Shown here piece after piece: positions 1-64,000 of a stretch of 64,000 nucleotides of DNA (positions are counted from its first letter, which is position 1; each line of letters begins with the position of its first letter). The stretch is from Fonticula alba ATCC 38817 (lineage: Eukaryota; Protista; Nucleariida). The position numbers were made by a program, and so were the translations under genes. The stretch lies in NCBI GenBank assembly GCA_000388065.2, contig KB932205.1, one strand, 5' to 3'. Below the pieces are notes generated by a model. The model did no database searches. It saw only the letters and a program-made list of their open reading frames with translations, and was not told where the DNA came from.

Positions 1-50
1 CCCCCCCCCCTGCCCCCTGTCGTGCGGCCTCTCCCGCCCGTGGCCCACAG

Positions 51-1005
51 CTACGAGCAGGGCGGCACCGCTCAGGTTGCCGGCATCCACACCCGCACGG
101 TTCCCAACTTGCCGGACGGCACCCTCTGCCTGGACACGGTGGAGGCGTACCTCCGGCCGCGTGGCAGTGCTCTCGGCACCGGTGACACCAGTGTCTACGG
201 GTCTGGCCCGACCGGCCCCCGGGGCGGGGATGACTGGCAGCCCGCTCGGTTCCCGGTCCCCCCGGGGGCCTTCGACCAGGCGGACCCGCACTACCCGGTG
301 ACGGGGCTCATCTCGCTGGAGAACACTCACAACCGCTGCGGCGGCCGGGTGGTCCCGATCGACCATGCCGAGGCTCTCGGGCGCCTGGCCGGGCCGGTTC
401 CCATTCACATGGACGGCGCGCGGGTGTTCAACTCGGCGGTGGCTCTCGGCCGGCCGGTGGCCGACCTGACGGCCGGCGTGTCCTCCGTGCAGGTGTGCCT
501 GTCGAAGGGCCTGTCGGCTCCGGTGGGTTCCATCCTGGCCGGCCCGGCGGAGATGATTGCCCGGAGCCGGCGCATGCGCAAGGTCCTCGGCGGCGGCCTC
601 CGCCAGTCGGGTGTCATCGCCGCGGCCGGCCTCGTGGCTCTCGGGGCCATGGTGCCGCGGCTGGCGGTGGACCACCTGAATGCTCGGCGCCTGGCCGCCG
701 GCATCCAGGAGATCGGTGCGGCTGCCGGCCCGGCCGGCACGCTGGAGGTGTCCTGCGATCCGGCCACCGTCGACACCAACATCGTGCTGTTCCAGGTCCG
801 CCCGGGCCAGGCCGGCACCGGGGCGACCAGCGCGCCGGGTGGCTTGTCGCCGGCCGACCAGCTGGTGGCGCGTCTCCGCCCGCACGGCATCTGGGTCGGC
901 TCCTTCGGGCCGAATCAGGTTCGCGCCGTCACCCATCGCCACATTACCGAGGACCAGATTGATCGCACTCTGCTGGCCCTCAAGCAGGAGCTTGCCCAGG
1001 GGTGA
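51..1005 (+). CDS. GLY1: Low-specificity L-threonine aldolase (PLP-dependent), last exon; 5' part lies outside the window
   Basis: Acceptor ...cccacag| at 50, then YEQGG..., LISLENTHN, HMDGAR, PLP-lysine motif CLSKGLSAPVGS, RKVLGGGLRQSG and VRAVTH; stop at 1003-1005. Confidence 0.92.
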
Positions 1006-1175
1006 GTGGTCCCCCCCCCCCCCCGCCAAACCGTGTACCCGGGGCCGGGAGGCCCCCCATGCGATGTGCTCGGAGAGGCAAAAATATATTCGCACATTTC
1101 TCTCTCTCTCTCTCTCTCGCACGAGAGATAGGTGTATTCCGCCAGCCAGGTGGGCCCCCTTCGGCGCGGCTGTCT

Positions 1176-4129
1176 TCACAGGGTGCCGGAATTCAGCACG
1201 GCCAAGAGACGCTCGGCCACCAGGGACCGGGCGGTGAATTGGCAAACCCGGCTGCCGGGAGTGCTGCGCCGAAGCAGAATCGCCAGCCGCCGGCCAGAGA
1301 GCGCCGAATAAAGGTCCAGCCAGGAGCACACGGTGGCCATGTCCAGGGAAAAGGCTGTTAGCCGGGCGGGCAGGGACTCGGGGGCCGAGGTGGCCTGGGC
1401 CTGGCGATTTGCCGATGTCAAGCTCCACTTGAGGATGTGCTCGGTGGCCTGCAGGAGATCGGCCTGCGCCGGCGGCACAGCGGCCAGGGGAAGGGCCACC
1501 ATGGCTGCCGTGCGCACGGCATCCGGCACCCCGGGCCCGAGGGGAAGAGGCTCCAGCCCCGGGATGTCGGCCATGGCCGTGCACAGGCTGGTCAAATCCC
1601 GGGCAAGGGCAACGTCATCGATGTCCGGTGGGCTGCCAGGGGTTCCGGGGCCGGCCTCGGCGGCGGTCACCACAACCATGATCGCCAGCAGCACTCGATC
1701 AATGGCCCGATCGAGGTCCCTCGCCAGAAGCCCATCCACCTTTTTCAAGAGGGCGGCCGCCGGGTCTTGAAAGGCACTCAGCTGGTAGATGATGGGCTTC
1801 CGGTCGCCGGCGCCCGAGGCAATGACCGCCGGGCGCTGGGGCTCCAACGGCGCCGGGGCAGTTTGATACTCGGTCACCGATTGGGGGTCCGAGTCTTGGG
1901 CTCGGCCTCCGGGCCCGCGTGCCAGCATGACATACGACAAAAAGCGAACCGGCCAGGTGGGATCCCAAACAGTGCCAGCCCCCGGCTGGAGGGCATACTG
2001 CGGTACGACCGGCAGGAAGAAGGTCAGCTGGTGGCCACTTCGTTGGTGTCCAGCCAGTAGGGCTGCCACACTTGGTAGGGCCAGATCTGCAGGAACGCCG
2101 GTAAAAGCCGAGCCGAAGGCCAGGTGGAAGAGCGGCAAGTGGAAGCACTGCTGCATCAGCGGCTGCACCAGGTACAAGGCCTCGCGGCAGCGACATCGGC
2201 CCGAGCCAGCCTCGGATCCCGGGGCAGGGGGGGCTATGCTGGCGGGAAGATTCGGCGGCGGCCGGGTGGCAAAAATGCACCAGGGCTCCGCCAGGATGGG
2301 AAGGCGCTCCCTGGACAGGAAGGCATGGAGATCCGTGGCGAACTTCAGCATGCGACCTTCGGAGAGGCAGTCAAGGCCGGCATTGAAAATCCCGAGGCAA
2401 AGTAAAATCCCATCGTGAAGGGGCTTGACACCGGAGACACTGACCGGCGCGGGGGCCCCCTGGCCGAGGGCGGCTTGAAAGCGATTGGCCTTCAGCATCA
2501 GGGTGCCCGGGCCGCTACATTGGTGCAAATACTCGACCAGGGGCCCCAGCTGGTCCCGATGCCGGCGCATGGACGCCACAACTTCGGCCCGGACCCCGGG
2601 CAGATGGCTGGCCGGCTGGCGGAGGAACTCCTCCAATGCCGCCGGTTCCGGCAGGTTAAGCAGTATGACGCGCAGGATTTCCGTGGTCATATGCACCCCC
2701 TTCATGAGCGTTTGCCAGAAGGGGTGGAAATTGGCCCCGTCCACCGGCCAGGAGGAGTTGCGGTCCTTGTAGCACCCGGGCACAATGCGATAGTAGTACA
2801 GCAAGCGATTTTGGTACTTGGGAGCAAATCGGAACCCATCAAAGAGGAGGCTCCATAGGCGTAGGTCAGGTGGCCCGAAGTCGCAGCCCAAGATCAATGG
2901 CAGCCAGGCCAGCTTGGTGACTGTGATGAGCGGGGGGCTTGTCAAAAGGCGCGTGGTCCAGGCGAGTGCCAGGTGGAGGGAAGACACTTACCGGTTGTTG
3001 AGAGCATGGTGGCCAGCGTGGAGGTGAGGAGGGTTTCGCCGGGGAGCGGCACGTCATAGGCATCACCCGGGACGAAGATCGGCCGGTGGTCAGCCGGGTC
3101 GCGCTCCAGGCGAAATTGCTTCTGGAAGAGGGACGACATCTTCACCTGGCCAAAGGCATGGACGAAGAAGTCCGAGTCATTGCTGGCTCGCCGGCCGGGG
3201 CCCGGGCAACCAGGGGCAAGGTCAGGAGGGGCGACGAAGGGGAAGAGGAAGAAAAGAGAAAGAAACAAAAAGACCCGCCCCTAGGACAGGGCATGGTGCC
3301 AGGCGCCTGGGTTCCCTAGCCCGGTCCATGGCCCCCCCCCCCCCCCCTCCCTCTGACAAGCGCACCTGACAACAGGAGTGCTGAAGTAGAGACTCAGCAG
3401 GGCCAAGATGTCATCGGCCTCGGCGGGGGACCCAATGAAGGCCAGCCTGTCGGGGCGGGCGTGTGCCTGGGCCGCCAGATACCCTTGGACATTCGCACGG
3501 ATGTTGGGAAAGGCGATGGTATCGCTGAGGGGAGGCATCCGTTGCCGGGCCCGGCCGGCCGCCCGCCCAGTCCCCGTGCGAATCAAAGCGCGAAAGGGGA
3601 ATCAGACCAAGACACACAGGTGCGAGGGAGGGAGGAAGAGGGAGAGAGAAAGGAGGAGCATGGTCGTGTGGGACGTCGAGCACACCTGATCACACGCAAG
3701 CCGGTGACGTCGCCGGCCACCAGGCTAGAAAGGGCCCCGGTCAGGTCGCGGGTCTTGTCACGAAAGCGACTCAAAGCGGTGGCCGCCTTCTCCGGGGCAA
3801 CGGCCCCGTCGGCCACAAAGATGGGGTACAACTGGGAGGCATGTGTGAGGGGCGATCTCTGCTGGAGGCTGTCACAGGGGCACAAAGCAAATGCATACCC
3901 GGTGATGATTCAGCCAGCCGATGAGGGCGTCGAGATACGGGGCAATCAGCGGCGCATCGTAGCCGATGCTTCGAGTTTGGCCGGCGTAAACATAGTGACT
4001 CCGGGACAGGACATACACCAGGCTGCCGACGTCGACTGGCAGGGCGCGGAGCCCTTCAGCCGGCGCGAGTGTCCCAACTCGGTGGGGCAGACTGCTGCGC
4101 ACGAGAGAAGTCAGCCGAAAGACGCCCAT
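1176..4129 (-). CDS. XPG/FEN1-superfamily (Asteroid/FAM120-like) PIN nuclease, array copy 1 (~823 aa, 5 exons)
   Basis: Exons 4129-3899, 3831-3686, 3524-3366, 3182-2992, 2920-1176, all GT-AG, total 2472 nt in frame. Motifs MGVFRL, LPVD, FVADG..PEK, GSPAEADD, VSNDSDF, LILGCDF match the N-region, I-region and H2TH acidic motifs of 5'-nucleases. Confidence 0.8.
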
Positions 4130-4834
4130 AGCTCACGAACGACGCCAGGATCGGGTTGGGGATCAACAGAAGGCCGGAGAATGGGTAGAGGGAGAGTCGG
4201 AGGAGACGCGCGAGCGTGGGAGTCGGGGGGGGGGGGAGAGGGACAGGGAGGAAAAGAGGACGAGATACAGGGGGACTGGGTCACGATGGGGCAAGAAAGG
4301 GGGGGGGAGGGGGATCTGGTGCTCGTGGGGCATTGGTCCCGCAGGCATACCGGCGGCCAGCCGGATCGGGCGGCTCGGTGAAAAGCGTCCGACCCGCCGC
4401 GATTAGTCGGTGCCTGGTGGCGAGGGGGGGGCATTCGTGGGCATTTGGGATTGTGGGCTACTTTGTTTTCGGCCCGCGTCGATGCCCGCGTGGAGTGGTA
4501 TATGTTCTTGCGCCTGAGCCTCGAAGGTGGCCCGCTCGGCGGAGTGTGTCCAGGAATGAGCGGGCGCCCGAAAAACGAAGGAAAAAGAGAGAGAAAAAAA
4601 AGACCCCCCCCCCCGCTCGATGGATGTGGTAGGTGTATACACCTGTGAAGGGATGCCACTCGTTTTGTGACATTTGTATTGGCAAGAGGAGGGGGCGCTT
4701 TGCGCTTGAGAGACAGGAGGCGAGAGGGGGGAGGGGGGGGAGGGAGAGGGGAGGATGGGCGTGTCGCCCCCCGCGCCTCGTGTGGTCACCCTTCGCAGGG
4801 ACGCCTGGCCAATTGGGCATTTCGCAGGCCCCTC

Positions 4835-7762
4835 TCAGAGACCCCTCTGTGCAAGGATCTGAAGCAGGGTGGCAACCATGATTGAGCGAGAGGAGGGCTG
4901 GTAGTCGCCAATCTTAGCCGGCCGAGCAAGCACGAAAGGGCAATCCCGCTCGGAATGGACGTGCTGCGTATCCAACAGCAGCTGGCGGCCGGCCAGGACC
5001 GAATAGAGATCCAGCCATGAACTGACCGTGGCGATGTCCGACGAAAAGGTCGAGAGCCTGGCCGGCGAGGGGGCATCCAGCTGCCCGGAGGGTGGGCCTT
5101 GCGGCGGGCTTGGTGCTGGTGGGACGGGCGACAGGCAACTTGCCAGCACATCGTGCAGAAGGGCCCGGCCATTGGCAGCAGGCGGGGTGCCGGGGTCGGG
5201 GGAGGGCAGCACGCGGACAACCTTCCGGCGAATGGCGTCGAGGTCTTCCTCGTGATTGCCAGCCTGGGCCATGGTCTTGCCATGGAGCAGGGCATTCACC
5301 AGGAGAGCCATGTGCCGGAGGAGGATGGTCCGGGATTGGGTGTCGAACAGTTGCTCGCCCGGGGCGGCTCGAGAGGGGCGGCTCGACAGCAGGACGGCTG
5401 TCAGCAGGATCCGGTCGAGGGCCAGCGATGAGCCCGGGGCATCATCGGCCAAGGCCACATCGACGGCCCGAAGGAGGGGCACAATTTCACCGGACAGCCC
5501 CTTCAGCAGATAGTCTTGGCTCTTCTTGGTAGAGGGGAGGACCTTCTGACCGTCGAGTCGGACCGGCGGGTCGTAAAATTCGATGACCTTCCTCACGGCC
5601 GGGCCCTGGAGGCCTTCCTTGCCGTGGGACAGCAGGGCATACAGCAGGAAGCGAATGGGCCAGGATGGCGCCCAAACACTCAAATCGTCCCTGAGGCTGA
5701 ACTGCGGCAGCAGGGGCAAGGAGGCAGCCCGGTAGCCATCGGCATCGTCCAATTTGGCCAAAAACACATCGGCCACCGTCAAGCCGGGAGCCGCGGTCGA
5801 GCCCACGCGCGAGATGAAGAAGGCCTGCACGGTGAGCGGCAAGTAGAGCCCCTCATGAAGAAGCGGAATCGACAGGTAAGGCGCCTCGCGGCAGCGGCAC
5901 TTGGCCCTATGGGCGGGTGGTTGGGGCGGGCCGGCGCTTGCGGTGCTGGCCTCGGCGCCCGATGCGCCGCCACCGGCAGGAGCAGCCGCCCGGCCGCCGG
6001 GGCGCCGGCCGTTGCTGGCATTCGAGGCGACGGCCGGAGGCGGCCCGACCGGAGCGTCCTCGGCGAGCCCGCCGGCTGCATCGTCTGCGCGAGGGAGCCG
6101 CGGCGGAGCACGCTCCGAGGAGAGGCACCAGAGGTTGGATTTGTCGAAAGAGCTGTCAGCATGCAGGAAGTCCTCGAGCTCCTTGCTGAAGGACGAAAGG
6201 ACCACGCTGTCGGGAGTGCACAGGCCGGCGGTGGAAATCCCCAGGCAAAGGAGCACCCCGTCGCGAAGGGACTTCACCTTGTGCAAGGGGTTGATCGGTT
6301 CCTGGGAGGGCTGCCTGCCGGCAAGCTCCTCGCGGTATTTGGCACGAAGCAGCAGGACCCCCGGGCCGCTGCAACGGCGGAGGTCCTGCAGGGCGGGCAC
6401 CAGGTGCGACAGGGACCGGGATCGGGAGGGCGCGATGCCCGACCGGAAGAAGGGCAAGCTCCGCCGGGCGCCGGCCGAGTCCACGGCCTCCAAGGCATCG
6501 GGCTCCGGAAGGGACCCCAACAGGCGGATGATCTGGTCGATGTCCAAGCCGGAGTTGAGAATGGTCTCACGCCAGTTGTCTTTGATGGCGGGGGCCTGCC
6601 CCGGGACGTGGGGCTGGCGAACATCCTGGAAGCACTTGTCGACGCAGTTGAAATATGACCTCAGGGAGTTGGCCAAGGGGGCGAACTGCGTGTCGCTTTC
6701 GATGAACTTGCGGATCCGCCAATCCGGCGGCCCGAGATCCGAGCCAAGAATGAGCGGCAGCCAGCAGAGCTTCGTCACTTGGGCGCGATTTTGGCCGATG
6801 GCCGATGTCAGGCACATGAGCAAGGCCCTGACGGCCGGGCAGAGGCCGGTCACAAGGACGACGCACCGGTGGTTTGGAAGAAGGCCGCCATGTCCGAGGT
6901 AAGGAGGGTTTTCGGCTCGAAGCGCTGGCCGGAGGTCCTGAAGGATGGCCCGGTCCCGGGGGAATTGCCGGACAGGAGGAATTGGCTCTGGAAAAGGGAA
7001 GACACCCGTGTCTGCCCATACCCATGGACAAAGAAGTCCGAGTCATTGCTGGCCAATGGAAGAGGAAAGACGAGAACCGGTCAGAGAGGCAGAGCCCCCT
7101 TGTGCTGGGGCACATCCTTGGCACCGGCCAGCCGGCGTACCTGAGTACAGGCACCCGGAAGTGCAGGCTCAAGAGCACGAGAATGTCATCGGCCTCGGTG
7201 AAGGACCCGATGAAAGCCAGACGGAGGGGGGCCTGGCGTGCCCGGGCCAACAGATGCCCCTGGGTGATTGCCCAGACATTTGCCAAGTCCACGCTGCAGG
7301 TGAATGGATCGTTCGCCATGTCCACAGCGTGTTTCCAGGGATTGGACCGCCGGCTTTTGAAGCAGCAAATTTGGCAACCAATCATGCAGCGTTCCTTGGT
7401 GCAGCCGTTGTGGGTGGGTACCAGGGTCCTCGGGTGGCAGGTCGGCAGATGCTGCGTGCCACGCAAGTGCCGATCGATGTGGTCCTGGTCAACCCGCCGG
7501 GGTCGAGGGGCATTGGGGCCGGCATTGGCGGAGCCGGTGGACGGGCCGCCCCGGGTGGCATCCTGATACACCGAAAGGTAGGACAGTTGTCTGGGCCGAA
7601 GCTTGCCGACCTTGCTCTTGAAGCGCATTTCCGAGGTGGCCTCCTTCTCTGGTGCCTTCGGGCCGTCGGCCACGAAGATGGGGTACACCTGGGTGAAAGG
7701 GCCGGCCAAAGTCCCCAAGAGCATGGAGATGGGTTAGGCGTTGGTGTATGCATGCATGCATG

Positions 7763-7793
<31 letters not shown>

Positions 7794-8106
7794 CTGTGCG
7801 TGCGCGCGGGGGAAAGGCAGGGGAGGGAAGGAGGAGAGGCGACACCAGGGTGGTTGGGCGTACGGCCTGTGTATGCAGCCACATGATAAGCGCATCCAGA
7901 TAGGGACCAATGAGCCGGGGAGTGTAGCCGATGCTTCGAGTCTGTTTGTGATAGAGGAAGTTGCTTCGGATCATCTCGTTGAGAAAGTTGTTCAAATCAA
8001 TCGGCAGGACGTAGGGCTTGGCGTCGGAGGGCATGGGACGATGGTGGGGGACTGTCGAACGTTGAGCCCTTTTTGTCAAAAGATCGACCAAGTTCAGAAC
8101 GCCCAT
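4835..8106 (-). CDS. XPG/FEN1-superfamily (Asteroid-like) nuclease, array copy 2 (~971 aa, 4 exons)
   Basis: Exons 8106-7864, 7688-7141, 7048-6867, 6777-4835, total 2916 nt in frame. Motifs MGVLNL, LPID, FVADG..PEK, GSFTEADD, SNDSDF, LILGSDL. Confidence 0.8.
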
Positions 8107-8232
8107 GGCTGTTGGTATCACAGGCTGCGGAGTGAAGATGTCCGGGGCAGGCGAACCAAAGAGCAAGGGGGAAGAGCAATCGGACCCCAGGAGCGGGAGG
8201 GGAGGTACTGTACAAACGAGATGGGTGTGCTC

Positions 8233-8269
<37 letters not shown>

Positions 8270-10566
8270 TGTGTGTGAGTGTGAGTGTGTGTGAGTGGGT
8301 GTGAGTAAGCATGGCGGGCCTTTGCCCAAAAAAAAAAGCACCCGCCTTCGCCTCCGAAATATGCATGTCGCTGGGTAGTATTGGCCGTGGCGATCAATCG
8401 TCCGGAGGGTGCTCAGGGGGGGGGGGGTACTTTTCCCGGGGGATACTGCACTCATGGATGCTCGACTTCCGGGGGCTATTCACAGGCAGAGGATCACAGG
8501 TGTCTCTCTTTCTCTCTCGCCATTGATGAGGATTTCGGCTGATGTTCAGGGAGCTTCGATCTCGGAGCGCGGAGGTATCCCCCGCAGGTTACCTTGTTTC
8601 CCCTCTGGAGGGCGGGGGGGGGGGGGGGGCGGCGGGCCATGCCGGATGTTCTTTTTCCCGCCATCAATGCGCGTTGCCTCGGCGAGGGTCTCAACGAGGA
8701 AGGTGGACATCAGACAAAGGCCCACCCGAAGATGGCGGAGGGCGCGTTTGGTCCTGCCGTGTGAAGGCCCACCGTGCGGTGACCACCGGCCGGGGCCGGC
8801 CATCAACCGGCCCATTGGGCACGCCTCTTTGGAGGGGACTCCCCCCCCCCCCCCCGCCCCCTGCCCGGGTCCGGCCGCCAGGACGGAGCTAGGCTGGAGA
8901 CCTGGCCGCTGGGCGGAACGGCCCCCAGGGCCCGATGCGCGGGCCCCGGCGCGAGCTGGCAGTTGGCTGTGCCACGTCATGATACCGAAGGGGGAAAGTC
9001 CCGCCAATACCGCGGTCCGATGAGCAGGGCCGAGAGGCGGGGGAGGGGGGCGGAAGAATGCGCCGGTGGGGAGGTCTGTGGCCGCCGGCGCCGAAGCATG
9101 CGCGAGGCCTCCGGCCGCTGGGCGGATTCTCACAGCGGCGGCTGTCTCATCCGGCGAGGAGGGCGGCTCACGACGGCAAAAACAACCCAGCCCCGCACCA
9201 AGTTGGCTTGTGCGGCTGCGGATGGGGATATCCCCTGACGAGCACTCATGGTCATACATCCCCCCGGGTCCTCGTGCGCGCCGAGAGAGCCGCATGTCGC
9301 GTGCCAAAGAAGCTCCCAGGCGGGGATGGGAATTCCAGCTCGACAGTGCGTTGGCATTTGCGGTGCTTGCTCTCGGTCGCCCCCGCGCTGGCCCTTCGGA
9401 GGGGGCCGGGTCCTGGCGTTCGCGTGGCGGACTGTCTGTGCGCCCGCCCGCCCGCCCTACGGGGGCTGGCCGCCGATCGGTGATGCTGCGGCCCGGGTGC
9501 GCTCTCCTGGCAGGGTGTTGGCCGCGAGGGGCCGCGCTGCATTGTGTGGTTGGCGTTTCGGGCGCGCACGGGCCGGGCAGCCGGGATTCCGGCTCCTCTG
9601 GCTCTCCCGAGTCCCGGGGCCATCGGGGGGTGGGGCGCCGGGCGGCCGGCCGCGCCGGGCGATCTGCCCCACCCAAGGCCGGTCGTCCCCTGTGCGCGTG
9701 CCCATCCTCAATGGGCATGTCCTCCGCGTGGGAGGGCATTCGACCCGGGCCAAAGGCGGGCCTCTTCGCCGAGGCCTCGAGATCGCCGACCGGGAGAGAC
9801 AATGACCCACAGCCACATGGGCAGGCGAGGGAAAAGGTCCGGGCCCGGGGGCGTGCCGCGGCGGCGATGTCGCAGTGTGTCCCTCTTCGGGGGGGACGGC
9901 CGGGAGGATTCACCCGAGGCCCGCCCTCCGCGCCTCGCCAGTCGGTGGCCAGCCCCCACAGGGTACCGACTTGCCTGCCTGTGGAGTGGGCCATCCCGGG
10001 GTCCGCTGCCGCCGGCCGACTCCGGTGGCGTGGCCCCAAGAGAGGGCGGCGGTCGGTTTCGGCGGCGGGAAAAGGCCCAGGACCGGTCGCCGGGGGAAGC
10101 ATGGAGGGCATGGGCGTTTCCCGAGCATGGGCGCCCTTTTGGCACTGGGACAAGGGATGGCGCTCACCATCGCGGATGAGTGTCCCCGAGGGAACGGGCC
10201 CCTGCAGGAGTGAGGGGCCCCTGCTGTCGTTGAGGATGGCCGAAAGGAGGGCCAAGCCGGAAAAACCCACCGGGGCCCATCCACCAAGCTGCACCCATGC
10301 GAAAAGCCCTCCCCCGCCCTGTCCCCGACGAGAAGGACTGCATGAAATTTCCCCCGGTAGAATGGTAGCTCCCCCGCCCCGAAGAGGGAATCTTTGCGAA
10401 GGGGGCCGCCTGTTACAATTGAAGGATACCCCTCCCCCCCGCCCCCCCCCCCTGCCCCTGCCTACCTGCCAGACAGAAGGTACACACATGCACATGCACG
10501 GATCGGTGTAGTTGGAGCGAGAGGGCATCTCGCCGAGGCCGGGAGCCGGGCCAGGCCCCACCCAGC

Positions 10567-13500
10567 CTAGAGGGTGGTCTTGGTCAGGATGTCATACAGC
10601 ACATTCGCCACCATCGAGTGGGAGGAGAACACGACGTGGTTTGTGCCACGAAGAGGCACATTGTGAAGCAGGCTGATGGCCTCCTTGGGCTGGGTGTGGC
10701 TGAGGAGGGCCAACTGGCGCCCGGCCAGGACCGAGTAGAGATCCATCCAGGAGCACAGAGTGGCCAGCCTCAGGGAGAAGATGGTCAGGTGCTCCGGCGA
10801 GGGGGGCTCCTCCAGGGATGACGACTCCTGCTGCTGCTGCTGCTGCTGCTGCTCCTGTTGCTGCTCCTGTTGCTGCTCCTGTTGCTGCTCCTGTTGCTGC
10901 TCCTGTTGCTGCTCCTGTTGCTGCTCCTGNNNNNNNNNNNNNNNNNNNNNNNNNNNNNNNNNNNNNNNNNNNNNNNNNNTGCTGCTCCTGTTGCTGCTCC
11001 TGTTGCTGCTCCTGTTGCTGCTCCTGTTGCTCATCCTGTTGCTCATCCTGCCGCAGCTCCTTCGGCTCCTGCAGCTCCTGCGGCTCCTGCGGCTCCTGCA
11101 GCTCCTGCGGCTCCTGCAGCTCCTGCGGCTCCTGCGGCTCCTGCAGCTCCTGCGGCTCCTGCGACTCTTGCAGCTCCTGCGACTCTTGCTGCTGTTCTTG
11201 CTGCTGTTGCTGCTCATCCTGCTGCTGGGGCTCCTGCGGCTCATCCTGCTGTTGCTCCTGCTCCTGCTCCTGCTCCTGCTTCTCCTCCTGCTCCTGCTCC
11301 TGCTCCTGCCCCTGCTTCGGCTTCGGCTTCGGCTTCGGCTTCTGCTTCGGCTGCATCGGCGAGGAGACATCCCTGCCGAGGGACGCGTCCACCACCCGCT
11401 CCAGGCAGCACGCAATGATGTCCTTGGCGAGGGCGATGAACTTGTCCTGCTTCGGTGGGTGGAATGCCGTCAGGGCGCTGAAGGCCTTCATGCGAATGGA
11501 CGCCGGCAGGTCCAGCTGCTTCAGCACCTCCGCCGCTTCGGTCGCCTGGAACCCCCGCACATGGAAGCAGAGCTTGGCCATATTGTCGGCCAGATCCTTG
11601 TCCGCGGTGGGGGAAGCCTGCTTCGCAAAGAAGGTCGAAAGGATGATGGCCGCCAGTAGGGCCCGATCGAGGCCGCGCTGGAGATTGCCCTCCAGCAGAT
11701 CATCCACCATCCTCAGGAGGGCGACAATGTTTTCCTCCCAGTGCTGGCCCAAGTTGTAGTTGGACTCTTGGGTCGACGGGGCGCGGAAGCCCCAGCCATC
11801 CGGCACCGGCACCGGCACCGACTGGCACTCCCTCACGCGGATCATCTTGACCTGCTTGGCTGCGCCGCCATGCGGCCCGCGCGAGAGCATGGTGTACAGG
11901 AGCAGCCGGGCATGCCGGCTCCGGTCCCACACCGTGGCCCCCTTCGGCAGGATGGCATACTGCGGCAGGGGCGGCATGATGGACAGCTTCAAGCCCTTGA
12001 TGATCCACAGGTCGGCCTTGAAGGTGTCCACGATGCGCGAATACGGCCTCTGGATGTTCTTGGGATGGGCCATGCAGAAGGCCTGCGCAAAGAGCGGCAG
12101 ATGCGGCTGGCCCAGCATCAGCGGCTGGATCAGGTACGGGGCCTCGTGGCATTGGCAGAGCCGATGCTTGGGCCCCTCCCCGGCGCCGGTGCCCTCCTCC
12201 GCGGCCGAGCCGGCCGGCGGCCCGACATGTGGGCCGGGCTTCTGGCTCCGTGGCGGGGCCACCTCGTCCGGGGCCCCCTCGGGCTTGGCTGGCTTGGTCT
12301 TCCGGGCCGCCTTGGCCGGGGCCTTGCGGCCGGCTGCTTTCTTGGTCCCGGGCTCACAAGGGGGCTCATCCGTGGCATCCGACTCTGGGGGGCTCGGGTC
12401 CGTCGAGTCGGACGCCTCGACCGACGGCTCCGTGGTGTTGGGCCCCAGGCCGGCCAAGCCCTCATTCCCGGAGTCCTCCAAGCTCTGGGTCTCGGACTCC
12501 CGAGCGGACGGGCTGTGCTTCGCCGGGTCTTGGGCGGCGGCCGGCGGCTCGTCCTCCGGCCCTCGGGCGGCTGGCTTTTTGGCCTTCGGCTCGGGGGCGC
12601 CGGGCTTCTTGGCCTTCGGCTTTTTGCCCACCGGCTTGGCGCCAGCCGCGTCCTGGTCGGCTGGCTCCTTGTCGTTGGTCTCCGTGGCATCCGGCGCCGG
12701 GGCCGCGGGCTTCTTGAGGGGCGGCGCCTTCTTGCTGGCTGGCTTCTTCGGGGTGGTGCTTTTGGCGCTGGCCTCATTGGGGTCGGCCCCGTTGGGGGTA
12801 TCCACCTTGCCGCTGGCGCCGGTGGGGTCGGTCGCCTGGGAGGCGGACTTCTTGGAGGGTGCGGGCTTCTTGCTGGCCGGCTTCTTCGGGAGGGGCTTCT
12901 TGGCATCGGTCTCGGTGGCGTCGGCTCCGTCGGTGGTGGCCCCCGTGGCGTCGGGGTCCGCGGCGGCAGCCAGCTTCTTCTTGGCGACCGGCTTCTTGGC
13001 GACCGGCTTCTTGGCGTTGGGGCCCTGCTTGGGCGGCTTGGCCTCGTCGGGGTCCTGGCTGTCGGCCGCCTGGTCGTCGCACTTCTTCGTGGAGGGCTTC
13101 TTGGGGCCGGGCTTCTTGGCCGGCAGGTTTTGGGCTCCCGGCTTCTTGGTGTCGGGCTTTTCGTCGGTGGCCGGCACGGCGTCCGGAGCCGCGGTGGCCG
13201 GCTTCTTGGCAGCCGGCTTCTTCGCGGCCGGCGGCTTCTTGGCAGCCGCCGGGTCCCGGTTGATGTCCTTCTTGGCGCCCTGCTTGGCCATCAAGAGCCC
13301 CGCCTCGGCAGGCAGCATGTCACCGGGCTCCCGGTCATCGACCAGCCGAGGTGCGGGCCGCCGATGGGCAGATTCCCCATGGGCATCCCCCCCGGCGGCA
13401 CCGGCATCCTCGCCATCATCCTCCGTCGTTTGGGGGTCTCCTTGCTCGGCGGGCCCCTGATCAGCCATCTGCTCGTCGATGGCGTCGGCAGTGCCGGGCT

Positions 13501-16500
13501 TGTCGGCGACATTTCCCGTGCTGTGGGATTCGTCGTCGCCGAGGTCGCCGTCGGGTGTCCCTTCGTCGGCAAGCTCCTCATCGGTGAGCTCCTCGCCGGT
13601 GAGCTCCTCGCCGGTGAGCTCCTCGCCGGTGAGCTCCTCGCCGGTGAGCTCCTCGCCGGTGAGCTCTTCATCGGTCAGCTCCTCGCCGGTGAGCGTCTCG
13701 CCGGCGGACTCCTCATCGGTGAATACCTCATCGGTGAGCTCCCTGTCGGTAGGCTCCTCATCGACGGTCTCCTGCGCGAGGATCTCCTCATCGATGGTCT
13801 CCTCATCGCTGAACTCCCCGTTGGTGTGTTCCTGCTCGACGGTCTCCTGCTCCGAGATCTCCTGTTCGATGGCCTTCTGTTCGACGATCTCCTGCTCGGT
13901 GGTCTCCTCATCGGTAGGCTCCTCATGGACAGTCTCCTGCTCGAGGAGCTCCTCATCGGTGAGCTCCTGCTCGACGATCTGCTGCTCGACGATCTCCTCG
14001 TCCACGGTCTCCTCGTCCATGGTCTCCTTGTCGGTGGTGTCCTGCACGGCGATCGCCCGGTCGGTGAGCTCCTGCTCGGGAATCTCCTGCTGGGCAAGCA
14101 TCTGACCGGCAAGCTCATCCTCGGAGACCTTCTCCGCGCTGGGCTCCTCGTCAACGGACGACTGGTTGCATGGTCCCTTGCCGGCGAGAGTCCGCTCGGC
14201 AGGCACGCGATCCGCCGGCTGCAGGTCGATGGACTGCTGGTCGGTGGACTGCTGGTCGGTGGACTGCTGGTCGGTGGACTGCTGGTCGATGGGCTGCTGG
14301 TCGATGGGTTGCTGGTCGGTGGGCTCCCCGCTGGCAGATTGCTGGTCGACGGGCCGGTCATTGACAAGCATCTTGCCAACAAGCTCATGGCAGGAGAGCT
14401 CCTCGTCAATGGGCTGCTTGCCATCGCCAGCCTCCTCCGTGTGGTCCTGGTCGGTGGGCTCCTCGTCGGCGAGCTTGTCCTCGGAGCACGCCCCATGGGC
14501 AGCCCCTCCCATGCTGCTGGTCGGACATTCGCCAGGCTCTTGCCCGACAGGCTCCAAGTCGACTGGCTCCCCGGGGCAGGGCTTCCGGTCGGCGGCTTGC
14601 AGGGCGCTCGCCTTCACCGAGGCCGCAGGATGCACGGCCGGCTTTTTGGCCCGCGGCTTCTTGCCCACCGGGGTGCCAGGCTCCGGCTGCACATGGGTCG
14701 ACCGGGTGATGCTGAGCGGCTTCCCCGGAGCGAGGGCGCTGCGTTTGGGCGGGTCCTTGGGGCAGACCAGGCTCGGCGGCTTCTGGGTAGACACCAGGCA
14801 CCAGGGATTCGCCGGGTCCAGGCGGCAATGCTTTTCCAGGTAGAAGCGCAAGTCATCGGCATACTTCTTCTGCTGCAGATTGCCCATGGCCGTGAGCCCG
14901 GCATTGTAAACCCCCAGGCAGAAGAGGATCCCATCGCGGATGCCCTTGAAGTTGCGCTGCTTGCTCCACTGCTGGTTCAGGACATCGCGCTTGAGCATCA
15001 TCACCCCCGGGCCGCTGCACTGGGTCAGGTACCTTTCCAAGGGCAGGATGTCGTCGTGCCGGGCGCGCATGACCTGCAGCACCGGCAGCGGGATCTTGCC
15101 CCAATTGTTGTTCGGCCGATAGTGGAAGGACACCAGGTCCGTCGGCTTCGGAAGGGCGCCAAGCAGGTCGCGCAGGATCTCCACCGTCAGATGCCGGGTC
15201 CGCATCTTCTGGCGCCAGTTCTCGATGAAGCCCTTGCCATCCTGCGGCCAGGGCTTGTCCGGGTCGTCGTAGCAGGAGAGCGCCTGCTTGAAGTATCCGC
15301 TCAATACGTCGCTCGTCCGCCCGAGGCAATCTTTCACCAGGAACCACACGCGCCCATCCGGCGGGCCGAAGTCGCACCCCATGATCAGCGGCAGCCAGGC
15401 CAGCTGGACGGAGTCTGTCGCCGGATATGCGCCCCCCAACGCCCCGCCGTCCGCCCGGCCGCCGGGACCCAAAAAAAAAAAGACGCCACCAGCCGGAGCG
15501 GCCCCGGATCCCAGCCCCCGGGGGCGGTGGTGGTCATCAGGAGAAGAGCACGATGGAGGTTAGCTTTCCCGCAGGGACCATCGGCCTTCCGGCCGCCGCC
15601 CGACCCCCCCCCCCCCCCCCCCCCCCCNNNNNNNNNNCCCCCCCGGCCCCGGGCCCCGGGCTCCCGCGTGAAATGCCCGACGGCCACACATGCGCGGGAA
15701 TGCTCGGGCAGCGTACACTTGATGCCGAGGTGCTTCATCAAAAGCTGCTGGAAGATGGTCTCATGGCACCTGCCGGACTCGTCGCCCGGCAGGTTCTTGA
15801 ACTTCGGCCCGTGGTCCGCCAGCTGGAGAGTAAATTGCTTCTGGAAGAGGTAGGACATCTTCATCTGGCCGTAGCCATGAACCACGAAGTCCTTGTCGTT
15901 GCTGCGGTGTGGCCACCGAGCCCCCGGGGTCCGGGCGCCGGGCAGATCCAAAAAAAGGGGCAGGAGGGTCAGCGAGAGCCTGGTCCAGCGGCGCCCACGG
16001 CCCTGGCCGGTGGTGCCTGTGCCCTTGTCATGGACCGCCGGCCAGAGGCCACAAGGGTCCCCCCTCGGGGAAACATACCTCAGCACCGGCACATGGAAGT
16101 GCAAGCTCAACAGCGACAGCACGTCGTCCGCCTGGGAGAAGGACCCGATGAAGGCCAGGGTCTTGGGCTTCGCGCGGGCCATGGTGGCCAGGTGCCCCTG
16201 GGCAATGGCCCAGACATTGACGAACTCCACGCAATGGCTGAAGGGCAATGGCGTGCGGTAGTAGCGATTGTCCGGGTCCTCGGGCTTGGCCAGGCGCTTG
16301 CGCACAGGGCAGGACGGCCGGCAGCCGGCCTGCTCGCAGCAGTTGTTCCGGTGCATGGGAAGCTTCCTTGTCATGCAGTCAAGGCCGCACTTGCGCAGCG
16401 AACACTCCTCTTTGTGGTTCGTGCCTTGGAGGTGCAAGGCGGCTGCCTCGTAGTCCTGGTTGCTGTACTGCTCCAGGTAGTCGGTCAGGCGGTTGTTCAA

Positions 16501-17887
16501 GAACTGGGTCTTGGTTTCCTTGCGGTTCTTGGTGGTGGCGTCCTTCTTGAGGGGCTTCAGCCCGTCCATCACGAAAACCGGGTACCACTGGACGTCACAA
16601 GGTCATGGGTGCATGCGTGTAGCATGAGGCGTGCATGTGTGCGTGCGTGTCGATGTGGTGGCGGTGGGGGGAGGGCGGGGGGGGCAGGGACAAGCGAGGG
16701 TTAGGGCTCCTGCCGCATCACGGCCCGTCGCAGTGTGGCCGCCAACTCGGGCGCACCTTGTTCCGAGCCAGCCAGTCGACCAGCGCGTCGAGGTAGTGCG
16801 TGACCAAGTGCGAGTCGTAGCCGATGCTCCGGCGCTGGTCGAGATAGAGGAAGCTCGACAGGATCATCTCGTAGAGCATGTTGTTCAGATCCACCGGTAG
16901 GACGGTGGGGCCGTTTTTGTTCGACTGCTTGAAGTGCAAATACTGGAAGGGATCCGTGATGGACTCCGAGGTGGCGGCGGGCCGCCATTTGGCTTGGGGC
17001 TTTGTCCGGCTGGGGCTCGGCTTGGCCGGGTCACCGGCGTCGAGGCCTTCCGCCGGGGCCTGCTCCACGCCCTCGGGGTCGGTGTCCTCCGTGCTGTCAG
17101 TGCTGTCAGTGCTTTCGGGGAGATCGGCGCTGTCGGCATCCTCACGGTCAGTGTCCTCGATGGCTTCGGGATACTCCTCATCATCGCTCATGTCGATGTC
17201 CTCAGTGGCCAAGTCCTCAGTGGCCAAGTCCTCAGGCAGCATGTCCTCGGGCAGCATGTCCTCGGGCAGCATGTCCTCGGGCAGCATGTCCTCGGGCAGC
17301 ATGTCCTCGGACAGCGAGTGCTCAGGATAGGAGTCCTCCATGTCGGAGTCCTCGATATCCATATCGCCGAGCCCCGAGTCGTCGGAGTGCAAGCCTTCGG
17401 CGTAAGGGCAGGCGGGATAAAGGTCGCCGTGGTCATCTGCCGCGTCTTCGTGGACATCATCCCCCTCCTCGTCCTCGTCCTCGGCGTCATCATCATCGGG
17501 GTCGGAGCTGAAAGGACCCAGGATCGGGTTGTCCATGCTGAACTCGTCGCTCAGCAAATCATCCCCCGGCAAGTCACTCGGAGCCAGCCTGGCAACTCGC
17601 ATGCCGAAGTGGCTGGCGCAGAAGCCGTCACTATGCTCATCGTCGTCATCACTCACATCGTAGTCGTGGTCGAGGCCGCGGTCTTGGTCATCATCGTCCT
17701 CGTCCTTGGGGCTGTCATGGTCCTCGGTGCCGCCCTCGTCATCGCCCTCGGAGGCAATGTCGCCAGAGGTCGAGGCACTGGAGGGGCACTCTTCGCCGGA
17801 GGTCGCCTGGTCGGCGGCCTTTGGCTTGGCCAACCTCTTCTTCGAGGCCCGGCTCTTGAGGTGGCTGGGTAGCATAAAAATGCCCAT
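10567..17887 (-). CDS. XPG/FEN1-superfamily (Asteroid-like) nuclease, array copy 3 (~2200 aa, very large low-complexity inserts)
   Basis: Exons 17887-16757, 16587-16079, 15901-15717, 15414-10567. The last exon spans the N gap at 10930-10979, where the apparent frame change is attributable to gap sizing. Motifs MGIFML, LPVD, FVMDG..PLKK, GSFSQADD, SNDKDF, LIMGCDF. Confidence 0.78.
10827..11350. repeat. Coding Q/E/P-rich tandem repeats (9- and 12-nt units; QEQQ, QEP/QEL, PK) in copy 3
   Basis: Visible arrays of ctgctcctgttg, ctcctgcgg/ctcctgcag and ggcttc; contains gap 10930-10979. Confidence 0.95.
13572..13700. repeat. Coding 15-nt tandem repeat (EELTG/EELTD) in copy 3
   Basis: gagctcctcgccggt repeated; degenerate units continue to about 14.1 kb, and QQSTD units follow near 14.23-14.32 kb. 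Confidence 0.95.
17203..17311. repeat. Coding 15-nt tandem repeat (EDMLP x5, EDLAT x2) in exon 1 of copy 3
   Basis: gcagcatgtcctcgg repeated directly in the sequence. Confidence 0.95.
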
Positions 17888-18441
17888 GGTTCAAGAGAGA
17901 GAGAGAGAGAAGGGGGGGAGGAGGGGAGGCCTGACAAGTGAATATGCAAGCAACCCAGGGGGAAAGGAAAGGGGAGGTAGGTATGCAAGAAATTGCAAAG
18001 CACATGGCGCTTTCTCCTTCCCGGCGAAGAGCCACCCTCCCACGCCTTTTATCCTTCCCCCGGGAGCGGACATGGGCGAGGCCCTCGGGCCACGAAAGTA
18101 GCTCCACTACCCGGAAAGCAGGCCGACATGCCAGGGGGGGGGGGGGGGGCAGCACGCGATCGGGAACCTATGGCAGCATATTGAGCGGGTGGGGCGGACA
18201 CGAAGGCAAGGCCGCTTTGCGCGCGCGCGCACGCATGTAGACGCACACGCACACGCACACGCACACGCACACGCGCACGAATACATACACACATACACAC
18301 ACACACACACAATCAGATCCCAGCACCCAGTATACTCACCCAGAAGGTGTGACCATGGGCGGCAGGCCTACCCGATGAAAATGCCCAAGAAGAGGGCGCA
18401 GATACAGGGACAGGGCGCAGATGCAGAAAGAGCCACAGCGG

Positions 18442-18542
18442 CGAGGTGGTGTGTCCGAGGTGAGACACATCTCCACGGCCGTTCAGGCAAGCAGGGGCCC
18501 GGGCACGGAGCCCGCCCGACCAATCCTCAGAAGATGCCTGTT
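18442..18542. repeat. 101-bp dispersed repeat, copy A (intergenic)
   Basis: Matches 20558-20658 at 99/101 positions (ac at 18505-18506 versus gg at 20621-20622). Confidence 0.9.
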
Positions 18543-19357
18543 GAAGAGTGAGCCGACATATGGTTGTGGGGAAAGAACCACTCCCAGGTACTCCCAACAA
18601 TCCGCCGGTCAGACCCCCCCCCCCACCCCCCCCCCCGGCACGGACACAGACACGGGCACACGCGCTTGCACTCAGACCTGGCCGTTTGACAGGCAGTCCA
18701 GGCCTGGCCCCCGAACGGCTGACCGACCCAACTTAATGCGAGACCGTGTCCTCAGGCACTCGCCCCCGAGCACCGGGGTACCCCTTATCTTGGACACCTG
18801 GGTCACAATGCAGGGGCGAGGTCCTCCATAGCTTGGGGCAGCCTGTTCGCCTGGTCGTAGGTCCCGAAGGGGGGTTGGAGCCGGGGAAATTCCAACGCAC
18901 CTCCCTCCAGGGCAAGCACGCCCCGCAAGGCCGGGCACCCCGGGGAGCAACGGCATCGTGTGGTTTCCCCGTCCTTCATCTGCAAGATCCGGCTTTCCGC
19001 CCGGTTGTGCGCGGTGTGTTCGTGCCTCGGAGGGGAACGAAGGGGCGCGGGGCGGAATTGACAGCGCGGGGGGGAAAAAACAAAAACAAAAAAAAACAAC
19101 AACAACAATAACATAGAACCTGGGAAATGCATTTGACAGGCCCCGCGCCCCATTCACGCGAGATGGCGAGATGTCTCAGTCTCGCCGGGGCCGCGGCCCA
19201 AATGGTGGGGGTCTGCCATCTTCGGCGCCTCCGTCTCGGTTAAATATACAGTTAATGCGCCCCACATGTCGCTGTCGGCACGACATGCCCCTGCAAGTGT
19301 GAATGCGGATATTCATGCCTCCATCGGAGTACATCAATATATATATAAATATATATA

Positions 19358-19404
<47 letters not shown>

Positions 19405-20166
19405 ATGCCGGGCACGCACACCAGCGTGTGTGGGGATCTGGCCGCCGGTCGGTCGGCCTCCGTGTTTGTCGGGCCGGAGCCGGGCGCGGGCCAGGCTGGG
19501 CGACGGGCAGTGGGCCTGCATGCGCCAGCAGGCGCATGCTGTGCGGGTGATTGGTGTGGGTGTGTGTGCTTTGGCGCGCCGGCGGGTCCCTCTGGCCGAG
19601 GCAGCCTGGTGCTGTGCGGTCCGAGCGCATGTTGCCCGTGATAGGGTGGTCTTTTCGCGCCTCGGGGCCCCCGACGATGGGCATAATGGGCCCAGGAGCA
19701 GGGGAGCCGGCCCCGCGAGGGGAGGCGCTCTAGTCCTCGCCGGACGCCTGACCGCCCCCCCCCCCCCCCATGGCCCAAGGGGAGGCCCCATGCCAGGGGC
19801 AGTCCGTCTGCTCGAAGCGACTGGGGACCCCGACGGGGCAGGCCATTGTCCGGCCGGCAGGGGGAAGCCACCAAGGGTGCGAGGGGGAGGCATGCGCGTC
19901 GAGCGGATCGACCGGGCCCGGCACATCGGCCCTCCCATCGACAAGGGGGCGCCCGGATGGCAAAGAAGTAGCAAGCTCGAATTGTCGATGTATTCCGCCG
20001 GGTGCCGCAGCCTGGCGGGAAGACATGCATGCGCTTGGAATGTGCGAGGCCCGGCCGGAAGTCAAGGGGACGGCCGCGTGGGGGCCCGGAAAGCGCGGGC
20101 ACCCGTGGCGGGGGGGGGGGGGGGGGGGGGGGGGCGCGGCGTGGCCCTCCGCCAGGCGGCCGGCGA

Positions 20167-23100
20167 TCACAGCCGAGTCCGCTGCAGGAGGTCATACAGG
20201 TGGTTTGCGACCACCGACGAGGTGGGGGGCAGCCGGCCGTGGTCGTCACGAGGCCCGGCCTCCGCATGGGGGAAGGCCGCCTTGAAGCCGCGCCGGTACT
20301 GGCTGAGAAGGGCCAGCCGCCGGCCATACAAGACCGAGTGCAGATCCAGCCACGAGCAGAGCGTGGCCAGCTCCAGCGAGAAGGCCGTCAGCCTCTCCGG
20401 CGAGGGGGCCTCCGGCGGGGCCCGGTCCTCCGGCGGGCCCGGCCGCGGCGGGACCACCTCCCCGGACGCCTTGGTCTTCATCTGGATCAGGCACCAGTCC
20501 AGGACGCTGTGGGCGAAGGCCACGAAGGAGCCCCGGTCGCCGGCATCCTTCGGGACCCGAGGTGGTGTGTCCGAGGTGAGACACATCTCCACGGCCGTTC
20601 AGGCAAGCAGGGGCCCGGGCGGGGAGCCCGCCCGACCAATCCTCAGAAGATGCCTGTTNNNNNNNNNNNNNNNNNNNNNNNNNNNNNNNNNNNNNNNNNN
20701 NNNNNNNNNNNNNNNNNNNNNNNNNNNNNNNNNNNNNCGGACGCCTTGGTCTTCATCTGGATCAGGCACCAGTCCAGGACGCTGTGGGCGAAGGCCACGA
20801 AGGAGCCCCGGTCGCCGGCATCCTTCGGGACCAGGGCCGCCAGCGAGTGGTAATTGATGTCCCGCGGCAGGTTGAGGCTCTGGATGGCGGCCTTGACCAC
20901 GGGCCGGGTGGCGAAGCTGCACAGGCCCAGCAGGGTGTCGAAGACCCCCTTGAAGTCGTGCTGCTGGAAGTTGGTGGCCGGCGGCCGGCTGGCCAGGAGG
21001 ATGGTGGCCAGCAGCACCCGGTCGAAGCCGCGGTCCTGGTCCCCCTGCAGGGCGCTGTCCACCACGTGCAGCAGGTGGCCAATTTCCCCGTCCAGGAACT
21101 TGTCAAGCCGATACTCAAATGCCTTGGCCGTGGCCAGGTCCCGGGTCCAGTCCACCTGGGCCAGGGGGTGGTTCTCGATGGCCCGGCGGAAGAGGATGTC
21201 ATTGGGCTTGCCCAGCGGCCCGGCGGCCAGCATGGTGTACATGAGCAGGCGCGCGTGGCGCAGCCGGGCCCAGACGGTTTCCCCGCCCCACGGCCAGGGA
21301 TCCACCTGCGGCAGGGGCGGCATGCTGGCCAGCCGGGTGGCCTGGTTGTTGTGGAGGTCCTTCTTGAAGATGTGGACCACCTCGGGGATCCAGGGCCCGC
21401 GGGTTTTGGCGTAGGCCATGCACAGCCCCTGGACCAGGAGCGGCGAGTGGAAGGGCTCCAGCAGCAGGCCCTGAAGCAGGTAGGCGCCATATTGGCAGCG
21501 GCATGCCGGGGGGGCGGTGCCCGGCCCGGCGGCCGAGCCCTCCTCCGCGTGGCTTTCGCCATCCGGGCCGCGGGCCGGGGGGGCCGCCGCGCGGGCCTCG
21601 CGGCCGGCCGGCTGCCCCGGGCGAGCCGGCTGGCCCGGCTGCTGGGGCTCGCGCGGCCCGGCCAGCGGCGAGCTTTTCCAATTCCACGGCGTGCTCGGCG
21701 GCGGGCTGCTGGCATACAGGCACCAGGGGTTCCCGGCGAGGAGCTGGCACTCGGCATCCAGGAACCGATGCAAGCTGTCGGCGAAGTTCCGCTGGCAGTA
21801 AAGATGCATCTGGGGCTTGGACCCGGCGTTGCACACCCCCAGGCAAAAGACAATCCCATCGCGGATGTGCTTGAACTCCAGCCGGCCCCTGGGCCGCCAG
21901 TAGTACCCATAGCGCCGGAGGAGCAGGGCCCCCGGGCCGCTGCTCCGGCGCAAGGCCCCCTCCAGGGGCGACAGCAGGGCCTTGTTGTCGTGCATGGCCT
22001 TCCTCATGTCGGGCTGCAGCCCCGGCAGGTCCCTGCCCGGGTCGCACAGGAAGTCCAGCAGGTCCCCCGGGGCCGGCAGCACGCGGAGCAGGTCCCGGAC
22101 TACCGCCAGCGAGCTGGTGGCCTCCCGGAAGGTGCGGCACCAGTCGTGCCGGAAGCCGGACGCCCCCTTGGGCCATGGGCGCGCCGGGTCGTCGTAGCAC
22201 TCGGACACCCGCTCGAAGTACCGGCGCACCTGGTGGTCCTCCTCCGGGAAGAAGCTCTTCACGAGCGTCCAGAGCCGGCCATCGGGCGGCCCGTGGTCCC
22301 CGCCCATGATCAGGGGCAGCCAGGCCATTTGGCTGGAGTCTGTCGAGAGGCGGTGTTGTGAAGGGGTTGTGAAGGTGATGTGAAGGTGTTGTGAAGGTGT
22401 TGTGAAGGTGTTGTGAAGGTGTTGTGAAGATGTGTGGAGGTGTTTGAATGTGTGGAGGTGTTTGAATGTGTGGAGGTGTGAATGTGTGCGCGTGTGCGCG
22501 TGTGCGCATGTGTGCGCATGTGCGCGTGTGCGCATGTGTGCGCATGTGCGCATATACACATGAGGGCGTGCGAATGTCCGGGCAGGGAACAGTGCGGACG
22601 AGGATACCGATCAGCCGTCGGAACCCGGGCCCGGGGGGAAGCTTGTCAGTCGGGGCTCACTTCGAGGAACAAACCGGCGGGCGGGGCCGCTCTCGGGCCA
22701 AAAGCACGAAAGGACTGGCAAGGCCACCTGGGCCGCCCGGGGCATCGGCGCACGGCCGCCGGCCAGCCCAAGCAACGCACATTGCACTCCCAGGATGCTC
22801 TTCAAGGTGCGCGAGTGGAGGGTCTTGTTGCGCATGACCCGCGAGATCGCAGGCCGCGTGGCGGCGCATGGCACATCGGCCGAGAGCCCCGGCTCCTCCT
22901 CCACCACGGGCACCCTGCCGGCGGAGGGGCCCTTCTCGCCCAAAAGGAGGAACTTCGGCGAGCCGGCCTCATCCACAAGGCGGAATTGCCGCCGAAAGAG
23001 GGACGAGGGCTTCATCTGGCCGAAGCCGAACACCGCGAAGTCCAGGTCATTGCTGAAGCGCCCCGTTGCCACGCGGGACCCATTCGTCGGCGCCGGTGGG

Positions 23101-24353
23101 CGCGGTCGTGCGGACGGCGCGCGCCAGCACCGCCATCCAGGGCAACATGCGAGGGTCAGCACTTTGGAGCAGGGCAGCTTCGCCTCGCCCGCCCGCTGTC
23201 CGCCTGCCAGGCGTAGACTCCCCCCCCCCCCTCTCTCTCTCTCTCACACACACACACACCCACGCACGCACGCGCGCGCGCGTACCTCACCACCGGCACA
23301 CTGAAGTGCATGCTCAGCAGGGAGAGCACATCGTCGGCCTCCGTGTGCGACCCGATGAAGGCCAGGCGCTGGGGGTGCTCGCGGGCCAGGGCCGCCAGAT
23401 GCGCCTGGGCAATGGTCCAGACATTGATGAAGTCCACGCTGTGGGTGAAGGGCGCGGCGACCGAGTAAAAGTGCCCAGCCGGATCGGTGGGCTTCTCCGA
23501 GTCCCGGCGGATCCGGCACTCCTCCGAGCAGCCCGCCTCCTCGGAGCAATCTTCCTCGTGCCGGCGCTGCATGATGGCCGGGCAGTCATCCTGGCATACG
23601 AACGGGGCGCAGCCGTCCAGGTGCTCGGTGCCTCTCAAATGCCGGAGGGCCTCGGCATGCTGGCCGGCGTCCAGCAAGTCCAGGTACTGGGTCAGCCTGA
23701 CATTGAGGATCTTGCTCTTCTTCTCCTTGCGGTCCTTGGTGGTGACCACCTTCCTGGAGGGCTTCAGGCCGTCCGTCACAAACACCGCGTAGCACTGCGC
23801 GCGTGGGGGGGGGGGCGTCCGCATGCGCAAGGTTTGCGAACAGTGGGGCCGGAGTGCCGGGATCATGGACGCCGGGCCGCCGTCAAGGGAGACACCCGGC
23901 GCCCGGCGGCACGAGGGGGGGGGGGGGGGGGAGAGCGCATCCCGGGTCAGTTCCGCGGCCGGAAGGAGGGCCACATGCCGCAGGGCGCGCCGCGAACAAG
24001 CCCGAGAGTACCTTTCGCTGGGACAGCCATTCCACCAATGCGTCCAGGAAGGGCACCACCAACGCCGAGTCATAGCCGATGCTGCGGCGTTGGCCGACGA
24101 AAAGGAACGTCGAGAGGACCATCTCATACAGGAAGTTGCTCAAGTCCACCGGCAGCACCAGGATGGACACGTCCTCCGGGATGTGGAAGAACCGGTAGTT
24201 GGAGTACTTGATGTCGCTGGGGCCGGGGTCCGGGCCGGGCCCGGGCCTGGGGCCCTCGGGGCCGGCGCCCCCCTCGCCGGCCGGCGCCCTCAGGCTCTCG
24301 CGCATGGCGTACTGGTACTGGGACAGGAGTGTCTGGAGTTTGTAGATGCCCAT
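20167..24353 (-). CDS. XPG/FEN1-superfamily (Asteroid-like) nuclease, array copy 4 (~1006 aa); 3' exon broken by a gap, a duplication and an inserted repeat
   Basis: Exons 24353-24012, 23794-23286, 23052-22781, then 22339-20738 continuing at 20462-20167. Collapsing the 95-bp duplication gives 3021 nt in frame. Motifs MGIYKL, LPVD, FVTDG, SHTEADD, SNDLDF, LIMGGDH. Confidence 0.78.
20558..20658. repeat. 101-bp dispersed repeat, copy B, abutting gap 20659-20737 inside the last exon of nuclease copy 4
   Basis: cgaggtggtgtgtccgaggtgagacac...aagatgcctgtt. Flanked by a 95-bp direct duplication of coding sequence (20463-20557 = 20738-20832). Confidence 0.9.
22352..22560. repeat. Compound intronic minisatellite (11-nt ggtgttgtgaa x7, an 18-nt unit, then gtgtgcgcat units) next to the last acceptor of copy 4
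   Basis: Seen directly in the sequence. Confidence 0.92.
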
Positions 24354-25165
24354 GCTGGCTGTGTGCGTGTGTGTGTGTGTGATACCCTATTAGCTCGCGA
24401 GGGAAGGTTGCAGGCGAACAGGCAGGCGAAAGAGGCAACGGATGCGACAAAGGAGGGGAAATAATGGGAGCAGCCGCCCGAGCGGCGCTCCACCCGGCGG
24501 GCCGGCCCAACAACCCTCCCCCGGCTGCCGGTGCCGGTATCCAGGTCCGAGGATGCGGCGGACAATGGCCCCAAGTGGCAGGCCCTACGGCCGGCGGGTG
24601 CACTGTGCCGCCTCCTGCCTGCGGTTGCCTCCTCGCTCGGCTCCGGCACACTGGGCGCCTCGGGGCGCCACTTCGAGAGTCGCCCGCCCGCCGGCCCTCC
24701 GCCGGATGCCAAGGGGCGGCTGGCAGTCCCTCGGCCGGCCGATCTGCGGCGCAGCCCGGGCGCCCCCCTCCGCCGCCTCCCCGCCGGCGCGCCCCTCGCC
24801 CTCCCCCCCGCCCCTTGGCCTCGTTGGGTGGAGGGCGCGTCGCGGCTGCCGGCGGAGGGATCCAGACACTGGTGGCCGGCACCGGGCCTCCTGTCGCCGG
24901 CTCCGGGCCAATGACCCAGGCAGGAGGGCCGGCTGGCAGATTCTTCGAATGCCCTCATCGGATGGTCGGCCCCCGGGCCGGCTTCCCGGGCTTCAATGCG
25001 CGGCAGCACGCCCGCCGCAGGCATCCTTCCCGCGCAGCAGGCCGACCGGCGGACTGTCGCGAATGCCATCTTGGCGATCCGGCACGGGTGGGACAGCCAG
25101 GGGACATGCTGAGAGGGTGGTCGAAAAAAGACAGGCATCCTCCTCCCCCCACGGGGGTCGCCATT

Positions 25166-25167
<2 letters not shown>

Positions 25168-25256
<89 letters not shown>
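25168..25256. repeat. Compound microsatellite (GT)n-(AG)n
   Basis: Seen directly. Similar (GT)n tracts occur near 7.77, 8.24, 19.36 and 44.13 kb. Confidence 0.95.
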
Positions 25257-25259
<3 letters not shown>

Positions 25260-25693
25260 GCTCCTGCAGGAGGCTGGGGTTCGCCCCTTCCCGCCTGAGG
25301 TGCGGAGAGGGGACGAGGACCGGGGGGCGTTTTCGGAACCGAGGGCGCGCTTTCCCACCCCCTGGGCCCCGTTGTGGCCCCGTGTCATGATGGGTCTCAA
25401 TCGATCCGCCCCGGGGGCGCGCGAGGTCCGCGGCCACAAACAAGCATACTGCCAACTCGCATCGTGTGTGCCCCCCGCCCGCGCCGCGTGAGTTAATGGT
25501 CTCAGTTTAATCCGCGTCTCGCGCTTTCCGGAGGCCGGTCGGGGGCCGCCCGTGCGTTTTGGCGCTTGTGTGTATTTTTTCTTTGTGCGTGTGCGTGTGT
25601 GTGTGTGTGTGTGCTCTTCCTTGACCATGTGGATGGATGAGCAGTACACATCCGGGCCCAGGCTGGGCCCCGGCGCCCGGTGGCACCCGGTGC

Positions 25694-26903
25694 TCAAAGG
25701 GAGATGGTGTTCATGATGCGGACCAAGTGCTCGGACACGGCCGAGCACACGCTGGCCCGGCAAATGGCGTCGCCAGGGGCGCGCCGTTGCAGGCGCAGGG
25801 CCAACCAGCGCCCCGAGAGCACCGAGAAGACATCCAGCCAGGTGCATGTGATGGCAAGCATCAGGGAGAAGGACGTCACAATCTGGGTCGAGGGGATGGT
25901 CACGGCCGGGGGGGCGGGCCCCGGCGGCCGGGCGGCCGCAATGGCCGCAAGACTCGCCAGCCAGCCATTCAGCCCGCCGGGGGCCAGGAGCCGGGTGACT
26001 TTCTCGGCCCCCACGAAGGCCGCCTCCATGCGGCCCAGGCACCAGGCGATCAGCTGCCCCAGGGCCTGGTCCAGCTTTGGCCGGTCGTCAGCCGACCGGG
26101 GGCCCAGGGCCACCATGGCCGCGGCTTGGATGTCCGCCGGCATGCGGAGCCCGGCCAGGGCGCCCTCGAGGGCCAGGCTGTCCGGCAGGGCGGCGGCCAG
26201 GGTGCCCAGGCGCCGGACAAGGGCCCGGTCGGCGGCGATGTCCGGCTTGAGGCCCAGCTCGCCGTCGGCCACGCTGGACGACAGCAGCATGACCGCCAGG
26301 AGCACCCGGTCCAGGCCGGCATCCTGGTCATCCACCTCCAGGGCCCGGTCCACGACTCGGAGGAGGGCGGCCGTTTCGCCGGCCAGCTCCTCCAGCAGGT
26401 AGACCTGGGCCGTGCTGGGCGGCCCGGCCGGGAGCATGCCATTCAGCATGGTCGGCACCGGGTGGTGCTCGGTCACCTGCAGCAGGTTGGTCGGGCGGGC
26501 CTGGCCGCCGGGGCCCCGCGCCAGCAGGGCATACATCAGCATGCGCGCCGGCCGGGTGGGGGCCCAGATGGTGATGTCGCGCAGGTGGCTGAACTGCGGC
26601 AGCAGCGGCAGGAAGAAGGCCTTCTGCCGGTCGCCGCGCTTGATGCCCTCCAGGAAGGTGTCCACCGTGAAGAGCCGCCGGTCGCCGGCCGCCTCCGGCG
26701 GGTACACCGCCCCGAAGCCCAGGTGGAAGAGCGGCAGGTGGAAGAACTCCTGGATCAGGGGCTGCAGCAGGGGCAGGGCCTTTTGGCATTGGCACCGGGG
26801 CTGCAGGGCCTCGGACCCGGGCTCCATGTCGGCCCCGGGGCCGGACTCGGCCCGGGGGGCCGGCAGTGCGGCCGCCAGCCCGGAGCCCATGGCCGCGGCC
26901 GTG

Positions 26904-26934
<31 letters not shown>

Positions 26935-29100
26935 GGCCCGGCGACCGCACTCCACCGGGGGCCGCCCGGCTTCCGCGGGGCGCACCGGGCTCGGGGCCGG
27001 CCTCGGTCGGCTGGCCGGCTGCCGGGCCCGGGCCCCGGGCCATGTCGGGCAGGTCCGCCGGTGGGAAGCCCGGCGGAGGGGTGGTGGCGTAGATGCACCA
27101 CGGGCTCCGGCTGTCCACCATGCGCTCCTTGGTCAGGTAGGTGGCGAGGCTCCGGGCCAGGGCCGGCAGGCTATCCCCACCGGGGGCCGCCAGGCCGGCA
27201 CTGAAGATCCCCAGGCAAAGGAGCACCCCATCGTGGATGTGCCGCGCGCCGAGGGGCTGCCCTGCCGGCGGGCCGAACTGGCCACTTTTCAGCAGCAGCG
27301 TGCCGATTCCGCTGCAATGGTGCAGGTGCCCCAGCAGCGCGGCCATATGGGCCCGATGCCGGCGAAAGGCCGCGTCCACTTCGCTACGGACGCCCGCCAG
27401 CCGGGCCTCCGGCCGGCGGAGGGCCTCTTCCAGGGCCGCCGGCTCCGGCAGCGCCGCCAGCACCGACCGCAAAAGGCGCCCCCGCATATGGGTGGCCCGG
27501 AGGATCTCCTGCCAGGAGGGCTTGAAGTTGGCCCCGGCCACCGGCCAGGCCTCCGACGTGGTATAGCACTCGGCCGTCTTTTTGAAGTACTGGCCGACCT
27601 TGCCATCGGGGAAGGGGTACCTCTGGAGGAGCAGGCCCACCCGGCCGTCCGGCGGGCCGAAGTCGCAGCCCATGATCAGCGGCAGCCAGGCCATCTTGGT
27701 GGCTGCCGAGCCCGGGGCGCGTGCCACGACGCGCGCGACCGGCGGCACACACGGCAACAACAACAACGCCAACGACACACAAACACACACACACACACAA
27801 ACATATATATACATGTATACACATCCACATGTGCAGACCACGGGGCCGGCCGGGTACAGACAGGGTCGGCACAGCACGGGATGGCATGGCATGGCGGTCA
27901 GCATCGGCTGTCTTGTCGTGGGGCGCCGGCGAGGCATGGCATACCGGTGGTTTCGAAGTAGCTGGCCAGATCGGCCGTCAGCAGGGTCCCCCCGAGGTAG
28001 GGCACGTCGTAGGTGGCCGAAGGCAGGAAGGTCGGCCGGCCATCGGGGGCGCTGCGGTCCAGGCGGAACTGCTTTTGGAAGATGGACATGGTCTTGACCC
28101 GGCCATAGCCATGCACAAAGAAGTCCGAGTCGTTGCTGCTCCACCGGCAAAGGGCACCAGGTCAGGGTCCAGGGGCGTGGCGGCGGGCCGCACGCGCGGC
28201 CTTGCACGGCCGGGCAAAGGAGCCGAAAGGGGCCGTGGCCGGCGGGAACCGGGGCGGGGGGGGGGGGGGGGGGGGGACAATAAGCGCACCTGAGCACCGG
28301 GGCGCCGAAGTACAGGCTCAGCAGGGCCAAAATGTCGTCGGCCTCCGTGAAGGAGCCGATGTAGGCCAGGCGCCCGGGGTCCCGGCGCGCCAGGGCCGTG
28401 AGATGACGCTGCACATTAAACAGGACATTGGTGAAGCCCATGACCACGCACATGGGCTCGGCGGGCGCGCGCCGGGCCGGACCCTTGCGATGCTTCTGTC
28501 GGCTTTGGTCGAGGACCTTCTGCAGGGTCGGGCACTCTTCATAGCATGAGGCCGGGAGGCAGTCGCCATGGTGCACGGCCCCGCGCAGGTGGTCCAGCGC
28601 CCTGTCCATGCGCCCGCCCCGGTAGTGAGACAGGTAGTCGGCCTGGCTGGCGCTCATGCTCTTGATTTTTTCATGGAAGCGGTTCAGCGCGGTGACCCCC
28701 TTCTCGGGTGCCTTCATGCCGTCGGAAACGAAGATCGCATAGATCTGCCCACGAGCAGGGGGGGGGGGGGGGGGGGGGGGGGGAGGGGGCCTGTGAGTCA
28801 GTTCCGGGCGTCGGCGGCCAGCCCGGCCATGTGCAACGCCCAGCCGTGGGGCCGCCAGCAACGCACCCCGTGGTGATTGAACCACTCGACCAGGGCATCC
28901 AGGTAGGGCACGATCAGGGGCGACTCGAAGCCCAGGCCGATGGTCTGCCCCTCGAAGAGGAAGGTACTTTCGTTGATGCCGTACAGCAGATTGCCCAGGT
29001 CGATGGGCAGCACTCGCAGGCCGTGCTCCCTCGAGGGCACCTCCTCCGGCTTTCGGAAGAGGCCCTTGGGAATGATGCTCGTCAGGCGGAAGACCCCCAT
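25694..29100 (-). CDS. XPG/FEN1-superfamily (Asteroid-like) nuclease, array copy 5 (~962 aa, 4 exons)
   Basis: Exons 29100-28867, 28744-28290, 28135-27945, 27702-25694, total 2889 nt in frame. Motifs MGVFRL, LPID, FVSDG..PEK, GSFTEADD, SNDSDF, LIMGCDF. Confidence 0.8.
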
Positions 29101-30124
29101 GGCGCGAGGGCCAGCAAGCCGGCACGGTGGGGGACAGGGCGAAGCGGCGCCCGGGCAGCTATCGGGTGGAGGGGGGGGAGGGGGCGGGGGGCGGCGGGGG
29201 GCGCGGGCGAGGGAGGGCGGCGAAGGCGGGAGGGAGGGGGCAAGCTGGGCGAGACAAGCGGATGGTGGCCACACAAGAAGGGCGACGGGCGAAGATCACA
29301 GGCATATGGGGCCAGCATGGCAGGAGGTTGGCGGTGTGCCCTGCAACAGGCCGGAGGATGCTCCCCCTGGGCGCTCATAAGACCGTCGGGCCCGCCCCCG
29401 AGCAGGAGCAGCCTCCCACACCGCGCCCGCCCACCCGCCCGCCAGCCTGGCCCTGCTCTGGCTCTGGGCCCGGGCAGCGACATTCTCCCCTTCCTCCGGC
29501 GCCGCCGAGCGGCGGCATGCTCGGGCCGCCGGATGACAGGCAGGCAGATACGCCTCCGAGTGAACTGTCTTGCTTGTTATTGTTTTTTTTTGTTGTTTTT
29601 TTCCCCGCCCTCCCCCAGGTGGGGCAAGCCCCGGCATTTGCTGTCGCGCAAGAAGATTCAAACGCTCCTGGGCGGAAAGTACAAAGACAGCGACTGCCTC
29701 GGGCCACTCCCCGGACGGATCGCTGTCCCCTGGCGACTCAACCTGCCTGAGGCGGAGGCGGAGGCGGAGGCGGAGGCGGCCGGCTCATGCGCGAGAATGC
29801 CCACAACACCCCTGCCACCCACAATCTCCGCCTGCCCTGGGGGACAGGAATACGGCCTCCCAGCCGGGCTCATGCGCCCTTCGGCCCCTCCGGCCCGGGC
29901 CGCGAGCCCCCCCCCCCCCCCCCAGGCATCTCGCTGACGCGATGACACCCAGCAGGGCAACATCCCGTGGCGGTGCGTGGTCACACGCTGGCGGGGCTTT
30001 TGTCGCGTTAATCGAATATATTGGGTTAAGCCGCGTAGTTTCCGGCTCGACCGGCCTCGCATCCGCCCCGCGCCAGTCCGCCGGCGGGGGGGGGGGCATG
30101 GGCAGGACGCCGAGCACTCGCGAG

Positions 30125-33100
30125 CTACGGATACTCGGTGTTCATCATGAGGAAAATACACTCAACCACGAAGGAGGGGCTCGGGATGCGACACATTTCG
30201 CGGCCGGGACCCCCCGCGGCCTGCTGCAGGTGCAGGGACAAACGCCGCCCGGCCAGTGTGGCATACACACTCAGCCAGGAAGAGGCCAGGGACTGGGTCA
30301 TGGCCATGGCGTTGAGCTTTTCTGGCGAGAAAAGGACCGTGTGCTTGGTGCGGGGCCGCTGCGGTGCGGGGAGCTCCTGCGCGGGAGCGTCCTGCACACG
30401 GGCGTCCTGCACACGGGCGTCCCGCACACGGGCGTCCCGCACCGGGGCGTCCCGCACAGGGGAACCCTGGTCGGAGGTCTGCTTCGGGGGAGATGGCCTT
30501 TCGGGGGCCTTCCTCCCGCGGGTGCGTTTGCCCTGGGCCCCATCGGCCGAGCCCTTCTTTGGGGGATCCTTCGCAGGATGTGCCTCCTCCGGGGCTGGGC
30601 ATGCCGGGGCCTGGCCTTGGGACGCCCGGTCGGCCTCGGTCTGCGCGCGCAGTTTCGGCCGCGGGGCCCGAGGCTCTGCCGGGGATTGGCCCGACAGGGA
30701 CAGGGCCGAGTGAGCCGGAAGAAGGGCCTGCTTGGACGATGCCCTTCTCCGGCGGCCCGACTTGGCCATGGGTGAATCCTCCGAGGCCTCCTCGGCCACG
30801 CTCTGCGCTGGGGCTCGCGTTGGTGGCGTGGCCCCTGCCGATGCCGCCGGCACCGGGGAGGCGTGCCTCGCTCGGGGCTGCTCGGGCGGAATCGGCTCCT
30901 CGTCGGACACCGTGAGCCGCTCTACCTGCGCAGCCAGGGCCACCTCCACACCCGAGGGACAGGCCACCTGCACGCCGACATCCGTCCCGGGAGGCAGGCC
31001 GATGAAGGCGGCAGTGGCCCGCCGGGCACAGTACTCCAGGATGTACTGCGAAAAGCGAAGGTCCCCGGCAGGAGCCAAGGCCCGCCCGGCCACGCTACTG
31101 ACATCCCTTGGCAGGCCGAGCGAACGCAGATACTCCTCGATGGCCGGGTGGTCCTCCCGGGCCAGGACGGCCGTCAGCTCCCGGAGGAGCTGCAGGTCTT
31201 GGCCGATCTCCTCCGGGCCGGGGGGGCTGCCGGAATGGCGGTCCGCCAGGAGGATCATCAGCAGCAGCAGCCGGTCAAGGGCATGGCCCTCACGGTCGGC
31301 CCCCAGCAGCTGGTCCACGCGCTGCAGCAGCGGCATCACATCGAGGCAGGCCGTTTCGTAAGTGCGCATGACACATGCCGGAGCGGCGGGGAAGTGCCCG
31401 CCCAATTGGAAGGGCAGCGGCTCATACTCGACCACCCGAAGGAGGTCGGACGCCTGGTGCCGGCCGGCCGGGCCACGGGCCAGCAGGGCGTACGCCAGGA
31501 AGCGCGCCTGGCGAACGGGATTCCACACGGACACACCCTCTCGCAGGCCGAACTGAGGCATCCGCGGCAGGTGGAAGGTAACCTGGTGGGCGGCGCGGCC
31601 GCGCGACGCGAGGAAACTGTCGACCGCCATCGGTCGCAGCGGCGCCGGGGCCTCGGCATGCGTCGAGCAGAAGGCCGAGTGGACTTGCGACGACAGGAGA
31701 TTCTCCTGGAGGTGGGCTTGCGCCAGGTACAGCGCGTGCCTGCACTGGCACCGGGGAGCGGCTCGCGGGGATCTGAAGCGCTGCGGCGGCGGGCCGCCGG
31801 CCGGGGGGGAGAAGCTCGGCGGCGGCCGCGGCGAAAAGATGCACCACTTATTTCGAGGCCGCACGAACCGGGAGTTTGTCAGGTAGTTTTGGAGCTCCAG
31901 CGCAAACTCCCCCAGACGCCGGCTCCCGGCCTGGGCCCCGAGGCTGGCATCGAAGATGCCCAAATTCAACAGGATCCCATCGTGGATTTGCTTGACCCCC
32001 ATGTGGGGGAATCTCGGCCGCAGGTGCCTCTCCTTGAGCATGAGCGTCCCGGCGCCGCAGCTGGTCTGAAGGTGCTCCAGCAGGCCCGGCAGCAGGTCCT
32101 GATGCTGCAGCATCGGCAGGGCCAAGCTGAAGGGGATCCCCAGGTCCAGCTCCTCCGGGACCTGGACGAATTGCGCCAAGTCGGCCGGCTCCGGCAGGGC
32201 CTGGAAAATGGCACACAAGTCCTCCCGGGACAGGTTGGCATTCTTCACATACATCGACCAGTTGGACTTGAAGTTGGTCCCGCCGGACATCGGCCACGGG
32301 GTGTCCTGCAGCACGTAGCCCGGCTGGGCGCCCTGGAAGAAGGCCCGCAGAGAACCCCACCGCTTGGGGTCCATGTCGGCATTCTCCAGGAAAACTCTCC
32401 ACAGGCGTCCATCCGGCGGGCCGAAGTCCGCGCCCATGATCAGGGGGAGCCAGGCAAGCTTCGTGGCTGATGCTCGAGAGGGTGAGATGCGGCAGGCGGG
32501 CTGTCCGGCGGGTGGCCATGCGAGAAAGACCCCCCCCCCCTGCTCCCCGCGCGCGCCCTGTGCCTCCTGTGCCGCTGCGGCCCGGGAAGCGTGGTCAGCC
32601 CAACGCACAAGTGGTTTCACAGAGAGAAGCCAAGGAAGACGACAGAATAACCTCAGCGCGGATGGGCTTGTGAAAGCCCGACCCCGGCATGAAGACCGGC
32701 CGGCCATCGGGACCACTGCGCTTGAGGATGAATTGCTTCCGGAAGAGGGAGGAGGTCTTCATGCGGCCGAAGCCGTGGACGATGAAATCCGAGTCATCAC
32801 TGCATCACGGTCGGGAGGGGGAAATGAGAGGGCCAGGTCAGGAGGCGCGGAAGGGGTGACGGAGAGGAGGGAGCAGAGGAGCGCCGGCAACACACGTACC
32901 CGAGCACCGGCGCACTGAAATAGAGACTAAGCAGGGTCAGCAAATCATCGGCCTCGGTGAAGCAGGAGACGAAGGCCAGACGATCGGGGTACTGCCGGGC
33001 CAGGCGACCCAGCTGGTGCTGGATGTTGAGGCGAATGTTGGGAAGGGCGATGCCGGAGCTGTCGCGCCGGTGGAGGACCAGAGAGGAGGAGGGAGGCCGG

Positions 33101-33995
33101 GCAAAAGGCATCAGTACTTCGGCCCCCGGAAAAAGACCTTTAAGAAGGGCGCGCCAAAAGCCGGCATGCGGGTGCTACCTGAGTTTCCGGAAAGCCGCCA
33201 GTGAGTCGTCCTTCTGGCCGAGGGAGAGCTGCTGCAGGTAATTCTCCAGCGCCAAATTCAGCGACCGCGTCTTGCTCCGGAACCGCTCGTGCACGGTGAC
33301 GCTCTTCTCCGGGGGGTCAAGACCATCGGCCACGAAGATGGGAAAAATCTACCAGTGTGCAGCATGACGGGGGAGGGAGGGGAGGGGAGGGAGAGGCAGA
33401 GGGGGATGCAGAGGGGGATGCAGAGGGGGATGCAGAGGGGGATGCAGGGGGGGGGCGAGACACATCGGCCCAGGGGGGNNNNNNNNNNNNNNNNNNNNNN
33501 NNNNNNNNNNNNNNNNNNNNNNNNNNNNNNNNNNNNNNNNNNNNNNNAGAGGGGGATGCAGAGGGGGATGCAGAGAGAGAGGGAGGGGAGAGGAGGGAGA
33601 GGCAGAGAGAGAGGCAGAGAGAGAAGCAGAGGGAGAGAAGCAGAGGGAGAGAAGCAGAGGGAGAGAGAGATAGTTAAAGGAGATGTCCGGCAGCGGAGAG
33701 TGCAAAGCGCCGGGGTCGGGAGGAGACAACGGGCAGCAAGGGGCAGCAATTTTGCACGAACACTGTGATGGGCCAGCCACCCACAATATGCCTCCAGGTA
33801 GGGAGCAATGAGGCACGGATCAAAGGCAATCCCTCGGGCCTGGCCGGCATAGAGATTCCGGCTGTGCGTCAGGTCAAACATAAAACCGCCAAGGTCGACC
33901 GGCATCACGCGCAGCCCATTCCGCGGCGAGGAGATGATCCACGACCGAGAGGGAACATGCTCCTCGATGAGGGTGGTAAGACGGAAAACACCCAT
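30125..33995 (-). CDS. XPG/FEN1-superfamily (Asteroid-like) nuclease, array copy 6 (~1031 aa, 5 exons)
   Basis: Exons 33995-33762, 33348-33179, 33058-32900, 32799-32609, 32466-30125, total 3096 nt in frame. Motifs MGVFRL, MPVD, FVADG..PEK, SCFTEADD, GDDSDF, LIMGADF. Confidence 0.8.
33395..33575. repeat. 12-nt intronic tandem repeat (agagggggatgc) spanning a gap in intron 1 of copy 6
   Basis: Units present on both sides of the N run starting at 33479. Confidence 0.88.
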
Positions 33996-35679
33996 CGCCG
34001 ATTTTCGATAGGGGAGGGGGGGGGGGAGGGATATGAAAAGCCGATCACCCGTGGACCAGGCGGGGGGCTCTTTGACTTGAGTGCCAACTGCCCATCGGGC
34101 CATGCTCCCACCAAGTTGTTCAATGCCCTCCTGGGGGCGGGGGACACACATGGCAAGCGGGGGCTTCCCGCCGCCGGGGCCACCGCCGACTCTGACGCCA
34201 CCAAAAAAACGGCCATCCAAGGGCAGAACAGCCGGCGGAAACTCCGCCGGGCCGGGCTTTTTTCACCTCATGGTCTGCGCGCCGGGCCGTCGCCCGGGTG
34301 TGGCTCCGCCCGGCCCCCCTCCTGGGCACACTTCGCAGTGTGGGAAAACATGGAAAGAAAAAACCCCGCAGTTGGACACGTCTTCGGAGCCTCGCAAACG
34401 CCCAGCAGAGCAGGGTCGTTATTTCACTGAATTACAGGCCACCAACAAAGGCCCATTCCAGTTAAGTACATCCGCCCCCGTACCCCGTCTGGGGAGGAAA
34501 ATCCGCCCGCCAATCGTGCCCGCCACATTGGGCCCGGATGCGGCGGGGGGCGGGGGGCTCGAGCACCGCGACCGGCCCCGCTGGTCCGGCTGGCCCCCCG
34601 ACCGGGGTGGTTTGAACAGTGTTGAGCCCGCCGCGGAACTCCCCAAAGCCCTCAATCACCCATGTTGAAGTTGTTTGACTCCTCCAAGGAAATGGAGCAT
34701 CCACCGCGCAGGGGGTGAGGGGGGGGGGGGGGGCGAGGAAGAACAACCACACAGGCAAGCCGGCAATCGAAGGGCACAGGGGGGGGGGGGGGGGGGGGGG
34801 GGGGGACGCACTCGCACCCCGCACGACCTGCCCTGTGCAGATATGCATTTACCTCCTCCCCCCATACGCCCGGGCATCCGCCGCCACCTCTCGCTCCGGA
34901 GGGTTGCCCGGGACCTGAGCTCGCATTCAGGGCTTGCGCCACGCGGGGTCCCCCCTCAGGGAGCCACATCGCCGGGTCCAGAGATTGCCCTTGAACGTGG
35001 GAAGGGGTCGGCCCTCGCACTTGACACCATTCTTGGCCCGGGTCAGGAGCTTGGACACGCTGCCATCACGGTGTATCGGGCTGTTCCCTCGTGAGACGCC
35101 GCTGGGCGGCTGGTGCGCTGGAAGTCGGAGCACGGGCAAAGGGATGGCCCTCTCAGGAGGGCTGCCGGGGCCGCCGAATGGGGGCCGGAGCCGGTCGTTG
35201 GGCGACCATTCCGGGCCATAGGTGCGCGCCTTTCCCGGCCCCACTCGCGCCCGATCGGTTTCCCCGGGAGGGGGGGGGAGCGCTCGCCCCCCGGCGGGGC
35301 CATGCCCACCAGGTATGGGGGGGGGGGGGGGGGGGCCTTCTCGCTGAGCACTCAACACCAGGCTCCCCGGCCCTCGTGCCATGCCCCGGCGTGTACACGA
35401 CTCGCAAAGCAGCCACAGCCCAACTCCACGACCCGAGAGCCCTAGCGCGAACTGGTCAGGCGACGCCCACCCATCCGTCCCCCCGCCCGTCCTCCACTGA
35501 GCACGACTACCGGCCCGACGCCCCGATGCCCACACCGACATCGACCAGCCAAGCCGGAGAATGGCATGCGTGGAAATGCACACGGCAACACACGCCACTC
35601 TGTCTATTTGCGCCCGCCCACGGGCGAGCGAGGGGGAGGGGGGGGGGGGGGGGGGGAGGAGAAGCCCGGAACATGTGCA

Positions 35680-38600
35680 CTAAAGCGAGACGCTATTCAT
35701 GAGACTGAGGAGGCGCCCCACCACCAGGGAGCCGGACGAGCCATGGAAGACATCCACCTCGGCCGGGCCCCGCTGCAACTGGAGGGATAACTGGCGTCCG
35801 GCCAGGGCAGCATAGACATCCAGCCACGAATCAAGCGTGGCCAAGGCCAGGGCAAAGGCTTGCAGTCGCTCCGGCGATGGGAGGAGACGCGAGCCTTCGG
35901 CGGCGGATGCCGAGCTCCTGGCCCTCTGTGACGCCACAGAGGCAGCCTTGGCCGCCGCCTTGGCCGCCGCCTTGGCCGCCGCCTTGGCCTTCTGCTGGGC
36001 CTTCCGCTGGGCCTTCCGCTGGGCCTTCTTCTGGGAACTCTTGGTAGATGCGGCCTCGGGGTCCGAGTCTGGCTCGGCGCCTGGCGTCGCCTCAGGGGAG
36101 GGGCCCTCCGCCGGCAGCATGGGACACCGGGGCGGGGCGACCCCCGGGGGCTCGGTGTCGTGAGAGTCAGTGTCTGAAGGGCCCGCCAGGGGAGGAGTGT
36201 CAGGCCGCCGGGCCAGCCGGCCAGTGAGATCCTCCTCGGCCGAGGGAATGTCACCCATGGTCCGCATGGGAATAGCCTCCACGCCCAGCCGCTTCAGGCA
36301 CCAGCTGATGGTGTCTTGGATGGCCGCGTCATGGGCGATCAGGGCATGTCGAGCCGCGCGCAGGACCCCGGTGCCCTGCTCTTCCAGGTGCTTCACCGGG
36401 ACCAAGGCCCGGGCTGCCGGCTGGTATGCCTCCTCCGGCAGGCCCATCGCACCGAGAAGGGACTCGATGTCGGAAATGGTGGCCGGCGTGGCCACCAGGG
36501 CGGCGAGAGCCCGCACGAGCTCCATGTCATCCGGGGCCCGGTCCAGGCAATGCCTGTCCAGGGAAGCCACCGACAGGAGAACGGCCCCGAGGAGAATGCG
36601 ATCCAGGGCCGCCCCGTCGTCGGTGGCCAGGGCCGCATCCACACGCTGCAGGAGGGTCGTCGTCGAGGAGCACCGAGTGTCCAGGGCATAGGTGCGCACC
36701 GTGGCCGGCGGCCCGAAGGGCACCTGGCCGGCCGGTGGCATTGGCAAGGCCTGGTGCTCGAGGATCTCCCGCGGGTCCGACGCCTGGGACCGGCCAGCCG
36801 GGCCACGCGCCAACAGTGTGTACGCCAGCCATCGCATGGGCCGCGCCGACTCCCACACCGAGGCCCCGTCCAATTGCGGCAGGTGCGGCAGGAAAAACAT
36901 CAGCCGGTGAGCTCCCCGCGCCCGGGCCTGGAGAAAGTCCTCCACCATCGGCAAGCGCAGGGGGGCCGGCACCTCGGCATGCGCCGAGCAGAAGCCCGAG
37001 TGATACATCGGCAACCGCAGACACTCCTGCGCCTGGAACTGGGACAGATAGAGCGAGTCCCAGCAATGGCAGCGCACCCCGGGCGTATCGACCCCCGGGT
37101 GAGCCCCACCCCCGGGGTCAGCGGCCCAGGCGCGGGCACGATCCCGGGCTTCGGCCGCGGCCACCACGCCGGCTCGCACCGCGGCCTCGGCACCGGCATG
37201 CGCGCCGATCTGCCCGGCACTCTGCGCACCGGAGGCCATGCCGGCCTTGGCCCCGGCCTCGGCCCCGGCCCTGGCAGCACGGGCAGCCCAGGCCCGAGCC
37301 TTGGCCTCGGCACTGGCCAATGCCGCCGCCCGGTCGGCCTGCCGGGCAGTCACCAGCGCCTCGGCCTCGGCACCAACCAGGGCACCGGCCCGGGCACCGG
37401 CCTCGGCCCCGGCCCGGGCCCCGGCCTGGGCGCCGGCTCGCGCGCCAATCTTGGCACCGACACGCGCTCCGGCCTCGGCACCAGCCCGGGCCACTGCCCG
37501 GGCGACGGCCTTCGCATTGGCCCGCGCGCCCATGCGCCTGCCCACATTTACGCCAGCACGTGTGCCCGCCTCGGCCGCGGCCTCGATGATGCTCTCCGCC
37601 AGGGAGGCCATGTCGGCCTCGTGGCCGGCCTTCTCGCCGGCCTTCCTGCCGGCCCTCTCGCCGGCTCGGGTTGCAGCCCTCGGGGTGATCTTCGCCGGCA
37701 CTGGAGGAGACTCCACCATGGCCGGGGGATTTGGAGGCTCGGCCGCCTGTGCAGGGGCCTTCTTGCCTTTGCGCTTGGCCTTCTTCCTGGAGGCGGTATC
37801 CTTGTTGGTGTCGTCGGCCTTGGCCGCGGCGGCCTTGAGCGCGGCCTTTTTCGCTTCCTTTTCCTGGAGAGCAAGCCAAGCCGCCCTCTTGGCAGCGGCA
37901 GCGGTGGCCGTCTGCGCAGCCGCATGGAAGGTGTCCGCAGGGAGTGTCTCAAGCAACCCCACAAGGTCCACGTGCAAAAGGGCCGCAGAGGTGAGCTCCT
38001 CCGAGTCTTTGGTGGCGACCTTCATCGCTTCAAGCACAGTGGTCTTGACCAGGTAATTTGAAATGCCATTGGAAGACGGGCCGCGTCCTGGGGAAGAGCC
38101 CTCCCCCGAGGAAGCAGGCCCCGGGGTCTCGCCCGGGCCCTCCTCGGCGCCCTCCATGAAAGCGGCCGAGCCTGCTGCCAGCCGGGCGGCCGCGATGCCG
38201 GGCGGCTTCGGCGCCAATGCCGGCGCCGGGCGCTTGGCCAGGATGCACCATGGATGCCAGGGACTGATCACACGATCGGACACCAGGAAGGAACGCAGCT
38301 CGGTGAAGAATCTCAACAGCGGCTCCTCCTCCGGGCCGAGGACCGTCTGCGCCCCGAAAAGACCCAGGCACAGGAGGACCCCATCAAAAAGCCACTTCAG
38401 GACTTGGGGGTCCTGCTGTTGGGCGAGCGCGCCGTCGAGGGATGTCCTGTGAACAGAATCCTTCAGCATGAGGGCCGCCGGGCCGGCACACCGGCGCAAG
38501 TACGCCAAGACCGGAGGCAAGTGGCTCCGGTGCTCCAGCATGGCGAGCAGCACCTCATGCGGGACATCCGGCGGCGAGGCCATCGGGTCATCGAGGAACT

Positions 38601-40437
38601 CCGCCAACTGACTTGGCTCCGGCAGGGCGGCCAGCACTTCCCGTAGGACGTCCAACGGCAGTGTCTTGTCAGACAGGATGTCCCTCCAGTTGGGCTTGGC
38701 GCCGAGCTTGGGCCAGGGCCATGGGGCTGTCTGGTCCACATAGCAGGAGGCCACAAGGGCGGAGTATTTCCTGAGGCGCTTGGCCAGCGCCCCATTCGGC
38801 TGGTAACGTGGCAAGAGCAGGGTGAAGACCCGGCCATCGGGCGGCCCGAAGTCCGCGCCCATGATCAAGGGCAGCCAGGCAAGCTTGGTATCTGTGACAT
38901 CGGGGGGGGGGGGGGGGGGGGGCCAAGAGAGAGACCGGTCAGTGAAGGCACGAGCAGAGGAGGGGGCGGCAGCGGGCAAGCATGGGGCTTCGAGCGGGGC
39001 ACGGATGACGGACGGGTTGTTCGAAGGGAAGAGGCCAGTCTGGAGGAAAAGAGCGCCATCGCCCGAATGGGTGCTCGGTAGGACCTGGCTGCAAAGAAGG
39101 CAGGCTGTTCAAAGCCATTGGACTTGAGCACGAATTGCTGCCGCAAGATGGAGCTGATTTTGGCTTGGCCAAACCCATGCACAAGGAAGTCGGAGTCATC
39201 ACTGGACGCAGTAAGCCAAGGTGGAGAGGGGGCGTGAGAAACGGGGGGGGGNNNNNNNNNNNNNNNNNNNNNNNNNNNNNNNNNNNNNNNNNNNNNNNNN
39301 NNNNNNNNNNNNNNNNNNNNNNNNNNNNNNNNNNNNNNNNNNNNNNNNNNNNNNNNNNNNNNNNNNNNNNNNNNNNNNNNNNNNNNNNNNNNNNNNNNNN
39401 NNNNNNNNNNNNNNNNNNNNNNNNNNNNNNNNNNNNNNNNNNNNNNNNNNNNNNNNNNNNNNNNNNNNNNNNNNNNNNNNNNNNNNNNNNNNNNNNNNNN
39501 NNNNNNNNNNNNNNNNNNNNNNNNNNNNNNNNNNNNNNNNNNNNNNNNNNNNNNNNNNNNNNNNNNNNNNNNNNNNNNNNNNNNNNNNNNNNNNNNNNNN
39601 NNNNNNNNNNNNNNNNNNNNNNNNNNNNNNNNNNNNNNNNNNNNNNNNNNNNNNNNNNNNNNNNNNNNNNNNNNNNNNNNNNNNNNNNNNNNNNNNNNNN
39701 NNNNNNNNNNNNNNNNNNNNNNNNNNNNNNNNNNNNNNNNNNNNNNNNNNNNNNNNNNNNNNNNNNNNNNNNNNNNNNNNNNNNNNNNNNNNNNNNNNNN
39801 NNNNNNNNNNNNNNNNNNNNNNNNNNNNNNNNNNNNNNNNNAGAGAGAGAGAGAGAGAGGAAGAGAGAGGGAGGAAGAGAGAGGAAGGGAGGGACGGCAA
39901 ACGCACCTTATCCCAAGGAGGAGGCTCGAGACGTCACGGTCGGGGGCCGCCTGGTAGCCGTCCGTGTACTTGGTTAGGGCGCGGCGTAGATTTTGAGTCT
40001 TCTGGCCAAAGCGCCCAGCCACAGTTGCGCTCTTCTCGGGGGCATTCATGCCGTCGGCCACGAAGACAGGGTAGATCTAAGGTGTCGGAAAGCCGCAAGA
40101 GAAGGGGCAGGAACACGGAGCCCATGGATGCAGGAAGGGCTTTGGTCAGGAAACCGGCGAGACAGGCTCTCGGGTGACGCCAGGGGGGGGGGGGACAACA
40201 TACCTGATGGTGAGACAGCCATTCAATGAGCGCACTCAGGTATGGGACAATCAATGGCGGGTCGAAGGCCAGGCTTCGAGTTTGACCCTCATACAGGTTG
40301 GTATTCTGGCACAGCTCATACACCAGGCTGCCGACATCGATGGGCAAAACACGCAGACTGCCCTTCGACGGGGTGAGGAGCTCCGATTGGAAGGGGACCT
40401 CCTGAAGGAGGAGCGAGGTCAGACGGAAGACACCCAT
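35680..40437 (-). CDS. XPG/FEN1-superfamily (Asteroid-like) nuclease, array copy 7 (~1320 aa; one exon hidden in a gap)
   Basis: Exons 40437-40204, 40076-39907, [exon expected in gap 39252-39841], 39201-39014, 38891-35680. Motifs MGVFRL, LPID, FVADG..PEK, DDSDF, LIMGADF. The EADD exon is not visible. Confidence 0.74.
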
Positions 40438-40456
40438 CCCAACGGAGGAGACTGAG

Positions 40457-40522
40457 GCGGCAGCGGCAGCGGCAGCGGCGGCGGCGGCGGCAGCGGCGGC
40501 AGCGGCGGCGGCGGCGGCGGCG
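40457..40522. repeat. (GCG/GCA)n trinucleotide repeat just upstream of the copy 7 start codon
   Basis: About 22 GC-rich triplets ending about 20 nt before the ATG at 40437. Confidence 0.92.
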
Positions 40523-43500
40523 GTGACGAAGAGGCGAAGGGGAGAGGCGGCCTCAGGAGAAGTGATCCAGGCAACTGATGCAAAACAGGAGGAAAGGGAG
40601 GAGGGTAGTGGAGTGGAATCAGGAGGTGGAGGACATATATGGCCAGGGAGAAGTCCACCTTGGGAGCGAGGCGACTTTTGAGAAACCTGGTGGATCGCCC
40701 TGCGGGGGTCACCCCCACCCAGCAATCCGGCAGATGGAGTGTCTCTTGCCCGCTCCCGCCACCACCGCCACTACACTCGCCGAACCAAGAAAGACTTGGC
40801 AACAAGATGTGAGAGATGGAAAGAAGCGAGCGGACACCGAGAGGGGGGTGCCAGTTTGCCCCTACCATGCGGTAGACCCGGCCGGCACTCGGCAGTTAGA
40901 TGAGCAGCCAACGGCCGGACCCCTGCCCCGCCCCCACCCCCGCAAGACCGCGCATGAAACCACGATCGAGTCACGGCGCATGACTCAGGCGTTCTGGTAT
41001 ATTCTCATGATTTAGATCGATCACCCACGCACGCCGGCCCCCGGTGCTGCAGGAGAATGCGCTGGCACCTCTGGGGGACCGCGCGCGTGCCCGGTCTCCG
41101 TGGTCCGGCGCGCGTCACAGGTGCCGAGCATGTGCGCGCGAGCGCGTTGCCCAAGATGGCCAGGGCCAGCATGCACTTGCGCCAAAGGGGGCGGGGAAAA
41201 TCCCCCAGCCGGAGTGATTGCCCGTGGTCAGGACTGGTGAGACAAGCGACCTTGACCGGCGATCCGGGTGGGGCCCATGCTGCCCGGTGTTGTGGCCTAT
41301 TTTCCCCCTTTGCTCGGGGGGGATTAGCCCACCCGGCCTACTGGCGCGATCACCAGATCGGGGGGAGGCCCGGGGCAAGCCCACGATCTAGCCAACGGTG
41401 CTTCGAGTCTGGCCGCGGCCAGGAGAGAGCCCGCACATCGGCCCCTGTCAAGGGTCGTCTCATGATCGCGCGGAGTGGCGTCCTTTTGCCGAGGTCTCGA
41501 TGCGTAGCATTGTCACACGGGGAGAAACAGCGCAAGGGGGATGTAGCTGCATTCCCCCTGCTGGTGGGCAGGTCCGGCGACATAGGGCACAGCCGTCGCC
41601 CGGACCAGCGGCAGCGTGAAGCCGAATGGCTGGGAAGACCCATCGAAAGGCATCTCACGAGGGGCCGCGGCGTCCCTCGATGCAGATGCCGGGCCCTTTC
41701 CAGGTGTTTGAGCTTGATCCAGGCCTTGGTATTGGGGTCAGGTGCGACGCACTTGGCCCTTGCCGAAGAAGAGCAGGGCTTTGTCCTGGTCATCCCGGGG
41801 GAGGGGGGGGGAAGAGCCCCTCTTCAGGGTGGCAAGCACAGACTGTCCCATCGGAAACAAACCCACACGCCGGCGGAGAGCAGCATGTCGGAAGAGTGTT
41901 AGGCGCATGGTCGGAGTCTCCCTTTTTTTATAGTGCAGATACGCCCCTCAGCCTGTGACACCGTGCTGGCCAACTTTGCCTCTTGCCAAGCTGCCCTCGG
42001 CGAGGACAGGCCTCTGTCGAACACCGCACCTTGAGCATGGATAGGCCGGGGGTGGGGGGAAAGGGATGCGAGCCATTTCCAATGCACAGAACAATGGACA
42101 GCCCGGGGTGACAACCAAGACATGGCCCCTTCATGCCCTTGGCCATCGCCGTATGAAAGGACAGGACCGTGCGCTGCCTATGCCTGTCGCAGGGCCTGGC
42201 GTAGCCTTGATGTGGCACGTACACCGGTGCGGGACTCCTTCAGCAACAGCAACAGCATCGCACCCGAAGAAAAAGGCCCATCCTCAGCTGGCGACTGCCC
42301 TCCGACGGGGGACGGGCCATGGAATGATCACGGCCCATGGGCAGCGTCCCGACTCATGACACTGGCCGAGGGCCCAGCCGCTGAGGCATGAGCCACGACA
42401 ATCTGGCGCGAGCGCGGACAAGTGGCCGGTGTGTGAGCTCTCTGGGGACTCTCCGGTTCCCAGTCCGGGGCCCCGAACTCTTCAAAGCAGGGGGCCACTT
42501 ATGGTCTTTGGCTGCCTCGGCGCGAGAGGGGCACAGACTGCCGGACAAAGCCCCGCCAATGGGGGAATAGAGAGGGAGAGAGGAGCAGAGGTGGGACTGG
42601 GGGGGGGGGAACGCACTCAGGGCTGCCCCACAGGCAGTTGATCAGTCAGCCCACAGGGAGCTGGCTTAACTTTAATTGTGATCGGGCGCACCAACGCCAC
42701 GCCATCGCGTGATGTGGTCCTGTAGCGTGATCACTATCTCGGCGATATTTCCGCCCGCGTCTGGCCCCCGCCCTGCAGCGCGCGGGGCCGAGACAAGAGG
42801 GCCCCTCCGCCCCTTTTCATACTCCTCGGCGGAAAATACCCCCCCGCCAGGGCCGGTGCCCATCGTCCAGCGGCGGCCCCGCTGTGCGTCCTGTGCCCCC
42901 CGGCTGTCTCTCTGGGCTTCGCGTTCGGAGGCGCCATCCGCGGGAAAACCATCAAGCTCGGCCAAGGGCGAGAGGGAAGAGTATTTCGCATTAATTATCT
43001 CTCATTAATGGGTCGAGCTTCTCCCGGCACGCATTCGCCTACTGGGGGCTGCTTGGGTCCTTCTCGGGTGGGGCGGCGAGGGAACCTATCGCAGGCGGGG
43101 CCTGCGGAAGTCGTACGATTTTTTCGAGCGTTATTTTTTTCGGGGGTTGGGCTTGCGCCAGGAGCCCCTCACTCTTTTTCTTCGTCCCGGCGATATGTTG
43201 TTTTCCCTCGCCGACCGAAGTTATCCGTCCTCAGTGGCATTCTCCCCCCCTGGCTTCATGCTCCGATCGACCGGCNNNNNNNNNNNNNNNNNNNNNNNNN
43301 NNNNNNNNNNNNNNNTGGCGGCCAGTCTCCAACGGAAGATTGTCGTGCGCGCCCGCGCAGCAGGGCGGTCCCCCCCCCTCCCCCCCCCACCGACTCGCAA
43401 TCCGTGGTGATGTGATGTCGGGTGTTTATTTGATCCCACAAGGCCGATCCCCCAGAGCCGTCGATCTTGGCTACCTATTCACATTCTCCCCTCGCTTCCC

Positions 43501-43556
43501 CCCCCCCCTCCCCCATTCGCCCCCAGTCACCCTCCCTACTCCTCCCCATACCAAAC

Positions 43557-44778
<1,222 letters not shown>

Positions 44779-46882
44779 GCGCGCACATGCGCACGCGGCT
44801 CCCTCCCTCCCCCCCTTCTTCTTTCACATTGCATTCTTTGTCCTCCCCCCCCCCCCGCCCCTCCGCTCCTCCTTCCCCGTGTGTGTGTGTGTGTGAGAAG
44901 CACCTCCTGCACTTGTGCATGGGCGGCTGTCAACACACACGTGCAAGCAGGAGTGCAGTCAGCCGGCGCGCGCAGATCGCTCGCCTCCTACCTTCCCCCC
45001 TCCCCCTCCCCTGGTCCTTCCCCCGGGGGGCCGACCAAATGAACGCCCCCTCTCTCTTGTCCGGTTCTCGCCTCTCCTCGCGTGGGCACGCGTGTCGCCC
45101 TCACTGGCCGGGATGTGCGGATGGAAATGCACCGGCGCCCCGGGGTCGTGCCGTGTCATGGTGGCGGCGCCTCCTGGCGCGACCCGCTTGGCCGAGACGG
45201 AGCGGGGGCAAGTGAATGGGGCCGGGCCGCGGACTGGGCGTGGATCGCAGGCGAAAACAAACAACCGGCGCGTGACAATGCGCAGGTCACACGAGCGGTC
45301 TGGGATTGCGTCTCGGAATGGCATTCCACCAGATGCCGGTGGTGGCACGCAGGAGTGCTTGCGTTGGGGGTCCTGTGGTTGAGGCCGGTCGCGCGTGCGT
45401 GCCTTGCGGTATGCCCCCCCCCCCCGCAGGCCGGGTGGAATAGGACCGCTGAGGGGGGGGGGCCGTGGATGCTGGCCGGGCGCGGAGAAGTGCGGGTCGT
45501 CTGCCCTTGTTGCGGCACACATCGAGGGATCTCCGGGCTGGAGGGCGCCCGCGAGGTCCTGGTACCTATATAAGGGGGACCCCTGACGGCCGGCTATCCT
45601 GCCGCTCGGTCCCCACACCATCGTCGGCCCGGCTGTCCGCTGGCCTTTTTCGCGTACGTTGTTCTTTCTCCGGTCCCTCCTTTGCCGCTTCTTTTCTTTC
45701 CCCCCCCCCTCTGCCGCGCACGGCCACATGTGTGCGCGCGCGCGCCCCCCGCGTTTGCTCTGTCGCCTGATGACCGTAACTAGATAGGGACAACCGACCT
45801 CATAATGAGGAGAACATGGTTAGGGCGGGGGAGACCCCGCTGGTCTGATGACACTGAGCCTCGCAATGCCCCGCCTCTCTCTCTCTCTCCCCCCTCCCCT
45901 TTCGTCTTTGCCTCTTTCTCTCCCTCACTCACGCTCCATTGTTGCCCCCCTCTTCTCCCCCTCTCCTCCCTGTAGCTGCCCGAAGATGCGCGCGCGCGCG
46001 CGCGCGCACCACTGCGGCCTCCCTTTTCCTTTAAAAATTGAATACTGTCCCATGCGCGCCCTCCTTCGCCTGCTTTTCCCTGGTTGCGCCCACGGCGCAC
46101 GATACACGTGCACCGCCCGCGCGTGCCCCCCCCCCCCTGTGCAGTGTCTTGCGTGTCCTGTGTGGTCCTCTGTGTCTGTCCCCGAGTCGGCCTTTTCCTC
46201 CCTTTTCCCCGCCCTCCCCCCCCCCCCCTCCCCCATATCCCGCAAGGGGGACCTGGCCGGCGGAAGGTTCCGGGCGGTGATGGGGGCAGGGGCCCCCTTT
46301 GCCCCGTCGGGGATTGTTCGCGAGAGATGTCTTCCCGCACATGCCAATCCTCCTGCCGCTCTCCAGTGCATTCTGGCCACTGCGCCGGGTGCACTGGCAC
46401 ACGCCTCTGTGCTTGCCCTCTCGTCCCCCCCCCCCTGGGAGAAAAGATGGACGCGCACCAGGCCAGTATGGTTGCAACGGTCTGGGAGGGGGGGGGGGAC
46501 AGGGAGCCGGACGGGGCAGGCTCGGTCGTGGGGGAGGGGACGCGCAGGCCGGGGCACCCCGCCCGGCGCGGGGGGGGGGGGGGGCGGGCACTGGGTATGT
46601 GTCTGTCCCCTGGGCGATGTGTGTCATGTTGTCCCCTCGGGCCCTTCCCCGGGGGCCGCCCCTGCCGGCTGATTGGCAGAGCCTGGCCCAGCCGGCAGAG
46701 AGAGAGAGAGAGAGAGTGAGAGAGACCCGGGGCCGGGCTCTTGTTTTTCCACCGCAAGCCGGCCGATCACCCGGGCCGTATTTATAGGCCGCCCCCCGCG
46801 AGTCCCTCGACCAGAGGGTCTCTTTCCCCGGACCTTACCTCCCCCCCTCAGCCCTTCTTCCCCGCCCTCCTGAAGCCAACCA

Positions 46883-47667
46883 ATGACCACCGCCATGCCC
46901 GCCAAGCAGATTGTCCCGCACTCGGCGCTCCCGGCCTTCATCCAGCCCCACATCGCCACCATGATCCAGATGGCCATCGCCTCGAAGGATGGCTCCTACT
47001 CGGTTTACAGCAAGTTCCGCGTCGGCGCCTCCCTGCTGGCCTACCCCACGCGCGAGTTCTTCCTCGAGGCTACCGCCGCCGGGGCCCAGCCCATCCCCGC
47101 CCTGCCGCTGGACGGGTCCTGCCCCTCGGAGGCCGCCGGCCAGACCGGGCCCCAGATCATCCCCGGCGCCAATGTCGAAAACGCCAGCTACGGCCTGACC
47201 GTCTGTGCCGAGCGCACGGCCGCTGTGCGCGCCATCACCGGTGGCCGGCGCTACTTTGCCGCCTGCGTTGTCGCCGCGTGCGTTCGCCCTTCTTCCCTTG
47301 CTCCTCCTCGTGCCCCGTGGGGCCCTGGTGTGCTCTCTCCCTGGGACCTGACACTCACATGCTTCCCCCCCCCCCCCCGCGTATGCTCTTCTTGTCCGGC
47401 CTGCAGCGATGACGAGGAGTCCGATGTCTGGCCCTGCGGTGCCTGCCGGCAGTTCCTGGCCGAGGTGCGCCCCTCCTTCATTCCGCCCCGCCCCCCCCCC
47501 CTCGAGCATGTTCCCCATTCTGACCCTTGCTCAATGACCGCCCGGCTTCGTAGTTTGGCCTGGACACCCTGATCATCACCATTCGCCCGAACGGCGACAT
47601 CTCCAACGTTCTGACCATCAACGAGCTCCTGCCCAATGCCTTCACCCCGGCCAACCTGTTCAAGTAG
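46883..47667 (+). CDS. CDA: Cytidine deaminase (homotetrameric type, ~188 aa, 3 exons)
   Basis: Exons 46883-47277, 47407-47464, 47554-47667. Motifs YSKFRVGASLL, GANVENASYGLTVCAER, PCGACRQFLAEF, ELLPNAF. Confidence 0.93.
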
Positions 47668-47865
47668 CGGCGCCACAGTCCCCCCTCGCCCCTGCCCGGC
47701 CACCCCTTTCCTTCCCTGCGTGCCTTCTTGCCGCATATTGGCCCCCCCCGGGCCTCGCCCTCGGAGATGAAAAATACACACACAATGAAATAGCCGTTCT
47801 ATTTCCATCCGGAGGGAGGGGGAGGGGAGGGGGGGGGGCACCGTTCACGGGCAAGGAAAGGCCCC

Positions 47866-50222
47866 CTACCCGAGGGCCAGCAGCATGTCAGCCACCTGGG
47901 ACAGGTCATACTTGTAGTCGATGATGGCCTTCAGCAGGAAGCGGTAGTGCTCGAGGAGCTGGTCCTCGGTCAGGGGCCGGCTTGGGTCCCGGGCCCGGGG
48001 CTGGTAGATGTTCAGCTCGTCCAGCTGGCCGTACAGGTCTAGCAGGGTGACCAGATGGTCGTAGTCGGCACGGCTGCCAGGCGAGGGATTCGGGTGGAGC
48101 AGGGCAATGGCCTCGCCGAGGGGGCCGGCATCATACCCCACCGGCTCCATCTGGAGGAACATCTGCTGCTGCACCGGGGACAGGCGCGCGAGGACGCGGT
48201 CACGAGACACGCGCGCCGCGGCGCCGGCCACTGGCTGAGGCCCGCCATACGGGGCGGCTGGCGGGCCGCCCGGCGGGTGCTGCCCATACGGACCACCCGC
48301 GCCGCCGGCACCGCCCCCGGCACCATAGGGAGACCCGCCGGCCACATAGGGAGGGGCGTTGCCCTGCGAAGGGTAAGGCCCCCCGGAGAAGGTCCCAGGC
48401 CCGGAGGGAGAGGCCCCGGTGCCCGGGGGCCCGCCTGCATAGGGCGCAGGGCCGCTGCCAGCCCCGGGGTAGGGATTTGGCCGGGCATGCGGCGGGACGC
48501 CCCCGGCAGACGGGGCCCCCGGGTATGGCGGATAGCCGGGCGAGGATGAGGCATTTGGTCCGGGAGTCGGGGCGTACGGCCCACCGGGAGAGGGGTGGCT
48601 ACCGGGGATCGGGGCATACGGGCCACCGGGGGATGGCTGGCTCCCTGGCGGCGAGGCGCCCGGGCGGTGGGGATACCCCGGATGCGCGGAGGGGGGCCCG
48701 CCGGCCCCGGGATAGGGGCTGCTCCCGCTGGCGGGAGGATACCCCGCCGTCGCGCCATATGGAGAGGGCTGCAGTGGAGGGAAACGCGCATCGGACATGG
48801 GGTTAGGCCGTTGTGGGATCTCAGGAGCCAAGCGAGAGAGAGAGAGAGAGGGCGGGGGAGGGCGAGCCGAGGAGGCGGGAGGTACCTGCGGAGGGCGGCT
48901 CGGCTGCGCAGAGTAGGGAGATGGATAGGAGGGATAGCCGGGTGTCGAGCCTGGCCCGGGAGTCGGGGCATAGGGGTCTATGTCGTGTGTCAGTCGACCG
49001 GCCCAGGGAGCGGGAGGCGGATGGAGAGGGAGGAAGCCAGCAGCGGAAGCATGTGCCTCCAAATGGCTACACATGCACATGTGCATGCATGCATGTGGGG
49101 AGGCGGCAAGTGGGGCATGGTGCGTACTCGGGGCTTGTGGCGTTGCGGTTGTCGGCGGGGGGCCAGCAGCAGCAGCAGCAGCAACACCAGCAGCGGGAGG
49201 GCGCTGGCCACCATACTGCCGCCAAAGGTCATCGGACGGCGTGCTGGCAGTCTGGTCCCACGCGTTCGAGGGAGAGGAGCCATGCTCGAACTCCGAGTAG
49301 TTGATCTTCGCGAAGGGGGTCGAGCGTGAGTCGCAAATCCCGAGGCCGGGGGGGGGGGGGGGGGCCAGCCGAAGAGCGACATACCTTGGGCGGCTGGTCC
49401 GCGGGCGCGGTGTTGCCGGGCTGAATGGAGTGGGTGAAGGAGGCGGCGCGGGCACGCTCACGCTCTTCGTGCTCGCGGCGTTCCTGCTCGCGGCGCTCCT
49501 GCTCCTGGCGTTCCTGCTCCTGGCGCTGGAGGCGCTCGCGCTCCTCACGCTCGCGGCGCTCGGCCTCGGCGCGGAGAAGGCGCTCATTCTCCTCTCGGGC
49601 CCGCTCCTCGCGGTCGCGGCGCTCCTGCTCCAGGCGGGCCTGCTCAGCCTCGAAGGCCGTCCGGGCGGCCTCGATCACGGCGATGCGCGTGCGCTTGAGC
49701 ACGGCGTAGCGCGCCTGGAGGTGCTGATGGTGCTCATTCTGGTCGCAGGCATGGCGGTCCAGCGCGGCCAGCTCCTCACCAAGGCGCAGAGAAAACTGAC
49801 AGACACGCACAGGGGGCAGTGGGGTCAGTGTCATGTTGGTGCGGACCCCGCCAAGGTGAGAGGCGCCATTCAATCGGGGCGAGCATGGGGCAGGGGGGCA
49901 GGGGGGGGGGTGGGCGGTGCGTACGGCGCTGGCCGGATCCAGCACAAGGTGGGGATCGGTGGCCGGGGGCTGGTTCGGGGGGATGGTGGCGATCTGCTCC
50001 GGGGTCAGAGGGCCACAGGGAACTGGGATGCTGAGGCGCTGGACCCAGGAAATGGAGTCTACACATTCCGGCGAGGGAGGGGTGTGCGGCAGGCACCGGG
50101 GCGGGGGCGTGAGCGGGACGAATGGAAGGGAGAGGGAGGAGGACAAGGGGGAGGAGAAAGAAAGGTGGGGAGAGCGCACACTCCAGCGCAGACATAGTCT
50201 CGGCAGGGCGGTTGGCAGCCAT
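47866..50222 (-). CDS. Candidate UBAP1-like ESCRT-I subunit (UMA-like N-terminus, coiled coil, P/Y/G-rich linker, C-terminal UBA/SOUBA-like helices), ~586 aa
   Basis: Exons 50222-50180, 50058-49925, 49795-49385, 49305-49128, 48977-48886, 48768-47866, total 1761 nt in frame. FSLRLGEE followed by an E/R coiled coil; KINYSEFE..NAWD; C-terminal LSPVQQQMFLQMEPVGYD..LLDLYGQLDEL..YDLSQVADMLLA. These resemble remembered UBAP1 features. Gene structure is more certain than the family assignment. Confidence 0.55.
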
Positions 50223-50520
50223 GGCCGGGAAGTGTGGGGTCTCTATGAGACGAGGTGAAAAAGGGCGACTCAGGGGAAGAAAGGGGAGGCGAGGGGGAGG
50301 ACGTGTGTGTGCGTGTGGGCGAGGGGGGATGAGGGAAGTAGAAGGGTCCCGTCCGGCCTGGCATTCTCTTCAGTGTGTCTTGGTCCCGTGGAGGGTCGCG
50401 GGCTGAGGAGGGAGCAGCACAGTCGCGATGCACGACAGATCGGGCACCGCTCAGCCCCGGGGCGGAGGGACCGGAGCAGGTACAGAGGTCCCCTGTTGCG
50501 GTGGGGGGGGGGGGGGGAGG

Positions 50521-50542
50521 GCACACGTCTGAACTCCAGTCA
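50521..50542 (+). other. Illumina TruSeq adapter fragment (assembly contamination)
   Basis: gcacacgtctgaactccagtca is an exact 22-nt match to AGATCGGAAGA-GCACACGTCTGAACTCCAGTCA-C. It follows a poly-G run and lies about 35 nt before a gap. Confidence 0.9.
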
Positions 50543-51240
50543 AGAGACCGGCCAGGGGGCTGTCCACTCAAGAAGGNNNNNNNNNNNNNNNNNNNNNNNN
50601 NNNNNNNNNNNNNNNNNNNNNNNNNNNNNNNNNNNNNNNNNNNNNNNNNNNNNNNNNNNNNNNNNNNNNNNNNNNNNNNNNNNNNNNNNNNNNNNNNNNN
50701 NNNNNNNNNNNNNNNNNNNNNNNNNNNNNNNNNNNNNNNNNNNNNNNNNNNNNNNNNNNNNNNNNNNNNNNNNNNNNNNNNNNNNNNNNNNNNNNNNNNN
50801 NNNNNNNNNNNNNNNNNNNNNNNNNNNNNNNNNNNNNNNNNNNNNNNNNNNNNNNNNNNNNNNNNNNNNNNNNNNNNNNNNNNNNNNNNNNNNNNNNNNN
50901 NNNNNNNNNNNNNNNNNNNNNNNNNNNNNNNNNNNNNNNNNNNNNNNNNNNNNNNNNNNNNNNNNNNNNNNNNNNNNNNNNNNNNNNNNNNNNNNNNNNN
51001 NNNNNNNNNNNNNNNNNNNNNNNNNNNNNNNNNNNNNNNNNNNNNNNNNNNNNNNNNNNNNNNNNNNNNNNNNNNNNNNNNNNNNNNNNNNNNNNNNNNN
51101 NNNNNNNNNNNNNNNNNNNNNNNNNNNNNNNNNNNNNNNNNNNNNNNNNNNNNNNNNNNNNNNNNNNNNNNNNNNNNNNNNNNNNNNNNNNNNNNNNNCC
51201 CCCCCCCCCTCCCCCTCGCTCCTTAGTCCCAATCATCACC

Positions 51241-51811
51241 ATGTCGTACTTCAACCAGCAGCAGGCTGCCTCCAACCAGACCTTCATGCAGGTGCGTTCC
51301 CGATGGTCGCCTTCTCGCCTGCGCGCTCCCTCCTTTATCTTTCGCTCGTCATCTTCGACGGGCGGTGGGCCCGAGGAACTGGTGCCCTGCCGTTGCTCAC
51401 CGCCTTCCCCTGCCCGACCCGGGCCTGCCTGGTTTTCCCTCCCGGGCGCCGGCACACGCGCCTCCCTCGGCCTCAGCTCGAGCATGAGATGGAGGCCATG
51501 ACCGATGTCTTCAACAAGTACGTGTGCTCGCTCCCCTTCCATCGCCTTCCCCCGGTTCCCCGTTCGAACGTCGCGCACTCACCTAGCCTCGCCTGCTGTC
51601 GGCCCAATCCAGGATCATCTCCTCCTGCCACACCAAGTGCATCCCGACCAAGTACTCGGAGTCCGACCTGAACAAGGCCGAGTCGGTTTGCGTTGACCGG
51701 TGCTTCTCCAAATACATGATTGTCCAGCAGCAGATCGGCAGCAAGCTGCAGGAGCTCAGCCAGAACGTCCAGGAGATGAACGCCGAGGCGGCTGCCCGTG
51801 CCAGCCAGTAG
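51241..51811 (+). CDS. TIM10: Mitochondrial intermembrane-space small Tim chaperone Tim10 (~96 aa, 3 exons)
   Basis: Exons 51241-51291, 51477-51517, 51613-51811. Twin CX3C: EMEAMTDVFNKIISSCHTKC..YSESDLNKAESVCVDRCFSKY. Confidence 0.9.
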
Positions 51812-52055
51812 GGCCCTCCGGGCCTCTTCGTGGATCGCTGGTCACCTGGTCCCCCTCCCTTCCCTCTCTCTCTATCTCTCTCCCTCTCCCCCCCCCCCTC
51901 ATTTCTCTCTTCAATCCCACGCTGCCCCAATATATGACACTAGATTCCTGGCCTCCTTCAGCGAGATGTATGCGGATGTGCACATATTTGTGTGTGTGTG
52001 TGTGTATGTTTGTGTGTATAAAGAGGGAGAGGGGGAGAAATGTCAGTGTATTGGC

Positions 52056-53444
52056 TTAGGCGGTGGTGGCTTCAGGCATCATGGGGGTATCCTGCTCAGG
52101 TGCCGGGGCATCGCCCCCGGCCGGGGTGTTCGCATCCTGCTGCAAGGAGGTGTCCTGTCCACACAGCGGGGCAGCCGGCTCCGGAGCCGGGGCTCCCTCG
52201 AGGATGGCATCTGCACTTGGGGGGATGCCGGCGTCCTGCTGCTCGGGGCCGCCGGGAGAGCCGGGCACCGGGGGCTCGGCCATGGAAGCGCCGGAGTCAG
52301 CATCATCGGCAGCCTGGCGCAGCTGCTCCTCGATGCGGCGCTTCTGATGGTCCTTCAGCACGGCGGGCAGGTAGTAAATCTGGATGAGGGTCGGCGGCCG
52401 GGCGGGAGGCGCGCCATCCGGGGCCGCCGGCCGCCGGCCAGCCTCCAGGAAGGCTGGCACATAGGTGGTTTTCAAGAAGTTCGGGGCAATATGCTTGTGG
52501 CTGCGGTTGGACTGGTCGATGGCCTGTGTAAGGTGGCCCCAGACCATCGGGAGGGGGGGGGGGAGAGAGAGAGGAGCAGACAACGGTGGCCGATGTTGCC
52601 CAGATGCTTTGGAGTCAGTGACGGGGCCATGCAGCCGGCAACAGGGTGGCCCGACGGGTGGGGCGGTGCGGGTCGGTGTGCAAGACCGCCGGGCCGGAGG
52701 GTAGACCATCGGCGGAGATCGCACCTGGCGGAATTCCGATTCGGCCGGAGTGTCCAAACGGCCGGCAGCCCCCCGGGCCAGGCCTGGGTCGGAGGCCGGC
52801 ATGGAACCGGCTCTCCCGGAAAAGCCCGGGCCCGGTGGCTGGCCTACGGCGGAGTCCAACGTCGCGGTGATGCCCTGCTGCCGTGCCAGGACTCGCTGCT
52901 GGATGCGCAGCCGGCGCTGCTCGAGATCCTCCTCATCGCCCGGGGCCATGAGTGGGGACGCCGCCGAGGCCATTGGAGTGGCGGCGGCGGCGGCGGCGGC
53001 GGCCGTGACCGCGGGGACTGCCTCCGAGGCCGTGGACTGGATGTGCTCAAAGGCCGCCGTGGCCACGATCGACGCGGAGCCCAGGTCACGGAGGGCCGCG
53101 TTGAACATGCGCCGAGCGGCCTTCGTGGCGCCGACATCCCGGTAGCCCCGTGGGCGGACTTGCGCCGGCGAGGCCTGAGTCGCTTGGGCGAAGCTCGGCC
53201 GGACCAGCGACGAGTGCAGCGGCCGTGGCGGCTCGGCGGGCGCCACGTCCTCCGTCATCTCATCTTCTTGCCGGCTGGCGGTGCCGGGAGCCGTAGGGGC
53301 AGGGGCGCCCGCGCCCGGGGGGGATGCGCCAGCATCGACACTGCCATCGGCGTCGGCGGTAGGCATGTCATCATCCTGGTCGGAGAGAGACTCCAGGAAG
53401 TCCGAGAGGACCTCCTCATTGTCAGGGTGATGTTCGGTGTCCAT
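52056..53444 (-). CDS. Pinin/SDK/memA-like protein (putative EJC/PSAP splicing-associated); an internal intron near 52.53-52.7 kb is possible
   Basis: 462-codon ORF with KAARRMFNAALRDL (cf. pinin RNRRxFGxLxGTL), EQRRLRIQQRV, and NFLKTTYVP..IYYLP..QKRRIEEQ (cf. FLRTKTEPxIYYxP). Confidence 0.5.
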   Translation of the reverse strand: MDTEHHPDNEEVLSDFLESLSDQDDDMPTADADGSVDAGASPPGAGAPAPTAPGTASRQEDEMTEDVAPAEPPRPLHSSLVRPSFAQATQASPAQVRPRGYRDVGATKAARRMFNAALRDLGSASIVATAAFEHIQSTASEAVPAVTAAAAAAAATPMASAASPLMAPGDEEDLEQRRLRIQQRVLARQQGITATLDSAVGQPPGPGFSGRAGSMPASDPGLARGAAGRLDTPAESEFRQVRSPPMVYPPARRSCTPTRTAPPVGPPCCRLHGPVTDSKASGQHRPPLSAPLSLPPPLPMVWGHLTQAIDQSNRSHKHIAPNFLKTTYVPAFLEAGRRPAAPDGAPPARPPTLIQIYYLPAVLKDHQKRRIEEQLRQAADDADSGASMAEPPVPGSPGGPEQQDAGIPPSADAILEGAPAPEPAAPLCGQDTSLQQDANTPAGGDAPAPEQDTPMMPEATTA

Positions 53445-54100
53445 CGTGCTCTCTCAAGGACAGCCGGGCAACGGGAGCGGCAGGGGGCAAGGGGGGGGGG
53501 AGNNNNNNNNNNNNNNNNNNNNNNNNNNNNNNNNNNNNNNNNNNNNNNNNNNNNNNNNNGGGGGGCGAGGGGGGCGGGCGGGAAGGCAGAAGGCCAGCAG
53601 GGGCAGGGGAGCGGGCAAGGCAGAGTGGAGGTCCGACTTCAGAGGCTGGCACACCGGCCGGGCAGCGTAGTCCCCCGGCGCGCCGGCTCAAGTGGCCTTT
53701 CACCTGCATGTGGGGGGTGTGTGTGTGTGATGCCGTGCCGGAGCAGGCCGAAAGGGCACATTCGTTGGCACTTCGAGTGAGCGCGTGGGGGCGTCCCCCG
53801 CCTCGGGCCCCCGTTGTCTGGTGGCTCCCTCCCTAGGCGAGAGTGGCGGGGGCGGGGGCGGGCTTCTGCTGGCTTCACCCACGCTCCCCCCCCTGCCGGT
53901 GGGACGCTGGAAAGGAGGGAATGTTCCCGCTGGCCGCCGGGCGGCTGCCCCAAGCGCACCCCTCCTACTGTATGCCACACGCCTGTTTCCATTCCCCATC
54001 TCGTTCCTCCTCGGTCCCCCCCCCTCCCCTCTTTCTCCCCTTCTCTTCCGCTTTTCGCCCCTCCCACTCCCTCCCCATCCAAGGCATCCCCTCCAGCAGC

Positions 54101-55932
<1,832 letters not shown>

Positions 55933-57060
55933 AGAGAGAGGAGGGGGCGCCCACCGGGAAGGACGACCGGCACCCGCAAAGCCGCCTCGGGCTCCTGCCG
56001 GTCTCGGGATCCCCGGGCTCCATGCCCATGTGCCCACGTGAGCACGCCTCCCCTGGCCCGGGGCGAACATCTCCGTTTCCGCGGACCTGCTCTCGCCCGC
56101 GCCGGGGGCGGGGGGGGGGGGGGGTCCCCCGCCGCCCGCTTGGAGCCTTTGTTGTGTTCTCTCTCCCTCTCTCTCTCTCTCTCTCTGTCTCCCCCTCTCT
56201 GCGTCTTTCTGTCGATTGGTGTGCGGGTGCGGGCGTGCGCCCTGCGGGCTCACGGCCTCCCTGGGCTCTATGCCCGCGCATTGGGCGCGCCACTCGGCCT
56301 TGCGCTCTTTTCCGGCGGAAGGAAAGGCGGGGGACCCCCTTGTTGATGAATGTATTTTATATGTCCCTCTTCCCAAGTGTCCAAAGCAGGGGGGTGGGAG
56401 GGATCAAAAATAGTGGGGCGCGCCGGGTCGGGAGGGGCGGCGAGGCGGCAAGAGCTGTCCCCCCCAGGAGCCGGCGCGGACGCTTGACACCTTGGTTTCG
56501 GGGGGTGGGGCGCTCTGGCGTCCTACTATGCATGTGCGCGCATGCTTTCGCACCCGTAACCGCCGCCAGGCGGGAAATGCAACGGCATGGGACGCGTCCT
56601 CCAAGAGCGGGGGAAAAAGAGCGCGAAAGAGAGAGGGCCGGCGAGAGCCAGGACCGGAGAGGGACTATGATGCGATCTGGCAGCGGCCTCGGGGGCCAGC
56701 TGTCGGTGTGGGGCGGCCTGAGGGGGGGGGGGTCCGGCCCTCTCCCTTCCTTCCCTCCCAGGGGAGGGGCGGGAATGGCAGGTCCCGGTCGCCCGCCCGG
56801 ATATGGTGCCTGCCCATGAAGCCGACCAGTGGGCGCGCTGCTCGGCCGGGCCAGCAGCTGGTGCGGCTGCCTGCGCAGGTTGCCCTTCCATCACATGTGG
56901 GCCGGCCTGGCGCAAAAGCCGCATCTCGGCCGCCGGCGGCCGGCTCTCGCGCCGGGCCCTGCTGTCACGGGCCGCCGGCCGCGGTAGGGGCACACGCCGG
57001 AAAAAGACCCGGGCAATTGTTGTTTACATTTCCGGCCCGGGGCGAAGGAGCACCCACCCG

Positions 57061-57091
<31 letters not shown>

Positions 57092-57906
57092 GCACGCAGG
57101 AACTTGGGGGGGGGGGGGGGGCCGGTCCTGACACGATCGCCCCTGGCTAGCGGGTGCTTCGCCCGTGGGGCAGGCCGATGGTGCGGGTGCTGGGCCTAAA
57201 AACACCAGGTTTGCCCTCGGGCTAGCCCCGGTCGCCGCGATGGGGGCCCACCCGTGCGAGAATGCCCCGACAGTGCTCTCGTAGTGGGTATTTATGGCTG
57301 GCCCAGTTCACGACCCGGGGGGGGGGGGGGGCGGGGCGCGCCGGTCAGCTATTGTGCGGGAAAAAAAAGAAGGGGAAAGGAGTTGGGCGATCCGCCACCC
57401 TGCGTGACCTGCCCCTGCCCCCCCCCCCCCGCCCCCCAGGGAGCCGGGGGAAGGGGGGAAGCACCGAACGGGGCGAGGCAAGCCCACGCCCGACCGCGGC
57501 TGACCCCCTGCGGGCGCGCCTGCTACCGTCTCCCCGGGCGCCGAGTCTCTCGTGGGAGATCCCAGAGCCCTCGGCGGAATTGCCCCCAATGCGTGGCCCG
57601 GATCTCGCCGATCGGGTCCGGTCCGGCCCGGCCCCGGGCGAGGCTGTTGGGCGTGGGGATCCGCGTCGAACCCGCCCCCCCCCCCTCTGACCCCGCCCCT
57701 CTTGGGGGGCCGGGCCGGCGGCGCCCAGCCCGGCGAGATGGCACAGGCCGTCCTCCCAGTCGACCGCGTCTTTCTCGTTCATTGCCCCCCCCCCTCTTCT
57801 CCTCCTCCTGCTCCCGANNNNNNNNNNNNNNNNNNNNNNNNNNNNNNNNNNNNNNNNNNNNNNNNNNNCCCCCCCCCCCCCCCCCCCTCTCGTGGGCCCT
57901 CTCCCG

Positions 57907-60900
57907 ATGGCCAGCATGCGCCCCTCCGGCCCCCTTCGGGCCCCGAGGCGGCTGCTCAGCCTGCTAGTCCTGTGCGCTTGCCTGGCCCTGTTCCATGCGA
58001 CCGGGGCCGCGGCCCCGGCCCGACAGATCCAGACGGACACCTTCCGTGCTGGTCGTGCTCGGCGCGATATCACCGGCCCGGCTGGGCAGATCAACATGAT
58101 GGGCTACGCCAACCCCATGCAGTCCACCGGCGGGCTGGACTCGCGCCTGTATGCGCGGGCCTTTGTCTTCCAGGGGGCCAACTCCGACGCCAACTATGTG
58201 GGCCCGTCGTTGGAGATGCGCGCGCGTGCGGCGGCCGCGGCGGCGGCGGCGGCGGCGGCCACCGACTCCGACGGCCGGGACCCCTTCTCCTCGCACGCTC
58301 GTGACATTCCCGAGGAGCACCGGCGCCGTGCCAACGTCCAGTCCCGGCCGCAGGACACCCAGTATGGCAAGGCCCCGACCGGGGACCCGCACCTGGCGGC
58401 CGTGGCCCTGATGGACATTGCCTTTGTCACGGAGAACCTGGTGTTCGGTGTGCTGGATGAGCTGCAGCGCATTTTCGCCGCACGCGGCCAGGTGTCCCCC
58501 TACGACGTGACGAACATCCTGCTGGCAGGCACCCACACGCACTCCGGGCCCGGTGGCTATGCGCAGTATGTGCTCTTCCAGATGACCAGCGCCGGCTTCG
58601 TGGAGGACTCCTACTGGGCCATTGTCCTGGGCACGGCCGAGGCCATCGTCGCGGCACATGATGACCTGCAGTGCGTGACATGCCCCGTCCTCTCTCCCCC
58701 CCCCCCTCTGCTGGCTGTCCTTTTTGATTTTGTTGCTCACCCTGCCTTGCCCACTCTGTTGATGGCCCGCGTGTCCATCCTTTTCTCCCTCCCCCTCTCT
58801 CTCTCTCTCTCCTTCTCCGCCCTTCTCTCTTTTCGTCCATCTTGATCTTCCTCTCCCTCTCTCCCCCCTTTCATCCACATGAATGAAGGGCTGCCGAGAT
58901 CCTGGCGACCAAGGGACACCCCAACCCCGGGGATGGCCTGATCGGCCGGAACCGGTCTCCCACCTCCTATCTGGAGAACCCCCAGTCCGAGCGCGATCGC
59001 TACCCCGGCGACACCGACACCGAGATGAGCCTGCTCCGGGTGCGCAGTGTGCCGACTGGCAATGCCAAGCCCGTCGACCTGGGCCTGATGAACTGGTTCG
59101 GTATGTGGGCCATTTGCCTGGCCTCCCTCCTCGGCCCGGGCCTTGCGGTTTTGCTCGCCCGGCTGACTGACCGCGACTTCGCCTCCTCAGCTGTCCACCC
59201 TACCTCTCGCAACAACACCAATACCCTGATCAGTGGCGACAACAAGGGCTTCGCGTCGTATCTCTTCGAGCAGGCGATGGCCCCCCCGGGCGGCAGCGCC
59301 GATGCCGGCACCGAGTCGCCCTTCGTGGCGGCCTTCCTCAACTCCAACATGGGCGACATTTCCCCCAACATCGAGGGGGCCCAGTGTTATGACGGGCCGG
59401 CGGCCGGGGACTTCTGCGATCCGCTGCACTCCACCTGCCCGAACAATCGCGGTCTGCAGCGGTCGCAATTCTGCCACGGCGTTGGCCCGAGCGGCCGTGA
59501 CGACCGCCTCAACAGCCGAATCATCGGCGAGCGCCAGTACCTCCTGGCCAAGCGTCTTTTCGGCCAGGCGGCCAACATTGGCAATGGCGGCTGGCGCGTG
59601 GCCGGTGGCTCCTTCGGCAGTCAGGCCGAGGTGGAGTCGCGCATGATGTTCATCCGGTTTTCCGATCGCCGCGTCCTCTCGGACCCGACCAACCTCCCGC
59701 CCCTGCGCAAGCCGGTCGAAGTGGAGCTCTGCAAGCCGGCCATGGGGTACAGCTTCGCCGCCGGGACCACCGATGGCCCTGGCATGTTTAACTTCTACCA
59801 GGGCCAGAAGCGCGGGTCGCCCTTCTGGAACTGGGTGCGCAACTTCCTGCGCGTGCCCTCCTCCAAGCTGGTCCGCTGCCAGCGTCCCAAGCCGGTACGT
59901 GGCTGAATGGCTTGTGCAATGCCTGCGAGTGTTTCTCTCTCTGTGTGTGTGTGTCTGGGCGAGCGGGGAGGTTGCTCGCACAGCGGCGTCCTCCTCCTCG
60001 GCGCAGCGTGCCCACCCTGTGAACGGCCAGCTCCCTGGGTTCTTCTCCCCCCCCCCCCCCCCCCCCCCCCGACCCAGCCCCCCCCCCCCCCCCTTCGGGC
60101 CGTTGTCCCTCCTCCCCCTCTCCGCAGATTCTCCTTGCCACCGGCGAGGCCACCCTGCCGCATGCCTGGCAGGCGGACATTGTCCCGGTGCAGCTCCTTC
60201 GCATTGGCGATCTGGCGATTGCCGCCCTGCCGGGCGAGTTCACCACCATGGCCGGCCGGCGCCTGCGCGAAAGTGTCCACAAGATCCTCATCGATGGCGG
60301 GGTCATCGGCCGGAACACCGGTCTCACCGTGGTCACCGGCTTGGCCAGCAGCTACATCGACTACATCACCACCCAGGAGGAGTACCAGCCGCAGCGCTAC
60401 GAGGCGGCGAGCAACATCTTCGGCGAGCACACCTTCGCCGGGTATCTGAGCGCCTTCGGCCAGCTGGCCGATGCCATGGTCACCAACTCCACCGTGCCGG
60501 TGGGCGAGTGGCCGCCCGATCTTCGGGGCAAGCTTATTACCCGGTTTTCGCCGAAGCTCAGCCCGGATGTCCTGCCGACCGGCGTGGACTTCGGGGACTT
60601 GGTGTCCGGGCCGGAGGCGCGCATTCGCGTGGGCGACACCGTGGAGGCGGTCTTCTGGGGCGCCAACCCGCGCAATGACCACCGTCGCGGGCGGACCTTC
60701 CTGCGCATTGAGCAGAAGCTTGGCAGTGGCACCTGGCAGACCGTGCGCACCGATGCCGACTGGGACACGGAGCTCGAGTGGCTGCCGCAGAAGAAGGACA
60801 ACTCGCGCGGCGGCGGCGGCGGCGGCGCCGGCGCCGGCGGCAATGCCGATGAGGCCGATGGCTCTGACGCCGGCCTGCCCTTTGTCCAGGGCATGGACGA

Positions 60901-61246
60901 GCCCGATGAGTATATCTGGGCCTCGGACAGCCTGCGCCCCAGTATGGAGGACATCCCGGAGGAGGACCTTGTCGAGGAGTACCGGTGGATGGGTCAGCAC
61001 TTGAGCTTCGGCCGGGGCACCGCCCTCGGTGTGTCCCCGGGCCAGCCGCACTGCAATGCCAAGAAGACCCTCACCTCCCAGGTGGCCATCCGTTGGCGGA
61101 CCGCCGGAAATGGGTCCTCCGTGGCCCCGAGCACCCCGAAGCCCGGTGTCTACCGGATTGTGTACACCGGCGATCGCTTGCACTCCGACTGCAAGACCGT
61201 GAGCTCCTTCTCCGGCGTGTCGCCCGAGTTCCAGCTCTATGTTTGA
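57907..61246 (+). CDS. ASAH2: Neutral/alkaline non-lysosomal ceramidase (ASAH2-like), secreted or membrane-bound, ~932 aa, 4 exons
   Basis: Exons 57907-58670, 58889-59100, 59191-59894, 60128-61246, total 2799 nt. Hydrophobic N-terminal signal; MMGYA, GTHTHSGPGG, NRSPTSYL.NP, WFAVH, GDISPN, PGEFTTMAGRRLR, YITT.EEY..QRYEAAS. Confidence 0.93.
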
Positions 61247-61398
61247 TGATGTGTCGGCCGCGTGACCGCTTTCATCGGCCTTTCTCTTCCTTTCGCTCCT
61301 GCCGGCCGTCGGCGTCGGCGGCCCATTGGCGAGGGGGACTTCGGGGCCCATGGCGGCGAGAGACGACACGCGCGCCTGCCTTTGTGTTCGCACACCTG

Positions 61399-61457
<59 letters not shown>
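61399..61457. repeat. (TGCG)n tetranucleotide microsatellite downstream of the ceramidase gene
   Basis: Seen directly in the sequence. Confidence 0.95.
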
Positions 61458-62502
61458 CTGTGAGTAGTACGCAAAGTGTATGACGCATGGGTAGTCGTGC
61501 TAGCGCCGACGGCCATCTCGCGCTGGTGGATCCGCACGGACACAGCCGAGCGGCCCCCCTTGCCGCGCTCTCTCCCTCTCGCAGAGGGGAGCAGCTGTGT
61601 TCAAGCATGCTATTGTACCATCCCCTCTTGCCCCTCTCTCCCTATGCCCTTCCCCTTCTTTAATTCACCCCCTTCGCGGGGAAGGGGACAAGGAAAACAG
61701 CGACTTTTCGAATGTCATGCCTGCTGGGGGTGTCATACCTTGACTGGGTTGGCTTTTCGGTTCTGTTTTTGTATTTGCAAGGTTTCTCATTGCATCGGCC
61801 TGGGGGGGGGGGTGCCCTGCCGAGCCTCGGAGCCGGCGCGAGAGACGAGGCACATGCCGATGATTTGAAGATGGCCAGGGCGGGGTAGCATCGGGTTGGG
61901 CATGGGGGGAGGGAGACTACACGACGGGAAACAGCCCTACTGGCGAGCTATTGCCGGGATCGGAGAAGCCGAGCACCGGCGGGAAAGGGCTGACCGAGGG
62001 TCATGGGCAATCCGGTGACGGGCATGGAGCACGTTGCTCGTGAATGGGAGGAAGGAATCCGACGGCAAGCCGGCCCATAAGCGGCCTGCCTGGAATGGGG
62101 AAGGACAGGGGACAAGGAGGCAGAGGAGATTGGCTGGCAGACATGCGGAAACCAGGAGGCAGTGCGATCGAGGGCGGAAGCTCGGCATAGAGGCGAGGAC
62201 TGGCGCATCCCGGGTGGCCCTGCCGCAGAGCAACATGTGGAACTTACCCACCCACAGCGGGACGCTCGCGATGCCGCAAGCGCCTGGGCGACCGGGAGGA
62301 GGGGAGACGGATGGCACTCGGCATCACCAAAGCAACCAACGGTCAGCGCGCTGCCCCAGGTGCCTGGACGACCGGTCCTCCCTGGGGCCGCGGGCCGGAC
62401 ATTGGTGCAAAGGGATCGCGAGGGCCCGAGGCAGATGCGGAAAAATCGACGCTCGGCATTCAGGAGCCAGCCTCCTCGTGTCTGACGCCGGGGATGGCGG
62501 GC

Positions 62503-63950
62503 TTACTGCGCCCTTTGGTTGATGGTGCTCCCTTGTGCAAGGGGGGGGGGGATCATTGTCTGCGGCGTTGGCAACCACAGCAAAGGGTCGGCCGCCAGGC
62601 GATGGTGCTCGGCCGATTGGGCGGCCGCCTTCCAAAATATTGTTCCCCTCTCGTCCTCGATGAAAGGGCTCCGCACCAACCTGGGGAGGTCCACTGACTG
62701 CCCTCGATGCGCACACACAGGAGGCCCGGCCCGGTGAGGGACGTTGGAAACCCCGATGTCGGCATCGCCGCCGGCAGACCGCCTGGCCGAGTGGCAGCTG
62801 CCCATACTGCTGATGAAGGCGCCGGAGGTCGCATCGGTGATGGTGGGCATGGCCCGAGCCGTGACGCTGACGCCGGTGGCAACGAGAACAGCAGCCGCAC
62901 CCGCGCTGTCATCGGCTTGGGACTGGCGCGGCCCAGAGTGCCGGCGGATGCCCCGCCGCATGCTGGCCGAATAGCGACACGGACATGCTCCGGCACTTGG
63001 ACCAGCTTGTCAGGGCGCCGCCGAGCGGACGGTCCGGCGGCTCAGGAGCCCGGGCTGCCGGCTTGCAGGTGCCATCCGCCCGAAGGTGTGGTCCGAGATG
63101 CTGCGATCCCGATGGCGATGCTCCAGCAGGGCGAAGGGCCTGGCCGGGCGGCGAAGCACCCTCAGACAGATGTAGCTGTCCGGGGTCAGAGCCAGACGCG
63201 CATGCTGTCGAGTTGTGGCCCGGGAGCGGGCATTCGTGCGGGGTGCTAAAGGTGCTCAGATCTCGCACGGCGCAAGGCAGGCGGCATTCAAAGGGGACGG
63301 GGCTGGACACGGCCGGCGTCTTGTCAAAGATGACCGTGTCGGGGCGGACCTCGGTCATGGAACACGGCGGGCTGGCCGTCATGGTAGCCCTGTTGCCGGA
63401 GTGCACGCTCGCAAATGCCTGGCCAAAGGCTGGCCGCATGGACATCCGGCGGAAATGCCCCTGGACATCCGGGCAGCCGGGCCGGTCGAAAGAGGAAGGG
63501 AAGCAGGCCCGCTCGGAGGGCTTTCGCACTTGGCGGACGTCGAAGCCCGGGGGGAGGTGCGTGATCCCGGTGACAGCGGCATCGGGCCAAAAGCGCGGTG
63601 CCCCTCGCGGACAGCGGCTCACCGCGGTGAGCAGGTCGACCCAGCCGAGGTACTCAACCCGCAACACACGCAGGGCATTGGCCAGGCAGATCTGCCGGGT
63701 GCGAGCTTCCACGAAACGGGCCATGGCCTGGCCCTCCGACCAGAGGGAAGGGGGGGGGGCACAGAAAAACTCAATTCTTCAAAGAGCTTGACATGGTTGC
63801 GCCCATGCAGCAGCGAGTGCGCGATATTCACCCGGATGAAGCCTGCCACCGGCAGGCCTTGAAAGGGGCACACGCTCCGGGCAAGCGAGCTGCCGGGAGG
63901 CGGGAGGCGCTCGAGCTGGCTCGCTAGCAGCAAAGCCGGGAGGCTACTGT
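62503..63950 (-). other. Possible 3' part of an unrecognised gene entering from beyond the window end
   Basis: Protein-like stretches (GFIRVNIAHSLLHGRNHVKLFEEL; ARFVEARTRQICLANALRVLRVEYLGWVDLL) near poly-C intron-like tracts. I could not build a consistent splice model or find a family motif. Confidence 0.22.
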
Positions 63951-64000
63951 GCGGGAATCAAGAGAGGGCCACTCCTTGACCACTGGCAGGATGAGGGGCT

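What the first reader, a model, noticed from the sequence alone, without database searches (positions are those of the whole stretch)
1176..40437. Head-to-tail array of seven diverged, mostly catalytically intact Asteroid/XPG-like 5'-nuclease genes
Seen: seven co-oriented spliced genes share MG[VI]xxL / [VI]D / FVxDG..P.K / EADD / [SG][ND]DxDF / GxD[FLH]GPPD motifs. They also share three intron positions: phase 0 before [YF]x[IV]FV, phase 2 just before NDSD, and phase 1 before KLAWLPL. The copies are too diverged to be assembly duplicates, and reading frames are preserved. Established: this motif order is the acidic active site of the FEN1/XPG/EXO1/Asteroid 5'-nuclease superfamily, and Asteroid-type genes are normally single or low copy. 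Inference: an old, maintained lineage-specific nuclease expansion with a constant core and variable inserts. That pattern is typical of diversifying defence or effector families (anti-viral or anti-transposon nucleic-acid surveillance, or self/non-self systems). This is the strongest candidate for an undescribed system in the window.
Basis: partly seen in the sequence, partly recalled or inferred. Interest (0 to 1): 0.85.

Follow-up and report, generated by a model that had tools for sequence, protein, structure and literature searches.

The report
Seven tandem Asteroid-like nuclease genes
A 39-kb stretch of the amoeba Fonticula alba carries seven old, strongly diverged copies of one gene for an Asteroid/FEN1-type DNA- or RNA-cutting enzyme; most keep an intact active site, the family is found only in this organism, and its biological role is untested.

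Summary
Seven co-oriented spliced genes lie on the minus strand of window 1176-40437 (Fonticula alba H696_03357 to about 03364). They share the motif series and three intron positions. Copies are 37-50% identical in the N-domain and 25-44% in the rest.

All five gaps were checked. One, in gene 4, is a false gap flanked by a 95-bp exact duplicate. Two lie in introns. One lies in a (QEQQ)n coding repeat of gene 3. The 590-N gap hides gene 7's EADD exon.

The N-terminal 330 aa is a FEN/XPG-type 5'-nuclease fold, closest to Asteroid:
- AF2 model pLDDT 83, with Foldseek hits to FEN1, EXO1, XPG, GEN1 and ASTE1.
- hhalign E 1e-14 to proteins carrying Asteroid_N.

All seven carboxylates and the gateway K/R are kept in five genes. 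Gene 3 reads QADD. Gene 7 is unknown at that motif.

A conserved C-terminal region of about 500 aa matches nothing. An exhaustive HMM search of 1.84 billion proteins found the full-length family only in Fonticula, at about 11 loci.

The defence or diversifying reading is untested speculation. UniProt already auto-names two copies "Asteroid domain-containing" and one "XPG N-terminal domain-containing". The scan separately noted a distant paralog (s1-065529) on other DNA of this genome.

The parts
1176..4129 (-). Gene 1 (H696_03357, P0001, 823 aa). Five exons: 4129-3899, 3831-3686, 3524-3366, 3182-2992, 2920-1179, plus the stop codon. Short arch with an extra phase-2 intron at 3685-3525. All catalytic motifs are intact.
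4835..8106 (-). Gene 2 (H696_03358, P0004, 971 aa). Four exons: 8106-7864, 7688-7141, 7048-6867, 6777-4838. Degenerate Cys/His arch insert at about 7250-7500. Catalytic motifs are intact.
10567..17887 (-). Gene 3 (annotated as P0005, 2063 aa; about 2200 aa when read to the family C-terminus at 10570).
- About 300-aa acidic insert after the MGIFML start.
- Double H-C-C-C arch insert.
- QADD in place of EADD, and RNDKDF.
- About 700 aa of E/T/Q and KKPA (H1-like) repeats.
- Gaps at 15628-15637 (intron) and 10930-10979 (inside a (QEQQ)n coding repeat).
- The annotated C-terminus is a gap artefact.
20167..24353 (-). Gene 4 (P0006, 912 aa, plus P0010, 139 aa, which are one gene of about 1006 aa). 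The gap at 20659-20737 is false: 20463-20557 duplicates 20738-20832 exactly. Double H-C-C-C arch insert at about 23494-23644. Catalytic motifs are intact.
25694..29100 (-). Gene 5 (H696_03362, P0002, 962 aa). Four exons: 29100-28867, 28744-28290, 28135-27945, 27702-25697. Single H-C-C-C arch insert at about 28456-28597. Catalytic motifs are intact.
30125..33995 (-). Gene 6 (P0007, 1031 aa). Five exons: 33995-33762, 33348-33179, 33058-32900, 32799-32609, 32466-30128. Short arch with an extra intron at 33178-33059, which starts with an in-frame stop and so is a real intron. The gap at 33479-33547 lies in intron 1. Catalytic motifs are intact.
35680..40437 (-). Gene 7 (annotated at 1317 aa; that protein was not retrieved). 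Exon 1 is 40437-40204 and exon 2a starts at 40076. The 590-N gap at 39252-39841 hides the EADD exon. The DDSDF exon starts at about 39201, and the last exon runs from about 38895 to 35683. D34, D86, DDSDF and GADFGPPD are present.
20463..20832 (.). Assembly artefact in gene 4. A 95-bp exact direct duplicate (20463-20557 = 20738-20832) flanks 101 bp plus 79 N.

Best explanation
The window holds a tandem array of seven ancient paralogs from a Fonticula-restricted gene family of about 11 loci genome-wide.

**Architecture (shown).** Each protein starts directly (MG[VI]..L) with a FEN/XPG-superfamily, Asteroid-type PIN 5'-nuclease domain of about 330 aa. A family-specific C-terminal region of about 500 aa and unknown fold follows. 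Low-complexity inserts of very different length are spliced in between.

**Likely mechanism (inferred).**
- The enzymes carry out metal-dependent (two-metal-ion) phosphodiester hydrolysis using the seven conserved carboxylates. In P0001 numbering these are D33, D85, E161, D163, D181, D183 and D256, which correspond to FEN1 D34, D86, E158, E160, D179, D181 and D233.
- The gateway residues K92 and R99 on a two-helix arch, and an H3TH-like KLAWLPLI(M/L)GxDFGPPD element, position a structured nucleic-acid end.
- These would therefore be structure-specific nucleases acting on DNA or RNA ends, flaps or overhangs, as ASTE1 does on 3' ssDNA overhangs.
- The paralogs differ mainly in the arch, which is the substrate-gating element. 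Genes 1, 6 and 7 have a short arch with an intron at the insert site. Genes 2-5 carry one or two H-x4-C-x4-C-x3-C modules there, probably zinc-binding.
- The most economical reading is sub-functionalisation to different substrates or partners.
- Gene 3 (QADD, an H1-like KKPA tail, an acidic insert) is probably catalytically weakened and binds DNA or chromatin.

**Open.** Whether the cellular role is repair or end-processing, RNA turnover, or defence against foreign nucleic acid.
For: **Real genes.**
- Motifs and strand.
- Public models map exactly and share three intron phases.
- No internal stops, and a GC3 periodicity typical of coding sequence.

**Fold.**
- AF2 model of P0001:1-340 has pLDDT 82.8 and pTM 0.80, with the order beta1, beta2, two-helix arch, beta3, beta4, H3TH.
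- Foldseek against PDB gives 54 hits at E<=1e-3. The 50 listed are all FEN1, EXO1, XPG/Rad2 or GEN1, with a best E of 6.8e-8.
- Against Swiss-Prot AFDB the hits are FEN1 plus ASTE1 of zebrafish and mouse. At 18%, the two ASTE1 rows have the highest identity in that table.
- AFDB clusters return XPG-I, Asteroid-like, FEN1, EXO1 and FAM120-like entries.
- VIA-align on the independent full-length model gives T5 exonuclease, GEN1, T4 RNase H and FEN1 at Z 6-7.

**Homology.**
- hhalign of the Fonticula-only N-domain profile against Asteroid-like proteins gives probability 98.3% and E 1.2e-14. One of those proteins carries Pfam Asteroid_N.
- In the ESM Atlas, the nearest clusters by features are "protein asteroid"/XPG_I_2/FAM120A at 0.96. 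By structure, ASTE1, FAM120B and a basidiomycete Asteroid cluster score TM 0.64-0.68.

**Active site.** Invariant D33, D85, K92, R99, D163, D181, D183 and D256 across the family and its outgroups. Per-gene table.

**Age.** Tree with terminal branches of 0.7-1.3 substitutions per site.

**Restriction to Fonticula.** 16 hits among 1.84e9 representatives. All but two are Fonticula-type: annotated Fonticula proteins, or unnamed Logan fragments that match them. Metagenome loci match only the EADD..NDSDF core.

**Known activities of relatives.** ASTE1 cleaves 3' ssDNA overhangs (PMC12599495). Insect Asteroid/REase degrade dsRNA or DNA, and BmAst restricts a baculovirus (PMC10298989).
Against: - No Pfam model reaches its gathering score. 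The best hit is XPG_I_2 at 20.3 bits against a cut-off of 24.2.
- A Fonticula-only profile finds no solved structure at E<0.4. The link to FEN/XPG therefore rests on fold prediction and on bridging Asteroid-like sequences.
- No enzymatic data exist.
- Transcription is unverified. Small 2012 runs, guessed to be RNA, of the source organism hold 46-58% of gene 1's words. None was listed for gene 5.
- The AF2 alignment has only 11 sequences.
- The zinc-binding role of the arch insert is inferred from the Cys/His pattern alone.
- Gene 7's EADD motif is unread.
Confidence: 0.75

Rival explanations
1. The array is a diversifying innate-immunity or genome-defence family. On this view the paralogs recognise and destroy foreign nucleic acid (viral, transposon or prey-derived). 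The variable arch and inserts act as specificity determinants evolving under conflict.
For: - The tandem, lineage-restricted expansion has a conserved catalytic core and a variable substrate-gating arch.
- Asteroid-type nucleases have an antiviral or dsRNA-degrading role in Lepidoptera (PMC10298989).
- An environmental variant of gene 5 differs by 5 nonsynonymous changes to 1 synonymous, plus an in-frame indel.
Against: - No test supports it. PADLOC returned nothing, although that library is prokaryotic.
- Neighbours are housekeeping genes: a Beta_elim_lyase gene and TIP49.
- The copies are old, not recently turned over.
- Paralog dS is saturated.
- The 5:1 count is too small to differ from neutrality. 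Gene 1 is 100% identical in two environmental assemblies.
- No induction data exist.
Confidence: 0.2
2. The proteins are non-catalytic or mainly scaffolding proteins of the FAM120/Mkt1 type. On this view the PIN-like domain serves as an RNA- or protein-binding module in post-transcriptional regulation.
For: - FAM120A/B clusters are among the nearest ESM Atlas neighbours of the N-domain.
- Mkt1-type clusters are the weak nearest neighbours of the C-region by features, at 0.75.
- The long C-terminal region and low-complexity inserts suit a scaffold.
- Gene 3 has an E->Q change.
Against: - All seven carboxylates plus the K/R pair are kept in five of seven copies, despite 0.7-1.3 substitutions per site of divergence. 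This is hard to explain without catalysis.
- An Atlas score of 0.75 is below the tool's own lead threshold.
Confidence: 0.1
3. Most copies are decaying or unexpressed duplicates. Their long open frames would then be a by-product of about 68% G+C, with only one or two copies functional.
For: - High G+C gives many long spurious ORFs in this window.
- No RNA run was listed as holding gene 5.
- Paralog dN/dS values are high, at 0.36-0.98.
Against: - Splice sites and intron phases are conserved in all mapped copies.
- Invariant catalytic and C-terminal motifs persist after deep divergence.
- Codon-position GC periodicity is present in every copy.
- There are no frameshifts or stops in 823-2200 codons once the gap artefacts are resolved.
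- The dS estimates are saturated and biased by GC3, so those ratios are unreliable.
Confidence: 0.05

Closest known systems
Asteroid / ASTE1 family (Pfam XPG_I_2 PF12813, Asteroid_N PF27698), in the FEN-like group of PIN-domain nucleases
   Same: - N-terminal MG..L start.
- D / FVxDG..K......R / EAD(D) / xNDSDF / GxDF motif order, with short EAD-to-NDSDF spacing.
- FEN-like fold with a helical arch and H3TH.
- hhalign E 1.2e-14 to Asteroid_N-bearing proteins.
- ASTE1 models are among the top structural hits and have the highest identity in that table.
   Different: - All scores fall below Pfam gathering thresholds.
- The C-terminal ~500 aa show no similarity to the C-terminal part of Asteroid-like proteins (hhalign probability 0.1%).
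- Copies 2-5 carry a Cys/His insert in the arch.
- There are about 11 copies, seven of them in one array.
- Matelska et al. (PMC5499597) counted 1056 XPG_I_2 proteins across eukaryotes but give no per-genome figure. That Asteroid is usually single or low copy is my background knowledge.
FEN1 / EXO1 / XPG(Rad2) / GEN1 structure-specific 5'-nucleases
   Same: - Same fold, with the best solved-structure matches.
- Same seven carboxylates and gateway K/R.
- A profile that includes Asteroid-like bridge sequences hits EXO1 at E 8e-5 and FEN1 at about E 5e-4.
   Different: - 11-17% identity.
- No significant hit from a Fonticula-only profile.
- No PCNA-box-type tail was recognised.
- The C-terminal architecture is entirely different.
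FAM120A/B/C and Mkt1 (FEN-like PIN domains in RNA-associated proteins)
   Same: The N-domain is a close Atlas neighbour by features and structure (FAM120B TM 0.67). These are also long proteins with large non-nuclease C-terminal parts.
   Different: The Fonticula proteins keep a complete catalytic set. From background knowledge, Mkt1 is regarded as non-catalytic. No C-terminal homology was demonstrated (one search scores are below lead level).
Lepidopteran REase / Bombyx BmAst (Asteroid-type nucleases acting on dsRNA or viral infection)
   Same: They are Asteroid-type PIN/XPG nucleases with a reported role against foreign nucleic acid (PMC10298989). This is the only precedent for the defence reading.
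   Different: They are animal proteins present as single genes. There is no evidence of shared regulation or substrates, and none was tested here.

Membership tests
FEN/XPG 5'-nuclease superfamily (FEN-like PIN domains) | PIN/5'-nuclease alpha/beta fold with a helical arch and an H3TH element | tested here: met
   AF2 model has pLDDT 82.8. The Foldseek PDB top 50 are all FEN1, EXO1, XPG, Rad2 or GEN1, with E down to 6.8e-8. AFDB hits agree. VIA-align gives Z 6-7 on a second model.
FEN/XPG 5'-nuclease superfamily (FEN-like PIN domains) | Seven active-site carboxylates plus the gateway Lys/Arg | tested here: met
   These residues are invariant in the alignment with outgroups. They are complete in genes 1, 2, 4, 5 and 6. 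Gene 3 has E->Q at the first EADD position. Gene 7's EADD lies in a gap.
FEN/XPG 5'-nuclease superfamily (FEN-like PIN domains) | Pfam XPG_N or XPG_I at or above the gathering score | tested here: not met
   The best XPG_N hit is 15.4 bits against a cut-off of 22, in gene 3. There is no XPG_I hit.
Asteroid (XPG_I_2 / Asteroid_N) | Pfam XPG_I_2 at or above the gathering score (24.2 bits) | tested here: not met
   Scores are 20.3 bits (gene 5), 16.1 (gene 2) and 12.1 (gene 1). The Asteroid_N model is apparently absent from the local Pfam copy: P0016 carries it in precomputed data but not in hmmscan.
Asteroid (XPG_I_2 / Asteroid_N) | Significant profile-profile homology of the N-domain to bona fide Asteroid-type proteins | tested here: met
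   hhalign of A3 against A4 gives probability 98.3% and E 1.2e-14 over 181 columns that include the first five acidic positions, D33 to D183. The last, D256, comes from the MAFFT alignment.
Asteroid (XPG_I_2 / Asteroid_N) | Homologous C-terminal region | tested here: not met
   hhalign of A5 against A6 gives probability 0.1%. The outgroup alignment has only two sequences, so this is a weak negative.
Asteroid (XPG_I_2 / Asteroid_N) | Structure-specific ssDNA / 3'-overhang endonuclease activity | not testable with these tools
   This needs recombinant protein assays.
FAM120 / Mkt1-type pseudo-nuclease scaffolds | Degenerate catalytic site, and family-specific C-terminal domains (MKT1_N/C, FAM120A) | tested here: not met
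   The catalytic site is complete. There are no Pfam MKT1 hits. The Atlas C-region score of 0.75 is only lead level. A FAM120A Pfam model was not available locally.
Known (prokaryotic) anti-phage defence protein families (PADLOC) | An HMM match to any defence-system component | tested here: not met
   No families matched for six proteins at E<=0.01. The library covers prokaryotic systems only.

The most novel reading that the evidence does not exclude
The array is a eukaryotic nucleic-acid immunity module. On this reading, a set of active Asteroid-type nucleases has substrate-gating arches diversified by loss or gain of one or two zinc-binding H-C-C-C modules. A private C-terminal domain would couple recognition of foreign (viral, transposon or prey) DNA or RNA to cleavage. 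It would be an opisthokont counterpart to paralog-rich prokaryotic defence nucleases.
Probability: 0.15. Interest if true: 0.75.

Novelty: new variant of a known kind. Interest (0 to 1): 0.45.

Why it matters
Asteroid-type nucleases are among the least understood branches of the FEN/XPG superfamily. Human ASTE1 only recently gained a role in trimming 3' overhangs with shieldin, and insect relatives act on dsRNA and viruses.

This family offers a natural series of variants of the substrate-gating element on one catalytic scaffold. It has about 11 members and is restricted to one lineage. Most members have an intact active site. The arch either lacks or carries one or two Cys/His modules, and there is a private 500-aa C-terminal region.

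That series could show how arch architecture sets substrate choice, and what Asteroid-type enzymes do outside animals. Fonticula is also a key outgroup to Fungi.

If the family proved to be a defence system it would be notable. On present evidence it is a well-defined but functionally open gene-family expansion.

The work also corrects three annotation artefacts caused by assembly gaps, in genes 3 and 4.

Tried and rejected
**RNA evidence.**
- One search ran on four RNA runs offered under a "same species label". They were not this organism: only poly-G/poly-C artefacts mapped.
- later showed that the true source-organism runs are different ones, from 2012.

**Homology searches.**
- Word-index searches were swamped by low-complexity words and returned only paralogs. 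The exhaustive HMM search replaced them.
- The full-length AF2 model from four sequences was poor, with pLDDT 40. I used it only for a VIA-align cross-check.
- Profile searches of PDB sequences with the full-length alignment and with the Fonticula-only alignment found nothing.
- The C-terminal region had no match by PDB profile, by hhalign to the Asteroid-like C-terminus or by ESM Atlas.

**Selection.** Paralog dN/dS by NG86 gave dS of 0.7-1.4, which is saturated and biased by GC3. I rejected it as uninformative.

**Context.**
- The upstream 600 bp of the seven genes share nothing beyond generic C/T-rich tracts.
- Intergenic regions contain no pseudogene remnants.
- The long ORFs at 8549-10561 and 19179-20327 have no Pfam hit and are probably high-GC noise.

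**Ideas considered and rejected.**
- Assembly duplicates: identities are only 25-50%.
- Transposon cargo or viral insertion: the genes have host-like GC, conserved spliceosomal introns and no terminal repeats.
- Arch "introns" of genes 1 and 6 being unannotated coding sequence: both contain stops or shift the frame.

Full report
**Source and layout**

The window is part of Fonticula alba scaffold KB932205.1, assembly GCA_000388065.2. It is G+C-rich, at about 0.63-0.73.

The start codons (MG[VI]xxL) are at 4129, 8106, 17887, 24353, 29100, 33995 and 40437. I call these genes 1 to 7.

Public models exist for the genes:

| Gene | Model | Length |
|---|---|---|
| 1 | H696_03357, P0001 | 823 aa |
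| 2 | H696_03358, P0004 | 971 aa |
| 3 | P0005 | 2063 aa |
| 4 | P0006, plus the separately annotated P0010 | 912 aa + 139 aa |
| 5 | H696_03362, P0002 | 962 aa |
| 6 | P0007 | 1031 aa |
| 7 | not retrieved | 1317 aa |

UniRef names two of them "Asteroid domain-containing protein" and one "XPG N-terminal domain-containing protein".

The array ends at both sides:
- Downstream of gene 1 lies a convergent Beta_elim_lyase gene.
- No family hit lies beyond 40437.
- A TIP49 gene sits at about 54.6-56 kb.

**Gene structure**

Exact mapping of six public proteins onto the window confirms three shared intron positions in all six:
- phase 0 after exon 1, before [YF]x[IV]FV;
- phase 2 just before NDSDF;
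- phase 1 before KLAWLPL.

In gene 3 the annotated acceptor for the second intron lies 78 nt upstream of the conserved position. Both are in frame.

Genes 1 and 6 have a fourth, phase-2 intron in the arch region, and gene 7 apparently does too (it reads into pyrimidine-rich sequence before its gap). These introns contain stops or shift the frame, so they are real introns.

At that same site genes 2-5 carry a Cys/His-rich coding insert. So do the dispersed paralogs P0003 and P0017. The insert consists of one or two H-x4-C-x4-C-x3-C modules, degenerate in gene 2.

**Gaps**

| Gap | Location | Finding |
|---|---|---|
| 20659-20737 | gene 4 | False gap. 20463-20557 is 100% identical to 20738-20832. 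P0006 and P0010 repeat the same 30 residues. Collapsing the overlap gives one in-frame gene of about 1006 aa that ends with the family's C-terminal motif at 20170. |
| 10930-10979 | gene 3 | Lies in a 12-nt repeat coding (QEQQ)n on both sides. After it an open frame carries the family C-terminus to 10570. The annotated end of P0005 is an artefact. The frame across the gap is unknowable. |
| 15628-15637 | gene 3 intron 3 | Poly-C run. |
| 33479-33547 | gene 6 intron 1 | Repeat. |
| 39252-39841 | gene 7 | Removes the exon that should carry EADD. |

With these resolutions, none of the seven CDSs has an internal stop. All show coding periodicity: GC3 is 0.77-0.92, GC2 about 0.5 and intron GC 0.63-0.71.

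**Divergence and history**

Pairwise identity is 37-50% in the N-domain and 25-44% in the C-region.

A maximum-likelihood tree (842 columns; P0008 as outgroup) gives three groupings:
- (g4,(g3,P0003));
- a clade of g1, g5, P0017 and the sister pair g6-g7, unresolved apart from that pair;
- g2 on its own.

Terminal branches are 0.7-1.3 substitutions per site. The duplications are therefore old. The two dispersed copies on a 637-kb scaffold nest inside the array's diversity.

NG86 dS between paralogs is 0.7-1.4. That is saturated and distorted by GC3 bias, so the dN/dS values are not informative.

**What the protein is**

Sequence models alone are weak:
- The best Pfam hits fall below their thresholds. 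XPG_I_2 reaches 20.3 bits against a cut-off of 24.2, and XPG_N reaches 15.4 against 22.
- A Fonticula-only profile finds no solved structure.

Four lines of evidence agree that the N-terminal ~330 aa is a FEN/XPG-type 5'-nuclease domain of the Asteroid branch.

1. *Profile-profile homology.* hhalign of the Fonticula N-domain profile against three Asteroid-like proteins gives probability 98.3% and E 1.2e-14 across the first five acidic positions (D33 to D183). The last, D256, aligns in the MAFFT alignment. One of the three proteins carries Pfam Asteroid_N. A profile that includes these bridge sequences hits EXO1 at E 8e-5, and also FEN1, Rad2 and XPG.

2. *Predicted structure.* An AF2 model of P0001:1-340 has pLDDT 82.8 and pTM 0.80. 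Its element order is beta1, helices, beta2, a two-helix arch, beta3, beta4, then an H3TH-like helix pair.
   - Foldseek against PDB returns 54 hits at E<=1e-3. The 50 listed are all FEN1, EXO1, XPG/Rad2 or GEN1.
   - Swiss-Prot AFDB adds ASTE1 of zebrafish and mouse at 18% identity.
   - AFDB clusters return XPG-I, Asteroid-like, FEN1, EXO1 and FAM120-like entries, plus the genome's own gene 6 model at TM 0.95.
   - VIA-align on the independent poor full-length model still finds T5 exonuclease, GEN1, T4 RNase H and FEN1 at Z 6-7.

3. *ESM Atlas.* The nearest clusters by features are "protein asteroid"/XPG_I_2/FAM120A, at 0.96 with 210 of 256 features. By structure, ASTE1, FAM120B and a basidiomycete Asteroid cluster score TM 0.64-0.68.

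4. *Active site.* D33, D85, K92, R99, D163, D181, D183 and D256 (P0001 numbering) are invariant across the family and its outgroups, and E161 is nearly so. By position these correspond to FEN1 D34, D86, K93, R100, E158, E160, D179, D181 and D233. The FEN1 numbering comes from established knowledge and agrees with the PDB mutant entries listed.

The per-gene table shows genes 1, 2, 4, 5 and 6 complete. Gene 3 has QADD and RNDKDF. Gene 7 is complete except for the unread EADD.

**The rest of the protein**

The family is conserved along its whole length, not only in the nuclease core. Invariant positions include W-C, C-x-C, LPQ and a terminal FSL..A..CSWLD.YS.LSGR.L motif.

This C-terminal region of about 500 aa matches nothing:
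- PDB profile search;
- hhalign to the C-terminus of Asteroid-like proteins, probability 0.1%;
- ESM Atlas, best features score 0.75 and best TM 0.29.

The most divergent paralog is P0008 (H696_02547, 1489 aa), the protein noted earlier by the scan as s1-065529. It shares the catalytic motifs and the terminal motif (hhalign E 2.3e-5).

Inserts differ widely in length and composition:
- Gene 3 has an acidic insert of about 300 aa after the N-terminal strand, and about 700 aa of E/T/Q and KKPA repeats (weak Pfam HC2 hit).
- Genes 5, 6 and 7 have Ala/Gly/Pro-rich or basic stretches.

**Distribution**

An exhaustive HMM search of 1.84 billion cluster representatives gave only 16 hits at E<=1e-3.
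- Fourteen are Fonticula-type. Eleven are annotated Fonticula alba proteins. Three are unnamed short Logan-assembly fragments that match family members.
- These hits cover six array genes (gene 7 was not listed), the P0010 fragment of gene 4, P0003, P0017 (H696_05427), P0008 and a C-terminal-only 327-aa protein, P0011 (H696_04191).
- The other two hits, at about E 1e-3, are Asteroid/XPG-like proteins of other organisms.

A metagenome scan found six loci that match only the EADD..NDSDF core. These are generic Asteroid-like genes of AT-richer eukaryotes. The full-length family therefore appears restricted to Fonticula, at about 11 loci.

I found no paper that describes it.

**Expression and population hints**

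Both read-laying runs were lost.

The run index gives limited information:
- Four small 2012 runs of the source organism, guessed to be RNA, hold 46-58% of gene 1's sampled words. RNA runs can also hold DNA.
- For gene 5, no RNA run was listed as a holder.
- Soil, sediment and compost metagenomes hold near-identical gene 1 sequence.

Logan assembly contigs were compared with the window:
- Contigs from SRR17204937 and SRR35359257 are colinear with the genome, introns included. The run index codes its run ids, so I cannot say which listed sample these are.
- Two gene 1 contigs, one from each run, are 100% identical to the window.
- A gene 5 contig from SRR17204937 is 98.5% identical over its 2205 aligned positions, counting the indels below.
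  - Exons: 6 substitutions in 1853 nt (5 nonsynonymous, 1 synonymous), plus an 18-nt in-frame poly-Ala deletion.
  - Introns: 6 substitutions in 352 nt, plus a 4-nt deletion.
- Exons are thus more constrained than introns. The 5:1 count is too small to interpret.

**Interpretation**

*Shown:*
- There are seven real, old, tandem paralogs.
- They have a FEN-like, Asteroid-type nuclease fold.
- Most have a complete catalytic set.
- The C-terminal region is conserved but unknown.
- The arch is variable.

*Inferred (about 0.75 confidence for the core claim):*
- They are active, metal-dependent, structure-specific nucleases.
- Arch differences point to different substrates or gating.
- Gene 3 is probably catalytically weakened and binds DNA or chromatin.

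*Open:* the biological role.
- The defence reading (about 0.15-0.2) has only analogy in its favour, namely the insect Asteroid/REase work (PMC10298989). It has no direct support: PADLOC matched nothing, neighbours are housekeeping genes, and there are no recent duplications.
- An ASTE1-like role in end-processing or repair (PMC12599495), or a role in RNA turnover, is at least as plausible.

**Verdict**

The "undescribed defence system" claim is speculative.

The finding is best classed as a new variant of a known kind: a lineage-restricted, expanded and architecturally elaborated branch of Asteroid-type nucleases. Interest is moderate.

Noticed in passing
window 20167-20832: The public annotation splits gene 4 into a 912-aa protein and a 139-aa protein because of a false assembly gap. 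The flanks overlap by 95 identical bases (20463-20557 = 20738-20832), and both proteins repeat the same 30 residues.
   Followed up: yes
window 10570-11400: The annotated C-terminus of gene 3 is an artefact of the 50-N gap inside a (QEQQ)n-coding 12-nt repeat. The real family C-terminal motif lies after the gap and ends at 10570.
   Followed up: yes
window about 11400-14600 and 16900-17850 (gene 3): Gene 3 carries about 700 aa of E/T/Q-rich and KKPA-type (histone H1-like, weak Pfam HC2 hit) repeats. It also has an acidic insert of about 300 aa between the N-terminal MGIFML strand and beta1. This is unusual for a FEN-like nuclease.
   Followed up: partly
P0008 (H696_02547, another scaffold): The most divergent paralog (1489 aa) has an Asn/Lys/Ile/Ser-rich, AT-type amino-acid composition, unlike the Ala/Gly/Pro/Arg-rich array proteins. 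The tree tool flagged its composition as deviant.
   Followed up: partly
P0011 (H696_04191, another scaffold): A 327-aa annotated protein matches only the C-terminal third of the family. It is either a fragment or pseudogene, or a stand-alone C-terminal module.
   Followed up: no
L002 versus window 26041-28245 (gene 5): A Logan assembly contig from run SRR17204937 carries a gene 5 variant. It has 5 nonsynonymous changes, 1 synonymous change and an 18-nt in-frame poly-Ala deletion in exons. Introns differ about five times more densely. Gene 1 contigs from that run and from SRR35359257 are 100% identical to the window.
   Followed up: partly
window 1179-4129 (run index): Near-identical Fonticula sequence is held by soil, sediment, compost, sludge and feces metagenome runs, and by 2025 runs filed under another organism's label. 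The RNA runs offered under that label did not contain the organism.
   Followed up: partly
window 54661-55929 (+): An ORF with a strong TIP49 (RuvB-like AAA+ helicase) Pfam match (E 6e-86). It is a housekeeping neighbour about 14 kb beyond the array.
   Followed up: no
window 22-1005 (+): This is the start of an annotated 508-aa Beta_elim_lyase-family gene, convergent with gene 1. It marks the end of the array.
   Followed up: no
window 7765-7792, 8234-8267, 19362-19403, 25168-25256, 27783-27832: (TG)n, (AC)n and (AG)n microsatellites lie in introns and intergenic spacers of the array. One of these stretches tripped the read-laying filter.
   Followed up: no
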